From positions 1 through 64,000 of the IMG/VR virus record IMGVR_UViG_3300014613_000017: DNA of 64,000 nucleotides. The stretch is one strand, 5' to 3'. Positions within the stretch are counted from its first letter, which is position 1; the number at the start of each line of letters is the position of its first letter. Both the position numbers and the translations under genes were made by a program. The notes below the pieces were generated by a model, which did not search any database, was not told the DNA's origin, and saw only the letters and a list, made by a program, of their open reading frames with translations. Positions 1-64,000 of the stretch are shown here, piece after piece. Source of the stretch: a virus.

Positions 1-47
1 CCTCCAAGAAGCGATACATAAATACATTTGATTATCACATAGTAATA

Positions 48-1523
48 TCATTTGAATTGCAGCCTTATCTTGACTTCATCCCATTTACTTCTTTCCCACA
101 CAATTTTCTCAAACACATTTTCATAAAAGAATTTGAGTTGTTTTTCGTCTTCTCCATGTTCTATTTCATGAATAATTTTTTCGATGATATTTAATGAAAG
201 ATTGTTTGGTGAGTCAATCTGAGAAAGCTTTGCTTTTTCTTTTTTAATTAGCTTTTGAAATTCAGTAATTTCATTTTGCCTATGTCTTGTTCTTTCCATC
301 GCTTTCTCAACATTGTACATTCCAGCTTCAAAAGCCTCTTCTATTTTTGCAATTGCGATTTCAGTCTTCTTAATTTCTTTTTCAAGTCTTTCAATTTCAT
401 TTCTTATCTCTATAGACTTGTCCTCTTTAGCTTCAAAAACATCACCTTTTTCAAGCTGCTTTCTCAAACTTTGTAGCGATGTTAAAATGGAGTCCTCAAC
501 TATTTCTAAAAGACCTCCTCTGTTTTCGTTGCAGTTGGTACATCTGTAAACCGTTTTTACTCCACTGTCTTTTCTTATTCTCATTGCACCATCGCACTTT
601 GAGCATTTGATTAAAGAGCCTAATGCGTTAATGGTCTTTTTCCCAGTGGTATGACGCTTATTTTTAATTTCTAAAACTCGATTTAATTCTTCTTCAGTCA
701 TGATTGATTCATGTGTATTTAAAGTTACACTCCACTCATCATCAGGCTTCAGAGTTCCTTTTTTGTCTCTTCTATTGTAGTATGTGTGACCTAAATATGT
801 CCTATTTGTTAATGCATAGAGGATTGATTTCACATTCCATTCATGACCTTTATTCGTCATTATTTTTAATGCTTTCAAATTATCTTGAATTGACAAACTC
901 GACATTCCCGATAAATATGGCTCAAGAATATGTGTTCTAAAAATCCTCTTCTGTTCATCAATTATGGATAGCTTCTTAAGCTCCTTGTTGATTTCATATC
1001 CATAGGGTGCATACCCACTTGCCCAATGTCCCATTTTTAAACTTATCTTCTTTCCTGCTATTAGGCGTTTCCGTATCATCTTATACTCATATCTAGCCAT
1101 AAATCCTTTTATATCCATCAAGTTTTCATCACGTTCATTATTAGGGTCTAATACATTAAACGGATTTGCTTCTATAACTAAAGTGTCTGAGTTTTTAAAT
1201 GTAAGGAATATTTGATCTTGATCTCCACCGCTACCTCGACCTAACCTGTCATAGTCGTACACAAATACGGCATCATACATCTCATCTTCAATATCCTTAA
1301 GCAACTCCTGCATTTTTGGTCTGTTTTTTATATTTTCACCAGACACAATTTCAGCATATTCGATAAAGTTCCAGTCATGTTGCTTGCAGAATTCTGTGAT
1401 TACATTGCGATGTCTGCTTAAATCGTCATCGCTCTCCCCCCTAGACTTCCTTAAGTAGACAGCAATATTTTTTATGAAGTCTAATATATTTGATTCTTTA
1501 TAATCATGAGCGACCATTTTCAT
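48..1523 (-). CDS. large serine recombinase (phage integrase, SprA-like role)
   Basis: YLRKS catalytic Ser motif, DRLGR motif, recombinase domain, CxxC..CxxC zinc ribbon, coiled coil. Confidence 0.93.
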   Translation of the reverse strand: MKMVAHDYKESNILDFIKNIAVYLRKSRGESDDDLSRHRNVITEFCKQHDWNFIEYAEIVSGENIKNRPKMQELLKDIEDEMYDAVFVYDYDRLGRGSGGDQDQIFLTFKNSDTLVIEANPFNVLDPNNERDENLMDIKGFMARYEYKMIRKRLIAGKKISLKMGHWASGYAPYGYEINKELKKLSIIDEQKRIFRTHILEPYLSGMSSLSIQDNLKALKIMTNKGHEWNVKSILYALTNRTYLGHTYYNRRDKKGTLKPDDEWSVTLNTHESIMTEEELNRVLEIKNKRHTTGKKTINALGSLIKCSKCDGAMRIRKDSGVKTVYRCTNCNENRGGLLEIVEDSILTSLQSLRKQLEKGDVFEAKEDKSIEIRNEIERLEKEIKKTEIAIAKIEEAFEAGMYNVEKAMERTRHRQNEITEFQKLIKKEKAKLSQIDSPNNLSLNIIEKIIHEIEHGEDEKQLKFFYENVFEKIVWERSKWDEVKIRLQFK

Positions 1524-1527
1524 AATA

Positions 1528-1956
1528 TTACCACCCCTTATAAGTTATTTCGATTGAATGATTTTTCTTATCAACAGAGTAGCTAGATTGTTCCCAAGCT
1601 AAGTGCTTCTGATTCCTTTTTACATTGAGCCTTCTAACCATTCTTTTTATTCCACTTAGAGTTCTTTTTTTATCTAGAGCTTCATATACACCTTGAATCC
1701 CTTTTGTTGGATACACATTCAATAATACTTTTTTCTCATCATCTGTCCATATGTCATCTTGATCTTTGTGATTTAAGTTCTGTCTCCTTGATTCAGCAGC
1801 AACTTCTTCACCTTTTACAATTCCAAGTCCAGTGGCTTTTGTCAGCATTTGTTGCCATGTGTACTGAGGAAATAGTTCTTTCATTTGAGAAGCAGTTTTA
1901 GATGGATATGTCTTTTTAAAGAGTTCAGTTTCATCTTCTGTCCAATTAGCTCTCAT
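1528..1956 (-). CDS. tandem Myb/SANT-like repeat DNA-binding protein
   Basis: Two W-T-[ED]-D-E...YP...RT repeats; strong AGGAGG RBS; ends 4 nt before the integrase start. Confidence 0.65.
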   Translation of the reverse strand: MRANWTEDETELFKKTYPSKTASQMKELFPQYTWQQMLTKATGLGIVKGEEVAAESRRQNLNHKDQDDIWTDDEKKVLLNVYPTKGIQGVYEALDKKRTLSGIKRMVRRLNVKRNQKHLAWEQSSYSVDKKNHSIEITYKGW

Positions 1957-2000
1957 AGTGTAATTGCCTCCTATTACTTATACTAGTTTTTATGACCTTT

Positions 2001-2029
2001 ATTATACAGTAAAAAGGCACGAAGTAGAA
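2001..2029 (-). promoter_or_regulatory. sigmaA-like promoter for the Myb-integrase operon
   Basis: TTCTAC-17-TATAAT on the minus strand. Confidence 0.45.
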
Positions 2030-2031
2030 AT

Positions 2032-2130
2032 CTACTCCATACCTTTTAAAGTTTCTCGAATTATGCTGTTTATTTTATTTATATCTTCCATTGTAAAAAA
2101 ATCATCCAAGTCATTCTCCATCTCATTCAT
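2032..2130 (-). CDS. small acidic protein, 32 aa (MNEMENDLDDFFTMEDINKINSIIRETLKGME)
   Basis: Read by eye; GAGGAG RBS upstream; below the ORF-track cutoff. Confidence 0.4.
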   Translation of the reverse strand: MNEMENDLDDFFTMEDINKINSIIRETLKGME

Positions 2131-2195
2131 TAACTCCTCATTTCGAATGATTATTTATCTCACCTCTTATCATTATAATTTATTAATTTATTGTA

Positions 2196-2711
2196 TTATT
2201 TACGCTTATATGTCACATAGTAAAAGTCTATTCCATTCTTCTCGCAATAATGCTGCTCTGATTCACCAATAAAGAAATCTTTTTCTAATACTTCACGAAT
2301 AAAATATGTGTCTGCTTGTGGTGCTTCTGCATCAATATATGTGATTAATACTTCATCAGCGTATGGCATGAATTGGCTATAAACATCTGATCCACCACAT
2401 ACATATAAGTCCTTGTCTTGGCTTCCACTATTGTAATGGTTAATTACATGTTGAACTGAATCTGATTTAAAGCAACCTAGCGGAATATCATACTTGCGAT
2501 TTCGAGTCAGAACCACATTCATTCGATTGGACAGTGGTTTTCCATTGTTGTAGCTCAATACAGATTCAAATGACTTTCTTCCAAAAATCGTATAGTTGCC
2601 TACAGTGAGTTGCTTAAATCGTTTTAAGTCTTGTGGAATAGCGAATAAAAGTTGGTTTTTATTTCCTATAGCCCAGTTACTGTCCACGGCACAAATGAGT
2701 TTTATAGCCAT
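2196..2711 (-). CDS. dfrA: dihydrofolate reductase
   Basis: AIGNKNQLLFAIPQDLKRFKQLT, GRKSF, GG and ADTY motifs. Confidence 0.95.
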   Translation of the reverse strand: MAIKLICAVDSNWAIGNKNQLLFAIPQDLKRFKQLTVGNYTIFGRKSFESVLSYNNGKPLSNRMNVVLTRNRKYDIPLGCFKSDSVQHVINHYNSGSQDKDLYVCGGSDVYSQFMPYADEVLITYIDAEAPQADTYFIREVLEKDFFIGESEQHYCEKNGIDFYYVTYKRK

Positions 2712-2713
2712 TG

Positions 2714-3490
2714 TTAAATCACCTCAAAATATCTAATTTTCAATTCAAGCTTCTCTTCTGGGTATCCAATCGCATTCATATAGAAATTACAGTAAGGTTT
2801 CTCATACACCTTCTGTTCATGGCTATGACCCATGATCCAATGAGAAGCTTTAATATCTCTAACAGGAGTCAGATAACAAGCTGTGCTATTATATTTAAAA
2901 TGCGAGTCGATATTAATCACAGGAAAATGTGAAATCATTACGTCAATATTCTTATCTAGTGTTTGCATGTATTGACTTTGATTCAATGAGTGTAAAAGAT
3001 TTGGTCTAAACTTTTTAATCAATTGAGAATCATTAGAAACATTCTCATAGAACATTTTCTGTTCAAGTGTTTCTACTGGATACCAAAGAGGGAGTCCTGA
3101 AAACTTTACTTTCTTGTGCTCTTCAACTTCACCCTCAAACAGAGGGGAAACATTTTTAATTTGATTGGACAGCTCATACAGCTCTCTAGTTCTATTCATT
3201 GACACACCCTTATATTTGGCTTCTTGATTTTTACTGACAAAATATAAGTCGTGATTTCCATATGTGAAAAAGACTTTCTCATAAGCTTTAGAAAACTCCT
3301 CTAATGCCCACATCGACTGATGATTGAAATGAGAAATATCTCCAGCTATTACTAATACTTCTCTTGCACTCTCATCTGTTTCGACCAGTTTGCTGACAAA
3401 CTCTTTTGTTCTCTTTGCCCACTTCTCTTGACTCATGTGAAATTTGGCGTGGAAATCTAAATGCAAGTCACTTATATATGATACTTGCAT
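2714..3490 (-). CDS. calcineurin-like metallophosphoesterase
   Basis: SDLH, AGD, GNHD, SH and GHSH metal motifs. Confidence 0.9.
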   Translation of the reverse strand: MQVSYISDLHLDFHAKFHMSQEKWAKRTKEFVSKLVETDESAREVLVIAGDISHFNHQSMWALEEFSKAYEKVFFTYGNHDLYFVSKNQEAKYKGVSMNRTRELYELSNQIKNVSPLFEGEVEEHKKVKFSGLPLWYPVETLEQKMFYENVSNDSQLIKKFRPNLLHSLNQSQYMQTLDKNIDVMISHFPVINIDSHFKYNSTACYLTPVRDIKASHWIMGHSHEQKVYEKPYCNFYMNAIGYPEEKLELKIRYFEVI

Positions 3491-4336
3491 TTAGATAGCC
3501 ACATCCAGTCGTTTAATTTTGCCCATATGTTGATAACCAATTAGCTCAACATCATCAACTGTAAGATCAAATATTGACTTGTCAGCAATTTTTAGTGTTG
3601 GTAATTCAAATTTGAAATGTTCTTCAGAGTTGAAGTATCTATCCATTAATTCTAATGCCTGTTCATCATGTTTATTGTAAAGATGTAAGTCCTGTACAAA
3701 ATGAGTTAGCTTACCTACAGACAATCCAACTTCCTGTGCAATCGCATGTTGTAAGAAAGCATATTGTGTAAGATTCCAACCTCCACTTCCTGCTGCTGTT
3801 AGAAAATCTCCACTTCGCTGGATAAGCGTCATATGCAATTTTCCACCTTTAGCTGAGAAGTGTGTAGCATAAGCACATTCAATTAGGCTAGCAGTTGCTT
3901 TTAATAGTTGATCCTCCGCATTATACATGTTCATCATAATGCGTCTAGATGTTGGATTAGTCTTCAGCTCATGAATGACATAATGTAATTGGCTTGGATG
4001 TCCCATTGTTGGCTGTCCAATTTGATAACCATAAGCCTTAGCAATCTCACCTTTCTCATTTGCCCAGCTATTCCATATTGTAGAATTCAAATCTGCAATA
4101 TTATTAGACTGTCGAATCATTACCCAAATAATTTCATCAATGTCAGCCTTCCAATTAATCTCCCTTAGCGACAATATTGGAAAACCTTTAGATAAGTCGT
4201 AAGTATTTACACTTTGAATAATTCGTTTAGTTTTAACAGGTGAACCGTCTTTCCACCTTGCTCGATTGTCTGTCTCCCACTCTTGACCTAATATGTCTTG
4301 TAAATCCATGATGAAAATGTCATCGACATAACTCAA
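3491..4336 (-). CDS. thyA: thymidylate synthase (TTG start)
   Basis: YGYQ, SRR, catalytic Cys region, QRSGDF and DLHLY motifs. Confidence 0.93.
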   Translation of the reverse strand: MSYVDDIFIMDLQDILGQEWETDNRARWKDGSPVKTKRIIQSVNTYDLSKGFPILSLREINWKADIDEIIWVMIRQSNNIADLNSTIWNSWANEKGEIAKAYGYQIGQPTMGHPSQLHYVIHELKTNPTSRRIMMNMYNAEDQLLKATASLIECAYATHFSAKGGKLHMTLIQRSGDFLTAAGSGGWNLTQYAFLQHAIAQEVGLSVGKLTHFVQDLHLYNKHDEQALELMDRYFNSEEHFKFELPTLKIADKSIFDLTVDDVELIGYQHMGKIKRLDVAI

Positions 4337-4392
4337 ACTACCATCTCCGTCTCATCTATTAATATCTAAATATGATTATAATTTATTAATTA

Positions 4393-4977
4393 CTATTTTG
4401 CAAGTAAATATTCAGATAATATTTTACGATTATCCTTCAGTAACCTTTGAATCCTCTGAGGAGTTAATCCTAAGTTGTCGCCAATTTCCTTAAATGTGAA
4501 GCCACGATATCTCATCTTAACTGCTTCAGCTACATCTTCAGATACCACATCTGATACCTTGCTTAACATCATATCTAATTCAATCTCATCAAAAGCGTCA
4601 CTCTTAGACTCAACTACATCATGTAAATCCACTACTTCTCCATCTGTTGAAGCTAATGGATGTTCCATGAATACTTTATCAGCCAATTCATTAGTACGAT
4701 TATGCTTATTATTTAAACTGTATTTCTTTGATTCAGTTAGAATTGTGAATTTAATCATCTTAATTGCGTATGTTCTAAATGAAGCTCCCTTAGTTGAATC
4801 ATAGTCTAAAGCTGCTTTAAACAGTCCAATTTTACCTAGTTGCAATAAATCTTCTGTGTCTAGTCCATGAGCTTTCATGAATGCCTTACGATTTGGGAAT
4901 GCTCGTTCTAGTGTAAGTGAAACATAATGCTCGTTTTTGTAATAAAGTTTCTCTGCATCTCGTTCTGACCTCTGCAT
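4393..4977 (-). CDS. sigma-70 family sigma factor, sigF/G/B-like region 2
   Basis: EDLLQLGKIGLFKAALDYDSTKGASFRTYA plus region 4 HTH; start placed at the ATG after AAGGAGG. Confidence 0.88.
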   Translation of the reverse strand: MQRSERDAEKLYYKNEHYVSLTLERAFPNRKAFMKAHGLDTEDLLQLGKIGLFKAALDYDSTKGASFRTYAIKMIKFTILTESKKYSLNNKHNRTNELADKVFMEHPLASTDGEVVDLHDVVESKSDAFDEIELDMMLSKVSDVVSEDVAEAVKMRYRGFTFKEIGDNLGLTPQRIQRLLKDNRKILSEYLLAK

Positions 4978-5001
4978 ATGCTTCCTCCTTATAGAAAGAA
5001 T

Positions 5002-5022
5002 GAGAAGGGAAAACCCCTTCTC
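5002..5022. terminator. hairpin GAGAAGGG-AAAAC-CCCTTCTC upstream of the sigma gene RBS
   Basis: 8-bp inverted repeat; no clear U tract. Confidence 0.3.
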
Positions 5023-5032
5023 CAATTATAAT

Positions 5033-5755
5033 TTATTTAAGTTGACGCTCAATTTCTTTAATTAGATATGGCTCAGGTGCGAAGAAATCAGGAGACTTAA
5101 GAATCTTGCCATCTTCTTCACGATATTTAGCAACCTTTTTACCATCAACAGTGAACAATTTACTCATATTACTATTCTGAACTGCTTCAAATAGCTTGTC
5201 AGGCTTAACTCCCATTTCTACAAATGATCCTAGAACGAAGTAAAGTGTATCAGTTAATGCATCAGCTTGAGCAACAATTCGCTCTACACCATCTGCATAG
5301 TATTCCATTGAATCAGACTTGACTTTAGCTTTATATAATCCATCAATCATCTGCGTGAACGCTAGGTCAAATTCTGACTGATTCTGAGATGAAGCGTGTA
5401 AGAATTCGACTAATGCTTCCTCTCCAGTCCACACTGAGCGTGAGATAGCACGTTGTAACTCCATTTGAGTAGGCTTGTCTTGTATTGGGTGGTTGAAAGC
5501 CTTATGAAAATCCTTCACCATTTGCCACCACTTGTTAGGATTAGGCTTCTGCTTTTTTGATTTTTCAATGACTGTTAGATTAAACAACTTAGATTCAACA
5601 AGTTTAGTTGTCCGTTCTCCTGTTTCTTTATTCTGGTTTGTGATTACTTCAACTTTTGCTGTGTTATCTTGATAGTTAATAAATGAAACCTTTCCATCTA
5701 CCTTCTGTACTCGGTCAAACACTAAGTCACCTAATTGAATTTTTACAAATGTCAT
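5033..5755 (-). CDS. all-alpha NTP pyrophosphohydrolase (PRA-PH/MazG-like, possible dUTPase) with extra N-terminal domain
   Basis: VKDFHKAF, ADALTDTLYF and SNMSK...DGKILK motifs. Confidence 0.8.
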   Translation of the reverse strand: MTFVKIQLGDLVFDRVQKVDGKVSFINYQDNTAKVEVITNQNKETGERTTKLVESKLFNLTVIEKSKKQKPNPNKWWQMVKDFHKAFNHPIQDKPTQMELQRAISRSVWTGEEALVEFLHASSQNQSEFDLAFTQMIDGLYKAKVKSDSMEYYADGVERIVAQADALTDTLYFVLGSFVEMGVKPDKLFEAVQNSNMSKLFTVDGKKVAKYREEDGKILKSPDFFAPEPYLIKEIERQLK

Positions 5756-5790
5756 ACGTTGCAATTCCCCTTTTATTTATAGTTTATTTA

Positions 5791-6030
5791 TTAAAGTAGT
5801 GCGATAAGTTTTTTTACTTCTTCTTCATCGTATCCGAATACCCTAGATACTTCATTGTCATTATCGTCAAGAAGGATTGTCACAGGAGCACTCATTACCC
5901 CATACTTTACTGCTACCTCTACGTCTTTATCTACGTATGCAACATCATGTTTAACTTCTTCTCTTGCTAAAAAATCCTTCAAAAGCGTACATCCACCACA
6001 AACCGTTTTACTTAATACTAATAATTTCAT
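5791..6030 (-). CDS. NrdH/thioredoxin-like redoxin
   Basis: CGGC motif and SAP cis-Pro loop; inside the RNR operon. Confidence 0.85.
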   Translation of the reverse strand: MKLLVLSKTVCGGCTLLKDFLAREEVKHDVAYVDKDVEVAVKYGVMSAPVTILLDDNDNEVSRVFGYDEEEVKKLIALL

Positions 6031-6045
6031 AATCTTCCTCCTATT

Positions 6046-7092
6046 TTATAGATCGTCAAACCCATTATCTTCTGTAATTTTTGCGTATTCACGAGGTTTC
6101 TGTTCAAAGAAGTCTGTTTTAGTTGCCCCTCTACTTTCACCTTCGTTTGTATATGCTTTAATCCAAGGCATTGAGTTTTCATCTACGCCTTCATAAATTG
6201 GTGCAAATCCCATCATTGAAAGACACTTGTTAGCACGGTACTTGATGTAATCAGACATTTCACCTAAGTCGATATCCTCAATGCTAACTAGTGCATGGTT
6301 TGACCACTCGATTTCAAGCTCTACTGCTTGTTTGAATAGGTTGCGTGTAAACTCTTGATACTCAAACTCAGCGATTTCCTCTTTGTTTTCTTGAATAAGA
6401 AGCTTAATTAATTGAGTGATAAGATATGTGTGTACTAGCTCATCTTTATTAATATAAGAAATCATTGTAGAAGCACCAACCATTTTTTGATTACGTGCTA
6501 AATTATAGAAGAATGCAAAGCCTGAGTAGAAGTTGATCCCCTCTAGCACTACTGAAGCTGACAATGCTTTCATCAAGCTTTCTAATGTGCGTTTCTCAAC
6601 TGCTTCTTCATATAAATCTGTAATTAGCTTATTACGTTCAAACACCTCTTTCTTAGTTCGTGCAGCTTGGAACGCTTTGTCTTGCATATTCTTCGTTTCA
6701 ACAGATGATAAGATATATGAATATGAATGGTTATGAACAACCTCTTGCTGTGCCATTACAATTAGGATATCTCGAATTGAATCATCACTTAAAAAGTCTT
6801 GAAGAATACTAAGAAACTTTGGCTGAATGGAGTCAAGAATTGCTAGAAGACCGATAATATTTCTAAATGCCTCTCGCTCATACTCTGGTAGTTGTTTATA
6901 CTGTCTTGAATCCTCTGTCATATTTATCTCAAATGGTGTCCAGAAGTTCCCAAGCAACTTCTTATAAATCTCATACATTTGTGGATACTGAATGTCATCC
7001 CAATTTAGAATACCACTAGACTTTCCGTTCAATATCGCTGTTGCTTTGTTCGGGTTTTCAGGTGATAGTAACTTGACTCGATGTAATTTCAT
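6046..7092 (-). CDS. nrdB: class I ribonucleotide reductase beta subunit
   Basis: Metal ligands D, ExxH, E, DExxH; C-terminal FFE..Y; no intron. Confidence 0.95.
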   Translation of the reverse strand: MKLHRVKLLSPENPNKATAILNGKSSGILNWDDIQYPQMYEIYKKLLGNFWTPFEINMTEDSRQYKQLPEYEREAFRNIIGLLAILDSIQPKFLSILQDFLSDDSIRDILIVMAQQEVVHNHSYSYILSSVETKNMQDKAFQAARTKKEVFERNKLITDLYEEAVEKRTLESLMKALSASVVLEGINFYSGFAFFYNLARNQKMVGASTMISYINKDELVHTYLITQLIKLLIQENKEEIAEFEYQEFTRNLFKQAVELEIEWSNHALVSIEDIDLGEMSDYIKYRANKCLSMMGFAPIYEGVDENSMPWIKAYTNEGESRGATKTDFFEQKPREYAKITEDNGFDDL

Positions 7093-7526
7093 GTTTGCAT
7101 TTCCTCCAGTAATTTTTCAATAAATGATATAACTTGATTTTCTTTCCCAATAGGATTCTGTTCTAACTTTAGAATCCCTAGAACCTTGGTGTGTTTAGAA
7201 AGATGGTATTTCATCTCATCAACAGCTTTGCAATAATTTCTTTCTCCCCACTGTGTATCTCCTGTTCCAAATACAGCGAATGAAGGAAGTGATGTTTTAT
7301 TTTCAACTAAGAAGTTTTTCAGATATTTACGAATAGCTACAGGCATTGCACCACTACCCCATGTATAACTTCCTATAATAGCGATGTCATAACCTGATGG
7401 ACTATGAAATTCCTTAGCATCAGAGATATGGACTTCACATCCATACCTCTGCAAATTATAATTAATTAATTCAGCTAAGTCTTTAGTGTTTCCTGAAAGA
7501 CTAGTGTAAATAATTAGTGCTTTCAT
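7089..7526 (-). CDS. flavodoxin
   Basis: YTSLSGNT, GSYTWG and FGTGD FMN motifs; TAATG overlap with the alpha gene. Confidence 0.9.
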   Translation of the reverse strand: MKALIIYTSLSGNTKDLAELINYNLQRYGCEVHISDAKEFHSPSGYDIAIIGSYTWGSGAMPVAIRKYLKNFLVENKTSLPSFAVFGTGDTQWGERNYCKAVDEMKYHLSKHTKVLGILKLEQNPIGKENQVISFIEKLLEEMQT

Positions 7527-9835
7527 TACGTACAAACTTCACAGTCAAGAATGTCAATTGATGTTGACCTCAAATAGTAGGTGGTTTTAACTCGTGATCT
7601 CCACACATCCATATGAATAGCCAACAAGTCTTTAGCTTTAATGTCATTCGTCACATAAATGTTAAAGGACTGAGACTGGTCAATGTGTCGCTGTCTTGCT
7701 GATGTTTGTGCAATTGAGCCATGCTGATCTAGTAGGTATGCATTCTCATAAAAGAAAGCAGTACGTGGAGATAGGTCAGGCACTACAACAGGAATCTTAT
7801 AATCTTTCTTTTCCTCATAATAGAACTGATTGAAAATAGGGTCAATAGAAGCTGTTCCATTTGCTAAAACCGATGTGCTTCCATTTGGAGCAACAGCCAT
7901 TAGATATCCATTTCGTATACCTTGTTGTTTTACCTTTTGGGACAGTTCAGACCATTGTTCGTTTTTAATAAAACGCTCATCATTGTTAAAGATATTTGTT
8001 CCATATTCACGCAACGAGAAGTAATCTCCAGTTTCCCAGTCAGAGCCTTCAAATAATGGGTATGACCCTTTTTCTTCGGCTAAGTCTGATGATGCTTGAA
8101 TTGCTAAGAAGTTGATTTTTTCATAAAGATGGTCATTAAATTCAACTGCCTTGTCTGTTCCCCAAGCCAATCCTTCTATTGCTAATAGGTGATGTAAATC
8201 GAATGTTCCTAATCCTACAGCTCGATAACGCTTGTTAGTATGGGTAGCTTGTAATGTAGGGATAGTATTCAAGTCAATAACATTATCCAACATACGAACC
8301 TGAATAGGAATAAGACGCTCAAATACATCATCTTTCCATGCATTGCCTAAATGGATTGAAGATAGGTTACACACAACAAAATCTCCAGATTTTTTCTTAG
8401 TCGTGATAATTCCTTCATCATCTAGTGTTTGCTCAATCATAGTAGTAGGTGACATGTTCTGACAAATCTCCACACACAAGTTTGATGAGTAAATCATGCC
8501 TTTGTGCTTATTCGGATTCATACGATTGACTTCATCACGATAGAACATATACAATGCCCCTGTTTCCAATTGAGCTTTCATGATTGACTTCATGAGTTCA
8601 ATTGCAGGTACTTTTGTTTTGCTTAGGCTATTATTTTGAATGCACTCTTCATAGCGTTCTCGGAATGTTCCACTTCCACGTTGCTCATCATATGAGTCTT
8701 CTAACGACCAACCCATCACTTTTTTAACTTCATGAGGATCGAATAAATACCAATCTCCACGCTTGTCTACTTGCTCCATAAATAAGTCTGGAACACAAGC
8801 ACCTAAAAACAAGTCGTGAGTTCTCATTCGCTCATCGCCATTGTTCAGTTTAGCCTCTAAGAAGATGTTAATGTCTTTGTGCCAAACGTCTAAATAAACA
8901 GCAATTGAACCTTTACGTGTTCCTAGTTGGTCAACTGAAACTCCTGTATTATTCAGTTGTTTCATCCAGTTAATGATTCCAGATGATACACCTTTGAATC
9001 CTCTAATGTCTGAACCTTTAGAGCGAACCTTACCCATATAGACACCAATTCCGCCTGAATTCTTAGAAAGATTTGCTATATCTGTGTTGTTGTCATAAAT
9101 TCCTTGTAGGCTATCTTCAACAGTATCAATGAAACAGCTTGAAAGTTGACCATGTGTTTTCCCTGTGTTTGACCACGTAGGAGTTGCGACAGTCATGTAG
9201 TGATTTGATAATGCCCAATATGATTCCTTAACTAAATCCATACGTTTAGCTTTATCTTCTTTCGACATAAGAACTAAAGCAATTACCAGCTTACGCTCTT
9301 GTGGTAACTCAAAGAATTTTCCATCATGGTCTTTAGTTAGATAGCGATCAGCAAGAGTTTTAAGTCCTACATAGGTGTAAAGATGGTCTTTACTTGGGTT
9401 TATAAAGCTCTCAGCTAATTTAATTTCTTCTCGTGTGTAGTCTTTTAGTATTGTTTCCGAGTAAATACCTTTGTCACCTAATGTTTTTAACAGTCCAATA
9501 AAGCTACCGTATTTCTCACTTGGGTCATATGAGCGATTATAAGCAGCTTCTTTATACAATTTATTAAGATAGAATCTTGAAGCAACATATGTCCATTCAG
9601 AATTCTCTCGTGAAATGTGATCTAATGCAGTTAGGATTAGCTTGTTTGTAATCTCTGCTGCCCGAATATTTTCTATTGAATTGATGCTTTTTGCAATTTT
9701 ACCTTTAAAGCTTTCTGCATCCTCGCTCTTAATAGTGCTAAACTGACTAAGCACACTATCAATAAATTTAAATAATCGGTTTTCATCATATGGTAAGACA
9801 CGCTTACCTTTGTTTTTTGTAACTAAATTTGCCAA
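7526..9835 (-). CDS. nrdA: class I ribonucleotide reductase alpha subunit with N-terminal ATP cone
   Basis: SSCF, SNLCVE, CNL and APNG motifs; C-terminal CEVC. Confidence 0.95.
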   Translation of the reverse strand: MANLVTKNKGKRVLPYDENRLFKFIDSVLSQFSTIKSEDAESFKGKIAKSINSIENIRAAEITNKLILTALDHISRENSEWTYVASRFYLNKLYKEAAYNRSYDPSEKYGSFIGLLKTLGDKGIYSETILKDYTREEIKLAESFINPSKDHLYTYVGLKTLADRYLTKDHDGKFFELPQERKLVIALVLMSKEDKAKRMDLVKESYWALSNHYMTVATPTWSNTGKTHGQLSSCFIDTVEDSLQGIYDNNTDIANLSKNSGGIGVYMGKVRSKGSDIRGFKGVSSGIINWMKQLNNTGVSVDQLGTRKGSIAVYLDVWHKDINIFLEAKLNNGDERMRTHDLFLGACVPDLFMEQVDKRGDWYLFDPHEVKKVMGWSLEDSYDEQRGSGTFRERYEECIQNNSLSKTKVPAIELMKSIMKAQLETGALYMFYRDEVNRMNPNKHKGMIYSSNLCVEICQNMSPTTMIEQTLDDEGIITTKKKSGDFVVCNLSSIHLGNAWKDDVFERLIPIQVRMLDNVIDLNTIPTLQATHTNKRYRAVGLGTFDLHHLLAIEGLAWGTDKAVEFNDHLYEKINFLAIQASSDLAEEKGSYPLFEGSDWETGDYFSLREYGTNIFNNDERFIKNEQWSELSQKVKQQGIRNGYLMAVAPNGSTSVLANGTASIDPIFNQFYYEEKKDYKIPVVVPDLSPRTAFFYENAYLLDQHGSIAQTSARQRHIDQSQSFNIYVTNDIKAKDLLAIHMDVWRSRVKTTYYLRSTSIDILDCEVCT

Positions 9836-9945
9836 ATAAAATTTCTCCTTTGCATTATAATTTATTATTTAAAACGCCTAATAAAACTTAACTTTTAACC
9901 CCACTACATCACGTCCACATCCCTTCATAGCAACTAAATTACATT

Positions 9946-10146
9946 TTAAATTTCTTCAATGTTTTCTAGCACTTTAGCAATGTGGTAATTCAATTCATCA
10001 ACAAGTCTTTCGTTGTCAATTTGATTCATTAAGTTTCCCATTTTCTCAATATGATCAACTACGTTTTCTAACTTGTCTTGAATGGCATCTTTGTGACGCT
10101 CGTACATTTCAGTTGCCTTGCTTTGATATGGAATATAGCTCATCAT
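9946..10146 (-). CDS. hypothetical protein
   Basis: Compact minus-strand ORF with RBS. Confidence 0.7.
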   Translation of the reverse strand: MMSYIPYQSKATEMYERHKDAIQDKLENVVDHIEKMGNLMNQIDNERLVDELNYHIAKVLENIEEI

Positions 10147-10374
10147 CTAACCCCCTAAGTTTTGCCTAAATACCGCTAAGATGAAAAACATCGAAAATGT
10201 GCCTGCTGAAATAATAATACTTGCAGCCTTCTTTTGGTCTAATAGCTCTAAAAGATAAGATGACACAAGAAAGTTGCGACATGCTTTTTGATAAGCCAAG
10301 TGAAAATAAATTGCAAACATTGCTGAAACTGTTGCTACAAGACCTAATAGTAGGATGACTATCTCAAGCACCAT
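10147..10374 (-). CDS. two-TM membrane protein
   Basis: Two hydrophobic segments. Confidence 0.65.
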   Translation of the reverse strand: MVLEIVILLLGLVATVSAMFAIYFHLAYQKACRNFLVSSYLLELLDQKKAASIIISAGTFSMFFILAVFRQNLGG

Positions 10375-10945
10375 TAGCCACACCAACCTTCATCAACACT
10401 TGAAGTATTTCATCTGCTGACTGATAAGCTGATTCCTTGTCACCTTGGTTCGACAATGAGTAATCACATTCAAAACTGTCATAATGCTGTTCAGTAGGAT
10501 GAGTAAGATCAGACTGTAGGAATACATCTCCTCGTTCTATTAATCTCTTCATTCTCTCTTCTTCATTTACAACAATGCGAACAAATGTAAATCCTCGATT
10601 TTTCAATGCTTCATATTCATTTGGCATTCTACAGTCTGTAACTACAATATTTTCTGAAGCAAATCTAAGCAGTTTACGCTCTTTCGCTTCATCGTCTATG
10701 TCCTTAAGTAAAGCTTTAATCCAAATCTCAGCATCAATTTCACGAAAATGAGTACCAACTGCCTGAAGTAATGCTCTAGGCTTCTTATCATCGCTTTCAT
10801 AAATATGAGGAAACCATTGTTTTGCTACAGTTTTTACATTGTCAGCAAACGCATATCTAGTAAATCCATAATGACTACTGAGATAATCAGCAATCATATC
10901 TTTACCTCCGCCCGCTGGGGAGATGAGTGCAATTTTAATTCCCAA
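10364..10945 (-). CDS. deoxynucleoside monophosphate kinase
   Basis: P-loop AGGGKD, AFAD..K, R..LQ..GT, DCRMPNE and H.TE motifs. Confidence 0.85.
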   Translation of the reverse strand: MGIKIALISPAGGGKDMIADYLSSHYGFTRYAFADNVKTVAKQWFPHIYESDDKKPRALLQAVGTHFREIDAEIWIKALLKDIDDEAKERKLLRFASENIVVTDCRMPNEYEALKNRGFTFVRIVVNEEERMKRLIERGDVFLQSDLTHPTEQHYDSFECDYSLSNQGDKESAYQSADEILQVLMKVGVANGA

Positions 10946-10979
10946 CTAATTCACCTCTTTCGATTATGATTATAATTTG

Positions 10980-11390
10980 TTATTTAACTAATTTACATTT
11001 ACTGAACCTCTCAGCGAGGTCAGTCCTAACTCTAATTGTATATGTTCGTGCTGTTCTCTTTCTCTCTTGATCTCTCATAGTTGTTTTGAGTCCATTTATA
11101 TGAGCGTCAAATTTAGAATTGTTGTTGATGATAGCTTTAATTCCAAAAAGTGTTTCCAACTCATCTTTAGCAGCCCTACGTTTTCGACTAGCTTTTTGAA
11201 TCTGCTTGGCGATATTAAAACCCTGAGATGCATTAAAGTTTTCAAACTCAGCTAAATGTTGCAAATCATTTATTTCTCCATCACATTTTGAAACAGTCTT
11301 GTTCAATTCATCAATACGCTTTGGTAAATTCTCAATTACATCTGCTAGTCCATTTGTTGCTTTTTGGAATACTTCAACTACATTCTGCAT
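10980..11390 (-). CDS. coiled-coil hypothetical phage protein
   Basis: DLQHLAEF...RKRRAAKD pattern. Confidence 0.75.
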   Translation of the reverse strand: MQNVVEVFQKATNGLADVIENLPKRIDELNKTVSKCDGEINDLQHLAEFENFNASQGFNIAKQIQKASRKRRAAKDELETLFGIKAIINNNSKFDAHINGLKTTMRDQERKRTARTYTIRVRTDLAERFSKCKLVK

Positions 11391-11469
11391 TTTCTTCCCC
11401 CATTTCCATATTATATATTTATTCTACACTTATAGTTTATTAATTACAAGTACAAGTTTAATTATTTTT

Positions 11470-11766
11470 TTATTGTGTCATCCCACTGTGATATTCTAAC
11501 AATTGCAGGGCTTTACGCTGAATTTCAGGCATGTTATATGGCAAATCAAATCCACTACTACCAGTAAAATCTTTAAAGTAATCATAGTAGATACCTACTT
11601 TTGACTCGCTGGGATGATTTTGTTGCATTTCAACCAACTCTTTACACCAATTATCAAACGTTGCGTCTGAGATATAGCTTGAGTCCATTTGGTAATATAG
11701 ACAGCTATGAACAAGTATCTGTCTTCTTCTTTGTTCAATTTTTTCTGTGATTGTTTGCAATCCCAT
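11470..11766 (-). CDS. stand-alone NAD-dependent DNA ligase subdomain Ia-like protein
   Basis: HSCLYYQMDSSYISDATFD matches the LigA Ia H..LY..D...I.D..YD pattern. Confidence 0.7.
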   Translation of the reverse strand: MGLQTITEKIEQRRRQILVHSCLYYQMDSSYISDATFDNWCKELVEMQQNHPSESKVGIYYDYFKDFTGSSGFDLPYNMPEIQRKALQLLEYHSGMTQ

Positions 11767-11783
11767 ATTCCTACTCCTTACAG

Positions 11784-11966
11784 TTAAATTAGCAACATAC
11801 GATAAACTTCAACTACTTCACCAAATCCGTTTTCTTTCAAGTGCTTTCGAAGATGATTTATAAATCCACCAACCATACCCTCAATTTCAACCATTGTGAA
11901 AGTCATATCTACTGTCTCACCATCTTTGTTGTGAAAAGTGTATTTAATCTTAAAATCATCGTTCAT
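11784..11966 (-). CDS. hypothetical protein
   Basis: GGAGG RBS before MNDDFK. Confidence 0.65.
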   Translation of the reverse strand: MNDDFKIKYTFHNKDGETVDMTFTMVEIEGMVGGFINHLRKHLKENGFGEVVEVYRMLLI

Positions 11967-12033
11967 GCCTCCAACTCCTTCCATTGATATCATCGTTCGT
12001 TTCGTGTTATTCTACATTCAATTAATAAAGTAT

Positions 12034-12063
12034 GAATAAAATTTCTAAGCGTTTGCCATACTA
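12034..12063 (+). promoter_or_regulatory. sigmaG-type promoter
   Basis: GAATA-N18-CATACTA matches the B. subtilis sigmaG consensus GHATR-N18-CATWHTA. Confidence 0.5.
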
Positions 12064-12095
12064 GCTCCATCAACTACAAAGGATCGGTGATAATA

Positions 12096-12281
12096 ATGGC
12101 TAACGAATACACTGAAGCAGAGAAAATGATTTTCGCATCATACGTTAATTTAGAGGTAGCTGCAATGCAAGCTGATAATGAAATCTGTAAAGCAAATGGC
12201 AGACCACCTAAATATGACAGTAGAGATTTTGGTAAAGCAATTCAATATGCACACAACACAATGCGTGGTAATGGATGGTAA
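12096..12281 (+). CDS. antisense-orientation hypothetical protein, 61 aa
   Basis: AAGGATCGGTGA RBS; own promoter; sits in an intergenic gap. Confidence 0.7.
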   Translation: MANEYTEAEKMIFASYVNLEVAAMQADNEICKANGRPPKYDSRDFGKAIQYAHNTMRGNGW

Positions 12282-12298
12282 TACTTATAATTGTTTAA

Positions 12299-12493
12299 TT
12301 ATTTTGTAATAAATTTATAAAGTGGTTTGGTGATAAATGTATATACTACTGCGGTTAAGAGTGTGAATATTACAATCTCAGTTGCCATTTCACCTAGCAC
12401 ATTAAAAAAAGTATCATTAAAATTAATATTACTACCCCTTGTCACTGCTGAAACTGTCAATAAAAACAGTAAAACTTCTTCTCTTCTTTTCAT
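12299..12493 (-). CDS. small membrane protein
   Basis: Two hydrophobic stretches; GGAGG RBS. Confidence 0.7.
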   Translation of the reverse strand: MKRREEVLLFLLTVSAVTRGSNINFNDTFFNVLGEMATEIVIFTLLTAVVYTFITKPLYKFITK

Positions 12494-12532
12494 GTCTGAC
12501 CTCCTTTGTATTAAAACGTTTCTTTTATACTA

Positions 12533-12679
12533 TTAGACTAAAACGCCTGAATGTTCTATTTCCAAGTCATTTTCCCCACAACTTGCACATTTGGTAGGCT
12601 CTTGAAAATTATCATCTTCCCACTGAATCTTGTATTCCATATCGCAATTATTGCAATGTACGAATTGAAACATTTTCAT
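12533..12679 (-). CDS. zinc-ribbon protein, 48 aa
   Basis: Read by eye: CNNC...CASC; bracketed by palindromes at 12512 and 12710. Confidence 0.7.
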   Translation of the reverse strand: MKMFQFVHCNNCDMEYKIQWEDDNFQEPTKCASCGENDLEIEHSGVLV

Positions 12680-12722
12680 TTATAACATCTCCTTGTGTCG
12701 CTTTTTTAGTAAAAGATTACTT

Positions 12723-12962
12723 TTATACGTTCACTCTTCTTACTGATTGATAGCCTATCGTGAAAAATCTTCTTCCAAGATTAAACCACAGTTCATATCT
12801 AGTTGTAAGGTGAGTTGGCAGCTCGTCATATCCGTTAAAGTGGTTGGGTGATTGTGTTTTTTGGACACCTGCTGAAAATGACCACTCCTTGCGACTGCTA
12901 TGCTTCTCTGTAGACGTATAAAACCCTGACTTATAATTGTCTATCGTGTATTCTTCTTCCAT
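12723..12962 (-). CDS. hypothetical protein
   Basis: RBS; bracketed by palindromes at 12710 and 12982. Confidence 0.7.
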   Translation of the reverse strand: MEEEYTIDNYKSGFYTSTEKHSSRKEWSFSAGVQKTQSPNHFNGYDELPTHLTTRYELWFNLGRRFFTIGYQSVRRVNV

Positions 12963-12987
12963 CAGATCAGCTCCTTTCCATTAAAAT

Positions 12988-13164
12988 CTAGTTTTTACTT
13001 TCTTCGCTCAGTACCTTCTTAATATGACTAACCAATTCAATCTCAATATTAACGTGTCTCACATTACGTCTCTTCAGTGATTCGATTGAATCTGTGAGCT
13101 GCGACTTGATCCGAGTGAGAATAAATTTGTCATCGCTGTCTAATATGTGTCTACCATTGCTCAT
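12988..13164 (-). CDS. hypothetical protein, 58 aa
   Basis: Read by eye (MSNGRHILD...); stop codon falls in the 12982 palindrome spacer. Confidence 0.6.
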   Translation of the reverse strand: MSNGRHILDSDDKFILTRIKSQLTDSIESLKRRNVRHVNIEIELVSHIKKVLSEESKN

Positions 13165-13167
13165 AAT

Positions 13168-13335
13168 TTATTTATTCCTTTTCGATGACTCAATTGACTC
13201 ACCTAATGCCAATATGCCTATTGCAACCCACATTGGCATCACATCTTTCCAAGTAGTGTCTATTTCAGCGTAATATGAAACTACAATACTTAAAAAGTTA
13301 ATTACAACAAAAGCCCATAGCAAACCTTTTGCCAT
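13168..13335 (-). CDS. two-TM membrane protein, 55 aa
   Basis: Read by eye (MAKGLLWAFVV...). Confidence 0.6.
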   Translation of the reverse strand: MAKGLLWAFVVINFLSIVVSYYAEIDTTWKDVMPMWVAIGILALGESIESSKRNK

Positions 13336-13340
13336 TTAGT

Positions 13341-13592
13341 TTATCCCCCTTGTAATTCCATTTCGATTATTTTAGCATCGCTGATTTCTCCCCAACCCTC
13401 TACGATTTCACTTTCCCAACGAAAACGAACAGTCGGCTCTTTCGTCATGTAGTCGTAGTGAATGTAAGGCGTGTATCCATCATCAAGTAAATACTGACTT
13501 GCTAATCTAAACGATGTGAATGCAGCTACTACTTGGTGATCGTAATCTTCATATGATTCCCCATTGTCTCGGTCAATCAAGTAAATTTTCAT
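13341..13592 (-). CDS. hypothetical protein
   Basis: RBS; compact ORF. Confidence 0.75.
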   Translation of the reverse strand: MKIYLIDRDNGESYEDYDHQVVAAFTSFRLASQYLLDDGYTPYIHYDYMTKEPTVRFRWESEIVEGWGEISDAKIIEMELQGG

Positions 13593-13626
13593 TGCGTCAT
13601 CTCCTAATAAAAGACTCGTTTTAACT

Positions 13627-14082
13627 TCAGCTATCTCTAAGTGTCAACTTCATCTCATCTAATTTATCTTTTATTTCCCTCGCTGATCGCACATTGATAT
13701 TTCTAATATTTAATAATTCTTCATCTGTTAGCGTCAATATGGATGCTAGACTGTTAATCCCTTTTCTTTTTAATGCATTATAGGTGCGAACGCTAAAATC
13801 TAATTCCTCAATTGTGTAATTTGCTCGATCCACTTCAGTTAGCATGGTAGTGATTTCTCCTACTGAGCATCCGTCATAAATGTTGAAGTCTCTCATGTAA
13901 GAAAACTCATCATCTTCAAACTCTTCCTTGTTTAACTTGATTGCTGAGAGTGCTTCTTCTTTAGTATTAAAGATTATGGCGAAATGAAGATATGTTGAGT
14001 AATGTCCTTTATGTGTTACAAATTGAATACCCTCTTCTTCATCTTCCTTGTAGCAAACATAATAAGGTTCTATTAGTTCCAT
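13627..14082 (-). CDS. protein with C-terminal RNA polymerase alpha-CTD domain
   Basis: IEELDFSVRTYNALKRKGINS...LLNIRN matches RpoA IEEL.LSVR.YN.LKRAGI. Confidence 0.85.
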   Translation of the reverse strand: MELIEPYYVCYKEDEEEGIQFVTHKGHYSTYLHFAIIFNTKEEALSAIKLNKEEFEDDEFSYMRDFNIYDGCSVGEITTMLTEVDRANYTIEELDFSVRTYNALKRKGINSLASILTLTDEELLNIRNINVRSAREIKDKLDEMKLTLRDS

Positions 14083-14113
14083 TTGCGATCCTCCCCTTGA
14101 AACTTAGATTTTA

Positions 14114-14392
14114 TTAAACTTCTGATTCAATTTCTCTTATTTCTTTTTTTAATTGTTTCATCAATTTTCTTTTTTCTTTTAAGTCTGAATCTCTTTGTTT
14201 CTCTAATTCTTCAATAGTAACAACGGGTATAACAGCGGAATTTTGTAAAAAGTTGGCTCTTCCTTCACTATCTACAAGAACGCCTCCACACTTTTCACAG
14301 TCGATATTTTTAGTGTTCGCAGTGACTTCTCCGAAAAACTCTAGTGGATATGTTTGTTGACATCTACTTGTCTGACAAACTACATATGTCAT
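14114..14392 (-). CDS. zinc-finger plus coiled-coil protein
   Basis: C-x4-C...CEKC. Confidence 0.7.
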   Translation of the reverse strand: MTYVVCQTSRCQQTYPLEFFGEVTANTKNIDCEKCGGVLVDSEGRANFLQNSAVIPVVTIEELEKQRDSDLKEKRKLMKQLKKEIREIESEV

Positions 14393-14456
14393 TTTTAATT
14401 CCTCCTCTTCTTAATAAAACCTGACTTTTATTTTATTTTAACTTGAGTGAAGAAAA

Positions 14457-14711
14457 TCATTCATATTCAGAAAGAATGTTTAAAATCTCCTCTATTCCGT
14501 CTTCGTCAGCGAAGCCTAGGCTATCTAAAGCGTCAAGAACATCCTCATCTTCGTTAGGAAATTGCTCTTCTACTTGATACATGAATCCCTTTTTATCACC
14601 AGTCTTTCCATATTCATTCGGTATCATTGTGTATGAAAAATTCGCATTTCTATAAGTCAATTCCTTTTTAACCTTACCATCTGCTGTATAGGTCACTTTG
14701 TATTCTGCCAT
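14457..14711 (-). CDS. hypothetical acidic protein
   Basis: RBS; compact ORF. Confidence 0.7.
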   Translation of the reverse strand: MAEYKVTYTADGKVKKELTYRNANFSYTMIPNEYGKTGDKKGFMYQVEEQFPNEDEDVLDALDSLGFADEDGIEEILNILSEYE

Positions 14712-14763
14712 TTTATTTCCTCTTTTCTAATGTTTTTTGTTTGCTGTTTTGTCGCACTGATAT

Positions 14764-15018
14764 TTATTCTTCACCATTAATTTTTAATGCGTTTATTGAT
14801 AGTTGATTTATTGTAAAACTCAAACCTGAAGAGATTTTTCTTATTTCTTTTAATGACTGATCTTTTACTTCAATATATTTCTCTAGCTGTTTAGTTTTTT
14901 CGGCTTGTTCTACTAGCCAATCCATTTCTTCAATACTGACACGTCTATAATTGCTCCAACCATTTTCATTTTTAAAGATACGCTCCTTAATATCTTTTAG
15001 ATTTATTTGATATTCCAT
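14764..15018 (-). CDS. hypothetical protein (WLVEQAE motif)
   Basis: Shares WL.EQAE with 48095..48466. Confidence 0.65.
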   Translation of the reverse strand: MEYQINLKDIKERIFKNENGWSNYRRVSIEEMDWLVEQAEKTKQLEKYIEVKDQSLKEIRKISSGLSFTINQLSINALKINGEE

Positions 15019-15123
15019 CAAACTCATTCCTTTCATTTGGTTAATTTTTTCTCGGTTTTATATTTCCATTGTTTTTAACAATTTGTTATTATGAAGTCAC
15101 TATAGTTTAAGTGAGTGATTTAA

Positions 15124-15453
15124 TTGGCAGAGAAACCACTAGCAAGAAGAATGGACGACATTGAACAAGTTATGCAACTCATTCTTAAATCCCAAGAAAA
15201 TTTAACTGGTACTACTACGCTATTTCAGGATTCGTTGGTTGAATTCCAGTCGTCTCTTAGCGAATTAAAACGCGATTCCTTTAACTATTTAAAAGGAATT
15301 GAATCATTAAATGACTCAGACTCTCTACCACAAGAGTGGAACGAAATTATTAGTTATTCTATTGCAAATGATATTTCAACTGAGTATATCATGCAGATGA
15401 TAAAAATATTTAATGGCGACTTTATAAGAAAAAAAGATTCTCTTAGTAAGTAG
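15124..15453 (+). CDS. antisense-orientation coiled-coil protein with C-terminal Sin (SinI/SinR)-like helical hairpin
   Basis: LPQEWNEIISYSIANDISTEYIMQMI resembles the LD.EW..L...A....IS.E.I..F pattern. Confidence 0.6.
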   Translation: MAEKPLARRMDDIEQVMQLILKSQENLTGTTTLFQDSLVEFQSSLSELKRDSFNYLKGIESLNDSDSLPQEWNEIISYSIANDISTEYIMQMIKIFNGDFIRKKDSLSK

Positions 15454-15465
15454 TTATTATTGATT

Positions 15466-15663
15466 TTAACCCTCAAAAAACTCCAATGCTTGGAACTCAC
15501 TTTCATAGATGTTATAAGTTTGTTCTTTGCCTTCTTTTAATACTTCACAAATTTGGCATTCTCCATCATGTCTTAGTAATACAACGTCCACTATTTCACC
15601 GTTTTCAAAATAATGTTTACCTCCATAAATCCATTCTCTATCAATAATTTTAGCTTTTAACAT
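15466..15663 (-). CDS. hypothetical protein
   Basis: RBS; compact ORF. Confidence 0.7.
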   Translation of the reverse strand: MLKAKIIDREWIYGGKHYFENGEIVDVVLLRHDGECQICEVLKEGKEQTYNIYESEFQALEFFEG

Positions 15664-15912
15664 GTTATCTGCTCCTTCGTATTTTGTTTTTTCTCCAATA
15701 AAATGATTGTTTTATTCGATACATATTTACTTGTTTTAATTACAATATTAGAATTTGTTAATCAAGTGCTTTAAAGACTGTTGTATCAACGTTTATTGAG
15801 TGTGACATTACGAAATGCTGAAAAACCTGATATTTGACTAAAAATGCTAGTTTTCATCGTTACCCAATAAAAGATGAATTTTATTTTATTTTATTTGATT
15901 ATAATTTACTAT

Positions 15913-16203
15913 TTAGGTACGTTCTAAGCGATGAACTAATTTCAATGTATCTAATGTGATATCCTCTTTATATTTCCACAGCTCAGCATCACTAAATATA
16001 TTTACTGAGAATAAAATTTCTGTAATTTCAGCTTCGTCTGATTCGTTTGTTTCAACATTAACCAATTTATAATCCATCTGATCCAGAATATATTTTGCTA
16101 ACTCAATTGCAGCTTTACGCTTCAGCATATCATTGAACTTTTCATCTCCATTGAATGATTGCAACTCACGTTTATTAAGTGATTGAATCACATTACATTT
16201 CAT
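15913..16203 (-). CDS. hypothetical protein
   Basis: ATGA overlap with the upstream ORF. Confidence 0.7.
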   Translation of the reverse strand: MKCNVIQSLNKRELQSFNGDEKFNDMLKRKAAIELAKYILDQMDYKLVNVETNESDEAEITEILFSVNIFSDAELWKYKEDITLDTLKLVHRLERT

Positions 16204-16394
16204 TCAGATTCACCCACCCATTTGAATTCGCCGTCTACTAAATACATTATTACTCCATGCTCATTCTTAAAGATAAGCGTTTCTTCTTCATATGCCTCAT
16301 AATCCATACCCATAAATGTAATTACTGATCCAACTTTGTAGTCATGCTGTCCTTCTAAAGCAGTTGCTAATCTACCATGTTTCAATTCCATCAT
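16200..16394 (-). CDS. hypothetical protein
   Basis: Coupled ORF. Confidence 0.65.
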   Translation of the reverse strand: MMELKHGRLATALEGQHDYKVGSVITFMGMDYEAYEEETLIFKNEHGVIMYLVDGEFKWVGESE

Positions 16395-16572
16395 CTCCTA
16401 TAACATCAAATTCCAAGCTTACGTCACCATAGATATCAAATCCTGCGTATGTTAGATAGTTGTATATTTTGCTTTTTAGTTCTGTTTTGATTAGTCGAAA
16501 GTCGTTGTCGCTGATATCATTGAGCGATTGCACATTCTCGATGAAGTTTACATTGTATTGTAGTTGCATCAA
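16372..16572 (-). CDS. hypothetical protein
   Basis: AAGGAG RBS. Confidence 0.65.
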   Translation of the reverse strand: MMQLQYNVNFIENVQSLNDISDNDFRLIKTELKSKIYNYLTYAGFDIYGDVSLEFDVIGDDGIETW

Positions 16573-16613
16573 ATTCTCCTTTTTGTGATTATAATTTATT
16601 ATTTAAATTAGTG

Positions 16614-16874
16614 TTAATATTTAGGTCTTTCTTCGTTTTCACAATCTTCGTAGCCTTCTCTGTATCCTTCTGCATAAGAGTCATTGTCCGTGCCTGTGCC
16701 TGTTAAATCGTGTAGAAATCGTACTACCTCATCAACAAGCTTTTGTTCAGTTGATGTGGACAAATCATTTTCTGATAAGATGCTGTCTAACTGGAGAACA
16801 AAGCTAGAAATTAGCCCGTCTCCATCCTTCTGTAGTAATGTGTTAATGTCATACTGATAATCATGTGAGTTCAT
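16614..16874 (-). CDS. hypothetical acidic protein
   Basis: RBS; Y..GY..GY motif. Confidence 0.7.
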   Translation of the reverse strand: MNSHDYQYDINTLLQKDGDGLISSFVLQLDSILSENDLSTSTEQKLVDEVVRFLHDLTGTGTDNDSYAEGYREGYEDCENEERPKY

Positions 16875-16905
16875 TTTCTTTTCCCCTTTTTGTTTTTATA
16901 ATTTA

Positions 16906-17589
16906 TTATTTCTTATAAATCTTAACTTGTAATGTCTGTCTTCCAAATTGTTGTGCTTTTCCTAAATCTGCGATATAGATGTCTAGCCTGCCATTCACGA
17001 TATGTCCACCACGATCCTCGCATACTCGAACACCATAACCTTCAATTTCAATCTTCGTTCCAAATGGAATTGACCTAGGGCAAGCTAATGTTCGTCCTTC
17101 TTTAACATATTCTCCACTTGCAGTTTCTCCGTATCCTTTATCGCCTTTACGTTTACCTGTTGATTCGTAACCTGCTGTGTATGCTGTAATTTCATATACA
17201 TAAGTTTTTACACTACTAGCCTGTCCTCGACTGACACTTGCAACTTGAGTCTTTTTCTTCTGCTGTTTCATTTTCTCTTTCTTCTTAGCCTCTCTCTTAG
17301 CGACTAAATCAGCAACCCTCTTTTCCTCAGCTAATTTTTCTGCTGCTATTCTTTTACTCTTTAATTCTTGATGGTAGCTTACTAATTGATTACTTTTGAT
17401 CTCTTGTAATTCGTCTGTATATTCAATATATACGGTTTGGATATCATTGTCAACACTTATAATTGATTTATTTTGGATTTCTTTTTCGGTAGATAATTGG
17501 CTGACTGACATGGTGAATAATAACACTGTACCCCATGTGATTAATACTGTGAATAATGTTGCTAGTTTTAAGTTGTTCATATAATACAC
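16906..17589 (-). CDS. membrane-anchored 3D-domain cell-wall protein (YorM-like)
   Basis: N-terminal TM, coiled coil, ITAYT...TASG...IPFGT...EDRGG...LDIY. Confidence 0.88.
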   Translation of the reverse strand: MYYMNNLKLATLFTVLITWGTVLLFTMSVSQLSTEKEIQNKSIISVDNDIQTVYIEYTDELQEIKSNQLVSYHQELKSKRIAAEKLAEEKRVADLVAKREAKKKEKMKQQKKKTQVASVSRGQASSVKTYVYEITAYTAGYESTGKRKGDKGYGETASGEYVKEGRTLACPRSIPFGTKIEIEGYGVRVCEDRGGHIVNGRLDIYIADLGKAQQFGRQTLQVKIYKK

Positions 17590-17697
17590 TTAATAACTCA
17601 CATACTTCATTGAAGATAATAAATAACTAGAATAGTCTAGTGTATCTTCTTTGCAAGTTTAAGCTAACCCCTTCCTCGTCCTTGATTATTTTTTATG

Positions 17698-20600
17698 TTA
17701 GTTGTTGTATCTTTTAATTATTTTACATAGATTGATCCAATTTTCTGTTTTATCTTCATTTTTTACCCACTTATTATTTTCCATTTTCCAAGCGTTCTTC
17801 GTTTCTACATCCAATATCTGAATAATATCTCCTTTATGAAGCAACTTAGATTCTTCAAAGTAAAAATGAGTCTTTGGAATTTTATAAGATAACTCTTCTC
17901 CATCAGATAATCTATATGTCGTAGCTCTAGGTGTGTATTTTTCATTTACTTCTAACACTAGAAACACCGAATCTCCAACTTCAGGGTACTTTGTGATTGC
18001 ATATCCTAGAACATCTTTTTCAAACACTATTTGTTCTATTAGATTAGGTTTTCTTTTCTCAGATTGCATTATACTTAATTGCATCTCTTCTAATGTTTCC
18101 ATTCTTTTTATTTTCGTCTTTTCAATATGATTTTTACTGTATTTGTCTCGGAATTCTTCATATATCTCAAGCAGTTTTATTTTGCATCCAAAGTCAGAAA
18201 AGAAATCTAATTTAATCAGCGTTGAGATATGTGTTTTATTCAACTTAGTGTTTTCCACTATACCTACTAACAAATCAAGAAAAGAATCATACTCATTCTC
18301 TTTAGATAGTTCAAATAACTCTTCTGCAACAGAGACATTCATATATTTTATAGAGCCAATTCCTTTATATATACTGTTTGATGCCTCATCTACTGAGTAA
18401 TCCCCTCGTGACTTTCCATACTTTATAGATTCAACTTTAATACCGAAATACTTAAGTTCTTTCATTATTTTAGCTGTTTGAGCTATATTGCCTCTGTATA
18501 TATTCAAGACAACAGAATAATATACTAAGGGAAATTTTGCTTTAAGGTATGCCCCATAAACACTATCCAGTGCAACAGAATAGGCATGAGAAGCATTGAA
18601 GCCATAACCAACGCTATCTTCAAGAATTTTCCATACTCTAAGTGCGTTTTCTTCACTTCCTGTTTTATCTACAAATCCCTTAATAAATCTATCATGAATA
18701 GGCTCTATAACTCCTTCTTTCTTTTTTGCAATAGCCTTTAATAATCCATATGTTTCATCTTCAGAAAATCCTGCATAGACTAGAGCAGACATTATATTCT
18801 CTTGATAAAGAATGTAATTATCACTTTCTTGCAGTATTTCATCAAACTCTGGTATACCGTATGAAAACCCTTCTCTGTTCAAGAAGTAGGATTTCATAGA
18901 AGAGAAAGCAGGTCTAATTGCAGATACCCATCCAGACAATTCTCGGATATTCTTTGGTCTATATTGGACAACTTGAGGTGTTCCACTATCCGTCCCTGTC
19001 TGATTTAATGTAGCAGTCAATCCTTTTTCATATAAGTCCCATACTTTAGAATCATTTTCTACTAATTTACTCAAGGTTCTTACATCTGGTATAGGCTCGT
19101 TTATAGCTTTAAATGTGTCTGCTATTATTTTCCAAACTGTGACTGTTAAATAATCATTCTTGAGATAATTCCATGAATCTGATGTTGTTGAATCAATAAG
19201 AGCACAATACTCATCTCCTACTCTTATAACTCCAACCTCCTCAGAAATTGGTTGTGATAGAAGTAGTGCAGCACATGGATGAGGAGACACTGAATCAATC
19301 ACTCCAATGAAGATTCTTGAGTCTTCAATGATCTTACCCCATTTTGGATGATTCTTATATGAGTCTAAGTCTTTCCCTACATCATTGAATTCCTCTGTCT
19401 TCATACCATACGCTCTACAAAGATTTCTAAATGCTTCCGATTCTTGCATTGTTCCATAAGCAGTCATTAATAGACAACTATCTTCTCCTAGTATTTCCTT
19501 AGTGGCTTGAATAAAAGGAACTGGGTCTGCTGTATTGAAATCAATATCAGGTAAACTTTTCGTCTCAAGTATTCTGGAAATTGACATGAACCTTGTAGGA
19601 TATAATGTGATAGGAGCATCTAATCTATCTACTTCAGTAAATCCAAGTAGCTTGTTCAAGTAGAAAGAAGGAGCAGAGCCACGCCCTGTCATAGTCAGAA
19701 CTCCTCCCAATTCCTTACCTCGCTTGATGATAGGGTAATTAAGAAGAAAGTAATCTTCTGTACTAGTCTTATCTATTATATTCATTTCAAAACGGATAGC
19801 TTCCATATACTCTTGATGTTTCTCTTTTGGGATATTTCCTCTGTCTTTGTTCCATTCTTCACTGACAATCGTTTTTAGTTTCAATACTTTTTCTTCATGG
19901 GTCAGATCAGGGTAAATAGAAGGCATTTTAAATACATCTCTATTCATAACGATCTCTTCAAATGTATCAACAATCAACGTATTCCTTAGAGATTCTTCTA
20001 CTTGTTCTCTGGTAAATACACCTTGTTCTTCAAATCTTTCAAAGATTCGATGCGGTTCAGGGTAATCTAAAATGAATCCATCTTCTTCTGGGTAATTAAT
20101 TCCTTTGCCTTTTAATAGTAAGTCTCTCCACTTTGCATCCTCTTCATAGATATAATGAGTGTCTGTTGCAAAAATGAATGGTATCCCATATTTTTCGTGT
20201 AGTCTCAAAAGTTTTTTATTATAATCTACTTGCTTTATATTTGTATTGTCATGAATCTCTAAGTAGAAATTGTCTCCAAAATAATTATGGCAATCTACGA
20301 TAAAACATTCATCTTCATACAAATTATACGGACTTGCGATACATGTAGATGTGACCAATACATCATTAGAATTCAGTGAAAATAATAATTCTCTGTCTAT
20401 TCTTGGACGATAATAAAAACCAGTTTTACTCGCCTCGCTTATTAATCTTGTTAGTTGTTTCTTACCTGAGTTATTTTTGGCTAAAATTAATAAATGAGCA
20501 TTCGTTCTATCTTTTTCTGTTCTATCATTCACAAAATAAAACTCTACTCCAAATACCATCTTCAAACCGTATTTCTTGGCTATATCATAGTACTCATATA

Positions 20601-20748
20601 CATTCCCTGCATATCCATGCTCCACTGTGGAAAGTGTTTTGTGTCCTAGTTCTACAGCTCTTTTTGCAATATCTTCTATAGATAAAACACTATCCGTGGT
20701 CATTATATTACTGTAGAATGTGTGCTTATGAAGGTTTTCGTATCTCAA
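17698..20748 (-). CDS. dnaE: DNA polymerase III alpha subunit (YorL-like), TTG start
   Basis: PHP HKH..SN, GRGSAPS, SLPDIDF, HPCA, KNDYL and GFNASHA; start moved to the TTG after AGAGGAG. Confidence 0.93.
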   Translation of the reverse strand: MRYENLHKHTFYSNIMTTDSVLSIEDIAKRAVELGHKTLSTVEHGYAGNVYEYYDIAKKYGLKMVFGVEFYFVNDRTEKDRTNAHLLILAKNNSGKKQLTRLISEASKTGFYYRPRIDRELLFSLNSNDVLVTSTCIASPYNLYEDECFIVDCHNYFGDNFYLEIHDNTNIKQVDYNKKLLRLHEKYGIPFIFATDTHYIYEEDAKWRDLLLKGKGINYPEEDGFILDYPEPHRIFERFEEQGVFTREQVEESLRNTLIVDTFEEIVMNRDVFKMPSIYPDLTHEEKVLKLKTIVSEEWNKDRGNIPKEKHQEYMEAIRFEMNIIDKTSTEDYFLLNYPIIKRGKELGGVLTMTGRGSAPSFYLNKLLGFTEVDRLDAPITLYPTRFMSISRILETKSLPDIDFNTADPVPFIQATKEILGEDSCLLMTAYGTMQESEAFRNLCRAYGMKTEEFNDVGKDLDSYKNHPKWGKIIEDSRIFIGVIDSVSPHPCAALLLSQPISEEVGVIRVGDEYCALIDSTTSDSWNYLKNDYLTVTVWKIIADTFKAINEPIPDVRTLSKLVENDSKVWDLYEKGLTATLNQTGTDSGTPQVVQYRPKNIRELSGWVSAIRPAFSSMKSYFLNREGFSYGIPEFDEILQESDNYILYQENIMSALVYAGFSEDETYGLLKAIAKKKEGVIEPIHDRFIKGFVDKTGSEENALRVWKILEDSVGYGFNASHAYSVALDSVYGAYLKAKFPLVYYSVVLNIYRGNIAQTAKIMKELKYFGIKVESIKYGKSRGDYSVDEASNSIYKGIGSIKYMNVSVAEELFELSKENEYDSFLDLLVGIVENTKLNKTHISTLIKLDFFSDFGCKIKLLEIYEEFRDKYSKNHIEKTKIKRMETLEEMQLSIMQSEKRKPNLIEQIVFEKDVLGYAITKYPEVGDSVFLVLEVNEKYTPRATTYRLSDGEELSYKIPKTHFYFEESKLLHKGDIIQILDVETKNAWKMENNKWVKNEDKTENWINLCKIIKRYNN

Positions 20749-20854
20749 TTTTACCAAACTCCTCTCTTTAATTTTATTTTTATATCGAAAAATGAGTGTA
20801 GTAATTAACAATCTAATCACTACACTCTTATTGTATACTTATAATTTATTAATA

Positions 20855-21760
20855 TCAAGCGTTTTGTTTTAATTTTCTAGCTAATTTTAATTCTTGTGCT
20901 TCGTTAGCACTATCCATCTTTCTATCTAGATAAATTTCTGAGTCATCATATAAATAACCCAATAACCACGTCACTTGATCTACCCCACTAAAGCAGATAC
21001 CAGTTGCAGAACCGTCTCTATCTTTGTGTCGTTTTATTGTTTTAACTTTATTCTTTTTGAAGCCTATTTCAATCCAATGATCCTGTATAAAATCAATCAA
21101 ATCTTCAGTACTGTATAATTGCAACGACATTTTTAAATTGGGATTCCAAGATGGCTTACCTTTGTTCCAATATGTCGTTATGCTTCCATCTGCATCAAAA
21201 ACACCTCTAATAAAATGCCTTACTAAACTTTTAGGAATTTTTTCAGTTACAGGTAGAGACGTGCTGCGATGAGTAACCATTCCATATTTGATTCTAAGAG
21301 TCTCACCCATATGTCTACTTGTAACTACAATCCTTGCTTCTCGTCGAACTTCTTCAGACATGAAACCATTTGTGATATCATAAATTTTTACTGGGTGCTC
21401 TGCCTCAATCGCCTCTTTAAATTTGTAAACATGTGAAACATCATTATCGGATAGGGAAAGCTTTATCTGAAGATTGTTTGCTTGGTCTATGATACTTCCA
21501 TCACACCAAATGAATCCCAACCAATATGCTTTTTCTTCACAGTCTATTTCATCAAAGTAATTCTCGTTGAACCTGAATTTAGATGTATATCCTCTTAAAG
21601 GTATTTTGCACTCTTTTAGCCATTTCTTTATTTTGCCTTCTCCAACTCCATATTTCTTTCCTATTCTAATAAGAGACATATTCTCATCTTCATACATCCT
21701 TTTGAGGTCTTCTAGAGTAACACCTCTACTTTCCATTGATATTGGACTTCCTACGGGCAT
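20855..21760 (-). CDS. free-standing LAGLIDADG homing endonuclease with N-terminal HTH
   Basis: YWLGFIWCDGSI and FIRGVFDADGSI motifs. Confidence 0.88.
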   Translation of the reverse strand: MPVGSPISMESRGVTLEDLKRMYEDENMSLIRIGKKYGVGEGKIKKWLKECKIPLRGYTSKFRFNENYFDEIDCEEKAYWLGFIWCDGSIIDQANNLQIKLSLSDNDVSHVYKFKEAIEAEHPVKIYDITNGFMSEEVRREARIVVTSRHMGETLRIKYGMVTHRSTSLPVTEKIPKSLVRHFIRGVFDADGSITTYWNKGKPSWNPNLKMSLQLYSTEDLIDFIQDHWIEIGFKKNKVKTIKRHKDRDGSATGICFSGVDQVTWLLGYLYDDSEIYLDRKMDSANEAQELKLARKLKQNA

Positions 21761-22011
21761 ATTGTGCCTCCTTTTTAATTATAATTTATTATTTAAAACA
21801 TCCAATAAAAGAGTTGTTTTATTAGGTAATTATTTCACACTTTATTAAAAGTGACGAAAACACTGAAAAACTAGGCTACGAACGCTGATATAGCAAGGTT
21901 TGTGAGCGTCATATTATGAAACTTGTGTAAATGCTGTATTTTAGCTGATTTACACGTTACCAATAAAAACTGTATTTTATTTGATCTTTAATACACAATA
22001 AAAAGTTTATT

Positions 22012-22404
22012 TTACTTGCTTGTCTGTAGATCAATATCAGGAATAATTGATTCAGGTCTAAATATTACACGATAATGGAACGGGTCTACATTTTCAGAGT
22101 CAGTCTGCTCTACAAAGTAGCTCACATTATCACTGAGTCCGAGGAAGTGTTTCTTATACTCACCTTCACCAACCTTACATGTTACTTCAAGCTGATTTCC
22201 TTCGTCAGTGATAGAGCATAGTCCCTCAATAGATAGAAGATACTTGTCAGTAATACCGTTTAAGAATACCACTCGTCTTTCTACTTCAAAGGAATCTGCC
22301 GACTTAGACAAGTTGGTTGACACTGTATCTGCTTCCGTACATGCCCCCAAAATAAGTGTTGCAAATAGTGCAAGGATAGTTAGTTTCTTCTTCATTTTCA
22401 TCAA
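22012..22404 (-). CDS. phage lipoprotein
   Basis: Signal peptide with LGAC lipobox; RRVVF.NGITD pattern. Confidence 0.8.
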   Translation of the reverse strand: MMKMKKKLTILALFATLILGACTEADTVSTNLSKSADSFEVERRVVFLNGITDKYLLSIEGLCSITDEGNQLEVTCKVGEGEYKKHFLGLSDNVSYFVEQTDSENVDPFHYRVIFRPESIIPDIDLQTSK

Positions 22405-22442
22405 CCTTTCGAATTTTAATTATATTTGATTATTCTGTTCTC

Positions 22443-24165
22443 CTAAAATACAAATCTAGCAGTATCTTTAATCTGCAAAATTTCCACAGCTTCAATTACA
22501 AACTGTGGAGTTACATTACCCTTCCAGCTATTCAAACCTGTTTTACCAACAACGTTTAAAATTGCTGTTTTATTGTCTAATTTGAGGTCTAAAAGTGCTC
22601 CAATATCGTTAAATTTGATGAATTCTATGTTATTTACGTTGAATTTAATGATATTTTGCTCTTTTCCGATGAGTTCTGCATCGCCTAAATTTACTTCTAG
22701 CTGCTCTACAGCATACATTGGTACTTCTAGTCCTTTTCCCCATACTCCAGAAAACTTTTCCATTTCAATTATAAATGGTTTATTAATATTACTAGCAGGC
22801 AATATTAAATCAACAACATGTGACTCATCAGTGTCTAGTTCATATAATGCTTGATTGATCGCATTATCTAATAGCTTGAAATTATCATAATCAATTCTAA
22901 TTCCAGATGCCCCTTGATGCCCTTCTACAAAATCAAATAAATTTAATCCTTGTAAGAAGTCTTTAGTGTCACTCATTAAAGTGTCATAACCACGCATAGA
23001 GCCAACTAAAAACTTTTCATCCTTTTCATCTTTACGTAGTACTAGTGTAGGCTTACGATACTTAGTGACCAAGAACGAAGCGATATATCCACTCATATTC
23101 ATCTCAAAGTCGCCTTCAATTTCAACAACTATAAATGAATTTTCATGTAGCTTTTCTATTTCAATCTTAGCTGACAACTCTTCAAGCAATTTCTCCTTGA
23201 GCTTACGTTGTTTTTGGTACATGTTGTTACATATTCGAGTAATGCGTCTTGCCCATGTTTCTGATTTATCAGCTTTTCTTAGTCGAGCGTTAAAAGTAAT
23301 TTCTTGATGTCCAATAAACGCTTTGAATAAGTCATCCAATTCCTCAGTAGTAGCCATTCGTAGATAGGCATTAACTTTAGGATTAACTTTAAAACTGAGA
23401 ACATTAGGAGTCACTTCTACTCCCTCATCAACATTCTCTTTGATTAGTTCATTGAAGAATTCATTTTGAATATTGGATAAGCCATTTGAGATTAACCATT
23501 TGGTTTCTTTTGATGATAATTGCATGGCATCTCCGACCATTCCCCAAGCAGATAAATCAGCGTAGTCTTCAGCAAAACTTAATCCTAATGTCTTATCAAT
23601 CTGTTGAATAAACTTGTACACAACTCCTGCACCACTAATCCATTTGTTAGGATAATCATCTAACTGAGGATTAATAGTTAGAGCATGCTCTGAGTAGCTA
23701 TCTGCTTCATGGTGATCCAATATTAAAATGTCGATTCCTTTGTTATTTAAATCTTCATATATCTCATAATCATTCGAACCACCATCAGGTAAAATGAATA
23801 GGTTGGTCTCTACTGGTATTAGTTCAGGATTAACTCCATGTTTCTTATCTGGCAAGTGATTTGACCAAGTTAGTTTAATAGTAGGAAATGTTCTAACTAA
23901 GTAAAGGACTAGCTCCGCTGCCGATGTAAATCCGTCAAAGATCCTTATCAATCTGAATATGAATGTGACTGCCATTCTCAATATGATTTAATAAGGAACT
24001 AACACCTCCTTCAATATTGCTAAGTAGTGTAGGCTCATGCTCAAACTTTTGAGGATTGATATACCACTCAATATCCTCTGATTTAATATCTCTGTTAGCG
24101 AAAATTGTTGATATCGGATCAAACAGATTTACGTTTTCTTTGTTCTTAAGTAAATAAATATTCAT
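22443..24165 (-). CDS. recJ: RecJ/DHH ssDNA exonuclease (YorK-like) split by a +1 frameshift at 23937
   Basis: IDKDL|DGFTS rebuilds DHH motif I; LDHH, GDAMQL and GH..A.G; fused product about 573 aa. Confidence 0.85.
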
Positions 24166-24232
24166 CAACCTCTTTCATTATAATTATAATTTATTAATTA
24201 AGCAAGTAATTTTTTCCAGATAAAAATCCCTT

Positions 24233-24463
24233 TTATTCTTCAATCCTTTTAATTGAAAACTCTACTCCATCTCGTTCTTTTGCAAGTGTCCAATAGTCAT
24301 CCCATGATTTCTGAGTTGCTACGTGCTCACTTAGTCCTCGGCTTAGATAATACTGTTTTCTATCCTCTTTAAATTGATTATCTTCTTCCCACTCTTTTTT
24401 TAATTCAGGATTCTTATCAAGCATTTCATCAAACTTTTTAATTATAAGTTTCATGTCATCCAT
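24233..24463 (-). CDS. hypothetical protein
   Basis: GGAGG RBS. Confidence 0.7.
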   Translation of the reverse strand: MDDMKLIIKKFDEMLDKNPELKKEWEEDNQFKEDRKQYYLSRGLSEHVATQKSWDDYWTLAKERDGVEFSIKRIEE

Positions 24464-24480
24464 GTCTCTATTGCCTCCTT

Positions 24481-24687
24481 TTAGATGTACTCAACATTTT
24501 CAAGTGTTGTAGTTCCATCTTCATTCTTTCTACATCTCGCAACAGCAGTAAAATCCTTGCTATCTTTCGGTGCATAATCAATCCCAATGATGTACTCATG
24601 ATCTTCATATTCAAAGTCATCAATAATTGCTTTAACTTTAGCTTCTGTTTCTTTATCCCTTGGTTCACCTGAGTAGAATATCTTCAT
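24481..24687 (-). CDS. hypothetical protein
   Basis: IGIDYA..DFTAV motif; ATGA coupling. Confidence 0.65.
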   Translation of the reverse strand: MKIFYSGEPRDKETEAKVKAIIDDFEYEDHEYIIGIDYAPKDSKDFTAVARCRKNEDGTTTLENVEYI

Positions 24688-24857
24688 AGAGAAGCTACAG
24701 CTCGTTTCAACTGTTCTTTTTTAACAGTAATCAATTGATTCCCAATGGTAACACTTACGTATTCATCTCCATCAAATACATCAAATTCAAACTCGATACC
24801 ATCAACATGTTTGTCTTCGTATACTTCAACTTCTTCAGTAATTTTTAGTTTAATCAT
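24684..24857 (-). CDS. hypothetical protein, 57 aa
   Basis: Read by eye; GGAGG RBS. Confidence 0.6.
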   Translation of the reverse strand: MIKLKITEEVEVYEDKHVDGIEFEFDVFDGDEYVSVTIGNQLITVKKEQLKRAVASL

Positions 24858-24892
24858 TCAACATTCCTCCAATCAAATTGTTATTTTATTCG

Positions 24893-25060
24893 TTAACCAA
24901 TTAATGCTAGATATATAAAGTAAGCCAGTACAATAGCAATCAGATCATGAAACAAACTTGGTTTCACAGCACCGTATCTCCATTTCTCGTATTGAATCCA
25001 AATCAATGAAATGATTGCGTATATTACAAATATCCAAAAGAATCCTAGTAAAACTCCCAT
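24893..25060 (-). CDS. two-TM membrane protein, 55 aa
   Basis: Read by eye: TM-YEKWRYG.VKP-TM. Confidence 0.6.
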   Translation of the reverse strand: MGVLLGFFWIFVIYAIISLIWIQYEKWRYGAVKPSLFHDLIAIVLAYFIYLALIG

Positions 25061-25116
25061 TATCTTTTCTCCCCTTCTGTGTTAAAATTTAATTATTATA
25101 TAAAGTAGGTGATACC

Positions 25117-25317
25117 ATGAATCCTCCAAAACCAGTATCGGTCAGATTAGATGATATTGAAGCTAAGCTAGATGAATTAATTAAAATACAAAAGTCACCT
25201 TACGTACCTTCGCCAATTCCTGCTGATTGGTTGGCATTTGTTGAATATGCTAGTAAAACTTCACTTGATCCAACATTCTTGTTGACTTTTGCTAAGAGAG
25301 TTAGAAAAGAGGATTAG
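25117..25317 (+). CDS. antisense-orientation paralog of 15124..15453
   Basis: KP...RLDDIE N-terminus and IPADW..FV.YA C-terminus; AGGTGA RBS. Confidence 0.65.
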   Translation: MNPPKPVSVRLDDIEAKLDELIKIQKSPYVPSPIPADWLAFVEYASKTSLDPTFLLTFAKRVRKED

Positions 25318-25565
25318 TTTAATTCGTAATACTCTTTGACATACTCAACACCAAACTCTTCTATTTCACCAACGATTCTATCCAGCACTTTGCTACTTTT
25401 GTGTAACTCATAAAGTTTTTCTGATTCAATTGATAAAGAATCAAGTCTTTCTAGGCTATATGTCATTAGCTCATCTCGGCTTGATTTCAATTCCTCAACG
25501 CCACAAATTTCAGCAACCTTTAGAATGTAGTCTACATACTGTTCTTTATCTTCTTTTAAACTCAT
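25314..25565 (-). CDS. hypothetical protein
   Basis: RBS; compact ORF. Confidence 0.7.
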   Translation of the reverse strand: MSLKEDKEQYVDYILKVAEICGVEELKSSRDELMTYSLERLDSLSIESEKLYELHKSSKVLDRIVGEIEEFGVEYVKEYYELN

Positions 25566-25796
25566 TTAATCTCTCCTTTTCTCATTAAAATATGGAATTT
25601 AAAAGTCATTTTTATTTGTTGTTTCCTTCTTGCTGATAGTTGGCACAAGTAATAATAATAGTAGAAACCAATTGTTCCCTAATACAAACGTTCCATATGC
25701 TGAAAAAGCCATAACAGCTAAGCTAACAATTGCCCAAGCAAGATATGCCATATTAATCCCTCCTCAAAAACTCAGTTTTTATTTGGTTATAATTCA

Positions 25797-26657
25797 TTAT
25801 TTAAACACTTTAAAATAGTTTGGTTTTACTCCCTCTTCTTTAAAGTGAACCCTTAAAAACTCTATTACTACTTTTTTAGGCAAATCCATTCTATCCCCTA
25901 TTTCTTTTTCTCTGTACTGCTTCCATTCATCTGAAAATAGCTTTTGGATTATATCTTCTTTTAATTCTTCAGATTTTGCAATCACTTTAAAGAATTTGTA
26001 TCTATAACTGTCTTTTACTATTTCTCCTTTATGATTCAAGAAGATTTCATAATCATGCTTATGATCAAAATATCTAGTCTTCTTTTTCATCACTTCTATT
26101 TTAAATGTATTTCTGTTCTCGTGCTTCCAAGTTTCGCTAGAAATTATTTGGTAGATACTGCTCTCTGATACGAAAAATGCTTTTGCAATGTCAGGCACTC
26201 GTGCTCCATTCTTAATTAATTCCTCGATTTTTCTCAAGTCTTTTTCTTTTAGTTTTGCAGTAGGATGATTCTCACCTATTCCAATAGGAACACCTAACCT
26301 TCTTTGTCTCATTTTTTCAACATAATCTCTGTCCATTTTAAACCCTTTTGCACCACGACCTGCCGATATGTTATATAATTGAATACCATCTTCTCGATAT
26401 TTCCTTATCCAATACTCTTCTTTGTCCTTTAGCTCTTCAACGCTCTCCGCTGTATCAATGATTTCCCACACAAAAGACTCGAAGCCGAACTCTCTCATTT
26501 CTCTATAGAACTCATATCTTTGTTCATATTCCCTATTCGCTGCTTTCCTATGATCATTTATTCTGGCATCTATTCCTCTTCTTGTTTGACCGATGTATAT
26601 TTTTCCATTCACTGTATTTCTGCCTTTATAAATATGTTTATTGTTCAATAATTTCAC
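25797..26657 (-). CDS. free-standing GIY-YIG homing endonuclease
   Basis: HIYKGRN..NGKIYIGQT..R..H...E; C-terminal HTH; ATGA overlap with primase. Confidence 0.88.
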   Translation of the reverse strand: MKLLNNKHIYKGRNTVNGKIYIGQTRRGIDARINDHRKAANREYEQRYEFYREMREFGFESFVWEIIDTAESVEELKDKEEYWIRKYREDGIQLYNISAGRGAKGFKMDRDYVEKMRQRRLGVPIGIGENHPTAKLKEKDLRKIEELIKNGARVPDIAKAFFVSESSIYQIISSETWKHENRNTFKIEVMKKKTRYFDHKHDYEIFLNHKGEIVKDSYRYKFFKVIAKSEELKEDIIQKLFSDEWKQYREKEIGDRMDLPKKVVIEFLRVHFKEEGVKPNYFKVFK

Positions 26658-27775
26658 TCCTTATTAAGCACCTCTTGCTTCTGCTTTAACATTTGAACTA
26701 ACACATCCTTTCCCCTATCAGCAGGCGATTCCTTAAATCCAATCAATCCCTCACTGTTCCATAAGACAGTTGTACGAATAAAGGGGGTAAACTTCCTAGC
26801 CATTCCTAGCACTTTTTGCATCTGTCTTAGTTCTGCATCTCTGTCTCCATGTTGGAATTCACAATCCATGGCAATTTGAACTTCTGATAAGCCTTCTATA
26901 CTTAGAACAATGTCAATTTGTCGTTGAGATAAACTTGATCCAGATAAGGCTACCGCATAGCAATCTTCACCGAAAAACGAAAATGTTTGTAAAACGCTCT
27001 TCTCTGACTCAAAGATAATAATTTTCTTTAATCGCTTTATTGCTTCCTTATTCTCCCATAGTCCAAATAAATTCATAAAAGTAGGATAACTGTACGTATG
27101 TCCTTGAATGGTAAGGGGTATATACTTAGCCATTCCACTTTCAATCACTCCATTGTATCTTCCACGTAAGCCAATTATCTTTCCATTTTCCCAAAAGCGA
27201 TTAACTAATACGATTCGACTTGCTTTGTCGTAATAGCGAATTCCAAATTTATCTAAAGCTGCTTCAGAAATATGGTCATTCCTGAACAGACTAGGATTAT
27301 TATGATGTGAAAACACGTCTAGGATTGCTTCATTGTAGAATTTCAGCTCTGGTAATTCGACTTTCTTCTTGCGAGTGACACGATTCATCCATTCCATTTC
27401 TGGATTTTTTTCTTCTTTAGTTTCAATCTCGATTCCAAATCCAAAACTTCTGCCACATGTTCTAGCTACATAATCGACTGCTGCTGTAAATGATAAAGTT
27501 TGACCTCTATTTTCAAACACCTTTTGAGTAAGTGAATACACATCGTAATTGCACGAACACTGAGTAAAACATCTAAATGTATATGAATCCTCGTCAGAGA
27601 AATAATAGAGCTTCATGCTTCCACTATGCTGATTATGACAAATTGTATTTGTAATTAGCTGACCTTTTGAATCAGTTTCATCAATGAAATCATTTGCACC
27701 TAAACTAGTTAATAATTGCTTAACATCTTGAACGGTTAAACTCGCTTTGAGGTGATCCTTATTATGTCTTATAAT
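26654..27775 (-). CDS. DNA primase (YorJ-like), predicted ATT start
   Basis: CHN...CFTQC zinc finger, IIFESEKS and AMD TOPRIM motifs; frame stays open upstream of 27616 to an in-frame TGA, with no ATG/GTG/TTG in that stretch. Confidence 0.85.
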   Translation of the reverse strand: MIRHNKDHLKASLTVQDVKQLLTSLGANDFIDETDSKGQLITNTICHNQHSGSMKLYYFSDEDSYTFRCFTQCSCNYDVYSLTQKVFENRGQTLSFTAAVDYVARTCGRSFGFGIEIETKEEKNPEMEWMNRVTRKKKVELPELKFYNEAILDVFSHHNNPSLFRNDHISEAALDKFGIRYYDKASRIVLVNRFWENGKIIGLRGRYNGVIESGMAKYIPLTIQGHTYSYPTFMNLFGLWENKEAIKRLKKIIIFESEKSVLQTFSFFGEDCYAVALSGSSLSQRQIDIVLSIEGLSEVQIAMDCEFQHGDRDAELRQMQKVLGMARKFTPFIRTTVLWNSEGLIGFKESPADRGKDVLVQMLKQKQEVLNKE

Positions 27776-27790
27776 TGTGATTCACCTCTT

Positions 27791-29362
27791 TTAGAAATCG
27801 AATGATGTTGGCAATGGGTCTGACGTTGATTTAGGTTTTTCCATGATAATTGTCTTCTTAAGAATATGAGGAATCAGTTCACCCTTATAATTTGTACAAT
27901 ACAAGTCGGTAAATCGAAGTGTTCCCATATTAAAATGCCCCCAAATCCGAACAAATTTCCACTTAGAACCACGAGATTTATACACGTTTAAGCTTATATT
28001 TGGCTCTAATCCAAAACCATTTACAGCACCCGAGCTACGAATAGCCTCTAATATCTTTTGATCTTTTTCACGAATTGGAAGAATGATATATCCTCCATCA
28101 ATCTTATCTGCTAGTGCTTTACTTCCTCGAATCCACGACTGATCCATATTGTCATTGACGTTTTGATTATCATTTAACTGTGTCGAGCTTTCAATGTGAA
28201 TATCATATTTGTTACACAAGTTTTTCAACATGATACCCATGATAAGCAGCACTTGGTCTTCACGTAGATTTTTAACCCCTTTATCTGCTAATGAACTGAG
28301 CAGCTTTAATGATGTATGAATGTAGTCGAACTCGATGAACTCAATATCATGCTTATTTACGTTCTTTAAGATAACTGTTTCAATATCTTCAATATCAAAG
28401 TCTTCAAGCAACTCAAACCAAAGATTTGACCTCTCAAGGATATCTACTGCTTTATCTAATCGCTTCTTCTGCTCATCTGTTAGTTTATTGTCATGAATCA
28501 AATCCTCATCAACATCAGCAATGTAGCATAAGAATGGGAGTTTAACTTCTTCGCTGTCCAATTCTGTACTGATTACTAATCCACTGCCATTTGCACCAGT
28601 CTTAACCCATTTACCATTCTCCCAAATTTCAGGAATTGTTTTAACACACATGTTAGCCATACCTAATCGACTCTTACCACTACCTGTATTACCATGCTTC
28701 AAATAGAATTTCTTTTTTCGACTTCCACGTAGAATTAAATTCAGATACTTTGAGGCTAGTGGTGCGCCATAGCTTGGAGCTACTTCCTTAGACTTCAAAA
28801 TTTCTCTTGTATCATCAGCCATATGACTTCCATTGAATGACTGCTCAAGTAAGAATTGCTCTTTAATCTCAATCATTTTCAGCTCAACATGTCTAACCAT
28901 TTGAGTTAATGTCATCTCATTGAATCGGTCATTTTGATCTTTTTCATCTTTTAAATCTACAACTGAAGCATCATAAATGTCAGTTACATCAATACCAATC
29001 TTCTTACATTCACGCAAGAATGAGAATTTTTTCACTCGGTTGAAGTAGTATTGAAAATTGTCAGGCTCTCCGATTTCCTCTAATTTAAATAAATAATCTA
29101 AGCCATCATTGCTGTTAAATGTTGCATATTGAGCTGAATAGGCTGATAAATAGCCGTCTACGTCTACTGTTGTAATCTTCTCAGCACCTTGCAGTTTCAA
29201 ATTGTGAATTGCACTAAACACAATCTGATGAAATGGTTCTGGATAGTCTGAAGCGTCTGTCTTATATTCCTTTTGTAGAATACGCTCTGGCTGAGCCATT
29301 AATCCTGCAAACAGGTGTAGGATAGCTTTTTTATCTTGGAGTTTACTTTCGATTTTACTCAT
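27791..29362 (-). CDS. DnaB-like replicative helicase (YorI-like)
   Basis: GNTGSGKSR Walker A, STE, FDYIH, QLN and RG motifs. Confidence 0.9.
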   Translation of the reverse strand: MSKIESKLQDKKAILHLFAGLMAQPERILQKEYKTDASDYPEPFHQIVFSAIHNLKLQGAEKITTVDVDGYLSAYSAQYATFNSNDGLDYLFKLEEIGEPDNFQYYFNRVKKFSFLRECKKIGIDVTDIYDASVVDLKDEKDQNDRFNEMTLTQMVRHVELKMIEIKEQFLLEQSFNGSHMADDTREILKSKEVAPSYGAPLASKYLNLILRGSRKKKFYLKHGNTGSGKSRLGMANMCVKTIPEIWENGKWVKTGANGSGLVISTELDSEEVKLPFLCYIADVDEDLIHDNKLTDEQKKRLDKAVDILERSNLWFELLEDFDIEDIETVILKNVNKHDIEFIEFDYIHTSLKLLSSLADKGVKNLREDQVLLIMGIMLKNLCNKYDIHIESSTQLNDNQNVNDNMDQSWIRGSKALADKIDGGYIILPIREKDQKILEAIRSSGAVNGFGLEPNISLNVYKSRGSKWKFVRIWGHFNMGTLRFTDLYCTNYKGELIPHILKKTIIMEKPKSTSDPLPTSFDF

Positions 29363-29861
29363 TTGCGATCCCCTCTATATCTATAAAATTCTTCTGTTTT
29401 CTCTTGGTCGGTTGGATATAAATTACTTCTGCTTCAGTATTTATTACAATGTTCTTTGCTGAATTTTCTATTTGTTGCATTTTAGTAAAATATCGTTTTG
29501 CTTCCTCATAAATGTGAGATACAATTCCAATCCCTCTTGTCTTATATTTCTTGTTATCTTCATCTTGTAAGACTGGATTTCCCTGTATTTCATGGAAGTA
29601 ATAAAGACTCATTTGTATACCTTTTAACGTGTAATTGTATTGCGTTTCAAACTCTTTAATCTGTTTAAGTATGTTTCCATTGACCATTGGTACTTTATAT
29701 AAATCACATATATACTCTATAAGTTCTGATCTGTGTTGTTTTCTAATTTCAAATTTCTCAAAGCATTTAATGTGATACGTTTTTCCTGAATGTTTAACGA
29801 ATTCGCCTTCTACTTTTTCAACTTCTTTTTCGCACTCTGGACATTTTGGAAGCCTAGCCAT
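29355..29861 (-). CDS. zinc-binding helicase-associated protein (YorH-like)
   Basis: CPEC...HIKC; position immediately before the helicase. Confidence 0.7.
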   Translation of the reverse strand: MARLPKCPECEKEVEKVEGEFVKHSGKTYHIKCFEKFEIRKQHRSELIEYICDLYKVPMVNGNILKQIKEFETQYNYTLKGIQMSLYYFHEIQGNPVLQDEDNKKYKTRGIGIVSHIYEEAKRYFTKMQQIENSAKNIVINTEAEVIYIQPTKRKQKNFIDIEGIANE

Positions 29862-29878
29862 ATGCTATGAACCTCCTT

Positions 29879-30220
29879 CTATAATTTTAAGTATAATTTT
29901 GAGAAATCTTGCATGTAGTACACTTCACCATTTTGCAATGTGAATAATAATGTCTCTAATTTCATGCTTTCTTCCACTCGAACATCAACTAAAATATTGC
30001 TTTTATCAGAATACAATTCACAAAACTTTTCAATCAAACTTACAGGGTCTTTGTTATCTGATACATCAATAACGCCTAATGAGCGATCTTTTTTAAACAC
30101 AATCAGTTGGTCGCCAAATTCTACAATTTCATAGAAGAATTTAACTTCCTGATTAAACCGTTTAACTAAATGGGCTGTAACAATTCGATTCGCTGCATCA
30201 ACAACTTTTCCTGCATTCAT
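29879..30220 (-). CDS. hypothetical protein
   Basis: AAGGAG RBS before MNAGK. Confidence 0.7.
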   Translation of the reverse strand: MNAGKVVDAANRIVTAHLVKRFNQEVKFFYEIVEFGDQLIVFKKDRSLGVIDVSDNKDPVSLIEKFCELYSDKSNILVDVRVEESMKLETLLFTLQNGEVYYMQDFSKLYLKL

Positions 30221-30314
30221 TTTGTCTCTCCTTTGTAATTGAGTTTTTAAAAGAATTGCGTAGAGCTTTTTGGATGGCACTACGCAATTAAATATTATGG
30301 TTATAATTTATTAA

Positions 30315-31547
30315 TTAAAGAGTTTTTAAGTCATCAAGAATAAGCTCTAAATGATCCCGTTGGTCTTCTGTTAAGTCTTTCAACATCTTGCCTTTGTTTA
30401 AATGTTTTTCAATTACCTTTTTAATCTTAGCGTGTACTGCTGTTTTCTCTTCTTCTTCAACTTCCATTAGTTTTGCTATAAATGCATCAACTTCTGCTTT
30501 TACTTCTGCAAAAGGCTTTTCTACTGGAGCTTCATACACATTTTGAGCTTCATCAGTTACTGCACTAACACCTTTGTCCTCTGCTTCTTTTTCGATTGCA
30601 GTTGCAATTGCTTCAACCAATGAATCATAATCAAAACGAATTACATTTGGTGTGTATTTGAATCGTGAACCAGCCTCAAATCGTGAAGTTTCTCGTAAAT
30701 GTAGGACTGTTTTTTGCTCACCATCTTTAAGGAATCCTTCAGCATATCCAATAATATCTGACATTCCCAACACAATTCCTCGTGGTCTTTCAGCTAGTGT
30801 GGACATTGTACGACTATATTCTGTTCCTTCTGAGTCTGTTACTGTCTTTGTCTGAGCATGGGAAATCATAACTAGTCCAAAATTAAGCATTGGAATTGAT
30901 CGTAAAGCATCATTGAATTCCTGTTTGAGCATTTTATAACCGCCACCGTAAGGAATATCTCCAATAAGGTCTACTCCTTCTCGATTACAGATAAACTTTT
31001 CAGCCATATCATAGAACAGGTCTACTGTATCTAAGATGATTGTCTCGAAGTGATCATGAGCTTCAGGCTTCTCAAGTTGTTTTAATACTTTCTTGAAATC
31101 TGACCATTTGTGTATAGGCTGTGCTTTAATTCCTGCTAAAGCATTGTAACCTTTCTCTGCTGCCAATAAGATTGACTTTGGAAATTGTGTAGCAATAGTG
31201 GTTTTACCTGTTTTTGGATTCAATTTGTTAACCTATCGGCTTTTTATCCGATAGCTCTTACACTTCATATTCGTGCAAGTTCGGCATATGTTTTCATCTT
31301 CCTCAGTGAGTTAAGATGTTGCGGTCTCTTGGCAGGATTATATCTTTTCACCTGCTATGCTCTGCCCCTGACTGTAGTAACTACAGCCTTCGGTTCAAGT
31401 TAGGAATCTCACCCTCCTTGCTTAATACCGCAAAGTTCACTTTTATATTTCTACAAAAGGCGGCAATCACTCACCGTAGATTGTTATAATTTTTTCACGA
31501 AGATCACGACTAATTTTTGTTGGCTCTAATTCGAAGATATTTACCAT
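30315..31547 (-). CDS. AAA_24-type ATPase (YorG-like), spliced: exon 1 31547-31473, exon 2 31220-30315, 326 aa
   Basis: Splicing gives IITIYG|NPKTGKTT, an intact Walker A; IILDT Walker B; ISHA motif. Confidence 0.88.
31221..31472 (-). mobile_element. ORF-less group I intron, 252 nt
   Basis: 5' exon ends in U; P1 CGGU/GCCG; P10 GAUU/AAUC; P7 GAGCAUA/UAUGCC with bulged A; several hairpins; terminal G. Confidence 0.88.
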
Positions 31548-32662
31548 ACTTTAATTCCCCCATTTGATTTTTTGATGTCACTCTTTCTTTGTTCCACGTA
31601 TTCTTGAAAGGACTCATGCTTTCTGTCCAGTCTCATTGCTGATTTATCTTTATATAATAAGTCAAACAGCATTAAACTCTCTTTTGTGCTATAACAAATT
31701 TCATGAACATTTAACCTATTACCTTTTCCTGAACTCACACTCTTCTTTTTCAGTCCGTGTCTAGTAAGAATTGATTGCATCTGTACAAGATTAATGTAGC
31801 TCCCACTGCTAATTCTAACTCTGATTTGACAAGTTTCAGTTCTCTTACCTTTAGAATTTGTAGGGTATTGCTTACCCACTGACCCATTGCCATCAAAATA
31901 TCCTCTAATGTAATCTAGTTCGTACTCTTCGGGCAATGAAATAGGAATCTCCTTATCTAGAGATTTACGCTCTCTTATCCCAATTCCCTTAATGTCATTT
32001 ACCATAGTTATAGAATTAATATCTAAAGAGCTGTATTTAAGACCTTTGATTTTGCCATGTCCACTTGCATTATAGATTTTAATTTCACCTTCATACTCTA
32101 ATGCGACTCTTATTTTCTCAAGATGAGAGGCATCGGACTCCTGAAGATTTATTTTTAAAAGGTGTTTCCTGTGCTTACCTCTTTCATCTATTATTGTGCT
32201 AGTATAAATACAACCATCAGCAGCAATAAATCCTAGTATATAAGCCATTTCAGATGACCAAGTTTTAAAGTAATCTTCATTAAGATTGTGTTTTCTGTAA
32301 ACAAAAGTTTCATCAATTAGCTCTTTTATTTCACTTCTACTTCTAGTTTTAATACCAAGCTCTTCAAGAACTCTTTTTACTGTTTGATCGTTGTAACCAA
32401 ACTTTATAGCAATATCTTGAAGCGTTTGTCTCTGTTCAACATACATTTTAACTACTTCTTCTTCATGACTATCACGTAGTCTTTCCCATTTTTCCTGTCT
32501 AGGAACTCCTAGTTTGCTTGACCAGTTTTGAATGGCTGAGTAACTACATCCTAATTCTTTGGCTACTTGACTGTTTGTTTTATCCTCAACTATTAGCATC
32601 TGATATAGAATTTCTCTGTTTTGATACAAAGGGAGGTCTTCACTGAATTGCTCGATTGTCAC
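31541..32662 (-). CDS. free-standing LAGLIDADG homing endonuclease with N-terminal HTHs
   Basis: YILGFIAADGCI and YIRGYFDGNGSV; stop codon overlaps the ATPase start. Confidence 0.88.
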   Translation of the reverse strand: MTIEQFSEDLPLYQNREILYQMLIVEDKTNSQVAKELGCSYSAIQNWSSKLGVPRQEKWERLRDSHEEEVVKMYVEQRQTLQDIAIKFGYNDQTVKRVLEELGIKTRSRSEIKELIDETFVYRKHNLNEDYFKTWSSEMAYILGFIAADGCIYTSTIIDERGKHRKHLLKINLQESDASHLEKIRVALEYEGEIKIYNASGHGKIKGLKYSSLDINSITMVNDIKGIGIRERKSLDKEIPISLPEEYELDYIRGYFDGNGSVGKQYPTNSKGKRTETCQIRVRISSGSYINLVQMQSILTRHGLKKKSVSSGKGNRLNVHEICYSTKESLMLFDLLYKDKSAMRLDRKHESFQEYVEQRKSDIKKSNGGIKVW

Positions 32663-32734
32663 TACCCCTTTCCAGAAGAAGAGATATCTCTTCCTCTGAT
32701 TATTTTGATTATAATTTACTAATTAAACTATTTT

Positions 32735-33715
32735 TTAAAACAAATCTCCTAAGTCAACAGGAAGGTCAGTTTTCTTAGTTTCAGATTTAGCGTCGTCACC
32801 AAATCCACCACGATTTTGATTAGTTGAATTATTGCTTTGTTGCTCTTTAGATTTAGTTTTAAGTTGCTCTAGGAATACTTCTCGTTTAACTAAAGCGTCT
32901 TTGACTAAACTAATGTCGAATGCTTTGTTGCTGTCTTCGTCAATCAATGTAGCACCAGAAATCAAATACTCAAGAATGTAGTCATATGATTCAGTTTCAC
33001 GATTTTCACCAAAGCCCATTTCTTCTACTTTAACTGTGACTTTACGGAAGTTAACAATGTTACCGTATAGCTTAATTGATGATCCTTTTTGGAAATTTGA
33101 TTCAATATAGTCACGTCCACGTTCTGGAGCTACTAAATCAAATGGCATCACCGCCCCACTATAATTTGGAACAAGCACAGACATTTTCACGCGCCCTGTC
33201 TCTTCATCCCCACTCATTTCAGGCTTAACTGATTGTACAATTGCCTCTAGATCAAACTCAGCTTTAGGTTGGTAGTTCGCTACATCCTTAACTTCTGAGA
33301 TGAAATCAATGTTAATTTGGTTGTATTTCTTATGCTCGTCATTGTCATTGAAGAATTCATTTAGCGATAAATTACCTTTAACTTCTACTTTTGTAGGAGA
33401 TAATTCACCTTCTTTAGCTTCACCTTTATCAATTAAGTTAGCAATATCTGCAACTGATAAATAACGATTAGCAGCCGTTTGCATACCTGTAAATGATTTA
33501 GATACTGCACCAGCTTTAGTTAATTCTTTTTTAAAGAATCGAGCAGTGTGTACTTCATTTTCACCAGTACGTATAGAGAACGATCCAGTAGCTGCATTGT
33601 ATTTAGCACCTGTGTTTTTATCTGTGAACTCTTTTATCTCAAAATTCTTTTCTACTACTTCTCCTACTAATTTTACCTCGTTTAGTGCTTGGCGTAACTG
33701 AGTTGCGTTTGTCAT
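32735..33715 (-). CDS. single-stranded DNA-binding protein (YorF-like)
   Basis: N.V...G OB-like N-terminus; flexible tail ending DLGDLF. Confidence 0.75.
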   Translation of the reverse strand: MTNATQLRQALNEVKLVGEVVEKNFEIKEFTDKNTGAKYNAATGSFSIRTGENEVHTARFFKKELTKAGAVSKSFTGMQTAANRYLSVADIANLIDKGEAKEGELSPTKVEVKGNLSLNEFFNDNDEHKKYNQINIDFISEVKDVANYQPKAEFDLEAIVQSVKPEMSGDEETGRVKMSVLVPNYSGAVMPFDLVAPERGRDYIESNFQKGSSIKLYGNIVNFRKVTVKVEEMGFGENRETESYDYILEYLISGATLIDEDSNKAFDISLVKDALVKREVFLEQLKTKSKEQQSNNSTNQNRGGFGDDAKSETKKTDLPVDLGDLF

Positions 33716-33797
33716 TGAATAATACTCCCCTTTTTCTCGATTGTTTTTTTGTTTTTTGTTAATGTAAGCGACTTAGAAAAAATCTCTTACATTACTA

Positions 33798-33826
33798 ACT
33801 ATATACATTAAATCCTTATTTATCAA
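33798..33826 (-). promoter_or_regulatory. sigmaA-like promoter of the SSB gene
   Basis: TTGATA-17-TATAGT. Confidence 0.6.
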
Positions 33827-33850
33827 TAGTAAAACTAATATAATTATAAT

Positions 33851-34429
33851 TTATTTATTTGACTTGTATTTTTCACAGATTGGCTCATTAATTGAACCTA
33901 TCTCTTCTCTAACTGTCCCGATTTGTGAATCCACAAGGATAGAACATCTTCCTTTAAGATACCTTGTACAGTCATTACACCTTAATTCAAATTGGTCGGC
34001 TTCTTCTTGATCCTTAAATATCCCTACAAAATCAACTGGTGTTAATGTTACTTCTACTCTAGGATTCTTTGAATCATATACAATCCTCTGAGTTCTAACT
34101 AATACTCGTGAATCATTGTCATAAGCAATACCTTCTAATGTATCATTAAGAAGTTTATAAATGTTATTATCGTCACTGCCACGTCTAGCAAAATGAATCA
34201 CAGCATCTTGATATACGTAATTCTCTTTTGTCCATTCATAATCCCATTCTTGGCTTTCCATCTGCTGTTTTGCAGCGTCTGCTATTTCTTGTTTTCTCTT
34301 CTCGCCTTGTTTAGATAATATCCTAGCTCCAGTCATCTCACGCTTCCTAGTTTTAGGATTGTAAGCGAACTGATTAATATACAATGCGTTTATTGATGTT
34401 GGAACAGGTAGGATTAATTCTAATCTCAA
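33851..34429 (-). CDS. rusA: RusA-like Holliday junction resolvase
   Basis: P.S.N..Y, DDNN..K...D...G...DND catalytic Asp pattern. Confidence 0.8.
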   Translation of the reverse strand: MRLELILPVPTSINALYINQFAYNPKTRKREMTGARILSKQGEKRKQEIADAAKQQMESQEWDYEWTKENYVYQDAVIHFARRGSDDNNIYKLLNDTLEGIAYDNDSRVLVRTQRIVYDSKNPRVEVTLTPVDFVGIFKDQEEADQFELRCNDCTRYLKGRCSILVDSQIGTVREEIGSINEPICEKYKSNK

Positions 34430-34437
34430 TCTCTCAC

Positions 34438-34698
34438 CTACTTTCGCTTTAGCTGTAGTTGCCACTTATCTTGCGACAAATATTTCAATTCTCCATCCTT
34501 AATAAATAATCTAATATTATTAACTGCTTCTTCGAAACTTCCAAACTCCTCATAGAAGTCCTTTCCACAAAAGCTAACTAAGGCAATCTTAGGACGTTCC
34601 ACGAATAGAAAAAACGTATCTTCGTCAACATCTCTAAACATATCGCCATAATGGTAGTACGCCTCATTAATATCTTCTTCTTCAATTAGAATCTTCAC
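34438..34698 (-). CDS. hypothetical protein
   Basis: Coupled ORF. Confidence 0.65.
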   Translation of the reverse strand: MKILIEEEDINEAYYHYGDMFRDVDEDTFFLFVERPKIALVSFCGKDFYEEFGSFEEAVNNIRLFIKDGELKYLSQDKWQLQLKRK

Positions 34699-35036
34699 TA
34701 TTCAATATTCACCTCAACTTTCTCTTTTAGCACACTAGCAATCTCTTCCTTCAATCTCTCAATACTCTCTCCCAAATGTTTTAATTCAGACACACCTTCA
34801 TCAGTAAACATCTCATGCTTAACCAGCCATTCAGCTAAATGATCTAATGTCCGAAAGTATCCTAAATCTCTCCACCCTATTTCTCCAGACAAGTCAGCAA
34901 ACTTCCCTTTATCTGTTCTCTTCTCATATCGTTCACGTAAAATAATATTAAGCTTGTCAGTATCAATCGCATACTTTTCACTTAGTCTTATCTTATAATC
35001 AGGCTTAGTTACTTTATCTTCAGCTACTTCTGTCAT
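34698..35036 (-). CDS. hypothetical protein
   Basis: Coupled ORF; GYFRTLDHL motif. Confidence 0.7.
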   Translation of the reverse strand: MTEVAEDKVTKPDYKIRLSEKYAIDTDKLNIILRERYEKRTDKGKFADLSGEIGWRDLGYFRTLDHLAEWLVKHEMFTDEGVSELKHLGESIERLKEEIASVLKEKVEVNIE

Positions 35037-35335
35037 AGGTTTAATCTCTCCTCCATTTCTGATGCATCAATTAATTCATCATACTTCTCTTGTAATTCCA
35101 TGTAGGCGAATTCTAATTGATGATATTTATTCTTAGTGAACATCATATGGGAATCAGCTTCATGTGCAAGTCGTATCAGCTTCTCCATCAATTCAACTAT
35201 CCTGTGCAACTGCAAGAAATCATATTCAGCTACTTTAATTTCTTTGCTACCTTGCTGTTCTTCAAGAAGATTATTCAAGTCGCTTTTTAAGATGATAATA
35301 ATTTCTTCTTCTAATCGAGTAATAAACTTACTCAC
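35033..35335 (-). CDS. coiled-coil hypothetical protein
   Basis: GAGGTG RBS. Confidence 0.65.
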   Translation of the reverse strand: MSKFITRLEEEIIIILKSDLNNLLEEQQGSKEIKVAEYDFLQLHRIVELMEKLIRLAHEADSHMMFTKNKYHQLEFAYMELQEKYDELIDASEMEERLNL

Positions 35336-35344
35336 TTTTACACC

Positions 35345-35596
35345 TCAATCCCAAAAGTTGTCAGCTAATTCTTTAAACTTAGTTTCCACTTCTTTAATTT
35401 CACTGTGTCGTTCAGCCCAATAAATCAGCTCAGTTGTCTTATCTAATGTTGAATACACAACTTCAAATGTAGTCAGATTTCCTTTAATCTTATCTACGCT
35501 GTTCATAAGACTAGTGCTCAGCGCCCCATGCTTCTCTTTCATAAAGCTAACAAACTTGTTTATTCGTCTAATCAGAATATCTTCATCGCATGTCAT
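35345..35596 (-). CDS. hypothetical protein
   Basis: RBS. Confidence 0.65.
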   Translation of the reverse strand: MTCDEDILIRRINKFVSFMKEKHGALSTSLMNSVDKIKGNLTTFEVVYSTLDKTTELIYWAERHSEIKEVETKFKELADNFWD

Positions 35597-35611
35597 TTAA
35601 TACTTCCACTC

Positions 35612-35869
35612 CTAGATAGGCTTATTGGCTTCAAACATTCGCATAGACTCACTGATTAATTGAGCTGCTAAAATACGCTCATTTAAATCATCTGTTTCTT
35701 CATCATCTAAATATGATCGTGTTAGATATAGCTCAAGTAGTAAATTCCGAATCGTTTTAATCGAGAAATTCATATCATCGAATTGCAATGTGCCGAAATA
35801 TACGTTCTTTTCCATTTCACCAAGTCTATTTAGAATTTCCGTCTCATCTGATAAGGCTAGTCTTGTCAT
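35612..35869 (-). CDS. hypothetical protein
   Basis: ATGA coupling. Confidence 0.65.
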   Translation of the reverse strand: MTRLALSDETEILNRLGEMEKNVYFGTLQFDDMNFSIKTIRNLLLELYLTRSYLDDEETDDLNERILAAQLISESMRMFEANKPI

Positions 35870-36060
35870 CGTTTGAAAACATCTCCCACTTTTAGTTTTT
35901 TGGCTTTGCTTAGTTTGTCGAATGTCACAATGGATTCAATAACATGACCATCACCCATCATCTCGACTTGTACGCCCCAGTAGACTATTGTTATAGAATC
36001 GAGTTTCAATTCCATCTGCTGAGGCTTCCCTTTGACTTTAGTGACGTAATACGGTTTCAT
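35866..36060 (-). CDS. hypothetical protein
   Basis: AAGGAG RBS. Confidence 0.7.
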   Translation of the reverse strand: MKPYYVTKVKGKPQQMELKLDSITIVYWGVQVEMMGDGHVIESIVTFDKLSKAKKLKVGDVFKR

Positions 36061-36092
36061 ATGTTTCTCCTTAATTTAATGCTTATAATTTA

Positions 36093-36368
36093 TTAATTTG
36101 ATAATTCTTCAACATCGGCAAACATAACAGTATTAAATTGCTTGTTAGGCAGCTCCAAAAACTCAACTGTAGAGCTACTACGATCAACAAAGATTTCCTT
36201 TACTGTCAGTAGTTGATTTTCATAGAAGTATTTGTTTGCTACCTCTCTTTGTATGTCATAGCCATTTTTATTCAGATAGACTACTTTTCTTCCCAATGGT
36301 GGCTCTTCTGTTTTATATCTCTTTTTGTTGTTGATTTGATAGGTAGTAATTCCGCCATCCAATCTCAT
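36093..36368 (-). CDS. hypothetical protein
   Basis: RBS. Confidence 0.65.
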   Translation of the reverse strand: MRLDGGITTYQINNKKRYKTEEPPLGRKVVYLNKNGYDIQREVANKYFYENQLLTVKEIFVDRSSSTVEFLELPNKQFNTVMFADVEELSN

Positions 36369-36409
36369 TGATTCTCAACCTTTCTAAATAAAATTGAACT
36401 TTTAGCAGT

Positions 36410-36691
36410 TTAAATTTCTTCCCAAATTTCAGTCTTTAAAATTTTCACAAAGTCGCCATTGAGCATATCACGCATATCTTGAGCAGTGTCCACATTTTTT
36501 CCTGCCTTGTCATCCCACAAGTATTTTGGTGCTACACGTACTCCATCAATACGGTTAAATTGCTTAGCATGTGAAATTTGCTTTGTAAATGAGTAATTCT
36601 GTAAATCATCTCCGTGGCAATCCTCCCAAACATCCCATAAGTAGCCTTCCTCATTCTTGAAAACAAATGTTTGTCGTGTTTTAGCTTCCAA
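36410..36691 (-). CDS. hypothetical cassette protein
   Basis: Between palindromes 36389 and 36707. Confidence 0.7.
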   Translation of the reverse strand: MEAKTRQTFVFKNEEGYLWDVWEDCHGDDLQNYSFTKQISHAKQFNRIDGVRVAPKYLWDDKAGKNVDTAQDMRDMLNGDFVKILKTEIWEEI

Positions 36692-36719
36692 TGATTACAC
36701 CTCCTATAAAACTCGTCTT

Positions 36720-36923
36720 TTATGTGTTACTGATATTTATAAAGTCTAAAACTTCAACTTTCTTTTTGTCGGCAATTGATTCAAAAAAATCTGCCTTTTC
36801 ATCACTAGCTAGACTGCTGAACAATTTGTTTTGGATCAAAAATAGTTCTCCAATAGCATTTACATAGTCACCATCATCAATTTCATACGTCACTTTTTCG
36901 TAAGAAATAACTTTCATTTTCAT
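36720..36923 (-). CDS. hypothetical cassette protein
   Basis: Between palindromes 36707 and 36936. Confidence 0.7.
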   Translation of the reverse strand: MKMKVISYEKVTYEIDDGDYVNAIGELFLIQNKLFSSLASDEKADFFESIADKKKVEVLDFINISNT

Positions 36924-36948
36924 CTCTCCTCCTTATAAAACCTCTATT

Positions 36949-37191
36949 TTACCCCTCATATGCTTTCAGTATGGCTGCCCTAGCTTTGTCTTGTTCTTCA
37001 TCAGAACTATCAATACTCTCAAACAAGTTACATCCAAAATCAGCTTCAGTTTCAATCCAATCGACTGATCCTCCATCCCAACCAAGATCAAGCTCTATGT
37101 CAATCTTATCTTGTATCTTGTAACACTTTCCGTAGCCATATCCGTTGTCGATATACTTCCAATGTTTGCAGACATCACATCTTTGTCTCAT
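36949..37191 (-). CDS. Cys-containing hypothetical protein
   Basis: CDVCKHW...C...FGC. Confidence 0.7.
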   Translation of the reverse strand: MRQRCDVCKHWKYIDNGYGYGKCYKIQDKIDIELDLGWDGGSVDWIETEADFGCNLFESIDSSDEEQDKARAAILKAYEG

Positions 37192-37240
37192 TTCAATCCC
37201 CCTTGCTTAAAGCTAAATTTATTCATTAAAAAATCTGACT

Positions 37241-37639
37241 TTATTTTAAAGTTCCCAACATTGCGTCACGAATCTTATCTGCTTCTTGTTTTGCTACATC
37301 CTTGATTGCTTGGCTTACTTGGTTCATTGATTGCTTTGTGACAAGATTGCTGACTTCCTGAATAGACTGCTTGTGAAGTTTTTCAACTGCCTTATTGACA
37401 ATTCGATCTTGCATTCCTGTTGTATTTAGTTGCTCAGAGAGCGTACTTGTAATTTGATTGGCTACTGATTGTTTAATACTTTTGGCTGCTTCCTCAACTG
37501 TTGAATTCCAACCTCCCATATTTTGAAGGATTCTGCTGGTGACTTCATTTACAATTGACTGTCTTACTTCATTCTTGAAATCTTCTTCTGTGTAATACTC
37601 ATCGTACATGTCATATTCAACTTGCATATTAAATTTCAA
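37241..37639 (-). CDS. coiled-coil hypothetical protein
   Basis: GGAGG RBS; follows a sigmaA promoter. Confidence 0.7.
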   Translation of the reverse strand: MKFNMQVEYDMYDEYYTEEDFKNEVRQSIVNEVTSRILQNMGGWNSTVEEAAKSIKQSVANQITSTLSEQLNTTGMQDRIVNKAVEKLHKQSIQEVSNLVTKQSMNQVSQAIKDVAKQEADKIRDAMLGTLK

Positions 37640-37670
37640 ATTCTTACCTCCTCTTCCATATCTACTTTTG

Positions 37671-37700
37671 ATTATAATTTACTATTATATAAGATGTCAA
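37671..37700 (-). promoter_or_regulatory. sigmaA promoter flanked by two TTATAATTTA motifs
   Basis: TTGACA-18-TATAAT. Confidence 0.6.
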
Positions 37701-37743
37701 CAGTTATAATTTATTTATTTTCAATTCAAATAAAAATCCTCTT

Positions 37744-38013
37744 TTATCTTGATTGAGGGGTAATTAAATCGTCAGGATTGTGCAAATCCTCAAATCCAAT
37801 TCCTTCTTCAACCATCCGTTTCAACTTCGAATTTTCCTCTTTTAGAACATATATGTCATTTATTAGAGCTAGGAAGAACCTGTCTCCTTGTGGACTTCCC
37901 CAAACTTCACCATTTACTGTAATACCTATGGGACTGCTTCCGTATTTGCTATAAGACTTTTTATATTCAATTACTTTACCGTTGTGATAAGTTTTATAAT
38001 ACAAGTCTTCCAA
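37744..38013 (-). CDS. hypothetical cassette protein (TTG start)
   Basis: GGGAGG RBS directly after palindrome 38030. Confidence 0.65.
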   Translation of the reverse strand: MEDLYYKTYHNGKVIEYKKSYSKYGSSPIGITVNGEVWGSPQGDRFFLALINDIYVLKEENSKLKRMVEEGIGFEDLHNPDDLITPQSR

Positions 38014-38057
38014 GTTATTAACCTCCCAATAAAAACTGCCTTTTATTTCTGATCGAA

Positions 38058-38447
38058 TCAAGGATTTACGAATACTGCGTCAATTTCTTTACGATACCGC
38101 TCGAAAATTGCTTCAGTAATAAATTCAATTTCAGCCTCTACTTCACGAAATTCGTCCGTATCAGTCAATCCTGCAATCTTCAACTGGTAATATTCTTCTA
38201 ATAATCGTTCCAGTTCTGCTTGCTCTTCTGCAATCTTTGGCTCTAATGCGGTTTTCATTTGACTTGTTATATCAGTATTTGCAATTAATTCATTCTTCTT
38301 ATCAAATCCTGTTCCACCAATGTCTCTACTTGCTTGGCTAATAACTTCAGTTGTCCATGAAGTTGTTGCTCCAATTTTACTTCCAATAAAGAATGTTCCA
38401 ATAAGGACTGCTACTGCTAGTAATGCGATCAATAATTTCTTTTTCAT
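38058..38447 (-). CDS. membrane-anchored or secreted coiled-coil protein
   Basis: MKKK signal/TM segment. Confidence 0.7.
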   Translation of the reverse strand: MKKKLLIALLAVAVLIGTFFIGSKIGATTSWTTEVISQASRDIGGTGFDKKNELIANTDITSQMKTALEPKIAEEQAELERLLEEYYQLKIAGLTDTDEFREVEAEIEFITEAIFERYRKEIDAVFVNP

Positions 38448-38506
38448 GTATGATTTCCCCATTTTTAATTTATTTTTTTACCGCCCTATATGGTTGTACT
38501 GTGACG

Positions 38507-38704
38507 CTAAACATTTACTTTTTGAAGATACTTGGTTGCGAATGAGCCACTAAATCCTTTTAGCATTACTACTGTGTAATCGTGATTTGGGTGATGTTTA
38601 AACTCATTACTATCACAAGTCCAAACCTTCCCATCATTCACTTCTGCCTCAATGGAAGTGTGCATTACAACCTTATCTCCTTTATACAAAGGCTTTACGC
38701 TCAT
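38507..38704 (-). CDS. hypothetical protein
   Basis: GDKVVMH...GFSGSF motif. Confidence 0.7.
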   Translation of the reverse strand: MSVKPLYKGDKVVMHTSIEAEVNDGKVWTCDSNEFKHHPNHDYTVVMLKGFSGSFATKYLQKVNV

Positions 38705-38821
38705 TGACTTTCCTCCTTCGCTTTAAGTTCTCCACATAAACAATAAACCATATTTACATTCTCTTTATTCACTTTAGTTGACTCCTTTACATTGTTTATT
38801 AGAGTATTTTCGAACTGTTGA

Positions 38822-39055
38822 TTAGTCATTACACCACCAATCAGCAGATTCTGTTGGTGCGTATACTGTAATTTCATAACCTTTTTCTCGCATCACAGTT
38901 TCAAACTCTTTAGGAGTAAACTTACTCGTATCTGAATCAAAGTTCTTTCCACATTGAAATTTATGGCTTTCTGTGCTAAATGTCTCCCAATCCATATTCG
39001 TTACCGCAAACCCAACTGTACCGTTTTTCCCACTCCACCAATCAAAAACATTCAT
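38822..39055 (-). CDS. hypothetical protein
   Basis: GAGGTG RBS. Confidence 0.65.
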   Translation of the reverse strand: MNVFDWWSGKNGTVGFAVTNMDWETFSTESHKFQCGKNFDSDTSKFTPKEFETVMREKGYEITVYAPTESADWWCND

Positions 39056-39115
39056 TATTTCACCTCTTTTTAGTTCACAGTTTAAGTCAACTGTGCGATA
39101 AAACTCAACTTTTAA

Positions 39116-39403
39116 TTACCAACCACTTTCTCGCATTGCGTTACCAATTGTATTCGAAAGTTGATAAGAAATGCTGTCAACAATCGCATCTTTCCAAGTG
39201 TCAGCGTCATATTGAATATGTGTTTTAATTTCAACCTCTAGTTCATTTTCTTTTGCTTTTAAATATTCCATTATTGCAGCATTCATTGAGCTTTTATATG
39301 CCTCTTTAATAGCATCTCTACCGAATGTCTTCAGCTTGTTTTCAACTTGAAGTTTTACTTCCTTCTGAATCAGCTCTTCAATTTTGTTTTCATCAATAAT
39401 CAT
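39116..39403 (-). CDS. helical hypothetical cassette protein
   Basis: Between palindromes 39099 and 39419. Confidence 0.7.
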   Translation of the reverse strand: MIIDENKIEELIQKEVKLQVENKLKTFGRDAIKEAYKSSMNAAIMEYLKAKENELEVEIKTHIQYDADTWKDAIVDSISYQLSNTIGNAMRESGW

Positions 39404-39431
39404 GCCCTAACCTCCATTTAAAAGTTTGATT

Positions 39432-39824
39432 TTACTCTTCTTCATCGTCCTCACAATTTGCATATATGCTTCCACCTTGCTCTTCGATCTGCTCAGGTGT
39501 CATTCCAGCTTCTATATCAATTTCACCTGTTTCTTTCCATTTATCAAAGGTTACTTGGGGGTAGTAGGGATTATATCTGTCAGCAGACCACCCATCAGGA
39601 ACTAAAGCAAATGTTCTTACTATATCTGTTAGACAGTCCTCGCACAAATCAAATGACCAAGATTCCATATCATACCTGCTACCATATCCAAATGAACAAC
39701 CAAATTGTTGAAATAACACCTCACCCCACATTTCTTTGGAGGATTCTTTTTTACATTTATTGCACTTCACATTAACTATTTTAGTTTCATGGATTACTCT
39801 TTCTTTTGTTTCGTATTCTCTCAT
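39432..39824 (-). CDS. zinc-binding hypothetical cassette protein
   Basis: CNKC...FGYGS..D...LCEDC; between palindromes 39419 and 39840. Confidence 0.75.
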   Translation of the reverse strand: MREYETKERVIHETKIVNVKCNKCKKESSKEMWGEVLFQQFGCSFGYGSRYDMESWSFDLCEDCLTDIVRTFALVPDGWSADRYNPYYPQVTFDKWKETGEIDIEAGMTPEQIEEQGGSIYANCEDDEEE

Positions 39825-39864
39825 GGATTCCCCTCCTATTAAAACGAGTGTTTTAAGTTATAAT

Positions 39865-40053
39865 TTATTGATAACTCCAACCTTCAAAATTACCTGTTAG
39901 AAAGTTATCTATGAAATGCTGCTCACAATCTTCACAGGTGTAAATATCTCCTGTATGCTGTCCGACACTTGCTCGGTAAGTTTCCATGTTGCTGTAGGTT
40001 GTATCTGTTATTTCCATTTCTTTATCACAGCTCAAGCAATTCATTTTGATCAC
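39865..40053 (-). CDS. zinc-ribbon protein
   Basis: CLSC...CEDC. Confidence 0.7.
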   Translation of the reverse strand: MIKMNCLSCDKEMEITDTTYSNMETYRASVGQHTGDIYTCEDCEQHFIDNFLTGNFEGWSYQ

Positions 40054-40064
40054 CTTTCTTCAAG

Positions 40065-40463
40065 TTATTTAAGCTTAACTCTAAGCTCCCAAATTTGATT
40101 CCACTCGACATTTTTCAGGTGTTCTGGAGTTTCTCCTTCATATAACTTAATGTCATTTGCATTAGTGCCGACATATTCGTTATTTTCAGAGTAATGTACT
40201 CGATACATATCTCTACCATCTTCATCTATTCCATCGCAATCATAGTGTCCGACTATTACACCAATATCTCCACCGTCTAGACCAAACCATGAGTCAGAAC
40301 GAGAAGCATCTTTTTTGAAAACTACATCTCCATAGTTAAAACTTTTCATAGACATCATAGCTGCATTTAGTTTTTGCTTCTCAACTCTTTTTAGATACTC
40401 AGTTAAAGCTTTGTCTATTACAGATAGCTCTTCATCTGACAGGTAATTATAATCCATATTCAC
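40065..40463 (-). CDS. hypothetical protein with SH3/KOW-like segment
   Basis: GDVVF...GDIGVIVG. Confidence 0.7.
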   Translation of the reverse strand: MNMDYNYLSDEELSVIDKALTEYLKRVEKQKLNAAMMSMKSFNYGDVVFKKDASRSDSWFGLDGGDIGVIVGHYDCDGIDEDGRDMYRVHYSENNEYVGTNANDIKLYEGETPEHLKNVEWNQIWELRVKLK

Positions 40464-40500
40464 TCCACATTCCTTTCTGTTTGTTGTTAAAAGAATAGTT

Positions 40501-40818
40501 TTAATTGCTATGTTTTAATAAAAATTCATCAACAGTCATGTACCATATATTCTCATCGTTTCCATCTGCAATGTCCTTATTGATCATTCTTAAGATTTCA
40601 CGTACATTTACATTTGATTTATTATTAACCTCTAAATCTCCCCAGTTAACTTTTGTTAGGTCTATTACATGATATGATCCTTCATCCTCAACAATATATG
40701 CTTCTTCGTCAACTTCAATTGTGAAATGGTTTTCTTGGCTATCCTTGTCTCCCCAAGCCCAAAACGAATCGCCTGATTTAAATAGGCTTCTTCCTGCTGA
40801 ACACGTAAACATTTTCAC
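40501..40818 (-). CDS. hypothetical protein (GTG start)
   Basis: GGAGG RBS. Confidence 0.65.
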   Translation of the reverse strand: MKMFTCSAGRSLFKSGDSFWAWGDKDSQENHFTIEVDEEAYIVEDEGSYHVIDLTKVNWGDLEVNNKSNVNVREILRMINKDIADGNDENIWYMTVDEFLLKHSN

Positions 40819-40846
40819 TGTATTTCCTCCCTTTAAAACAAGTAGT

Positions 40847-41101
40847 TTATTTGTTATTTTGCTTAACTTCAATTAGTTTAAAGCGTGACAAACCTTCATC
40901 TCTAATTTGATTAAGTTTGTTGATTGTTTCTGTAATTTCTATAAGCCATTCACTGATCTCGTTCTCATCTGCTATCGAATCACTATTTTGGAAAGTACTT
41001 GCAATATGCTGAACATTTGTCTTTGTCGATACAATCTCATCAAAAAACTTTTGGTCGCTCAATACGTTATACAATTTCACTTTCATTTCCTCCATTTCCA
41101 T
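40847..41101 (-). CDS. hypothetical protein
   Basis: Compact ORF. Confidence 0.65.
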   Translation of the reverse strand: MEMEEMKVKLYNVLSDQKFFDEIVSTKTNVQHIASTFQNSDSIADENEISEWLIEITETINKLNQIRDEGLSRFKLIEVKQNNK

Positions 41102-41158
41102 TACTTAACTTCTTCTTATGATTATAATTGATTAATTAAAAGATTACAAGTGTTTTGT

Positions 41159-41383
41159 TTATTTATTTTTTAAAAGACTTCGCATAAATTCTACTTTGTC
41201 AGCTATATCTGCCATCTCTGCCACTTTAGCCTGTTTCCGTGCGTACTCAGGTGAAGCCATTTTAGTTATTAGTAGTAGCAATCCATCTATCATGTCTTGC
41301 TGTTTTTTAAATAAATCAGTTAACTGGCTGATCTGTTCAGTGTGCTGCTTAAGACTTCCATATATAAACTCTTGTTCGTTCAC
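41159..41383 (-). CDS. coiled-coil hypothetical protein
   Basis: GGAGG RBS. Confidence 0.7.
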   Translation of the reverse strand: MNEQEFIYGSLKQHTEQISQLTDLFKKQQDMIDGLLLLITKMASPEYARKQAKVAEMADIADKVEFMRSLLKNK

Positions 41384-41409
41384 TCTATCCCTCCATTAAA
41401 ATTAGACAT

Positions 41410-42135
41410 TTATTGTATTGCTGACTCCGCTACTTTAAATCCTAAATCTTCAGCTTCTTTTTTAACAAATCCACCATCTAAATGCATGCAATAAACCCTA
41501 TCTCTTACGTCCGACTTCACCAATTCATCTAATTTTCTCAAGGAGAGATGTACATTCCCTTCGTAATCAGCCTTACAAGTGTCTTGATAGAAATAATCAA
41601 AGACTCCACTGTGCAGATTTCCAAGGATGGTTTTTGGAATATCATTAGAATCTCCACTGTAATATGCAACTTTACCTTCAAACTGAATAACATATCCATA
41701 GCAATCTAGCTCTTTTACATGTGTAACATCTACAGACTCCACTAGCATTTTTAAATTATCAATGATTACATTGTTATGAAACTGTACTAAGTTATATGAG
41801 TTTTGTTTTACTCCCACCATTTTTAACAAGCGACTGATTTCTAAGAAGTAAGGTGCGTAAACAGTAACATTAGGCTTCATCATTTCTCCCATTGCATAAT
41901 AGCCGTAGAATATTAAATCCCCTAATGAGCCAACATGATCTGGATGTGTATGAGTTAATAATACTGAAATATCTTCAATTCCTTCTAATAGCCCTGCCTC
42001 AATGATTCGATCAAAAGTGTTGCTACCACAATCAATTAGAAACAAGCTTTTGTCTTTTTTGATAAATGCTCCATTGTTGCCTAGTTTTGTATTGAATGCA
42101 CTTCCTGTGCCAATAAATTTCAACATGTTATTCAT
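41410..42135 (-). CDS. metallo-beta-lactamase-fold hydrolase, Apyc1-like
   Basis: GTGSAF, LIDCG, THTHPDH, THV, YSGD, VHLSL and MH motifs. Confidence 0.85.
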   Translation of the reverse strand: MNNMLKFIGTGSAFNTKLGNNGAFIKKDKSLFLIDCGSNTFDRIIEAGLLEGIEDISVLLTHTHPDHVGSLGDLIFYGYYAMGEMMKPNVTVYAPYFLEISRLLKMVGVKQNSYNLVQFHNNVIIDNLKMLVESVDVTHVKELDCYGYVIQFEGKVAYYSGDSNDIPKTILGNLHSGVFDYFYQDTCKADYEGNVHLSLRKLDELVKSDVRDRVYCMHLDGGFVKKEAEDLGFKVAESAIQ

Positions 42136-42149
42136 CCTTTCCTAATGTT

Positions 42150-42422
42150 TTATGATCTACTTCGAAACTCCATTGATTCCTTCATATCTTTATCAGATAG
42201 AGCTTTTAAAGCTTCTCCGTTTTGCTCAACACACTTTTCAAAACTTCTTTTAATTTTAAGTTTTATTCCACACTTGGGACAATAATTCACATCTAGCCTG
42301 TAAATTTCATTGCGAAAATACTCAATATAAAGATAATGACCACCTTTGTCTTCATCGTAACAAATCCCGTCACTTCCTCTAAGGGCTTCTTCTGTATTGT
42401 CCTTATTGCAGTAATCGCACAT
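42150..42422 (-). CDS. zinc-binding hypothetical protein
   Basis: CDYC...YCPKCG. Confidence 0.7.
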   Translation of the reverse strand: MCDYCNKDNTEEALRGSDGICYDEDKGGHYLYIEYFRNEIYRLDVNYCPKCGIKLKIKRSFEKCVEQNGEALKALSDKDMKESMEFRSRS

Positions 42423-42469
42423 TTCACCCTCTCCTTCCCTTGTAAAAACGTTATTTTATTTGGTATTAA

Positions 42470-42904
42470 TTATGGTATCACGGGCAACACTCTCACCATT
42501 TTCAAAGCATTACCTAAGAATACTCCAACACTTGCAGCACCAACTAACGCTGTATCAATTATGTCGAATCCTTTATTCTCATTATTCTTTGTATCTGAAT
42601 CAACAATTTCATCTTTATCAACTTCAGATGTGAGAACTACACTACTCACGTTCATCACTGTTGATCCTTGTAGCTCTCTGATTTCATTATGTTGGTTCAC
42701 ATTAATCTGCTGTAATGTGCTGTTTCTTGTTTCAAGTTGCTCAATCTTCATTTGTTGTTTTTGTAGCAACTTCGCATATAAATCAACCTTTGCATTTTGG
42801 TCTTTTATGTTCCCTATGAATGATAATAGTAGTACGATTAGAGTGGTTATAATGATGCAAATTAGGACAACACGACCTTTCTTAAGTCGTTTTAACATTG
42901 TCAT
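42470..42904 (-). CDS. membrane-anchored coiled-coil protein
   Basis: N-terminal TM, coiled coil, C-terminal hydrophobic helix. Confidence 0.7.
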   Translation of the reverse strand: MTMLKRLKKGRVVLICIIITTLIVLLLSFIGNIKDQNAKVDLYAKLLQKQQMKIEQLETRNSTLQQINVNQHNEIRELQGSTVMNVSSVVLTSEVDKDEIVDSDTKNNENKGFDIIDTALVGAASVGVFLGNALKMVRVLPVIP

Positions 42905-42933
42905 CCTCCATATTTTTGATTATAGTTTATTAA

Positions 42934-43518
42934 TTAAGCGTTTTTTCTTTTCTTTCTAAGATGTGTAACTTTATTCTCACCTTGTTTTTCCAATGGGAAT
43001 GCCACTTCAATTGATCCTACACATTGTTTAGCTAGCTTCAATACATTGCTTAATCGTGTTCCTTGTAGTACTTTAAAATTCAAATCTACACAGCTAGAGC
43101 TTATATTTACTACACCATGTATGCTGAAATCTCCAACGGGAATCAACTTCTTACCAACACCTCTTCCAGCATGAAGACTTCCACTGTTAAATGAAATTTT
43201 CCCAATGCTATCTTCCCTGCCTAGACTTGCATCAATAGCTATAACAGTTTTTCCTTTTGGTATTTTTGCAACGCTTTCTTCTAAATTTAAGGCATGAACT
43301 GGCTCATCAATTGTGCCAAGTACATTTTCATATCCCAATTCTTTTAGGAAGCTGCCTACAAACGGAGCAAATGAATCTCCTGATGAACGATCTGTTCCTA
43401 TACATAGAAAGAATACATCTTTCGTCTTTACATGTTTATTGAAACTTGCAGACAGTGATTTCACATCCTCGAACACACCCAGTCTTACTCCTTCAAATAC
43501 ATCATCGTTTCCAGCCAT
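42934..43518 (-). CDS. yyaC: spore protease YyaC (DUF1256/GPR-like) homolog
   Basis: CIGTDRSSGDS..P.VG, IAIDASLG and G.GVGK.L..VGD.SI.G.VN. Confidence 0.88.
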   Translation of the reverse strand: MAGNDDVFEGVRLGVFEDVKSLSASFNKHVKTKDVFFLCIGTDRSSGDSFAPFVGSFLKELGYENVLGTIDEPVHALNLEESVAKIPKGKTVIAIDASLGREDSIGKISFNSGSLHAGRGVGKKLIPVGDFSIHGVVNISSSCVDLNFKVLQGTRLSNVLKLAKQCVGSIEVAFPLEKQGENKVTHLRKKRKNA

Positions 43519-43556
43519 TATTTATGCCTCCTTATAGTTAATTAATTAGATAAGTT

Positions 43557-43733
43557 TTATAAATTGTATTTCTTTTTAATTTCCTCGTTTCTTCTTCCAC
43601 TGTCCTCAATATCCAGTTCAATCATTCTCGTCCATATCTTATTTAATACAAAATATGAAGTCAGATCTCTACTTTTCATCGCCTTTTCGCTTTCAGCATA
43701 TAATTCATCTTGTAGCGTCTTCCATTTATCCAT
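43557..43733 (-). CDS. hypothetical protein, 58 aa
   Basis: Read by eye (MDKWKTLQDEL...); GGAGG RBS. Confidence 0.6.
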   Translation of the reverse strand: MDKWKTLQDELYAESEKAMKSRDLTSYFVLNKIWTRMIELDIEDSGRRNEEIKKKYNL

Positions 43734-43759
43734 AGTTTACCTCCATTAAAATAGAAGTT

Positions 43760-43966
43760 TTAATTAAACTCTTTTTTGTGTTTCTCAATAACTTTACGCA
43801 TCATTGTTTTACCACTTCTAGTTCCAATGAATACAGTCTTTGCTAATAGCCCTTCTGCATATAGTTTTAGATATGCCTTTTGCCATTCAAGCAACTCAAA
43901 ACCAAGATATTTTTCAGCGAAATAGGCAGGATCATTTTTACATTTTTGAAATTCTTGATTGTTCAC
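43760..43966 (-). CDS. mini-protein resembling a terminase large subunit N-terminus
   Basis: KCKNDPAYFAEKY...L..WQ...RSGKT. Confidence 0.65.
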   Translation of the reverse strand: MNNQEFQKCKNDPAYFAEKYLGFELLEWQKAYLKLYAEGLLAKTVFIGTRSGKTMMRKVIEKHKKEFN

Positions 43967-44011
43967 GACTTCTCCTCCTCCTAGCTAATATAAAATGGAA
44001 CTTTCGTTGGA

Positions 44012-44233
44012 CTATTCATACTGCTTTCTAAGCTTCTTCTTCACCAAATTTCGATCATATTTCTCAGCGTTGACACGCTTTTCCCTATTACACTTAGGAC
44101 AATACAGAATGTAATACGTTGCCATCTCATATCTTCCTGAATCATGATTTGCATACACACGATAGTCAGTATCAATATTTCGATAGTCATGTTCACACTT
44201 TAACTTTTTCAGAAGCGATTTAAAGAATTTCAT
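44012..44233 (-). CDS. zinc-binding hypothetical protein
   Basis: C.H.Y...CPKC. Confidence 0.65.
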   Translation of the reverse strand: MKFFKSLLKKLKCEHDYRNIDTDYRVYANHDSGRYEMATYYILYCPKCNREKRVNAEKYDRNLVKKKLRKQYE

Positions 44234-44400
44234 TAATATCTCTCCTTACGATGTCTAGCTCGATTATCACTCCATGCCTTCATTGCCAACTTTTTATTGT
44301 GTTTTTTCTCAACAATTGTTCCTATGACTGCTCCGATTATAAATGTAACTACTGTTGCTATAAGCATTTCCATTTAAATACCTCCTGTAAGTAATATGAT

Positions 44401-44628
44401 TTACTGTTGTAGATAATCTTCCAAATCTTCAATAGTGGAATCAGATTCGTTAATTTTCAAATCGTCTTCCCATTCAAATTCAGCAGATTCTTTCACATTT
44501 CCAATCTGCACCTCTACCCACATCTCGCTGCCAACTAAATCTTTAAATTCACCGACAAAATGTTCTGCATTTTCATACTCACTTGAATAATCTACAACAT
44601 AAACTTCCAACTTCATCACTCTTGCCAT
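44401..44628 (-). CDS. acidic hypothetical protein
   Basis: RBS; F.W.DD..IN motif. Confidence 0.7.
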   Translation of the reverse strand: MARVMKLEVYVVDYSSEYENAEHFVGEFKDLVGSEMWVEVQIGNVKESAEFEWEDDLKINESDSTIEDLEDYLQQ

Positions 44629-45237
44629 TTTTACACTTCCTTTAGTTTAATAAATACAATATTTTAATTGTTTGTTTTGTTAGTTTTGTTAATCTTTTTT
44701 AAAAGTGACAGCTCCCAAGAGGTACAGTGCACAATTTTCCCATCTAAAATCCACCAAGAAGGCTTTTCCTTTAGTCTCTCAATAATAGACTCCAAGGTTT
44801 TATTGCTTACAAATCCACCTTTATGCACCTAAATCACCTCATTCTCCAATAATACTGATCGTATTTCCGCATATAAATCCTCAAGCAGCATTACTTGAAT
44901 ATCCAGCTTCCCACCATTCTCTAACTTATAATCCATTATCTCAATAAGTTTGAACATGCGATCATTTAGATTCTGTAGTCTTGTTATTTTGTCCACTCTT
45001 AGTCATCCCTTTCTTATTCCTTAATTCTTACTTCAACCGTGTCAAAATCTACCTCATATCTGTCTCCGCTAAATCCAGATATTCCTACAATAGAATCAAC
45101 ATATGAGGTGTCTCCAAGCTTCTTAAATAAGTATTCCTGAACTGCTTGTGTAAATTCTTTTTTAGTCAACTCAACTTTCATCGTTTTTCTCCTTCCCCCC
45201 TAAAATAACTCTTTTAATGAATAATGTTTTCATACTG

Positions 45238-45402
45238 TTACTTAACAGGTTCAAAATAACTACTGTGTACCCATCCAAACTCTTGTTTCCAATCCAAATA
45301 CATCAAGAAAAAGGTTTCCCCTTCTTCTTTATTAACACCGTATATAGCAACTTTTTCTCCTGTATCTCTATCCGATAATTTATAAAGCAGTTTGTACTCC
45401 AT
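45238..45402 (-). CDS. hypothetical protein
   Basis: AAGGAGTG RBS before MEYK. Confidence 0.6.
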   Translation of the reverse strand: MEYKLLYKLSDRDTGEKVAIYGVNKEEGETFFLMYLDWKQEFGWVHSSYFEPVK

Positions 45403-45421
45403 GTGTTTCACTCCTTCTTGT

Positions 45422-45661
45422 TTAAGTTTTGCTTTGTAACATAATATGTTCACTTAAATGCTGAAACACTTTTGATAAGTCATCACACAGCTCAGAAGTT
45501 AATTTCACTCCAAAATGGGAATCACAGCCTTCTATTAAATAAAAATCACCATCCGTAGAGTTGTGAACAAAGAAAAGTCTCTCATTGTCTATTTTTTTAA
45601 GAATGCCCTCTTCGTCATATACTTTAATGTCACCAAATATATCTACATTATTGAATTTCAT
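45422..45661 (-). CDS. hypothetical protein
   Basis: AAGGAGTG RBS. Confidence 0.65.
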   Translation of the reverse strand: MKFNNVDIFGDIKVYDEEGILKKIDNERLFFVHNSTDGDFYLIEGCDSHFGVKLTSELCDDLSKVFQHLSEHIMLQSKT

Positions 45662-45711
45662 GTTTCTTCACTCCTTGAAATGTTTTTATGCTTCCAATTA
45701 AAACCAATCTT

Positions 45712-45930
45712 TTATTTGTTAATGTCCACACAAACCATTTTGCTACTAAATGAACTTATTACATTAAATCCACTGTTTTTTAGATATTCTGAGATACAAT
45801 ACCTAACTACATCATCAGGAATAGAAATCACATAGCAATCTTTTTCCCAATTTTTAATGTCATTATAAACTTTTTCTAGCAATGTATTTATTTCATTTAG
45901 TGTTTCCTCGAAATAATTACTCGCCTTCAT
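45712..45930 (-). CDS. hypothetical protein
   Basis: Stop codon inside palindrome 45699. Confidence 0.55.
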   Translation of the reverse strand: MKASNYFEETLNEINTLLEKVYNDIKNWEKDCYVISIPDDVVRYCISEYLKNSGFNVISSFSSKMVCVDINK

Positions 45931-46108
45931 ATTCTTCAATATTTATGCTTGATAGATTTTCTAAGACCCTCTTCGCCATCTCAATCAGCTCATATACAGA
46001 CTCTGCGTCTTCCATATAAGCACATTCACGCTTTTCAGTGTGTCTAAGAGACTGGCTCAATCCTTGATAAATAACGTCATAATCACTAATAGTCAGTCTA
46101 TATCTCAT
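45917..46108 (-). CDS. hypothetical protein
   Basis: AAGGAG RBS. Confidence 0.65.
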   Translation of the reverse strand: MRYRLTISDYDVIYQGLSQSLRHTEKRECAYMEDAESVYELIEMAKRVLENLSSINIEEYEGE

Positions 46109-46126
46109 AATTTCATCTCTCCTTAA

Positions 46127-46456
46127 TTATTGTGGTTTTGAATTAGCACCGTCATGAACTAGAAACATTTTATATTTTTTAATCTTACTTATTAATGATG
46201 ATTTCTTTGATTCCCCATACCAAGAGTGAGGATAGATACTATCTCTGCCTTTATATTTATCATCTATAAAACCTTGAAAAGCGTCACTGTCAGCTCTTTT
46301 CCAAAAGAAAATTTTTGCTCCTTCTGGTTGATTTTCAAATGGCAACGATTCATCACTAAAGCTATCAACAGTAGTGTCCACTATCCCACTGTAAATTTCA
46401 AAACTTTCATGTGGAAATTCTGAACTCCACCATATTTGACCGATTCCTAAATACAA
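46127..46456 (-). CDS. hypothetical protein (TTG start)
   Basis: AGGAG RBS after palindrome 46477. Confidence 0.65.
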   Translation of the reverse strand: MYLGIGQIWWSSEFPHESFEIYSGIVDTTVDSFSDESLPFENQPEGAKIFFWKRADSDAFQGFIDDKYKGRDSIYPHSWYGESKKSSLISKIKKYKMFLVHDGANSKPQ

Positions 46457-46489
46457 ACTAGCAACCCCTCTCCTATTAAAATTTTCGTT

Positions 46490-46621
46490 TTATTCGATAA
46501 CGTCATTTTCTTCGTCTTTTTCGTCATCTAGCCAAACTATCCATCCTTGCCCTCTAATCCCTTGTGTATCAAGGGTTTCAGGCGACTCTATAACACTTCC
46601 GTTCTTAAACACGATTTTCAC
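46490..46621 (-). CDS. cassette mini-protein, 43 aa (MKIVFKNGSVIES...IRG)
   Basis: Read by eye; GGAGG RBS; stop codon is the palindrome arm. Confidence 0.6.
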   Translation of the reverse strand: MKIVFKNGSVIESPETLDTQGIRGQGWIVWLDDEKDEENDVIE

Positions 46622-46656
46622 CTTTTCAACCTCCGATAAAATGCACATTTTAGTCT

Positions 46657-47022
46657 TCAATAGATATTATTTCTGAAATTATCGAACAACTTATTTACCT
46701 TCTTTGTTACAGCACTGTCTCTATAAAAGCTCATCTCACTGTATTGTCTTGGATTTGGATTGTCAGGATCGCTTGATTGGCAACCTTCTCGATTTAATTG
46801 GTGCTGGAAATTTTCTTCTGAACACCATTTCAATCCACCCCAACCAACCCACTTATCATCGGATGCTGTTACTTCCAAATATCCATCAAGCTGATTTAAA
46901 CGTTTGAGCATAAGTAGATACTCGCTAAACTGATCTTCCCAATCCTTATAGCTACTTCCAAACATCATTGTTAGTTCATCTGTGAACTGAACACGGACTA
47001 TTTTATTTCTTTGCTTACCCAT
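46657..47022 (-). CDS. hypothetical protein
   Basis: GAGGTG RBS; WVGWGGLKWC motif. Confidence 0.75.
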   Translation of the reverse strand: MGKQRNKIVRVQFTDELTMMFGSSYKDWEDQFSEYLLMLKRLNQLDGYLEVTASDDKWVGWGGLKWCSEENFQHQLNREGCQSSDPDNPNPRQYSEMSFYRDSAVTKKVNKLFDNFRNNIY

Positions 47023-47055
47023 AGCACACCTCAATTATTGTATTATAGTTTACTA

Positions 47056-47460
47056 TTAAACTGTTTCTAAAACCTTCTTCTTCCAAGTGAATCGAGCTTT
47101 GTTAAATGCTTTCTTGATTGAATAGTAAGCATCTCGCTTAACTAAATCAAGATGAGTTACCTTCTCTTCTATCCCTAATTCTCTATTCAGCTTCAGATAC
47201 AATTGATTGTCACGTTTCCATCCTACAGGTGTTTTACAGTGATTCTTCATCCATACGATTGTTCCTTCAGCATTTACAATGAAATGTAATTTACCATATC
47301 TGTAATGTGTTCCAGCATGGTTAGCTCGTACACTTGAAACCGCCAATTGAGCATTGCGTGTCATTTTCAGTCTAGCTTGATGTAGTGAAAGCTCCTCATT
47401 ACCTTTAACTGATTTACAATACTCTCTGTAGATACCCTTTGCGAATTTTAAAGTTTGCAT
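47056..47460 (-). CDS. basic hypothetical protein
   Basis: RBS; Y.YG.LHF motif. Confidence 0.7.
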   Translation of the reverse strand: MQTLKFAKGIYREYCKSVKGNEELSLHQARLKMTRNAQLAVSSVRANHAGTHYRYGKLHFIVNAEGTIVWMKNHCKTPVGWKRDNQLYLKLNRELGIEEKVTHLDLVKRDAYYSIKKAFNKARFTWKKKVLETV

Positions 47461-47493
47461 TTTAATTTCCCCTTTTCATTATGGATTTAGTTT

Positions 47494-47790
47494 TTAATTT
47501 AGGTTTCCGTTTTCATCTGCATCATCTTCACTTACAAATTCATCATCAAACATATGCTCAAACAGATCAGGATTGTTCTCGTATACTTCCTTCATGGCTT
47601 CCAGCATGTCAGTCTGTCCTTCTTGATAAGCTAACTGGAAATAAATTCTTAGAACTGAAAACACCTCGATTGGTAAGGCGAGTTTGTTCCCATTCGTCTC
47701 ATTCATAATCTTCTCCCATTTAGCTTGTACAATCTCAGTTAAATTGTTGTCTATCTTATCCCCTAAATTCAATCCGTTGCTCATTCTCAT
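47494..47790 (-). CDS. acidic hypothetical protein, first gene after a promoter
   Basis: RBS. Confidence 0.7.
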   Translation of the reverse strand: MRMSNGLNLGDKIDNNLTEIVQAKWEKIMNETNGNKLALPIEVFSVLRIYFQLAYQEGQTDMLEAMKEVYENNPDLFEHMFDDEFVSEDDADENGNLN

Positions 47791-47825
47791 TTTCCCCGTT
47801 TCTATTAAAGTAGTTTACACTATTT

Positions 47826-47854
47826 ACTATATACATATTTCCAATAATTATCAA
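47826..47854 (-). promoter_or_regulatory. sigmaA-like promoter
   Basis: TTGATA-17-TATAGT, same hexamers as the SSB promoter. Confidence 0.6.
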
Positions 47855-47970
47855 TACTTTATTTATAATTTATTAAATAAATAATTATTGAGCTGTTTAA
47901 TCGTTCATAATTGTTGCTCTTATAGTTAATTAAAAAATGGACATAATAACTTTTAAGGGCGGTGATCTTC

Positions 47971-48084
47971 TTGGAAGATGCATTCAAAGTTTTGTCCATT
48001 GCTGTAGTTGCTTCTGTAGTTGTGGTTTTTACTATTTATATGACTGTTAATATTTTTTGTTATCACTTAGGTATGTGCTATTAA
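47971..48084 (+). CDS. single-TM peptide, 37 aa (MEDAFKVLSIAVVASVVVVFTIYMTVNIFCYHLGMCY)
   Basis: Read by eye; GGCGGTGA RBS; TTG start. Confidence 0.6.
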   Translation: MEDAFKVLSIAVVASVVVVFTIYMTVNIFCYHLGMCY

Positions 48085-48094
48085 AAGATGCTTT

Positions 48095-48466
48095 TTAATT
48101 GATGTTGCTTAACGCTTGTCGTGCAATTTTTCCTGCATCAATGCTAACTGTTGTATTCTCACCATCCACTAACAGATTGTTTTCTTCATCTGCATAAAAC
48201 TTCAACGCTTCACGTAGACGGTCAATTTCAGCATCTTTTCTTTCGAGGTTATCTTGATGTGCATTTGCTACTATTACACGTGTTTCTCGCAAAGTGTCAA
48301 CGTTTTTTTGTAACCCTTTTATGTTGCTTTGGAGATAATCAATGCCTATTTCCAACTCTTCCACACGTTCAGCTTGTTCGATAAGCCACCTAATATCTAG
48401 GTGAAGGTATTTCATTGTGCCAAAGCCTTGAGTTTTAATTTGTTCTAGACGTTCCTTATCTGTCAT
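48095..48466 (-). CDS. coiled-coil hypothetical protein
   Basis: WLIEQAERVEELE...ALKFYAD. Confidence 0.75.
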   Translation of the reverse strand: MTDKERLEQIKTQGFGTMKYLHLDIRWLIEQAERVEELEIGIDYLQSNIKGLQKNVDTLRETRVIVANAHQDNLERKDAEIDRLREALKFYADEENNLLVDGENTTVSIDAGKIARQALSNIN

Positions 48467-48504
48467 TTTTGATCCTCCATTTATAGTTCATTAAATGTAA
48501 CATT

Positions 48505-49131
48505 TTAATTGGCTTCACCCTCATCTTCGTCTTTCCACATTTGTAGCCAACTTGCTATAACATCGTATCTGATTTCATCGTAAACTTCTGAACTTATAAA
48601 CCATTCATCCCAATCTTTATTATGCTTGATAGAATTGCAACCTTTGCAAGCTAAAACACAGTTATCAATACCATCTGAGCCATTGTTATAAGCATGATCT
48701 TTGTGTAGATTGTTATTATATTTAGCTTTAGCCTCGGTTTCACTGATGCCACAATACATACAGGAACTGTTAGCGTAATCATATAATATAGCCAATTCTT
48801 CATTGGATATGTCATGATTTTTATGAGATTGTCTTTTTTCTCTGTATGTCTTAATCTTGTCTTTGTTGTTGCGTTGCCATTCTAAATACTTACCACTTTT
48901 TCTATCTTCTCTGTTTCTCTCAAGTCTTTTTGCTTTATAGTGCTCTCTAGCATCTCTTTCTTTGTAATATTCTCTCCATTTTGTCTCGTTTTCTTTTTTC
49001 CAATTAGCCGAATATTCTCTAGAACATTCCTTACATGAGGAAAATAACCCATCTCTACTGCTTTTATGCTTATAGAAAAACTCTGATGTTGATGGGAATG
49101 TTTCCAAACACTTCTTGCATTGCTTCTCCAA
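48505..49131 (-). CDS. HNH endonuclease
   Basis: CKKC...CKEC N-terminus; CMYC...KDH...N...C..CN..K. Confidence 0.85.
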   Translation of the reverse strand: MEKQCKKCLETFPSTSEFFYKHKSSRDGLFSSCKECSREYSANWKKENETKWREYYKERDAREHYKAKRLERNREDRKSGKYLEWQRNNKDKIKTYREKRQSHKNHDISNEELAILYDYANSSCMYCGISETEAKAKYNNNLHKDHAYNNGSDGIDNCVLACKGCNSIKHNKDWDEWFISSEVYDEIRYDVIASWLQMWKDEDEGEAN

Positions 49132-49165
49132 AACTTCACCTTCCTCTCCCAATAAGTCGAGCCTT

Positions 49166-49321
49166 TTACTGTATATCTAGTTGCTCAATGTAGTCCAATA
49201 TCAATGAAGCAGTCCAAACCTTTCCTTTCTGAAATGAGATGTCCTTACATTCTTCATTGATGGTCATTCCATCACGAATCATAATCATAAGCTTATCTTT
49301 AACTTTCTCAACTTCACTCAT
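49166..49321 (-). CDS. hypothetical protein, 51 aa
   Basis: AGGAG RBS before MSEVEK. Confidence 0.55.
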   Translation of the reverse strand: MSEVEKVKDKLMIMIRDGMTINEECKDISFQKGKVWTASLILDYIEQLDIQ

Positions 49322-49735
49322 TTTTTCATCTCCTAATGAAATCTTTATTTCATTATTATTTTGATTATAATTTATTAATATGCAAGAAGCAAGCATTATA
49401 TTACTCAATGTTGGCTTCTTTTCCATTTTCTTTATTTAATTCTTCAGCAACTCGTTTAGCTTCTTCCTCTAAGGCTTTGATTTGATCGTCAGTCAATACT
49501 GTAATAGACTTCTTGTAATCATCCCAGCTCGAATTTGTCATTGCTGTTATACCTCTTTTCTATTTTTGAATATCATATCACATCCATTTCATTTGCTCAA
49601 ATTTCATTTTTAATAATTATTAAAAGTTTATTAATTTACTAAGATTTTGTTGGACAGCAGACACCTCTCTGTCCATACAACATCTCGCAACTATTGCAAA
49701 CAACACCTGTTATATGGAGCATGTCTATCATTCTG

Positions 49736-49927
49736 CTAAACTTCATCTAGCTCTTCTGCCGCAATAAGCTCAATCTCTTCCACTTCAACACAGCATGTCC
49801 CACCAAGTAAGTTTGATAAGACTAAGCTCATCTCACCTAACAACAATGGATCGTAGTCAGCAACCATTTCACTAAATGGTACATCTGATGTGCCTGTGAC
49901 AACATACTTCAACATGTATCGTGCCAT
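49736..49927 (-). CDS. acidic hypothetical protein, 63 aa
   Basis: GGGGG RBS before MARYML. Confidence 0.55.
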   Translation of the reverse strand: MARYMLKYVVTGTSDVPFSEMVADYDPLLLGEMSLVLSNLLGGTCCVEVEEIELIAAEELDEV

Positions 49928-50244
49928 TCTATTTCCCCCGTTTTTACGAACAACCGTTCGCATATTTTCTTTTATTCTATCTTGTCCAAACGTATCTGTC
50001 AACGAGTACATTTGCCAAATAATTCTATATGTTAATATTACAATTACATTACCAATTAACAATAATACTATTCTATTATTTGTGGTACTTTTTTATCCTC
50101 CAATGTATCCATTGTGTCGAATAAATAGGACTAGTTGCTACTACAAAAAATCCCAATTTTGTTGTTATAATTGCGATGTAGCAATCAACTAGCTACCGAT
50201 ATTGAGACTGTCTGACCAACTAAGAGGGGTTCTGGACAGTCTCA

Positions 50245-50400
50245 TTATTTTTTAGGTTCTTCCGACTCTTCCAAGTCTTTCTCGACTAATTCTGCCATAT
50301 AGACTTTGATGTGAACACCAATTGTTGCACACTTAATCTTTAACTTTAGGTGTGTCGCTTCCTTTAGTTCAAAAGACACATTCTTCAAATTGCAATTCAC
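50245..50400 (-). CDS. ribbon-helix-helix DNA-binding protein (ParG/CopG-like), about 50 aa
   Basis: Read by eye: KNVSFELKEATHLKLKIKCATIGVHIKVYMAELVEKDL; GGAGG RBS. Confidence 0.7.
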   Translation of the reverse strand: MNCNLKNVSFELKEATHLKLKIKCATIGVHIKVYMAELVEKDLEESEEPKK

Positions 50401-50422
50401 CCTCCCCCTGTCCTACAAGAAA

Positions 50423-50451
50423 ATCTTACCATGTTCTGATTTTTCAGTCAA
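50423..50451 (-). promoter_or_regulatory. sigmaA promoter of the RHH gene
   Basis: TTGACT-17-TAAGAT with TG extension. Confidence 0.65.
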
Positions 50452-50668
50452 CTCTTATTTCCAATACTTGTATCAAATGTAAGTAGAATGGTCTTTGTCT
50501 TATATATATACATTCTTTTTGTGATCTTGGACTCACTTTCTCGCACCTACCAAGATACCAAAAACAAGCTACATATACTTATACTTTATTTATTACTCTT
50601 AGTCAGCACATTTCCCAGCTCGAAAAATGAGTGACTGTTATATAGTTTTTTCTAAGATGATTATTTTT

Positions 50669-51667
50669 TTACTTAATCAAATCATATCCATATAAATTTT
50701 TAAATAACTCTGTCTTAAGTAGCAGCTTAATTACATTTGTATTTCTGTTTTCATATTTATCAACCTTCGTCATAGCTGTGTCAAACTGATCTCCAATGAT
50801 TTTTAAATGCTCTGGCTTAAATTCTCCATCTCTGTTATAGAGTTCATTAGCCATGTGCATCATACCTGATACTTGAATGTCTTTTGATTTCAAAAATTTA
50901 AGATCAAATACTTCTTTATAAATTACGAACTTTCGATTGATATAAAATAAGTCTAATTTTCCTTCTTGTTTTCCTCTTGTTGTTTTCTTGAATATAAATT
51001 CTGAATCTAATAGTTTGCTGGTACTTTGTCTGTCACTTACTGTATTTCCATTTTTATTAACATATTCAGTTTCTTTATCTGTTTTATGAAGTAAATCAAA
51101 TAGTGTTTCTGAAATCTCGATTGTGCGGAATGATCCATCTTTTTGATATAGCGTAGCTAAAAATTTTCCATCTTCCTCTTTTAAGTCCTGTGTGCGTAAG
51201 TTAAGGATTTCTGAAAACCCTTCTCCACTAATTCCCTCAAACAAAGCTAATAACACTGCTCTATCACCATAATTGATTAAATCCTCTAGTCTGTGTAAAA
51301 GCTGCTTTCTTGTAAATGCTGACTGCTTATATTTAGCTACAAACTGTTTAGACCACTCTAATTTATTAACGTTTGATAATGGATTCAGGTTGCTTTCTAC
51401 ATGCCCATTCTCATAAGCCCAATCAATATATTGTTCAAACTTAACTGCGTGATTATAAGCTGTATTAGCTGATGATACAGATAGTGATTTCATTACTTCT
51501 CCTAATTCATCAATCGACATATCGAACATATCTTTTCCAAATAGTTCTTCAGTTTTCTTAGCTGTTATAAAAGGATATGCATATAATTTACGTGTCTCAT
51601 TATGTTGGATTGTATTTAGATAATCAATTTTAATATCTCCATTATAAAAGTTTTCTTTATTTAACAT
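50669..51667 (-). CDS. mrpR: MrpR/YopR/SroF-like master repressor (inactive tyrosine-recombinase fold)
   Basis: NY..RAVL.ALFEG.SG...SE.L.L pattern; catalytic Arg absent; position after the YopQ-like gene. Confidence 0.8.
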   Translation of the reverse strand: MLNKENFYNGDIKIDYLNTIQHNETRKLYAYPFITAKKTEELFGKDMFDMSIDELGEVMKSLSVSSANTAYNHAVKFEQYIDWAYENGHVESNLNPLSNVNKLEWSKQFVAKYKQSAFTRKQLLHRLEDLINYGDRAVLLALFEGISGEGFSEILNLRTQDLKEEDGKFLATLYQKDGSFRTIEISETLFDLLHKTDKETEYVNKNGNTVSDRQSTSKLLDSEFIFKKTTRGKQEGKLDLFYINRKFVIYKEVFDLKFLKSKDIQVSGMMHMANELYNRDGEFKPEHLKIIGDQFDTAMTKVDKYENRNTNVIKLLLKTELFKNLYGYDLIK

Positions 51668-51745
51668 TTTCTTTTCTTCTCCCCTATTATCTAATTTATA
51701 ATTTTTATTATATTTAATGTTATGTTTTAGGCTTCCCTTTTATTC

Positions 51746-53071
51746 TTAAATTAAACCTCTAAAGTATTTACTTATTCTTGATTCATCAATTTGATTATTA
51801 ATTTTACCATCTAATCTAATTATGCCTAGCTCTTTCCATAAAGGATTATCTATTTTAAAGTCTACTTTATCAAGGATTGATTTTAATTTTTCAAATTCTA
51901 AATTTTGTTTTTTCATTTCTGCTGCTAATCCAATATATCCTGCAAACAATTTGTTATAAGCCATAATTGATTCATTCTGATTTCTTGTTGATAAAAATTC
52001 GTCTGGATATAATCCAATCAGATACTCAAAGAATGTTGTTAGATACTGTCCAGTTTGTCTTGCTTCAAGTAATGACTTCATTGGAAACTCTCTGTCAATT
52101 GAATCTGCTAAAACTCTGTAGCTCACTAATTCTCCTGCTGTTATATTCATTCTTGAGCCTGTAGTTGTAACTCGATCACGCAACTCTGATTCTGATTTCA
52201 AAATTTGAACTACTGTATCTGCCAACCTGTTTTTTTCTAGCTCTTGAATACGTGCTGTAGGAATTGGTGTAGCCTTAGCTAACTGTGCTTGATACTGTTG
52301 AGCCTGTGCTGTAGTGTAGTTTGATATCATTACAACAAATCGGAAATCTAAGTCTGGATTTTCTGCATATGCTTGTTGAGATGCTAAACATCTATGGTAT
52401 CCATCAAGAATATCTAATCGTGTTCCTTCATTGATTGTAAGCACATTTTTCTTTCCATTGTATGATAGCTCTTCTCCATTGTCGCTAGTCTGTGTAGCAG
52501 CATTGAAGGCTAATGTCGTGTGTATTAACTGATCCTTTTTAAGCAACTCTTTAATTTCTTTTACGTTTTTCTTATAAATTGTTGGTTTAAATAACATTTT
52601 ATCCTTGCGAACAACTCTTGTTGCTTGTCGTTGAATCTCATAGTTATAATTTAGCTTTTTGGATTTCATTAACTGAGCAATCGTTTTGATGTCCAGTGAA
52701 GCAACATATAAGTTGTTTCCAATGTGGATCACGTTTTCAATTTCTAGTGGGAAAACAATATCATCTTCACCATGTACAAACATGTAATCGAATTGTCTTG
52801 CTTCTTTCATTTCAGCTTCAGTAAACCAATTATTAGGTGCAAATTCTTTTAATCCTGTTTTGACATAAAACTGTTCACTGAAGAGTGCTAACTCTCTTAT
52901 ATCTGCATCTTCTAATACTTCAGGCTGTGAAAAGTAATCCTCCACTCTTCCTTCTGTAATTCTATACTTTGATAACTCTTCCTTAATTTCTGATACTGCT
53001 TTTTTATTTGTAGAGATATATTGAATATTATCTTCAATTTTCTCTAAAAGTTCAGCTCGATTTTTGCTCAT
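51746..53071 (-). CDS. YopQ/SroE-like DndB (DGQHR)-family protein
   Basis: ILDGYHR motif; synteny. Confidence 0.8.
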   Translation of the reverse strand: MSKNRAELLEKIEDNIQYISTNKKAVSEIKEELSKYRITEGRVEDYFSQPEVLEDADIRELALFSEQFYVKTGLKEFAPNNWFTEAEMKEARQFDYMFVHGEDDIVFPLEIENVIHIGNNLYVASLDIKTIAQLMKSKKLNYNYEIQRQATRVVRKDKMLFKPTIYKKNVKEIKELLKKDQLIHTTLAFNAATQTSDNGEELSYNGKKNVLTINEGTRLDILDGYHRCLASQQAYAENPDLDFRFVVMISNYTTAQAQQYQAQLAKATPIPTARIQELEKNRLADTVVQILKSESELRDRVTTTGSRMNITAGELVSYRVLADSIDREFPMKSLLEARQTGQYLTTFFEYLIGLYPDEFLSTRNQNESIMAYNKLFAGYIGLAAEMKKQNLEFEKLKSILDKVDFKIDNPLWKELGIIRLDGKINNQIDESRISKYFRGLI

Positions 53072-53213
53072 CTGTTATGCTCCTTTTCCATTTTTTGTTT
53101 AATTTGATTATATAATAGCATTTTCTGTTTGTAAAAATCTAGTAGTAAAGTTTGTTGTCTTTACACTTACTTTATCATATTATGTCGTTTTATGTCGATA
53201 ACTTTATTTAATT

Positions 53214-54221
53214 TCATTCTTTATTATCTTGTAATTTTAGATTTAAAACGAACAACATCTCTTTAGACATACCCTTTAAAGCATCCAGTAAACATTCATG
53301 TGATACTTCTTTGTATAAATTATGATTTAAATTTCCTTCTAATGAATAATAACCTGTCATTTTCACTTCTTCTTCTTGTAGATATAGCTGCGTTGTAGCA
53401 AGATGCTTATGCTTACCTTTCTTCTGTGCATCTGTTATTGATCCTGTCAGTCTGTATGTGTTGGTTACTGCTGTCTTCTTAAATGAATGGAATGTGTAAT
53501 TTCTGTCCTCATGGTGTAGCTGTTTCTTAAGTCTCAACATCATGTCAGTCAGATTCTTTTTAGTTAATGTAAATACATTGCTTTGTCCTTCTACTTTAAG
53601 CTGCAATAATTCATTGTAGAAATCTCTACTGATTACCTCTAAATACTTTACATCTCCTTTACCAAACCCTGATACATAAACTTTTTCACCATCTGGTTTA
53701 AATTGCTTCCACTCTAATTCACGTAATTCTGATTCACGTAAACCTGTTTCAATGGCTGTTTTGATTATAAGTTGTTTTTCTAAATGCTTATTCTTTTCAA
53801 ATCTTATAGCTTCAAGATATTGTTCTACAACTTCCATTGGCATTGCTTCATAGCTGTTTGCATTGTTCTTTAGTGTGTCGATTAGTTCAAAGAAAGTTAA
53901 GTCTGATTTGATTGCCTTAGTAGCATTTAGATACTTATACATTGATTTAACACTACTTGCGTAACGATTGATGGTACTGTTAGATTGCTTGTCATAAAAG
54001 CTATTCAAGAAAGTCTTAAATGAATCATAGTCCAGCAACTCTAATTCTTCTGCTGTTATAGTGTTAATTGATTTATTATATACATCTGATAAGAAACGAG
54101 TAATGTCTCCTCTATATCCTTTAGTTGTATCTGCTGATCGCTTACCTTTTTCATAAAGAAAATCCTCAATTGCTTTTCCTGCTCTTGTTGTAAAGTCTGT
54201 TACTACTGCTAAATTCGTCAT
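53214..54221 (-). CDS. tyrosine recombinase (YopP-like)
   Basis: SAM-like N-terminal domain, TGLRESE, GKG, HSFKK, KH...TT..Y. Confidence 0.88.
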   Translation of the reverse strand: MTNLAVVTDFTTRAGKAIEDFLYEKGKRSADTTKGYRGDITRFLSDVYNKSINTITAEELELLDYDSFKTFLNSFYDKQSNSTINRYASSVKSMYKYLNATKAIKSDLTFFELIDTLKNNANSYEAMPMEVVEQYLEAIRFEKNKHLEKQLIIKTAIETGLRESELRELEWKQFKPDGEKVYVSGFGKGDVKYLEVISRDFYNELLQLKVEGQSNVFTLTKKNLTDMMLRLKKQLHHEDRNYTFHSFKKTAVTNTYRLTGSITDAQKKGKHKHLATTQLYLQEEEVKMTGYYSLEGNLNHNLYKEVSHECLLDALKGMSKEMLFVLNLKLQDNKE

Positions 54222-54394
54222 CTTCCTCTTCCTTTCAGCGTTATTTTTCTTGTTCTGTTATACACTATATGCGTTTACCTTATTGTTTATTAATGGGGGT
54301 TCAAGATTAGAGATAAAAATACAATGGTTTATTTAAGTTATGGCTTGTATTCTTATCACCAAGCTCGAAAGGGACAGTCAATTGTTTATTCTTT

Positions 54395-54469
54395 CTAAAC
54401 ATTGTTCTTTCCTGTATTGCCTCTTTCCTTGTTGATAATAGTATAACCTTTTTGAGAAGTTTTAAACAT
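54395..54469 (-). CDS. mini-ORF, 24 aa (MFKTSQKGYTIINKERGNTGKNNV)
   Basis: AAGGAG RBS; read by eye. Confidence 0.35.
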   Translation of the reverse strand: MFKTSQKGYTIINKERGNTGKNNV

Positions 54470-54616
54470 ATTAACTCTCCTTTTTTATAATTTATTATTT
54501 AAATTAGTTTTCATCTCCTTTTGAGTTGAGCTTCCTATCCGTCTTCTATTGCTATTATAACACTTATCTTTTCCTTTTGCACGTTTAAACCCTCCAATCT
54601 GATAATAATTTATAAT

Positions 54617-54808
54617 TCATTTGACAGCTAATTTAATGATGATCTTACGCATAACATCATGTGCATACTCTTCAGGCATGTTATGGTGTTCATGAAGGTA
54701 TTCATATACTTTAGATAGTTGTAAGTCATATACTGTTGCTGTTGGGTTTCCTTCTATATAATATGCAGCGTATGTCATAATTGTTTCTTCATATTCTGAT
54801 TCATTCAT
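54617..54808 (-). CDS. hypothetical protein
   Basis: AAGGAG RBS. Confidence 0.65.
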   Translation of the reverse strand: MNESEYEETIMTYAAYYIEGNPTATVYDLQLSKVYEYLHEHHNMPEEYAHDVMRKIIIKLAVK

Positions 54809-55035
54809 TGTGACATCTCCTTTGAAATGTTATTTGATACTATTCCTTTTTGCTTCTTTTCTAATCTCATTCATTTTAAAGTGCATACAATCCTTATGTC
54901 CTCTGAATGTCTTGCCATACAAAGAAATGATTATAGGCTCTCTACATTTATAAATACATATGTCGCAACCATCATGTCTAAGTCCCCAATCAAATTTATC
55001 CATTTGATCCTCTCCTTCCTTTTAAAATACGCTTT

Positions 55036-55254
55036 TTATTGTGTCTTGTTTACCATTGTAGAAACAAGATTTCCAAACAAATTTTGAGTGCTTTGGAATT
55101 GATTATTGATTCTGTCTTCATGTGCTTGAAGTTTTTCTTTCAATGCTCTGTTTTCTCTTTCTAGCTTACGTTTCTTAGAAATTGTATCTGCGATAACCAA
55201 TGCCATTTCATAGACAGTATCTTCATCAATTATTAATTCATCATAATTTCTCAT
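55036..55254 (-). CDS. coiled-coil hypothetical cassette protein
   Basis: Between palindromes 55023 and 55287. Confidence 0.7.
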   Translation of the reverse strand: MRNYDELIIDEDTVYEMALVIADTISKKRKLERENRALKEKLQAHEDRINNQFQSTQNLFGNLVSTMVNKTQ

Positions 55255-55505
55255 TTTTCAATCTCTCCATTTCATATTTTATTTACTAAAATCCTGATTT
55301 TAATTGAATAAATCCCAAACATATTTTTCCCCTTCTGTTTTGCAATCTTTGTTTCTTCTTTTGTTTCTTACTCTAACATTCCGATTCCTCTGCCACATAA
55401 AAAACAATATATTTATAACAACTACTACAACTGATCCTATAAGAAGTCCAATAACTATTCCAATTACCCATCCCAATTTAATTAGCTCCTCTCTTATAAC
55501 TTACC

Positions 55506-55703
55506 CTATGCAAAACGTATAAATAAATTAATTGCACCTAAAGTATAACAGCATAACATAATAGCTAGTGGTGTTTTAAGAGTTGAGACATTCTCTCTAA
55601 ATGAACGCTCTTTTCTTTCCATCCAAGACACCGCTAATATAATCCCTAACATTCCACTACCCACCTGAACAAGAATTCCAACCCACGGATTAAATAATTC
55701 CAT
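55506..55703 (-). CDS. two-TM membrane protein
   Basis: Hydrophobic segments; AAGGAG RBS. Confidence 0.65.
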   Translation of the reverse strand: MELFNPWVGILVQVGSGMLGIILAVSWMERKERSFRENVSTLKTPLAIMLCCYTLGAINLFIRFA

Positions 55704-56051
55704 TTTTCATATCTCCTTTTTGTTTTATAATATATTATATGTTTAACTATTTAGATTATACCACTTGTTCAATTAAAAAGTAAAGAATTATTATAATTTA
55801 TTATTTAATAATGCTTAAATAGTTACTTCTAAAGAATCAGCTCAATTTTAGTTATCCTCAAAGGACTCAATCTTCCACTCTCTACCTCGTAATTCAGGGC
55901 TTTCTAAATTAAGCTTTAATACTGTTAAAATGTAATTAACGTCTCCTTTTGTACTTGTTTTCCATTCTAACTCGTCTTTTGTTTTTCTTGATAATAAATA
56001 CTCTTTCATTTTCTTTTCTCTCCTCTGTATTTTTTATATTTAATAAAGGGA

Positions 56052-56297
56052 CTAAATTACTTCAATACTCACTCTGTCTTTAGGAAAAATTTCTTGAATT
56101 TCAGCATGATCTGTCCAAAGTTTATTTTCTCTCTCCCATGTGAATAGCGAAGGGTAGACAAGTCGTTTTTGTACAGTGTCATACAAAGTGATGGATTGAT
56201 TTGTAATGTTTCTGATTTTTAAATCCGTTGCCACCACCAAGTATAGATTGTCATTCGTTTTAATTGCCATTCCTTCTTCTATAAATTCAAATTTCAT
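56052..56297 (-). CDS. hypothetical protein
   Basis: AAGGAGTG RBS. Confidence 0.65.
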   Translation of the reverse strand: MKFEFIEEGMAIKTNDNLYLVVATDLKIRNITNQSITLYDTVQKRLVYPSLFTWERENKLWTDHAEIQEIFPKDRVSIEVI

Positions 56298-56311
56298 ATC
56301 CTCACTCCTTC

Positions 56312-56659
56312 CTATTTCATTTCTTTCTTAATCTCCATAACAATTTGTTTGACTGTTGATTCAACTTGATTCTTAACAAACTCATTCATACGCAATTCAA
56401 CTTTTTCTTTGAGTTTTTGCTCAAATTTGATGTCAATTAAATGTGAGCCTGTTTTATTAAATTCTCTTCCTAGTAGAAAGTCTGTGCTTACATTGAAGAA
56501 ATCTGCAATCCTGACTAGCATCTCTAGATTGGGTTCTCTGACACCATTTTCATAGCCAGAGATAGTGGATTCAGCAACCTTAAAATAAGTTGCCAGCTCT
56601 TTTTGTGTTAGTTTATTTCTTTTCCTCAAGTGAATCAAGGTCTCTGCTAGTTTTGTCAT
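56312..56659 (-). CDS. Xre-family HTH regulator
   Basis: LTQKELA...ESTISGYENG.REP...IADFF.VSTDFLLGR. Confidence 0.9.
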   Translation of the reverse strand: MTKLAETLIHLRKRNKLTQKELATYFKVAESTISGYENGVREPNLEMLVRIADFFNVSTDFLLGREFNKTGSHLIDIKFEQKLKEKVELRMNEFVKNQVESTVKQIVMEIKKEMK

Positions 56660-56695
56660 TTTTCTCACCCCTATCCACAGTAGTTTATATAAATT

Positions 56696-57061
56696 CTATT
56701 TAACGGTGGTATTTTTATAAGCTTCTCTTATAATCGCTTCTGAAATCCTTTCTCTGTGATCCGAAATGAAACTTTCAATAACCTGCTCTGTAACCTTTTT
56801 AATGTTTAATTCAACTTGTTTTTCGTTCATAATTTTAAAAATATCTTTATTATCTATTGTCTTACTTCTTCCTACAAGATCATCAAGTGACACTTCAAAC
56901 AAATCAGCTAACTGAACTAATCTTGTTAACGTTGGCTCTGCATTGGACAATTCATACTTTGTGTATGCAGCTCTTGTTAAGCTTAGATAGTCAGCAACCT
57001 GTTCTTGACTAAGCTCTTTATGCTTTCTAAGTTGTTTTAAGTTTGTTGCAAAATTAATCAT
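56696..57061 (-). CDS. Xre-family HTH regulator
   Basis: LSQEQVA...RAAYTKYE...EP...LADLF.VSLDDLVGR. Confidence 0.9.
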   Translation of the reverse strand: MINFATNLKQLRKHKELSQEQVADYLSLTRAAYTKYELSNAEPTLTRLVQLADLFEVSLDDLVGRSKTIDNKDIFKIMNEKQVELNIKKVTEQVIESFISDHRERISEAIIREAYKNTTVK

Positions 57062-57312
57062 GTCTGATACTCCTTTTGAAACATTTGGTTACAATTATTG
57101 TATCAGTTAGTGATGTAAATTCAAATTGATTTCATTGAACTATTCATTAAGTCGGTTCATCTGTTCATCAAATCTGCCTTGTTTGTAGCCATCATAATAA
57201 GCCTGTTCTTTTTCTTTTCTTAATTGTTTTATCATCTTCATATACTCTTTTAATTGTCCGCAAGCAAAATCATAATCACTTTTTAATAACTGATATTTGG
57301 TTGACTTCACTT

Positions 57313-57579
57313 TTAATCACCTTTTCCTTCACTACGTATTTTGTCTCCATTTTCAGTGTTTGTTATTAGCTTTCTAAGCTCTTCCATAAAATAAGAAACA
57401 AAAACATAATCCTCATTTTGATAAACGCACGATATGAGAAAGGCAAATTTCATGTCTCTTCCTCCATTCCAATGTTCAGCAACTTCGTTTGCTTTTTGCA
57501 CTGCTTTCCTCTTCTTCCAGTCCTGTTCATAATTATAAATTGTTGTTATTGCTTTCAATCCTTCTTTTAATGCTGACAT
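57313..57579 (-). CDS. hypothetical protein
   Basis: GAGG RBS. Confidence 0.65.
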   Translation of the reverse strand: MSALKEGLKAITTIYNYEQDWKKRKAVQKANEVAEHWNGGRDMKFAFLISCVYQNEDYVFVSYFMEELRKLITNTENGDKIRSEGKGD

Positions 57580-57682
57580 TAAGTTACCTCTCTCTCCTTA
57601 TAAAAACCTTGTTTTAGTTGATGTTATTTTTAAATTTAAAATTTCCTGCATATAAGGGTTTTCTTTTGTATATATTATTAAG

Positions 57683-57706
57683 GAATTCCCTTACCGGAGG
57701 GAATTC
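57683..57706. other. perfect 9-bp inverted repeat GAATTCCCT-N6-AGGGAATTC
   Basis: Intergenic; no U tract, so it could be an operator or an RNA hairpin. Confidence 0.5.
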
Positions 57707-58004
57707 AACTGTCGTTTCTATGGAATGGGTTTATAGCCTATTCCATTTTTTGTGCCTTTGTTGTTTGAACGTGATTATAATTTACCTAATGAAACATTTA
57801 TTTTATTTGAGAATCCTTTCTGTCTTTTACAGAACAAACTAAAATTAATTCACTTTCTTTTACATGTTTAATCGTTTGTTATTAAATATTGGTAGATATG
57901 ATGGTTAAAAGTTGCAGATATTTCATATAAACCTTTCATAGCTCTAAATTTATGCCTTACAATATCTCCTTTTTCATAAGCCATGTGTATGTCTCCTTGT
58001 TCTA

Positions 58005-58271
58005 CTAGCTGATCCATTCATTAAGCTCATTCACTTTTTTAGTTGCTACATTTTCACTCTTAGCTGAATCCACCCATGTCTTACTTTCACCTTGCACTAA
58101 GTAGATATTAAATCCTCCGTGTGATAAGTAATCATCCTTGACATAAATGATTTCAATTGGAAGATTAGATTTCTTTATCATGTCTTTGGCTATAAATCTT
58201 GCCTTAATCCTTACAGGTTCAGAAACTGCATTTCTCTGTTGCTTATACGTTAATGTACTCAATCTAACCAC
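58005..58271 (-). CDS. hypothetical protein
   Basis: GAGG RBS. Confidence 0.65.
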   Translation of the reverse strand: MVRLSTLTYKQQRNAVSEPVRIKARFIAKDMIKKSNLPIEIIYVKDDYLSHGGFNIYLVQGESKTWVDSAKSENVATKKVNELNEWIS

Positions 58272-58274
58272 TCC

Positions 58275-58487
58275 TCATTTTTTAAATCTTTCTAGTATCT
58301 CCTGTTGAAGACTGACTACGTATAATTCCGTGCTGTCTGAGTTTTTTCCTAGTTCACCTGATTTACATGTTAACCTCAATTTATACCAATACTCTAAAAG
58401 CTCTTCATTTGTAAATTCGTGAAAAGCTTTATTTCTCCACTCCTCAACTTTAAAACCAATTCTTAATGACATTTTCATCTTCTCCAT
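58275..58487 (-). CDS. hypothetical protein
   Basis: Compact ORF. Confidence 0.6.
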   Translation of the reverse strand: MEKMKMSLRIGFKVEEWRNKAFHEFTNEELLEYWYKLRLTCKSGELGKNSDSTELYVVSLQQEILERFKK

Positions 58488-58528
58488 TCATAATTTATTA
58501 TTTTGTCTTACCTTTTAAAAGATAGATT

Positions 58529-58789
58529 TTACTCGTTGTATTCTTTAAGCGTTTCAATTCCTTCTCTTATCATTTCTTGTGCATAGCTATCTGTTTTAGC
58601 ATCTTCATCTTTATATGTCACAGTAGTTTCATTAGAACTTAAATCAAGTTTGATTTCAGCGATTACTTTTCCTTCCTCATTCTCATCATTTGTGATCCAA
58701 GCATCAATTGACATTACTACATAGCCCTCTTCAAATCCACTTTCATCAATAAACTCATTTTGAATTGCCATCCATTTGTTGTTTTCCAT
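58529..58789 (-). CDS. acidic hypothetical protein
   Basis: GAGGAG RBS. Confidence 0.7.
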   Translation of the reverse strand: MENNKWMAIQNEFIDESGFEEGYVVMSIDAWITNDENEEGKVIAEIKLDLSSNETTVTYKDEDAKTDSYAQEMIREGIETLKEYNE

Positions 58790-58837
58790 TTTCCATTCTC
58801 CTCTTGTTTTATAATTTGTATTTCCTTCTTATTTATT

Positions 58838-58865
58838 ATTATAACACCGTTTAAACTAAAGTCAA
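58838..58865 (-). promoter_or_regulatory. sigmaA promoter
   Basis: TTGACT-16-TATAAT with TG extension. Confidence 0.55.
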
Positions 58866-58912
58866 CAATTATATTATAATTTATTCATTTATTTTTTATA
58901 ATCATTTCAACT

Positions 58913-59449
58913 TCATTTTCTTACTACATTTACATCAATCAGCTTATTAATTTTACCATCCATTATTGTAGGCATTGGATTAATACTTACTCCACCTTTT
59001 CTCACTTCAAAATGGAGATGTGCGCCTGTTGACCTTCCTGTATTCCCACTCTCTGCTATGATTTCACCTACTTTTACCTTATCGCCTATATTCACATTAA
59101 ACTCGCTCAAATGACCGTATATGACCAATCTTCCATCAGGTGTACGTATCTGAACTGACTTGCCATAACCTACATCTCCTGTGTCTCTAACCTTTTCAAC
59201 TGTACCATCAACAACTGACTTTAATTCTGTTCCTTCTGGTATAACAAAATCGCAACCTGTATGTCCGTTTGGATGAATGTGAGATACATCTCCATAAGCT
59301 GCTGATATATCCCACAAATTATAAGCTGCAACTGGATCAGACATTAATGTGCATGAGATTGATATGATGATAGCTCCCATTAGGATAATTTTCATTAGAT
59401 ACTTTCCATACAATCTGTAAACCACTTTAATCTTATTTGTAAAACTCAT
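58913..59449 (-). CDS. M23 family metallopeptidase with N-terminal TM
   Basis: HTGCD, YGHL and STGAHLHFEV. Confidence 0.9.
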   Translation of the reverse strand: MSFTNKIKVVYRLYGKYLMKIILMGAIIISISCTLMSDPVAAYNLWDISAAYGDVSHIHPNGHTGCDFVIPEGTELKSVVDGTVEKVRDTGDVGYGKSVQIRTPDGRLVIYGHLSEFNVNIGDKVKVGEIIAESGNTGRSTGAHLHFEVRKGGVSINPMPTIMDGKINKLIDVNVVRK

Positions 59450-59800
59450 TTCATCTTCCCTTCGTATTTCTTTATACTACATTATACGCTAGGACTGTAT
59501 ATTTGTTACTTATAATTTAGTAATTCAATGTGTTTAGTGTTATTCTGCTTTCAACAATTTAACTCGTAGCTGATCTTCTGTTGTTCCCAAGTCTTCTGCA
59601 TATACTTCTCTTGCTTCCTTTTCAGCTTCTTTCACAGTAAAAGCTTCAATTGTAATCCTAAACTTTTGTGGAAAGAAACCGTCTGATACTTCAAATGTGT
59701 ACTTTTTCATTTTGAATCGCTCCCTTGTTATTAGTTTATGTCTTGCTAGTTTTATTATACCACCTTAGTAGCTATACAAAACCTTTTATTTATAATTTAT

Positions 59801-60112
59801 TTAAAACTCTTGCATTACTAAGTTTCTATTAACAGTTATATTGCAATTCTCACACCATGTCATAACAGTTTCTAATAGTTTATTCCCTTCCTTAATTGCT
59901 TCTTCTTTCTCATCTGTCTCAAATGTATGTGTAACCTCATCTGAAATTAATGATCCATCTTTAGCGAATACCAATACAACTAAATCAAAATTGTCATCAT
60001 CTGAATAATGTTCTAATCGTACCATTACATTTAACTCGCATTGACTTTGAAGATAAGCGACTTGACGTAATACTGATTGTTTCACAAGTGGTAGCTCTTT
60101 GTAAGTTGTCAT
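59801..60112 (-). CDS. hypothetical protein
   Basis: RBS. Confidence 0.7.
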   Translation of the reverse strand: MTTYKELPLVKQSVLRQVAYLQSQCELNVMVRLEHYSDDDNFDLVVLVFAKDGSLISDEVTHTFETDEKEEAIKEGNKLLETVMTWCENCNITVNRNLVMQEF

Positions 60113-60286
60113 TTTAATATCCCCTTTATGGTTATAGTTTGTTATGACTGTTCATTATGTATGGAGTAGCATTTGCTACCCCTTTTGATTTTCGTGATGT
60201 GAGTTTCATCTAATTAAGTATTCTTTCCCACAATAGATGTAAAAGCTGCTGGAATTGTCCACGCTGATCTATTGCAGTCTAAACAC

Positions 60287-60463
60287 TCAATTTGTAGTGG
60301 CTAAAACGTTTCCTTTCATGTCAAACTTTAATTCCTTTGTTGCTAACTCAAACTGATCCATGTTGATTCCTAGTGATGCTTTTCTGTGAGCGTTTAGAAT
60401 ATGGTTGACTGTAGCAGTCGCTTTTAGTTGTGCCTTGCCTTGAAGCTGATTCACTTTGTACAT
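60287..60463 (-). CDS. hypothetical protein
   Basis: GGGAGG RBS before MYKV. Confidence 0.55.
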   Translation of the reverse strand: MYKVNQLQGKAQLKATATVNHILNAHRKASLGINMDQFELATKELKFDMKGNVLATTN

Positions 60464-60586
60464 GCTATCCCTCCCTTCTGTTATTGTTTCATTCTTTCTA
60501 ATACATTGTATGTTCATGGTGTCACAAGTATTACATTATTATTTATTAATTCGCAAAAAGAAATGACTTCCCTGTGCTTAATTAAT

Positions 60587-60615
60587 ACTTTACAGTAAGA
60601 ATAAAAGGAAGTCAA
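60587..60615 (-). promoter_or_regulatory. sigmaA promoter
   Basis: TTGACT-17-TAAAGT. Confidence 0.55.
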
Positions 60616-60653
60616 CAATAATGTTTATTTAATTTATAATTTATTATAACTAT

Positions 60654-60875
60654 TTAAGAAGTAATACGCTCATACACTTTTTGTCGCTGTTCTAACTTCT
60701 CAATTGTTACTTGAGGCTGTAACGCTTCTTTCTTCCATTGCTTAATTAAATGTAATGGAACTATTTCAAAACCTTGCTCTTTATTGAAGCGTTTAGCAAG
60801 AACAATTGCATTGAAAGGTATTTCATTAGAAAGCAAATCAATTAGTATTTTATGATAGTCTTTTGTTTTGTCCAT
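60654..60875 (-). CDS. hypothetical protein, paralog of 62655..62909
   Basis: TK.YH.I.I..L....PF.AI.LA..FN.E.GF..P...I..WK shared. Confidence 0.7.
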   Translation of the reverse strand: MDKTKDYHKILIDLLSNEIPFNAIVLAKRFNKEQGFEIVPLHLIKQWKKEALQPQVTIEKLEQRQKVYERITS

Positions 60876-60908
60876 TTCGCCACTTCCAATTACCATTATT
60901 TATAAACG

Positions 60909-62000
60909 TTAGAACATTAGTGATACATCTTCTACTGGCTCAACCTTTAATGGAATAGCTTCAACTTGCTCAACTTGTCTTCTTTGATACTCTTCCTTAT
61001 TAACCATTTCAATAAAGCGTAATTCAGCAATGTTCCACAAGTCGATAAATTCATTATTTTTTTCAAGCTGCTGTATTCTCTTTGTGGCTATATTCATAAA
61101 CTTTTCTTCCTGTTTGTTGGGCTTTCTGAATTCTAACGATGCTTTAGTTTGAATGTAAATAAAATAATCTTCTTCATTAGGATAGATATTGTAACCTTGC
61201 TGATCTTCATATGTTGAGAAAATTGTAATTGTGTCAGCTATTGTTTCACTATAGTCTTTCTTGTTCATTAGTTTACTTATATCAAAAGTATCATCTTTAG
61301 GAATATGCTTTCTAAATTGTATATTCGCTACTGACTCCTCATATTTCAATGTCTGTACAGTCTTTTCAATATCATCAAAAGGAACAACTCTGTATGAGTT
61401 AATTTCTTGTATCTTCTGGCTATCATCATCATTAGCTACGTAGTTACCTATATTTTTATAGATGATTCCCTTTTCTATTGCCTTCTTTATCCTACTTATA
61501 GCTGTTTGTGGAGAACATTTTAATAACCTTGCCCATCTAGCATAGCTTGTATTAAATGATCCTGCTCTATGCCACCTAGCAACATTAATAAATATTAAGA
61601 GTTCTAAAGGGTTTTCAAATTTATCAAGCGTTGTATGTTTCATTGTTGTATATCCTGAGTGAACGTAATCAACAAATGAAATACGGATGCTATCATTTGA
61701 CTTAAAGTTATTAACAACTTCACCTTCAAAATTTACAATGTGAATGATTTCTTTAGCCTGAAGTGAAATTAAATTTTCATTAATACATTTCATATTCTTA
61801 TCTCTCTTACTGAAAAATTTAACTTTTGAGTAGTCAGATAAGAGTGAAACAGTTGTATTGATTTCATTGGTGATGTTTTTATCTTTGTATAATGTAGCAT
61901 AAAGGTATAACTCTTCTGCTGTCAGATGTGTTTCCATATCTTCCTCTAATAAATAGTTAGGAAATAATACGAATGGTACTGCTGTCTCTTTGATTGTCAA
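60909..62000 (-). CDS. putative replication initiator (winged-helix type)
   Basis: FV.FPN.L...L...ELYLY..L N-terminus, second HTH segment, phased repeats upstream. Confidence 0.55.
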   Translation of the reverse strand: MTIKETAVPFVLFPNYLLEEDMETHLTAEELYLYATLYKDKNITNEINTTVSLLSDYSKVKFFSKRDKNMKCINENLISLQAKEIIHIVNFEGEVVNNFKSNDSIRISFVDYVHSGYTTMKHTTLDKFENPLELLIFINVARWHRAGSFNTSYARWARLLKCSPQTAISRIKKAIEKGIIYKNIGNYVANDDDSQKIQEINSYRVVPFDDIEKTVQTLKYEESVANIQFRKHIPKDDTFDISKLMNKKDYSETIADTITIFSTYEDQQGYNIYPNEEDYFIYIQTKASLEFRKPNKQEEKFMNIATKRIQQLEKNNEFIDLWNIAELRFIEMVNKEEYQRRQVEQVEAIPLKVEPVEDVSLMF

Positions 62001-62106
62001 TGTGTGTAGCTCCTCTTTAAGTAATTTAATTTATTGTTCTGATTAATAGTTGCTTTATGTTTATAGTTTATATATTTATGTTTATATAATGTAAACTATC
62101 AAAAAA

Positions 62107-62201
62107 GAGGTGCAACTTACCCCTTGTTTTGTATACCCATATATAATTCGAGGTGTAAATTACCCCTCAGTTTAATTAATTCGAGGTGTGTTTCACCCCC
62201 T
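62107..62201. repeat. three iteron-like direct repeats GAGGTG-N6-ACCCC at 62107, 62150 and 62183
   Basis: Seen directly; spacings of 43 and 33 bp, about 4 and 3 helical turns. Confidence 0.75.
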
Positions 62202-62385
62202 GTTTTAAATTAAATTCTTTTAAGTCTGCTCGTAATTCATCATTCATCTCAAATAAATAGAATAGCTTCATAGTATCTCTGTGAATAGCCTTAGTAATAT
62301 ATTTATGTCCTTTTAATATTAACTGAGTGGATAACTTCTTACTGTAGCAGAAAAAATACTTGCTTTCAGTTGATTCGATTATCAT
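62176..62385 (-). CDS. small protein (DUF5659-like pattern) upstream of rep
   Basis: F.CYS..L...L...G..YI......T....YLF. Confidence 0.65.
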   Translation of the reverse strand: MIIESTESKYFFCYSKKLSTQLILKGHKYITKAIHRDTMKLFYLFEMNDELRADLKEFNLKQGVKHTSN

Positions 62386-62654
62386 TGTTTTCTCTCCCTC
62401 ATTTGTATTCTAAAAAAATCTATTAGGGATTCAAAAAGCCCCTACATTATTAACTATATGCTTTTTTCTCTCTTTTATCAATAGCAAAGTAAAATAAATT
62501 ATAGTTTATTATTAAATGTTCACAATTTAGACACATATAAAGATTATTACTTATAATTTACTTTATATCAAGTTAATCTCAATCCCTTTAGGATTACAAC
62601 ATTTTACTCTCATAATTTTCCCTTTAGGAATTCTCAACTTTAATCTCAGATTTT

Positions 62655-62909
62655 TCATTTTTGATTTTTCAAAACTCGTTTCCATTTTTCAATCTCAAGC
62701 TCTGGAATTAGACTGAACCCGTTCTCCCTGTTAAACTCCATTGCTAACCTGATTGCTTTAAATGGATGCTCCTTATTCAGCATTTCTATCATTATATGAT
62801 GATACTCTTTAGTTAATGGTAGCTCAATGTAATCTGATTGATCGTTAGTCTGTTGTTGTTGCTGAATAGGTTGCTGGAAAGGTTGAAATTGTAAGATAGC
62901 TGCTGTCAT
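62655..62909 (-). CDS. hypothetical protein, paralog of 60654..60875
   Basis: See paralog; Gln-rich N-terminus. Confidence 0.7.
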   Translation of the reverse strand: MTAAILQFQPFQQPIQQQQQTNDQSDYIELPLTKEYHHIMIEMLNKEHPFKAIRLAMEFNRENGFSLIPELEIEKWKRVLKNQK

Positions 62910-62947
62910 TGTATTGTCTCCTTTAGTGGTTAGATTATGTAGTTAAT

Positions 62948-63289
62948 TTAGATTCTGCTGTCAGCATGATAGTCCACAAACAATTCTCCATCTAAGAATG
63001 AATTATTGATTGCAACTACTTCCACATAGCCACCTTTTGAGCATTCACCATACTTTTCAATCAATCCATCATTGATAAAGTCTAAGATGCTATTCACGTC
63101 TGCCCATGATGGTAATTCATTGTCAGTTACAATTTGAAAATCAATGTCGCTTGTATCTGGATTAAAATGTTCTGTTCCATAGCTTCCAACTAAATTAACA
63201 CTTGAAACGTTAAGACCACTAACTTCAGGATTGTATTTTCTTAGCTCATTGAAAAGCTTTCTAATTGTTTGCTTATAAGTATTAATCAT
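62948..63289 (-). CDS. minimal nucleotidyltransferase (Pol-beta superfamily)
   Basis: LVGSY......SDIDF motif and third acidic residue VEVV. Confidence 0.75.
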   Translation of the reverse strand: MINTYKQTIRKLFNELRKYNPEVSGLNVSSVNLVGSYGTEHFNPDTSDIDFQIVTDNELPSWADVNSILDFINDGLIEKYGECSKGGYVEVVAINNSFLDGELFVDYHADSRI

Positions 63290-63333
63290 TCTCAATTCCC
63301 TCTTTCTAATTGGTTTATGTATTGCTTACTTTT

Positions 63334-63362
63334 ATAATACTAAATTATAACACAAGTGTCAA
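63334..63362 (-). promoter_or_regulatory. strong sigmaA early promoter
   Basis: TTGACA-17-TATTAT; reversed TTATAATTTAG motif in the spacer. Confidence 0.7.
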
Positions 63363-63834
63363 CATCAAATAATAAAACTTTTTTGAATGGTTAGATATGT
63401 GATAAAACACTAGGAAAACATACTCTTTATAGCCCCTATTGTCGAATAAAATGGCTCTTTTAATTTGAGTGTGAATAGGCTGCTGGAATGTATCTGAGGC
63501 TTGTTAAAATGATGTTGTGAGTGAGTTAGTGTGTTATGTGAATGATTGATTGAATTATGTAATGAGTGGATATAATGAGGTTAGATGTTCTATTCGAGTT
63601 GTAGTTTAAACACTGAGATAGCTGCAACTTGAATTTTTCGTGGTTCTGTTTTTTGCGAACTGTTATTTTGATTTTGAAAATTTTCTTATAAGAATATCCC
63701 AGCATGAAATTTCGCTGCCTGTTATATGAAAAAGCCCAGCTCGAATTTTTGTTTGCTGTTATATGAGAATATGTAAAACCTCTATATATAAAACCCTAAA
63801 ATAAGCTCGATTTTGACCTATTTTGACCTCTAAT

Positions 63835-63872
63835 TGAGAATAATTATCACTACTAACTGATAATAATTATCA
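63835..63872. promoter_or_regulatory. tandem Fur boxes
   Basis: TGAGAAT-A-ATTATCA (63835-63849) and perfect TGATAAT-A-ATTATCA (63858-63872). Confidence 0.65.
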
Positions 63873-64000
63873 TTTAATGCTATTTTAATATAGATTTTTT
63901 CTTATATTTCCTCTAAACGTTGATATATAGCCATTCTATGGGCTTTTCATGCTATTCTATATGCTTTTTAATAATCGCTTTATTGATCGCTTATAATACC

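Follow-up and report, generated by a model that had tools for sequence, protein, structure and literature searches.

A repeated TAAAA-N6-TTTTA palindrome at early-gene boundaries of an SPbeta-like phage: a possible joint for gene exchange between related phages

What is the role of a short palindrome that recurs between the small genes of a phage, and do the genes that it separates move as units? The phage in question comes from a groundwater metagenome and has an SPbeta-like layout, with a yorF–yorM replication block, yopP, yopQ and yopR homologues and a yomM-like recombinase gene. The first-pass annotation had interpreted the repeats as sites of an integron-like cassette system, which our analysis of the window (the whole 64-kb stretch of DNA studied, part of a 127-kb record) and of related phages supports in part.

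A strict palindrome between stop codons and ribosome-binding sites

The motif is a strict 16-base palindrome in which the arms TAAAA and TTTTA enclose six free centre bases, with the arms extending weakly to about CNAATAAAA and TTTTATTNG. The window contains 35 exact copies against 0.77 expected, 33 of them within 9882–58531, which bears out the earlier count of at least 32; in the shuffling control that had been proposed, 100 dinucleotide shuffles of the window gave a maximum of three. The complete record holds 44 copies. Six is the sole enriched spacer length (44 copies versus 0–3 for each of the spacers 0–5 and 7–15 with the same arms), swapped or direct arrangements of the arms yield at most six copies, and one-mismatch copies are at background in the phage genome (16 seen, about 16 expected). 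The inverted arms and strict 6-base spacer are indeed arranged as a dyad, like the core site of a protein or recombinase, in line with the first description. The centres of all 44 copies are also distinct within the genome, as had been remarked for the spacers, but this is uninformative because 44 random hexamers would all differ with a calculated chance of about 0.8.

Although non-coding DNA makes up only 14% of the record, 38 of the 44 copies are intergenic, in agreement with their initial description. Three window copies lie inside genes, at 2646–2661 (gene 2196–2711), 22557–22572 (RecJ-like gene 22443–23975) and 29990–30005 (gene 29879–30220), so the statement that the helicase-to-RusA block and the dNTP operon are free of sites holds for intergenic copies only. 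In gene sense, the order is stop codon, motif, next ribosome-binding site, and the sites delimit units consisting of a ribosome-binding site, an open reading frame and a stop codon. Stop codons had been placed in or next to the sites, and the motif's own TAA is indeed the stop of the upstream gene in 15 cases, including the copies at 12710–12725 (gene 12723–12962), 21999–22014 (22012–22401), 36707–36722 (36720–36923), 36936–36951 (36949–37191), 37731–37746 (37744–38013), 39419–39434 (39432–39824), 40488–40503 (40501–40812), 43747–43762 (43760–43966), 45699–45714 (45712–45930), 46477–46492 (46490–46621), 48082–48097 (48095–48466), 55023–55038 (55036–55254), 55287–55302 (55300–55476) and 58516–58531 (58529–58789). 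In about nine further cases the upstream stop is 1–12 nt ahead of the motif. The start codon is mostly 12–22 nt downstream and the ribosome-binding site mostly 2–7 nt beyond the motif; leaders are short in this phage. Other intergenic copies are found at 12512–12527, 12982–12997 (overlapping the end of gene 12988–13164), 13608–13623, 14415–14430, 15699–15714, 21964–21979, 36389–36404, 39099–39114, 45201–45216, 46637–46652 and 57601–57616, and one copy (63447–63462) sits in a long non-coding stretch between leftward and rightward gene blocks. Single genes between two sites had also been reported: ten pairs of successive sites each bracket one called gene, and eight of these pairs fall in small-gene arrays (e.g. 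12512/12710, 36389/36707 and 39099/39419), while in the pair 21999/22557 the second site is an intragenic copy.

Copies often lie just upstream of a second element, motif B, and a promoter. Read in gene sense, motif B follows the copies at 9882–9897 (intergenic, and then the ribosome-binding site of gene 7526–9835) and 21806–21821 (intergenic), precedes that at 39840–39855, and adjoins the intergenic copy at 15868–15883; motif B and a sigma-A-like promoter come after the 37731 copy, and a motif-B-like element after that at 58516. Motif B is likely the window's counterpart of SPBRE, the repressor element of SPbeta.

Homology breakpoints in the SPbeta group

The motif is spread through the family, with 36 copies in SPbeta (SPBc2), 52 in Perkons, 42 in Geobacillus phage E3 and 29 in Tsamsa against control counts of 3, 6, 10 and 5, respectively; it is weakly enriched in phiL47. 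A copy lies upstream of gene 42150–42422 (42443–42458), and the Perkons homologue of that gene has one upstream too. No close relative of the phage was found (best match 66–67% amino-acid identity), so the idea of recombination was tested in the SPbeta group, where the yorL–nrdE regions of five phages and the yopX–yoqZ regions of six were compared. In yorL–nrdE the centres AAGTCA, TATCTC, GATCAA, TTTGTC, TATTCC, TTCAAT, GTTTTA and GGATGA recur with their order kept, while the distances between them differ among the five phages and the flanks are unrelated up to the motif edges, where homology stops. Each site in yopX–yoqZ has up to five families of left flank and three of right flank, from which it follows that the centre tracks neither neighbouring gene, and Gad1 and Gad2 share one slot between sites in this region. 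Centre identity is not strictly kept either, since one left flank is joined to TATCTC in SPR and to GATCAA in Goe11. Neutral descent predicts that close relatives should share their centres. That the arms are so deeply conserved may indicate a direct physiological role.

The first-pass annotation had made its proposal depend on breakpoints in relatives, and these give a divided answer. Gene replacements in the SPbeta group end exactly at motif sites, and 49 of 206 BLAST alignment ends fall at the sites, which represent about 2% of the DNA. By our own count, homology in SPbeta breaks at 5–6 of 6 motif junctions, but also at 7 of 21 junctions where the motif is absent. In the comparison with the sediment relative X2, the homologous stretch begins 4 nt ahead of the site at 38030–38045 and a 197-nt deletion in X2 ends exactly at the edge of site 48082, but breaks also occur at the motif-free junctions 42946, 44012, 44394, 41382 and 47036. 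Of 16 junctions in laboratory hybrids of phi3Ts and SPbeta, 15 fall within long stretches of homology (10.1101/2020.05.06.055103), and the Hyb2 crossover cannot be narrowed within 1.4 kb of identical mtbP.

Exchange joint, operator or RNA signal

Because the centres keep their order, the flanks reassort and homology ends at the motif edges, these sites look like joints for exchange between genomes and not like integron-type excision sites. We therefore tentatively favour the explanation that TAAAA-N6-TTTTA is a dyad site in double-stranded DNA which marks the 3′ boundary of early genes and serves as a joint of fixed position at which related SPbeta-like phages exchange genes. Two related genomes would meet by co-infection or by infection of a lysogen, and exchange between their equivalent sites would replace one block of ribosome-binding site, open reading frame and stop codon with an unrelated block, leaving neighbours and gene order untouched; the TAA stop would come from the left arm, with the ribosome-binding site of the next gene lying beyond the right arm. 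A putative phage protein that binds both arms as a pair would promote exchange in or beside the centre, presumably by catalysis rather than through short homology. Use of the sites in the same way by this particular phage is extrapolated from the SPbeta group. Against this explanation stand the 5 to about 7 conserved bases per arm, short for a tyrosine recombinase, and the homology breaks at motif-free junctions.

The best candidate for the arm-binding protein is the conserved Xer-like tyrosine recombinase related to YomM (genome positions 96694–97677), which retains R..HxxR..H..Y and is found in all five phages compared, but its gene is also present in phiL47 despite the weak enrichment of the motif there. 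The enzyme originally proposed, at 53214–54221 (minus strand; Pfam Phage_integrase, 3.8e-11), is less suitable: it is a homologue of YopP (tblastn to SPbeta yopP) in which HxxK replaces HxxR, placing lysine at the second catalytic arginine, and we regard it as a candidate site binder only. An MrpR operator had been offered as the fallback. The MrpR/YopR/SroF-like repressor homologue (50669–51667, minus strand; Pfam MrpR_N_CB, 4e-16, and MrpR_C_cat, 6e-14) more likely reads motif B, and we rejected the motif as an SPBRE operator of MrpR given that SPBRE is asymmetric and present at about ten promoters while the motif is palindromic with 36 copies in SPbeta.

The alternative to be taken most seriously, which we nevertheless consider unlikely, is a multi-copy operator or roadblock at which a small dimeric phage protein (e.g. 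of the Cro/CI helix-turn-helix type) silences or punctuates early transcription at gene ends. The mosaic junctions would then be a by-product, with islands of 16–22 bp identity, the sole homology between otherwise unrelated cassettes, being used by relaxed annealing; a candidate for such short-homology exchange is the homologue of the Sak4-like annealing protein YorG (30315–31223, minus strand; tblastn to SPbeta 101118–101987, yorG). The 5-6-5 layout places half-site centres 11 bp apart, as in the phage 434 operator, and two Xre-type helix-turn-helix genes (56312–56659 and 56696–57061) lie in the window. The arms are conserved across phages with proteins only 30–60% identical, suggesting direct selection on them; half-sites in Perkons vary independently (TAAAA/TTTTA 8, TGAAA/TTTCA 5, mixed pairs 5 and 3); a position just ahead of motif B and a promoter would suit a terminator or insulator; and the laboratory hybrids arise by homologous recombination. 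Set against this, we know of no binder of the motif, MrpR ChAP-seq in SPbeta gave only ten peaks, all at SPBRE (PMC10516654), and phi3Ts is reported to lack yonR, yet both phi3Ts and phi3T carry sites. Sites also occur within long co-directional operons that have no promoter close by, one-mismatch copies at background level are unusual for operators, and a centre independent of both flanks calls for repeated crossovers within 5-base arms, which is hard to achieve by annealing alone.

A role in RNA, with a short AU hairpin or AU-rich element directing the processing of early polycistronic mRNA or tuning translation of the next gene, would fit the location between stop codon and ribosome-binding site and the co-variation of positions 2 and 15 in E3 (11 AT, 4 GC, 1 mixed). 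It is nonetheless improbable. The mean minimum free energy is a marginal −1.5 kcal/mol at 37 °C for this phage and −0.5 at 60 °C for the thermophile phage E3, on which grounds a stable hairpin was rejected; the stem is conserved in sequence rather than co-varying and the loop is free, 8 of 21 Perkons sites have mismatched half-sites, and in SPbeta the motif is 24–35 nt from the start codon and often ahead of terminators or promoters instead of a ribosome-binding site. More doubtful still is the integron-like proposal itself, that a phage tyrosine recombinase excises single-gene circles and reinserts or shuffles them within one genome, accepting non-matching centres in the manner of Tn916. Single-gene units, genes of the tyrosine-recombinase fold and the one left flank with two centres speak for it. 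However, gene and centre order are kept in the SPbeta group, where relatives show equivalent-site exchange and not shuffling; attC-like and attI-like features and a platform promoter were not seen, and duplicated cassettes were not noted. Every centre being unique, a classical tyrosine recombinase would be hindered from joining sites of one genome. No circle junctions were present in the contigs examined, in which the only long-range joints ran through motif B repeats or had low depth with 20–22 letters on the shorter side. Finally, it is scarcely credible that the motif tells a phage-specific RNA polymerase such as YonO where to start or stop: the exact, all-or-none copies resemble phage RNA polymerase promoters and would suit the short leaders, but a motif-directed start site would coincide with the ribosome-binding site or lie immediately ahead of it, and the sites are mostly in the early region, which YonO is not known to transcribe (Forrest et al. 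2017). A YonO promoter was rejected because the sites are palindromic and both E3, with its 42 copies, and Tsamsa lack a YonO homologue.

Comparison with known repeated elements

The core sites dif (XerCD), difH (XerH) and loxP (Cre) have arms of 11–13 bp and a crossover region of 6–8 bp. The present motif likewise has a fixed 6-bp centre between inverted arms, and the phage encodes an Xer-like recombinase with intact catalytic residues, but only 5 to about 7 bases per arm are conserved and the sites are putative recombination sites; dozens of sites per genome are, to our knowledge, unprecedented for Xer or Cre systems. As in cassette exchange with heterospecific lox or FRT sites, differing centres would block recombination within a genome and allow it between equivalent sites. 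Integron attC sites are folded single strands of variable length with RYYYAAC/GTTRRRY cores, and integrons have one attI, a Pc promoter and IntI. Promoterless single-gene units bounded by recombination-site-like repeats are common to both, whereas none of these attC features, attI, Pc or IntI was seen in this phage.

Stoperators of Cluster A mycobacteriophages, which are read by one phage protein (L5 gp71), are likewise short, number in the dozens and occupy the narrow gaps between genes of a temperate phage, but they are asymmetric 13-bp sequences that follow the direction of transcription and are bound by a protein monomer (PMC9283540, PMC6550527), unlike this strict palindrome with its putative binder. 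SPBRE, an AT-rich repeated element of the same phage family that often adjoins the motif, is asymmetric, about 15 bases long, found at about ten promoters and bound by the monomeric repressor MrpR/YopR/SroF (PMC10516654; 10.1101/2025.11.27.690993); none of the ten ChAP-seq peaks corresponds to the palindrome as such. The 17-bp dyad repeats of Cluster O mycobacteriophages (TGTTCGG-N3-CCGAACA, function unknown; PMC4351075) differ in sequence, in their 3-bp centre and in phage and host group, but resemble the motif in numbering more than 30 in each genome, in having inverted arms that do not vary around a centre that does, and in lying mostly between genes or near gene starts; the only link to mosaic junctions reported for them is a single gene that lies between copies of a 17-bp direct repeat (PMC4351075). 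The promoter-early stem-loops (PeSL) of T4-type phages combine a sigma-70 promoter with a terminator hairpin and act through homology recombination and mini-circles (Arbiol et al. 2010, PMC2839356; PMC4122927), while the motif described here has 16 bases, 10 of them fixed, a site-specific centre and neither promoter nor stable hairpin. In both, small non-essential genes of plastic regions are separated by copies of a short conserved motif, and the insertions, deletions and replacements that distinguish close relatives stop at it.

A palindrome of fixed spacing between genes

The window contains 35 copies of the palindrome TAAAA-N6-TTTTA, a 16-bp site with five-base arms around a variable centre, whereas dinucleotide shuffles predict 0.77 (highest shuffle 3), so the enrichment noticed in the first-pass annotation is real; the complete 127,183-bp record, whose first 64 kb form the window, holds 44 copies. 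Across the whole record, spacers of 0–5 and 7–15 between unchanged arms returned 0–3 copies apiece, and arms that were swapped or placed in direct arrangement at most 6. Only N6 is therefore enriched among the spacers tried, which makes the 6-base spacing specific. Copies with one mismatch stand at background level (16 against about 16 by our own estimate of the expectation). Each arm combines five invariant bases with two or three weakly conserved positions, giving a weak outward extension of the palindrome (C-N-AATAAAA / TTTTATT-N-G; CAAATRAAA for the arm in Psychrobacillus phage Perkons). The centres are 45% G+C, compared with 29% in intergenic DNA. It had been remarked that all centres differ; this is true within the genome, but chance alone predicts all-distinct centres.

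With genes called by a simple codon-usage model, coding sequence takes up 86% of the DNA, yet 38 of the 44 copies lie between genes; 37 of the 44 fall in the early leftward-transcribed region; the sites are scattered over 1–120 kb in several clusters. Read in the sense of the genes, the order is stop codon, motif, 2–7 nt, ribosome-binding site and start codon. The TAA of the motif itself serves as the stop codon in 15 cases, and the stop lies 1–12 nt upstream in about nine more. Gaps of 25–60 nt between co-directional early genes (52 in all) carry either the palindrome (20), a second repeated element that we call motif B (11) or neither (21), and never both. One palindrome (63447) lies within about 1 kb without convincing genes, at window 63290-64295, which separates the leftward and rightward gene blocks. 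Three small + strand genes are found within the leftward early arrays (12096-12281, 15124-15453 and 25117-25317), and those at 15124 and 25117 match one and the same opposite-strand Perkons gene, ORF88.

Motif B, approximately TTAATWAATAAATTATAA[T], is present in some 25–40 strand-specific copies in the window, the number being set by the strictness of the pattern. It lies on the sense strand of early genes (gene-sense positions include 4383, 9862, 16596, 21786, 36090, 42927, 49372 and 54492), immediately ahead of a sigma-A -35/-10 pair or of a ribosome-binding site. SPBRE, the operator of MrpR in SPbeta, is an asymmetric 15-bp element found at about ten promoters, with ten ChAP-seq peaks of MrpR (PMC10516654). 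Because SPbeta has 36 copies of the palindrome and only ten peaks, we rejected the palindrome as this operator; motif B, with its strand-specific copies, is the better match to SPBRE. Motif B is probably the SPBRE counterpart, read by the MrpR homologue encoded at 50669-51667. At window 59400-60700 and 55750-55850, where the leftward early region starts, there are clusters of strong promoters of sigma-A type carrying an extended -10 (TGTTATAAT, TGGTATAAT), an arrangement consistent with immediate-early transcription by the host polymerase.

A signature of SPbeta-like phages

The record derives from a groundwater metagenome. Megablast against phages returned no close relatives, and scans seeded with proteins, run over contigs from viral, genome and metagenome collections, gave 67% amino-acid identity at best. 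The phage's DNA polymerase III alpha shares 71% identity with that of Tsamsa-like phages and 61–62% with its counterparts in Geobacillus virus E3 and Perkons. The layout is nonetheless SPbeta-like despite this distance: homologues of yorF to yorM are kept in order, a sprA-like serine integrase gene lies at 48-1523, and homologues of yopR/mrpR (50669-51667; Pfam MrpR_N_CB and MrpR_C_cat), yopQ (51746-53071; Pfam DndB) and yopP (53214-54221) are present. The trio of YopP-like, YopQ-like DndB-domain and MrpR-like proteins at 50669-54221 is conserved in SPbeta and Perkons (ORF64-66). A yomM-like recombinase gene is located in the tail-gene block outside the window (genome 96694-97677; L050:695-1678).

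The motif is a family signature of SPbeta-like phages. Counts of the relaxed pattern TRAAA-N6-TTTYA, with those of a reversed-pattern control in brackets, are 36 (3) in SPBc2, 42 (10) in E3, 52 (6) in Perkons and 29 (5) in Tsamsa, with weak enrichment in Lactococcus phage phiL47 (12 against 5). Placement is alike in Perkons, E3 and SPbeta. In SPbeta the motif usually starts with the stop codon of the upstream gene, 24–35 nt ahead of the next start, and in some cases stands ahead of a terminator or promoter, which ties it to gene ends and not to ribosome-binding sites. No account of the motif was found in Perkons or SPbeta papers, and a literature search with the motif string gave unrelated matches only. 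Centres shared with distant relatives number one against about one expected, and that match (L033) has unrelated flanks. Between this phage, Perkons and E3 few small genes are shared, and the sole one informative for site conservation by orthologues is 42150-42422.

Proposed exchange at the sites

Since the phage has no close kin, the recombination idea was tested in the SPbeta group, and the breakpoint test on its own DNA was confined to metagenome contigs. The region yorL-nrdE was compared in SPbeta, phi3T, SPR, Goe11 and Goe13. Its centres (AAGTCA/GAGTCA, TATCTC, GATCAA, TTTGTC, TATTCC, TTCAAT, GTTTTA and GGATGA) keep a constant order at varying distances, and the flanks are unrelated as far as the edges of the motif, with GATCAA found beside four left and two right flanks. 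The pattern is repeated in the region yopX-yoqZ, compared in SPbeta, Goe13, phi3T, Goe11, SPbetaL4 and SPbetaL6: a site has up to five left-flank and up to three right-flank families and the centre tracks neither adjacent gene, so that replacements must have stopped at or within the arms more than once, to the left as well as to the right. One left flank was found joined to two different centres. The anti-Gabija genes Gad1 (SPbetaL4, L054:10731-11618) and Gad2 (SPbetaL6, L055:10473-11675) are found in one and the same slot, which is bounded by the CAGAGA and ACGATA sites and corresponds to the yoqX-yoqY junction of SPbeta. The CAGAGA site of phi3T (L052:11052) and Goe11 (L053:11865) has kept its left arm and centre and lost its right arm; these altered copies read TAAAACAGAGA followed by TGATA or TTTAT, and look as if a breakpoint had fallen where the centre meets the right arm.

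Within the SPbeta group, 49 of 206 BLAST alignment ends lie at sites, which account for about 2% of the DNA. By our own count homology breaks at 5–6 of six motif junctions as against 7 of 21 motif-free junctions, so that breaks are also seen where the motif is absent. Decayed orthologous copies with a single arm mismatch exist, and descent predicts that phages with 92–97% identity will share their centres. Of 16 junctions in laboratory hybrids between phi3Ts and SPbeta, 15 fall within long homology (10.1101/2020.05.06.055103). The crossover in one such hybrid, Hyb2, falls somewhere within 1.4 kb of identical mtbP with a site at each end, and is therefore uninformative. The single non-homologous junction, N1 (Dragos et al.), would map to within about 15–20 nt of the TATTCC site in both parents, according to our own conversion of coordinates.

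Sediment metagenome contigs from an 85–95% identical relative were aligned to the window. Homology to this relative begins 4 nt ahead of the site at 38030, and a 197-nt deletion has one end exactly at the site at 48082; other homology ends are at motif-free junctions (41382, 42946, 44012, 44394 and 47036). On the phage's own DNA, sites are thus among the breakpoints and, in these few contigs, not visibly over-represented compared with other gene junctions. The proposal that breakpoints in relatives fall at sites holds insofar as SPbeta-group replacements end there, but motif-free junctions break too. Two long-range joints in the X1 contigs were taken as assembly artefacts: 37686>54485 passes through motif B repeats, and 39764>49627 has a depth of 5 and a shorter side of only 22 letters.

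Readings of the motif and comparison with known systems

How phages make clean single-gene swaps at gene boundaries is an old question, raised in modular evolution theory with its 'linker sequences'. We tentatively favour a reading in which a protein would recognise the motif as a dyad at gene ends, and the motif would act as a joint where related phages exchange single genes or small blocks with their order preserved. It is possible, if rather doubtful, that the short identity of a regulatory site merely seeds exchange, as opposed to catalysis at the site. Less probable still are dedicated 'addressed' crossover sites, at which a phage recombinase would pair the equivalent sites of two genomes and exchange strands across a matching centre, so that accessory genes, including the anti-defence genes Gad1 and Gad2, would be swapped slot by slot with their order unscrambled. 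Such a system would mirror, in nature, the recombinase-mediated cassette exchange that uses heterospecific sites. The best matches of the YomM-like protein, a candidate recombinase, are Xer-type recombinases, and its catalytic R, HxxR, H and Y are intact when aligned to XerA/XerC-like structures. Its gene is present in SPbeta, Perkons, E3 and Tsamsa and also in phiL47, where the motif is weak, and its distribution therefore cannot tell the readings apart. Two Xre-type helix-turn-helix proteins (56312-56659 and 56696-57061) resemble YonR; a YonR-type repressor is unlikely as the site binder, as phi3Ts, reported to be without yonR, has the sites.

Three further readings are less likely than the joint and the regulatory site. 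A role at the RNA level is improbable: predicted hairpin energies average -1.5 kcal/mol in this phage and -0.5 at 60 C in the thermophile phage E3, which speaks against a stable hairpin, and half-sites in Perkons vary independently, which speaks against one kept by compensatory changes. The integron-like system of single-gene cassettes put forward in the first-pass annotation seems more improbable again. Integron attC sites carry imperfect internal dyads whose length varies, along with conserved RYYYAAC / GTTRRRY cores; the window copies are all of the fixed 16-bp form with no GTTRRRY cores. Nor does the layout resemble an integron platform (intI, attI and Pc heading one array), the sites being dispersed in their clusters and the recombinase-fold genes at 50.7–54.2 kb sitting inside the site region rather than heading an array. 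Tyrosine recombinases have the active site R-K-HxxR-H/W-Y and a core crossover region of 6–8 bp. The gene at 53214-54221, nominated earlier as the recombinase of the sites, encodes the YopP homologue, a protein of tyrosine-recombinase fold with HxxK where HxxR is expected. We give very little credence to a phage-polymerase signal: E3 and Tsamsa carry the motif without YonO, which argues against a YonO promoter, while the absence of YonO from our record, which is about 68% complete, is uninformative.

The motif is strict, easily recognised and found in the genetically tractable SPbeta and phi3T, and it coincides with slots that exchange Gad1, Gad2 and other accessory genes. A role of the sites in promoting exchange would explain rapid turnover of counter-defence genes in the SPbeta-like family, and the sites might then be of use for engineering cassettes in phages of Bacillus; a regulatory role would instead define a large, previously unrecognised regulon in a model phage.

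PeSL cassettes of T4-type phages combine a sigma-70-type early promoter with a terminator stem-loop, whereas the palindrome has no promoter and the weak hairpin energy noted here (mean -1.5 kcal/mol); as in PeSL, end points of indels or replacements between close relatives lie in the motif, in the SPbeta group and in two cases on the phage's own DNA. With tyrosine-recombinase core sites (Xer/dif-like or lox-like) the motif shares inverted arms around a centre of fixed length, here with spacer 6 alone enriched; those sites have about 11–13 specific bp per arm, and the arms seen here have five invariant and two or three weak positions. Stoperators of Cluster A mycobacteriophages are asymmetric, oriented and bound by the immunity repressor, in contrast to a palindrome. 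Although the motif has the full defining features of none of these systems, nor of the Cluster O dyad repeats, it is closest to PeSL cassettes in behaviour, to tyrosine-recombinase core sites in layout, and to stoperators and Cluster O repeats in dispersal.

Follow-up and report, generated by a model that had tools for sequence, protein, structure and literature searches.

Sequence evidence for a group I intron in the Walker A motif of a Sak4/YorG-type phage ATPase gene and for an adjoining LAGLIDADG endonuclease gene, a candidate collaborative homing pair

To our knowledge only few pairs of a free-standing endonuclease gene and an ORF-less intron are known, and these are the basis of a model for the assembly of mobile introns. 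Such collaborative homing pairs were reportedly described by Zeng, Bonocora and Shub and by Bonocora and Shub, both in 2009. PMC3984707 and PMC6083498 name the psbA intron of cyanophage S-PM2 with the free-standing F-CphI as one pair and a second phage system as another; in the known pairs the endonuclease target is the intron insertion site. The nrdB intron of phage T4 undergoes trans homing by the free-standing mobE, with I-TevIII likewise involved (PMC2790892). Group I introns of the IA1 and IA2 types have been found in Bacillus prophages and in phages of Gram-positive bacteria, where they interrupt tape-measure, terminase and other genes (PMC2504315).

The locus presented here belongs to a phage genome of 127 kb and lies in the window, the whole stretch of 64,000 nt that was analysed. 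Coordinates refer to this window, and all genes of the locus are on the minus strand.

32735 to 33715, minus strand: yorF-like gene, upstream of the endonuclease gene
32673 to 32698, minus strand: near-perfect palindrome of 26 nt with 13-bp arms and one mismatch, read from the sequence
32662 to 31541, minus strand: LAGLIDADG endonuclease gene, 373 aa, GTG start, assigned by Pfam, family profile and alignment
31547 to 31473, minus strand: ATPase exon 1, 25 codons (MVNIF...ITIYG), colinear with the N-termini of intronless homologues
31472 to 31221, minus strand: ORF-less element of 252 nt, almost certainly a group I intron, assigned by the R1 covariance model, covariation and fold
31220 to 30315, minus strand: ATPase exon 2, 301 codons and stop, starting NPKTGKT, assigned by Pfam AAA_24

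The gene order yorF-yorG-yorH-yorI is conserved in SPbeta, Enterococcus phage VRE9_3 and the L050 prophage. In the window the endonuclease gene is inserted into this order, between the yorF-like gene and the ATPase gene, and a 133-aa, a 168-aa and a DnaB-like gene are located downstream of the ATPase. The TAA stop of the endonuclease gene lies within ATGGTAA and overlaps the ATG of the ATPase gene, 75 nt upstream of the intron insertion point; the GGGGGA ribosome-binding site of the ATPase gene is in the last codons of the endonuclease gene. The genes would form an operon read as one minus-strand transcript from the yorF-like gene through the endonuclease and ATPase genes into the further genes. 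A promoter and terminator scan gave nothing exceeding shuffled expectation, and its single 'terminator' call corresponds to the P1 hairpin of the intron with the U-run of P2 behind it. The palindrome is placed directly 5' of the ribosome-binding site of the endonuclease gene and may act in translational regulation of this gene.

The endonuclease gene is situated entirely upstream of the ATPase start codon, no part of it is in the intron, and no exon-1-like sequence is present upstream of it. A second exon 1 in that position was excluded, just 72 non-coding nt being found there. The gene is very probably free-standing. An earlier reading of this DNA, made from the sequence only, had proposed a free-standing LAGLIDADG gene ending 75 nt upstream of the insertion, and the two domains of the protein and the stop in ATGGTAA bear it out; its coordinates for the exons, the insert of 252 nt and the end of the ORF likewise hold on the minus strand. 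A literature search for free-standing LAGLIDADG genes gave organelle papers only.

The interrupted gene codes for a Sak4/YorG-type ATPase. The AAA_24 profile (PF13479; Pfam) matches exon 2 with 127.6 bits from profile position 11, and the protein is 41% identical to annotated Sak4-like proteins of Enterococcus phages and 32% identical to YorG of SPbeta. Exon 1 ends with ATC TAC GGT and exon 2 starts with AAT CCA AAA ACA GGT AAA ACC, which means that the junction separates Gly from Asn in the Walker A motif GNPKTGKT; the motif is whole only once the exons are joined. Both exons are intact and in phase, and the spliced product of 326 aa is colinear with intronless homologues. Comparison with two of these, P0241 and L050, indicates that joining without the intron restores the reading frame exactly. 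P0241 is an uninterrupted ATPase allele on another contig (326 aa, 94% identical, 20 differences), whose residues 1-36 are identical to the predicted ligated junction, residues 1-25 being those of exon 1. L050, the closest intronless prophage allele (85% identical), carries neither intron nor endonuclease gene; exon 1 shares 77.6% DNA identity with its positions 4433-4499, and the blastn alignment to L050 breaks precisely at the exon/intron junction. Of 97 related loci, about 91 have no interruption in the Walker A motif.

The intron is preceded by U and ends with the terminal G at 31221 (...AAAUUG). It contains stops in all three sense frames, the first of them two codons past the junction, which excludes an intein; unspliced ATPase RNA would terminate after 27 codons. 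In P1, CGGU of exon 1 pairs with the guide GCCG at 31464-31461, with a U.G pair at the 5' splice site. The P10 guide GAUU at 31468-31465 is contiguous with the P1 guide and pairs with AAUC of exon 2. The P3-P9 core, with the P3/P7 pseudoknot and the P4-P6 domain, has all of its helices intact. The helices are as follows.

31459 to 31440, minus strand: P2, with a GAAA loop
31433 to 31427 and 31325 to 31319, minus strand: P3
31420 to 31417 and 31399 to 31396, minus strand: P4
31388 to 31370, minus strand: P6a
31362 to 31356 and 31288 to 31283, minus strand: P7, G(A)GCAUA with UAUGCC, with a bulged base and then a G-C pair
31355 to 31332, minus strand: P7.1, single hairpin
31318 to 31295, minus strand: P8
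31279 to 31257, minus strand: P9
31254 to 31233, minus strand: P9.1

The hand-read group I fold comprises 50 pairs, which are 95.5% paired, compared with 30-40% in slid controls. Compensatory (two-sided) changes occur in 33 of the 50 pairs, a count reached by 0 of 500 shuffles; the first P7 pair, for example, changes from G-C to A-U in relative L013. P4 is uninformative for covariation because it never varies. An alternative P7 (GCCAAG/CUUGC) was dropped for the covarying GAGCAUA/UAUGCC after the relatives had been aligned. The fold has a z-score of -3.3, and the GC content of the intron is 42% versus 33% for the window. R1, a covariance model built from 16 relatives in other phages with the window left out, matches 31278-31436 with 161 bits (E 1e-38) as its sole match in the 127-kb genome; this is the top score, the other R1 matches found having at most 110 bits. 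Relatives of the intron are located in split genes of GenBank phages, beside endonucleases annotated 'mobile intron', and phiCD211 and Staphylococcus phage 6ec have R1 relatives in their tape-measure genes. At other insertion sites (L008, L078, L161 and L165) the P1/P10 design is the same and the guide sequences change with the exons. The sequence-only reading had placed a group I intron of 252 nt without an ORF between Gly and Asn of GNPKTGKT, with P1, P10, P7 and the terminal G readable; the R1 score, P0241 and the break against L050 confirm the first point, and the located pairings, with guides and P7 covarying in relatives, the second.

IA2 introns have two hairpins between P7 and P3', whereas the family of the present intron has a single one, and therefore no formal subgroup is assigned; with its one P7.1 hairpin the intron appears IA-like. 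Rfam gave no match on the window at gathering score, nor on 31100-31650 at E <= 10, and RF00028 had no match across the whole genome. An Infernal search with the Rfam group I model had been suggested as a check. RF00028 also matched 0 of 11 loci with relatives of the intron, and since it misses these too, its miss counts little against the intron. The model appears blind to the intron family as a whole, and therefore the host genes are annotated as fragments in many phage genomes; Sak4, DnaB-like, RecD-like, tape-measure and RNA-polymerase genes are affected. That the element of 252 nt is a group I intron is in our view almost certain. From its structure we infer that it is self-splicing; in the ATPase message it would excise by means of the P1/P10 guides and the P3-P9 core, and would join GGU to AAU to give GNPKTGKT in the 326-aa Sak4/YorG recombination ATPase.

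The endonuclease consists of two N-terminal helix-turn-helix modules (HTH_23 and HTH_28; Pfam) and two LAGLIDADG domains. LAGLIDADG_3 (PF14528) matches residues 246-328 with 40.4 bits (cut-off 22.5), and LAGLIDADG_1 (PF00961) matches residues 142-200 with 20.8 bits, below its cut-off of 23.1. The endonuclease family profile matches I-AniI and I-HjeMI, and in the alignment both domains are kept in 16 homologues, down to 39% identity. An acidic residue at the end of each LAGLIDADG motif is found in motif 1 (ILGFIAADG, with Asp149) and is missing from motif 2 (IRGYFDGNG), where Asn259 takes the place of the expected catalytic Asp or Glu, a point that the sequence-only reading had passed over. This makes a double-strand cut doubtful, and the enzyme may nick or act otherwise. 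Asn is present at this second catalytic position throughout the closest clade, and Asp (FDGDG) in the more distant P0131 and P0137-P0140.

The suggestion of the sequence-only reading that the Sak4/YorG gene family might lack introns finds no support. Such introns are many in public metagenomic phage contigs, and their insertion points occupy at least four positions in one stretch of 24 nt, which makes the codons for ATP binding in Sak4 a hot spot for intron insertion. A literature search delivered no paper describing introns in Sak4/YorG genes. Truncated ATPases starting with MNPKTGKT, MEYKTGKT or MEPKSGKT indicate that the insertion site of the window is used in several lineages. A contig of 93.5 kb from a different study has the same contiguous endonuclease/intron/ATPase arrangement at about 93% DNA identity. 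Its endonuclease differs from that of the window in 4 of 373 residues. In exon 2 the first 206 residues contain 1 difference and the last 95 contain 18, and the yorF-like flanks share about 85% identity. A megablast search of GenBank phages with the locus gave no match. Single-protein scans of IMG/VR showed nothing closely related to the ATPase and, for the endonuclease, just one distant relative; a metagenome scan returned relatives of at most 38% identity, apart from one fragment of 30 residues. No close endonuclease homologue was present in 370 genomes from the order of the L050 host, a result that carries no weight. An IMG/VR pattern scan for further introns at the Gly|xPK site returned L161/L249 and L267 (composite form) and another P-loop gene, and no second arrangement with a free-standing endonuclease.

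Six homologues of the endonuclease (38-64% identical) seem to lie on the same contigs as six ATPases split at the same site (P0006/P0127, P0009/P0147, P0068/P0138, P0074/P0140, P0055/P0123 and P0064/P0142); the six co-occurrences are deduced from equal longest-contig size, and three of the six pairs were confirmed further. In the phylogenetic tree the endonucleases group by intron insertion site, and the enzyme of the window falls with the lineage associated with the Gly|x site. L161 and L267 have an intron of this family at the same Gly|xPK site, with an endonuclease of 36% identity encoded in its P7.1 loop. In L078 an ORF-less member of the family persists with no endonuclease nearby.

The best explanation of the locus is that the self-splicing intron and the upstream LAGLIDADG enzyme take part in collaborative (trans) homing, a reading that we hold with moderate confidence. 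In a mixed infection the endonuclease would recognise the uninterrupted Walker A coding DNA of related phages and cut or nick it there, and repair from the donor genome would copy endonuclease gene and intron together, because they are only 75 nt apart. In the donor the intron splits the target site, and the donor would therefore be immune. Intron and endonuclease probably spread as one selfish unit. Collaborative homing had already been proposed in the sequence-only reading and has indirect, comparative support from L050, the apparent co-occurrences, the clustering by site and the composite form; a cut at the insertion point is its prediction. Judged from the sequences, there is about an even chance that the target is the insertion site.

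The enzyme might also have another target, such as the yorF/ATPase junction or exon 1 in phages without the endonuclease; the intron would then be an independent neighbour that is co-converted and not protective. Such trans homing is documented (PMC2790892), an intergenic position is typical of free-standing phage endonuclease genes, and the persistence of the intron family without an endonuclease in L078 agrees with independence of the two elements. The near-identical tract shared with the 93.5-kb contig runs from the endonuclease gene through the intron into the 5' part of exon 2, and simple co-conversion would leave such a pattern too. Against this account stand the clustering of the enzyme's relatives by intron insertion site and the apparent co-occurrence of homologues with ATPase genes that are split there. 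In addition L161, the nearest relative with readable context, is intron-encoded at exactly this site, and therefore the target of its lineage is the Walker A junction. We consider a target elsewhere unlikely.

A second alternative, which we regard as rather improbable, is that the protein is no longer a double-strand homing endonuclease and instead works as a strand-specific nickase or as a trans maturase for the neighbouring intron, or is a remnant kept for the ribosome-binding site of the ATPase gene. Homing endonucleases that nick occur commonly in phages infecting Gram-positive bacteria, and a monomeric LAGLIDADG enzyme minus one active site is a nickase. Motif 2 reads FDGNG in the window and its closest clade, the distant relatives keeping FDGDG. 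A maturase is suggested by the best structural matches to domain 1, which are maturase-active LAGLIDADG proteins such as I-AniI; however, the R1 score of the intron core is the highest found, so there is no sign of a need for a helper. Decay is unlikely since the ORF is intact and of full length and both domains are conserved in the 16 homologues. A nickase would still support homing, and this case merges with collaborative homing.

That the interruption is a non-functional intron and the ATPase a dead, split pseudogene has the missing Rfam match in its favour and is extremely improbable, given exons that are intact and in phase, complete core helices scoring 161 bits with R1, guides that match both exons, and a second phage that retains the arrangement in DNA about 93% identical.

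The window and L161/L267 could represent two states of a proposed route to mobile group I introns, and the free-standing clade, in which one catalytic Asp has become Asn, may be a natural LAGLIDADG nickase; we put this forward only tentatively. In the first state, that of the window, the endonuclease lineage would be free-standing beside an ORF-less intron; in the second, that of L161 and L267, an intron of the same family would carry it in its P7.1 loop, in the same gene family and again at the Gly|xPK site. If true, the model in which a pre-adapted endonuclease moves into an intron, or the reverse, becomes testable with natural sequences. Natural relatives in intronless, intron-only and composite states make the assembly model accessible to comparison and biochemistry.

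Among the described introns, those in bnrdE and bnrdF of SPbeta are similar to the present one in being group I introns in DNA-metabolism genes of the same phage group. They belong to a different intron family: an R1 search of the SPbeta record gave no match, and introns of the bnrdE/bnrdF type match Rfam in Bacillus subtilis (used as control), whereas the intron of the window does not. The IA1 and IA2 phage introns resemble it in their small size and their position where the host gene is most conserved (PMC2504315), and also in that homologous cores adapt to sites through changed P1 and P10; the Sak4/YorG gene is not among the host genes given in PMC2504315. In T4, as in the window, a free-standing endonuclease gene lies beside the intron, and the T4 pair is mobilised together by co-conversion. 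The endonuclease gene within the T4 nrdB intron is defunct and MobE belongs to the HNH enzymes, whereas the intron of the window has no ORF.

A close parallel is the psbA intron of S-PM2 with F-CphI, in which a free-standing endonuclease gene also adjoins an ORF-less intron, and the present locus is probably a new example of this known mechanism, collaborative homing, as far as its sequence indicates. It would add a pair of LAGLIDADG type, from a phage of a Gram-positive host and in a new host gene. Compared with S-PM2, the target in the window is a prediction from sequence, the enzyme belongs to the LAGLIDADG proteins, has helix-turn-helix modules at its N-terminus and is not of the Endo VII-like or HNH type, and its second catalytic residue is Asn. 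The host gene is the Sak4/YorG ATPase of an SPbeta-like phage of Bacillaceae, and here, unlike in S-PM2, the composite state at the same site exists in nature, in L161 and L267.

All genes in this region of the window lie on the minus strand, in the following order:

33715-32735, minus strand, yorF-like gene, first in order
32662-31541, minus strand, 373-aa ORF (LAGLIDADG endonuclease), after the yorF-like gene
ATG at 31547, minus strand, short ORF (exon 1), after the 373-aa ORF
252 nt between the short ORF and the 301-codon ORF, minus strand, ORF-less stretch
31220-30315, minus strand, 301-codon ORF (exon 2), Pfam AAA_24 (127.6 bits, match from profile position 11)
Downstream of the 301-codon ORF, minus strand, two small genes and then a DnaB-like helicase gene

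The order matches yorF-yorG-yorH-yorI of SPbeta and of Enterococcus phages, where the YorG homologue carries the annotation Sak4-like ssDNA annealing protein.

Joining 31547-31473 to 31220-30315 yields a 326-aa protein that is colinear with intronless homologues from residue 1, the junction falling between Gly and Asn of GNPKTGKT. Its borders were set by three independent checks. In blastn against L050, a prophage of Bacillus sp. FJAT-22090 with an ATPase 85% identical to that of the window, exon 1 corresponds to L050 4433-4499 and exon 2 starts at L050 4500, with zero bases between. P0241, a 326-aa allele that is uninterrupted and comes from another contig, belongs to the same 90%-identity protein cluster as exon 2; it is identical to the predicted ligated product over residues 1-36 and shows 20 differences in all. 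Within the insert all three sense frames are stopped, the earliest stop lying two codons past the junction. The split gene, as placed by the sequence-only reading, is real and precise.

We conclude that the insert belongs to an IA-like family of group I introns in which a single hairpin separates P7 from P3', a family invisible to the Rfam model. The proposed Infernal check with group I models gave no match for RF00028, which detected nothing in the window element at any threshold and missed the relatives' loci in 11 of 11 cases. For 17 distinct members, aligned with one another, a group I structure was written by hand. It includes P3, P4, P6a, P7 (pseudoknotted with P3), P7.1, P8, P9 and P9.1, and has standard pairs in 95.5% of cells, versus 30-40% with the 3' partners slid. 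Changes on both sides occur in 33 of 50 pairs, and the observed values were reached by none of 500 shuffles; P4 is invariant and so uninformative for or against the structure. P7 pairs G(A)GCAUA with UAUGCC and shows a bulged base and then a G-C pair; the first P7 pair is A-U instead of G-C in one member. A core covariance model built from 16 relatives, with the window left out, matches 31278-31436 on the minus strand (161 bits, E 1e-38), its single match across the 127-kb genome. P1 (CGGU with GCCG) and P10 (GAUU with AAUC) adjoin on the guide; four other phage loci (L008, L078, L161 and L165) have the same P1/P10 design with different letters and different exons. The P2 loop is GAAA, as in many members. 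The claim of a group I intron that lacks an ORF, with readable P1, P10 and P7, is borne out, and the 252-nt intron is presumably self-splicing.

A scan of IMG/VR with the most conserved core motif returned 42 loci. Sensitive blastn against GenBank phages gave partial matches in gaps separating the two halves of split genes:

Bacillus phage PJN02, gap in a RecD-like helicase gene, following ORFs that bear the labels 'mobile intron protein' and 'endonuclease'
Staphylococcus phage 6ec, gap in the tape-measure gene, after an HNH gene
phiCD211, gap in the tape-measure gene
Aeromonas phage ZPAH34, gap in the RNA polymerase beta gene

Because RF00028 misses the family, such host genes (those of PJN02, 6ec and ZPAH34) appear in GenBank in separately annotated pieces that lack an intron feature; Listeria LIS04 has the same annotation problem near its terminase gene. 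The loci concerned are L001:2894-3130, L005:2364-2579, L006:2526-2931 and L241. The DnaB-like helicase gene, uninterrupted in the window (27791-29362), carries a same-family intron near residue 229/230 in relatives (L127:6760-6919, L134:7611-7771, L086:7651-7813 and L100:6763-6933; 79-107 bits with the core model). At L247:~306 and L260:~2127 the 3' end of a same-family intron precedes KPKAGKSS... of another P-loop protein, so that insertion at the Gly/xPK position of a Walker A motif extends to a second gene family; neither locus showed an endonuclease homologue nearby.

The sequence-only reading asked for a database check on introns in the YorG-like family; related phages carry them. The Walker A motif is uninterrupted in about 91 of 97 related loci. 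Among all loci examined, same-family introns occupy four positions within the 24 nt encoding GxPKxGKT, some with a LAGLIDADG or other endonuclease ORF and some ORF-less:

After Gly: window, L161, L267 and, by inference, several truncated proteins
After Gx: L111 (3826-4500), L227 (4331-5385)
After GxP: L078 (4270-4510), L063, L165 (545-1666), L175, L185, L199, L170, L208
After GxPKx: L216 (4340-5440)

Other insertions are found around residues 93, 118, 138 and 155. At L063:2000-5200, L162, L173 and L177, several insertions, close to the Walker A motif and around residues 93 and 118-157, leave the Sak4 gene in three or more pieces; each insertion has an endonuclease-like ORF of its own. In the literature, incompletely covered, no paper mentioning an intron in Sak4 or YorG was found.

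The endonuclease gene is truly free-standing, as had been claimed. It lies wholly between the yorF-like gene, whose stop is 72 nt upstream, and the start of the ATPase gene; its final codons (…NGGIKVW) hold the ATPase ribosome-binding site GGGGGA, and its TAA shares bases with the ATPase ATG. In L050 this position is taken by a simple spacer of 65 nt. In Pfam the 373-aa ORF scores above cut-off for LAGLIDADG_3 and just under it for LAGLIDADG_1, two helix-turn-helix modules occupy its N-terminus, and a profile from 16 homologues matches I-AniI and I-HjeMI. Directly upstream of its ribosome-binding site is a 26-nt near-perfect palindrome (32673-32698; 13-bp arms, one mismatch), which could limit its translation. 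In motif 1 the catalytic Asp149 is retained; the sequence of motif 2 is FDGNG, and Asn259 (codon 31886-31888) occupies the catalytic position. Given the known behaviour of LAGLIDADG enzymes, we would expect the window enzyme to be a nickase or not to cleave at all, rather than to be a double-strand cutter. The Asn is common to the whole closest clade, with Asp in more distant relatives, which suggests a natural nickase or an altered function.

L050 lacks both endonuclease gene and intron. P0241 is intronless, and its 5.6-kb contig is not among the three contigs with a 90%-identical endonuclease. A 93,545-nt soil-metagenome contig from a different study spans 29706-32759 unbroken (211 differences, 4 gaps) and hence has the same gene arrangement as the window. 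The two endonucleases differ at 4 of 373 residues, the exon 2 products at 1 of the first 206 residues and 18 of the last 95, and the yorF-like flank has about 85% DNA identity. The pattern resembles a near-identical tract with the endonuclease-intron pair at its centre, and is only suggestive because the ATPase C-terminus is generally variable.

Several ATPase lineages in the protein collection (52-71% identical) begin MNPKTGKT, MEYKTGKT or MEPKSGKT, the start a gene caller would be expected to choose at an AUG or UUG ending an intron at the window's site; one of them reads through the 3' end typical of the window's intron family. The longest source contigs of six endonuclease homologues (38-64% identical) and six truncated ATPases are pairwise equal in size; among the entries listed, full-length ATPases and endonuclease homologues share no source-contig size. 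Three of the closer homologues conserve the …NGGIK tail, which hints at the same upstream gene position there. More distant IMG/VR homologues (25-36% identical) lie inside same-family introns within Sak4 genes. In the protein tree, enzymes cluster by intron insertion site (one clade of the six at GxP/K, another of the two at Gx/P and GxPKx/G, a third of the pair at residue 93), the window enzyme falling in a clade with homologues tied to the Gly/x site. At L161 and L267 a 36%-identical endonuclease, divided there between two ORFs, sits in the P7.1 loop of a same-family intron inserted at the window's position (…AG/VPKAGKT). The L161 enzyme (L161:4549-5490) consists of a 95-aa helix-turn-helix ORF and a 214-aa LAGLIDADG ORF, and may be decaying or made as two proteins.

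Taken together, the empty alleles, shared tract, co-occurrence, insertion-site clades and L161/L267 composite make it likely, not certain, that the window enzyme lineage recognises uninterrupted Walker-A coding DNA. The endonuclease would recognise intronless Walker-A DNA, and the intron would then protect the donor. Collaborative homing, as the sequence-only reading proposed, is the best explanation, and we give it about an even chance: the empty alleles, site clades and L161/L267 fit it, and against it stand Asn259 in motif 2 and the ORF-less same-family intron of L078, with no endonuclease nearby. Such homing has been described for two other phages (PMC3984707). The added value of the locus is that intronless, intron-only, free-standing-pair and composite states are all found in natural relatives.

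Follow-up and report, generated by a model that had tools for sequence, protein, structure and literature searches.

Cre and Flp only recombine lox or FRT sites with identical spacers. Within the SPbeta-like phages, Brady et al. are said to have described SroD, the YopP protein, as an auxiliary repressor in 2023. The yopP gene is an SPbeta-like core gene whose transcription in the lysogen was found by microarray (10.1101/2021.11.22.469490), and the sroDEF genes are used as a signature of SPbeta-like phages (10.1101/2025.11.23.689978). MrpR does not recombine and binds SPBRE, an element which differs from TAAAA-N6-TTTTA, and its Tyr matters for DNA binding (PMC10516654); judging from the phi3T repeats, SPBRE probably corresponds to the direct repeat AGAATAAAAATAAAAT. 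In its site, XerH recognises the innermost 5 bp of either arm and barely contacts the 6-bp centre (PMC5241119).

The locus described here is contained in the first 64,000 nucleotides (the window) of the 127-kb viral genome IMGVR_UViG_3300014613_000017, which shows a yopP-yopQ-mrpR module and the following associated features:

53214..54221, minus strand: yopP-like ORF of 335 aa with ATG start, encoding a YopP/SroD-like tyrosine recombinase
51746..53071, minus strand: second module gene, encoding a YopQ/SroE-like DndB/ParB-type protein (PF14072; phrog_5732 at 1e-110)
50669..51667, minus strand: gene encoding an MrpR/YopR/SroF-like master repressor (PF22822 and PF22823), with a recombinase fold lacking Arg I
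53107..53135, minus strand: promoter-like site TTTACA-17-TATAAT (11/12) between yopP and yopQ, a consensus match only
54222..54616, minus strand: non-coding leader of 395 bp upstream of yopP
56312..57061: two XRE-type HTH genes
48..1523, minus strand: gene encoding a large serine recombinase (Pfam Resolvase, Recombinase and Zn_ribbon_recom; tblastn match to the phi3T end gene)
96694-97677 of the whole genome (G000), past the window: gene encoding a YomM-like canonical recombinase, with the full R-K-H-R-H-Y set and a strong PF00589 score
118.6-119.6 kb, past the window: split tyrosine recombinase

The gene yopP is the first of the conserved module, and the order yopP-yopQ-mrpR (sroD-sroE-sroF) is the same in phi3T, E3, Staph SPbeta-like and Perkons, as well as in all six close relatives. 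The YopQ/SroE-like protein shows tblastn matches to phi3T_96, E3 gp147 and Staph gp012, and none in Izhevsk. Since Izhevsk has the TAAAA-N6-TTTTA motif described below, YopQ/SroE was rejected as a universal binder of these sites. The MrpR-like protein matches the solved YopR/MrpR/SroF chains (PDB 9rd5, 8bj6 and 8a0a) with E values from 1e-22 to 1e-29 and, as had been claimed earlier, has lost the catalytic Arg, with GISGEGFSE at the Arg I position. No pairwise similarity between the YopP-like and MrpR-like proteins was found by BLASTP. A promoter scan of the module region found consensus matches no commoner than in shuffles. A gap of 250-390 bp is present at the position of the leader in most close relatives; further upstream, this genome contains small ORFs unrelated to those of phi3T and SPbeta, and the two XRE regulators. 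YopP homologues without adjoining yopQ or mrpR are found in the virulent lactococcal 949-type phages and in the Tsamsa-like phages, which show the homologue adjoining a replication-relaxase gene (nicking replication initiator), and in Sundance YopP is beside ParA and a helicase. In the module the context of YopP is lysogeny control, in which it may have a role, and, because the homologues of the 949-type and Tsamsa-like phages stand alone, this distribution suggests a function beyond lysogeny.

The ORF at 53214..54221, which the earlier note had read as a tyrosine recombinase, is present, and its Pfam and PHROG matches agree with that reading. Its product matches PF00589 (Phage_integrase) over residues 130-283 with 43.5 bits (cut-off 27.1), the N-terminal SAM-like domain PF02899 in the Pfam search, and PHROG 1 (integrase). 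It is 29-30% identical to phi3T_95 and SPbeta YopP, with tblastn E values from 1e-13 to 1e-17, and a search in SPbeta, Goe11 and SPbetaL8 gave an E value of about 6e-26 at 30% identity. Even the closest phage proteins share just 33% identity with it, and megablast of the 50-56 kb region against phage records gave no match. The protein contains a core-binding domain (residues ~13-113), a catalytic domain (~129-283) and a helical tail of ~50 residues past the Tyr, and its AF2 model (pLDDT 87) shows a two-domain fold, helical core-binding plus catalytic. The top Foldseek match of this model is XerH bound to difH (E 1e-10), followed by Tn1549 Int, XerA, Cre and lambda Int, and the probability is 1.00 for XerH, Tn1549 Int, Cre and lambda Int over ~300 columns. 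As judged from these matches and the gene order, the product is a YopP/SroD orthologue of a SPbeta-like temperate phage and belongs, as a divergent protein, to the known YopP/SroD family.

The catalytic residues named in the earlier note (R, K, H, a Lys at the Arg II position, H and Tyr) were all recovered by alignment with XerA and a codon check, and an alignment of 52 homologues, from 27 to 96% identical, gives their conservation:

53736..53738, minus strand: codon of Arg I, R162 (GLRESE), invariant in 52/52 homologues and aligned with XerA Arg I
53658..53660, minus strand: codon of the beta-hairpin Lys, K188 (GKG), K in 51/52 and aligned with XerA GKGD
53478..53489, minus strand: H245-S-F-K248 (HSFKK), with His II (H245, codon 53487-53489) and the Lys at the Arg II position (K248, codon 53478-53480)
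53409..53411, minus strand: codon of His III, H271, invariant in 52/52 homologues
53382..53384, minus strand: codon of the nucleophile Tyr, Y280, invariant in 52/52 homologues and in five phage homologues

The seventh core residue, E165, is also present and is E or D in 50/52 homologues. Only 12 of the 335 columns are invariant, R162, H245, H271 and Y280 among them, and the full catalytic set is kept by all five phage homologues compared. A protein acting only as a repressor would have no need of H, H and Y. Six of the seven catalytic positions of the YopP-like protein are canonical, the exception being K248; this position is K in 48 homologues and R in four, and shows R in phi3T and E3, and K in Staph SPbeta-like, phiL47 and Izhevsk. 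Lys at Arg II occurs naturally in a few members of the tyrosine recombinase family. [quoted passage not shown] Because Cre R292K is active, Lys at Arg II would be compatible with catalysis in the YopP-like protein, and it is expected to slow religation. The conservation of the pocket (R-E-K-H-K/R-H-Y) indicates that it is under strong purifying selection, and from it we infer catalytic competence. A complete active site over so wide a divergence, virulent phages included, speaks for SroD as an enzyme rather than a mere repressor accessory.

The YopP-like protein was called an orphan tyrosine recombinase earlier, which is too strong, as the same 127-kb genome contains two further tyrosine recombinases past the window end, the YomM-like and the split one. 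The YomM-like protein is 43-51% identical to those of the Tsamsa-like, FADO and 949 phages, far better conserved than YopP, and is encoded by one of just 10 ORFs common to all five motif-rich genomes; a close orthologue of it (43-44% identity) is encoded by phiL47 and the 949 phages. The serine recombinase claimed at 48..1523 has its Resolvase, Recombinase and Zn_ribbon_recom domains in place, and it is presumed to be the integrase, of SprA/YokA type.

The description of the genome as full of palindromes with 6-bp spacers holds: TAAAA-N6-TTTTA has 35 copies in the window versus 0.77 expected, a number reached in none of 100 shuffles, and 44 copies in the 127-kb genome, in which the other arm spacings from 3 to 9 give 0-3. 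The motif is also enriched in phi3T, SPbeta, Goe11, E3, the Tsamsa-like phages and FADO. In five unrelated Firmicutes phages (SPO1, phi105, A511, K and LP65) both the motif and YopP are absent, and since not one copy is found in SPO1 or phi105, which are B. subtilis phages, a host-factor or general Firmicutes origin of the sites was rejected. The sites are 16-bp palindromes with perfect arms and without a longer conserved flank, and those around yopP are as follows:

55023..55038: nearest upstream site, coding-strand spacer AGCGTA, directly before the Shine-Dalgarno (SD) sequence of gene 54830..55003
55287..55302: site with coding-strand spacer TCAGGA, shared with relative L208, in which the adjacent flanks are unrelated
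48082..48097: nearest downstream site, coding-strand spacer AGCATC, common to relative L038

The sites at 55023 and 55287 bracket gene 55036..55254, and L038, which does not have this gene, shows one degenerate site there. The TAA of 15 sites serves as stop codon for the preceding gene, about half of the sites have an SD 0-3 nt after them, and some adjoin the -35 box of a repeated promoter.

New in the present analysis is that the spacers are unique per genome and recur in the same order among related phages. Spacers never repeat within a genome (12 genomes or stretches), and identical spacers between genomes number 36 versus 1.0 expected, their orientation and order always being alike; spacers matching at five of six bases number 26 versus 16 expected, barely above chance. 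Of the 36 identical-spacer pairs, 19 lack any homology in the 500 bp on both sides. The same pattern is found in phi3T, SPbeta and Goe11, with 72 identical-spacer pairs, of which 24 have site-adjacent homology on just one side and 20 have none on either. The spacer is ~95% identical per base though both flanks are replaced. A limited repertoire of permitted spacers was rejected, since it would give duplicates within genomes and these were 0 in 480 plus 1557 within-genome pairs. Homology-block ends fall at sites 17-20 times versus 14-16 expected, and are not clearly commoner there than at other gene junctions. Crossover mapping in the lab hybrids Hyb1 and Hyb3 is mostly uninformative, the parents being identical over kilobases, and the one sharp phi3T x SPbeta crossover is away from any site. 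The spacer pattern fits sites that would recombine only if their partner has the same spacer, as is the case for tyrosine recombinases; the sites look like recombination sites addressed by the identity of the spacer, and the population pattern seems hard to explain except by exchange dependent on spacer identity.

None of the motif-rich phages examined is without a YopP homologue, a co-occurrence which is not an independent test, the motif-rich phages having been sampled through YopP. About a third of the YopP-bearing phages have no motif: Sundance, G011, G014 and G016 have none, and phiL47/949 almost none. MrpR-like proteins and a second strong recombinase co-occur with the motif as well as YopP does, and when the phylogenetic profiles of YopP, the MrpR-like and the YomM-like proteins were set against the presence of the motif, none of them stood out. 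A scan of viral contigs for AATAAAA-N6-TTTTATT gave, among the matches listed, single chance matches and no motif-rich genomes independent of YopP. The enzyme-site pair proposed in the earlier note is upheld in part, by the XerH-like layout and the recombination-like behaviour of the sites, and weakened by the absence of the motif from some YopP phages and by two rival enzymes. By layout and population pattern, the TAAAA-N6-TTTTA sites are plausible candidate targets of YopP, which is just one of three candidate enzymes for them in the genome; any YopP link to the sites is one that we infer.

The reading favoured here is that the YopP/SroD orthologue, encoded by the first gene of the lysogeny module and with its catalytic pocket whole, probably binds a specific DNA site and is able to form a 3'-phosphotyrosine link, because the pocket is kept, unlike that of MrpR. 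That YopP in addition recombines the TAAAA-N6-TTTTA sites, with same-spacer exchange between related phages or prophages, we hold to be quite unlikely. Two monomers would bind the inverted TAAAA arms and swap strands across the 6-bp centre, the unique spacer of each site would allow exchange only with the same-spacer site of a related phage or prophage, and module swaps would keep gene order because of this limit. A layout equal to that of XerH-difH (inner 5 bp read, 6-bp centre uncontacted), the single arm spacing, the 36 shared spacers without within-genome duplicates, their counterpart in phi3T, SPbeta and Goe11, the one-gene indel bracketed exactly by two sites, and the joint presence of YopP and motif in all motif-rich phages examined, with joint absence from the five controls, argue for this role. 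Against it are the other two tyrosine recombinases, of which the YomM-like one is fully canonical and better conserved, the motif-free or nearly motif-free YopP phages, the block ends at sites about as often as at any gene junction, and the off-site laboratory crossover. A dimer of an XRE-type HTH protein, such as the two genes at 56312..57061 encode, could equally bind the palindrome, as 434-type operators also show 4-5 bp arms with N6, and the SD adjoining many sites would suit a regulatory role too. The sites might instead be recombined by the YomM-like or the split recombinase, with YopP doing another job, for example the resolution of replication or plasmid-like multimers, a view that we regard as distinctly doubtful. 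The complete R-K-H-R-H-Y set and strong PF00589 score of the YomM-like protein, its place among the 10 common ORFs, and the location of YopP beside the nicking initiator in Tsamsa-like phages and beside ParA and helicase in Sundance favour it, but the 949 phages and phiL47 have a YomM orthologue and essentially no motif, and G012 contains 11 strict sites with no detectable YomM orthologue, only another recombinase.

Two further alternatives dispense with recombination by YopP. In line with the non-catalytic role in lysogeny that the earlier note also allowed for, YopP could be a purely DNA-binding auxiliary repressor, the pocket of which clamps an operator phosphate uncleaved, with the sites belonging to another protein or to none; this is somewhat unlikely. 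Its place in a repressor operon, the frequent Lys at Arg II and the auxiliary repressor role that SroD is said to have agree with it. The MrpR neighbour shows that the fold can act as a repressor and that the Tyr may count for binding alone (PMC10516654). However, the seven catalytic positions of YopP are held over 27-96% identity, also in virulent phages without a lysogeny module, whereas MrpR, the proven repressor, has lost four of the seven. The sites could also act in regulation, as operators of a protein or as RNA stems by the SD, and travel with gene junctions; the shared spacers would then come from common descent and from illegitimate or short-homology recombination at gene borders. 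This account, which we likewise think improbable on balance, is in line with the stop codons, SD and -35 boxes at the sites and with block ends not enriched there relative to other junctions. It gives no cause for ~95% per-base identity of an uncontacted spacer with replaced flanks, or for spacers never repeating within a genome, and a 5-bp A-U stem is probably too weak for a structural RNA element.

As a very tentative proposal, SPbeta-like and related large siphoviruses would carry 30-44 addressed sites, and YopP/SroD or YomM would swap modules at sites with the same address. The exchange would take place between a resident prophage and an incoming relative, with YopP/SroD expressed from the lysogeny module. 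If true, ordered mosaicism would be driven without scrambling the genome, and if a phage tyrosine recombinase does the exchange, there would be dedicated ordered module shuffling in a model group (SPbeta, phi3T).

Compared with known systems, SroD/YopP of phi3T and SPbeta is alike in module position, two-domain fold, approximate length (356 aa versus 335 aa) and presence of all catalytic residues, and differs in its 29-30% identity and, for phi3T SroD, in an Arg instead of Lys at Arg II. MrpR/YopR/SroF shares the fold family and the operon with YopP and is conserved in the same phages, but it has lost Arg I, His II, Arg II and His III, whereas the set is complete in YopP. XerH-difH of Helicobacter pylori (PDB 5jjv and 5jk0) is the best fold match and has the same site layout as TAAAA-N6-TTTTA, with only 16-18% sequence identity between XerH and the YopP-like protein. 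Xer resolves dimers at one chromosomal dif site under control of FtsK or an equivalent, whereas here 30-44 sites per phage genome have their own spacers and no FtsK-type control is evident. A role as Xer chromosome-dimer resolvase was rejected, this being a phage gene with 44 candidate sites per genome, and the likeness is one of fold and layout. IntI of integrons, another tyrosine recombinase, likewise has its sites between single genes without promoters, and VchIntIA is among the Foldseek matches (rank 46). Integron attC sites, in contrast, are long, imperfectly palindromic and recombined in folded single-stranded form, with cassettes in any order at one attI, and the phage sites are 16-bp perfect-arm palindromes in conserved order on both sides of yopP, so that an IntI role was rejected. 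The cassette analogy of the earlier note breaks down in its details for the same reason, these being fixed-order duplex palindromes, whereas folded attC hairpins are added at a single attI. The heterospecific lox and FRT sites of Cre and Flp have the same arms and differing spacers, as the phage sites do, and the rule that only identical spacers recombine would account for spacers unique within genomes and shared between them. We know of no natural genome-wide set of 30-44 addressed sites described before; heterospecific lox and FRT sites are engineered variants of a single natural site, whereas the phage set is natural.

The window, the first half of a full viral record of 127,183 bp, contains the yopP-like gene, the two genes downstream of it and a serine recombinase gene:

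48..1523, - strand, large serine recombinase
50669..51667, - strand, MrpR-like protein with PF22822 and PF22823, downstream of yopP
51746..53071, - strand, DndB/ParB-like protein (YopQ/SroE), downstream of yopP
53214..54221, - strand, YopP-like ORF of 335 aa with an ATG start

The YopP-like ORF matches PF00589 (Phage_integrase) of Pfam at 43.5 bits, with a cut-off of 27.1, and also an N-terminal SAM-like domain of Pfam and PHROG 1 'integrase'; published work assigns YopP a XerC-type integrase domain. In phi3T the order yopP-yopQ-mrpR appears as phi3T_95/96/97, whose annotations liken them to yopP, yopQ and yopR of SPbeta; it recurs in Geobacillus virus E3, in Staphylococcus phage SPbeta-like, in Psychrobacillus phage Perkons and in six of six close metagenomic relatives, whose surrounding small genes are otherwise very different. 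Since this order is conserved and the protein shows 29-30% identity to YopP of phi3T and SPbeta, the gene is a divergent orthologue and adds a new member to the known YopP/SroD family; the label "YopP-like" of an earlier note is appropriate. That note also placed a large serine recombinase at 48..1523, which was borne out, and held that the MrpR neighbour had lost its catalytic Arg; this protein matches solved YopR/MrpR/SroF chains (E 1e-22 to 1e-29) and indeed has GISGEGFSE at the Arg I place. SroD is said to have been described by Brady et al. in 2023 as an auxiliary repressor. The yopP gene belongs to the core genome of SPbeta-like phages, and its transcript was seen in a lysogen in microarray data and not in two RNA-seq sets (10.1101/2021.11.22.469490). 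For these phages, sroDEF is the signature used (10.1101/2025.11.23.689978). Upstream of yopP there is a non-coding stretch of 395 bp (54222-54616), and most close relatives show a gap of 250-390 bp there. In the Tsamsa-like phages Izhevsk, vB_BcoS-136 and FADO, the YopP homologue is away from yopQ/mrpR and adjoins a relaxase-type 'replication initiation by nicking' gene and an HNH gene; the Sundance homologue adjoins a RecD-type helicase gene, with a ParA-like gene nearby.

Catalytic residues were placed by phmmer alignment to archaeal XerA, and every codon was then verified in the DNA. Arg I is R162 (within TGLRESE), K188 lies within GKGD, HSFKK contains H245 as His II and K248 as a Lys at the Arg II position, and H271 and Y280 lie within GKHKHLATTQLY; the earlier reading of these six residues was thus right. 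E165 is the seventh residue of the core set of the tyrosine recombinase family (PMC10516654). Conservation was measured over 52 aligned homologues (27-96% identity) from a database search. Twelve of the 335 columns are invariant, R162, H245, H271 and Y280 among them; position 188 is K in 51 homologues, position 165 is E or D in 50, and at position 248, 48 have K and the other four R. The same catalytic set is also kept in phage homologues, whose Arg II residue is R for phi3T and E3; for Staphylococcus phage SPbeta-like, Lactococcus phiL47 and the Bacillus phage Izhevsk it is K. A toggle between R and K at 248, with the rest unchanged, is a sign of a functional pocket, which is clearly under selection; in MrpR, a proven repressor with the same fold, four of the seven core residues are lost (PMC10516654). 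[quoted passage not shown] The AlphaFold model (pLDDT 87) is a standard two-domain recombinase, with XerH-difH as the best structural match (E 1e-10); next come Tn1549 Int, XerA, Cre, lambda Int and VchIntIA.

The window contains 35 copies of the palindrome TAAAA-N6-TTTTA, where 0.77 would be expected, and the whole genome contains 44; spacings other than N6 show 0-3 copies, so the genome is full of 6-bp-spacer palindromes, as had been claimed. N6-specific enrichment is shared by nine phages: phi3T and E3 (30 copies each), SPbeta and Goe11 (34 each), Izhevsk (22) and Staphylococcus phage SPbeta-like (17), and, for the stricter ATAAAA-N6-TTTTAT, FADO (30), vB_BcoS-136 (14) and Perkons (9). The stricter pattern is also enriched in several IMG/VR contigs, and when every 5-mer palindrome was scanned at every spacing, without bias, the motif ranked first for enrichment in each motif-rich genome. 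It is absent from the unrelated Firmicutes phages SPO1, phi105 and A511; phages K and LP65 contain four copies each, with a reversed-pattern control of four in K and zero in LP65. A YopP homologue was found in none of these five phages. Sites are placed between co-directional small genes; 15 of them supply, with their TAA, the stop codon for the gene upstream, about half are followed by a Shine-Dalgarno sequence after 0-3 nt, and a few adjoin the -35 box of a promoter that recurs in the genome. On the coding (-) strand, a promoter-like block, TTGGATGTTTTAAATAATAAATTATAAT, lies directly after sites 9882, 21806, 37731 and 58516:

9850-9881, - strand, TTGGATGTTTTAAATAATAAATTATAAT-form block
21775-21805, - strand, the same form
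37700-37730, - strand, the same form
58485-58515, - strand, the same form

This block may be the early promoter of the phage or its SPBRE equivalent. TAAAA-N6-TTTTA is distinct from the MrpR operator. In phi3T (KY030782.1), the direct repeat AGAATAAAAATAAAAT lies at 68775-68790 and 70531-70546, shortly before the -35 boxes of the promoters of aimR and sroA (phi3T_92), and has about 30-40 copies on one strand. This position fits the published SPBRE, which has 15 bp and is placed before the promoter (PMC10516654), and MrpR/SroF probably binds AGAATAAAAATAAAAT as its SPBRE.

Spacers, the central 6 bp of the sites, were compared in seven related stretches around yopP (the window and the metagenomic relatives L038, L039 and L207-L210), which contain 83 sites with 58 distinct spacers. 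No spacer is duplicated within any of the seven; between genomes, 36 pairs share an identical spacer where about one would be expected, all with the same orientation and the same order relative to yopPQR. The window sites lie within 9882-58531. When 500-bp flanks were compared by blastn (word size 7) and tblastx, homology was present on neither side in 19 pairs, on one side only in 12 and on both sides in five; the flanking ORFs are unlike in length and sequence. Matches at five of six spacer positions (26 against 16 expected) are barely above chance, which implies that shared spacers are about 95% identical per base; nearby conserved genes are 70-82% identical and the immediate site flanks are unalignable. 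A comparison of phi3T, SPbeta and Goe11 gave 72 identical-spacer pairs and zero duplicates within a genome, with adjacent flanks homologous on both sides in 28, on one in 24 and on neither in 20. A 72-aa gene (55036-55254, - strand), bracketed by sites 55023 and 55287, is missing from L038, whose YopP is 96% identical, and at exactly this place L038 has one degenerate site, TAAAA TCAGGT TTCTA, between the same flanks.

Spacer variants of Cre/lox and Flp/FRT are the basis for expecting that spacers must match, and identical arms, a must-match spacer, uniqueness within the genome and fixed orientation are together what would be expected of tyrosine recombinase sites. A comparison of the motif with integron cassette junctions is not borne out in detail. 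The position of many sites, beside a Shine-Dalgarno sequence or -35 box, would equally fit a regulatory protein; 434-type operators share short arms with N6, and two XRE genes are nearby. In phi3T, SPbeta and Goe11, 17-20 of about 140 homology-block ends fall on sites, with 14-16 expected for random gene junctions and about two for random positions; block ends thus meet sites about as often as any gene junction, and mosaic breakpoints mainly lie elsewhere. Of the crossover intervals in phi3T x SPbeta hybrids evolved in the laboratory, a minority can be resolved, and one sharp switch has no site.

If the sites are recombined, the enzyme need not be YopP, since two further PF00589 proteins are encoded beyond the window, in the full record (G000) and its later stretches L211 and L212:

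G000 96694-97677 (L211:1195-2178), + strand, YomM-like tyrosine recombinase, PF00589 at 76 bits
G000 118557-119042 (L212:1058-1543), + strand, core-binding ORF (161 aa) of a third tyrosine recombinase
G000 119061-119552 (L212:1562-2053), + strand, catalytic ORF (163 aa) of the third, PF00589 at 117 bits

The YomM-like protein, an equal rival of YopP, shows the full R-K-H-R-H-Y set, is the orthologue of SPbeta yomM and phi3T_29, and is located among late genes; orthologues in Tsamsa-like, FADO and lactococcal 949-type phages share 43-51% identity with it, and the literature searched yielded no paper on yomM. The third recombinase, adjoined by a Replic_Relax gene on the opposite strand, may be either a broken gene or a true split one. 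All motif-rich genomes that were examined encode a YopP homologue, and no motif-rich relative without one was met, but these genomes were found through YopP; moreover, YopP-bearing Sundance and the IMG/VR contigs G011, G014 and G016 have no sites, phiL47/949 almost none, and almost all related genomes, with or without the motif, contain an MrpR-like protein and a strong second recombinase. YopQ/SroE is an unlikely universal partner of the motif because motif-bearing Izhevsk lacks it. The enzyme-site pair proposed earlier is therefore plausible and strengthened by the behaviour of the sites, but it does not single out YopP, which we regard as a rather improbable enzyme. In its favour are a XerH-like fold and the site layout: XerH reads the inner 5 bp of each difH arm and barely touches the 6-bp centre (PMC5241119), and these 5-bp arms around a 6-bp centre are the layout of TAAAA-N6-TTTTA.
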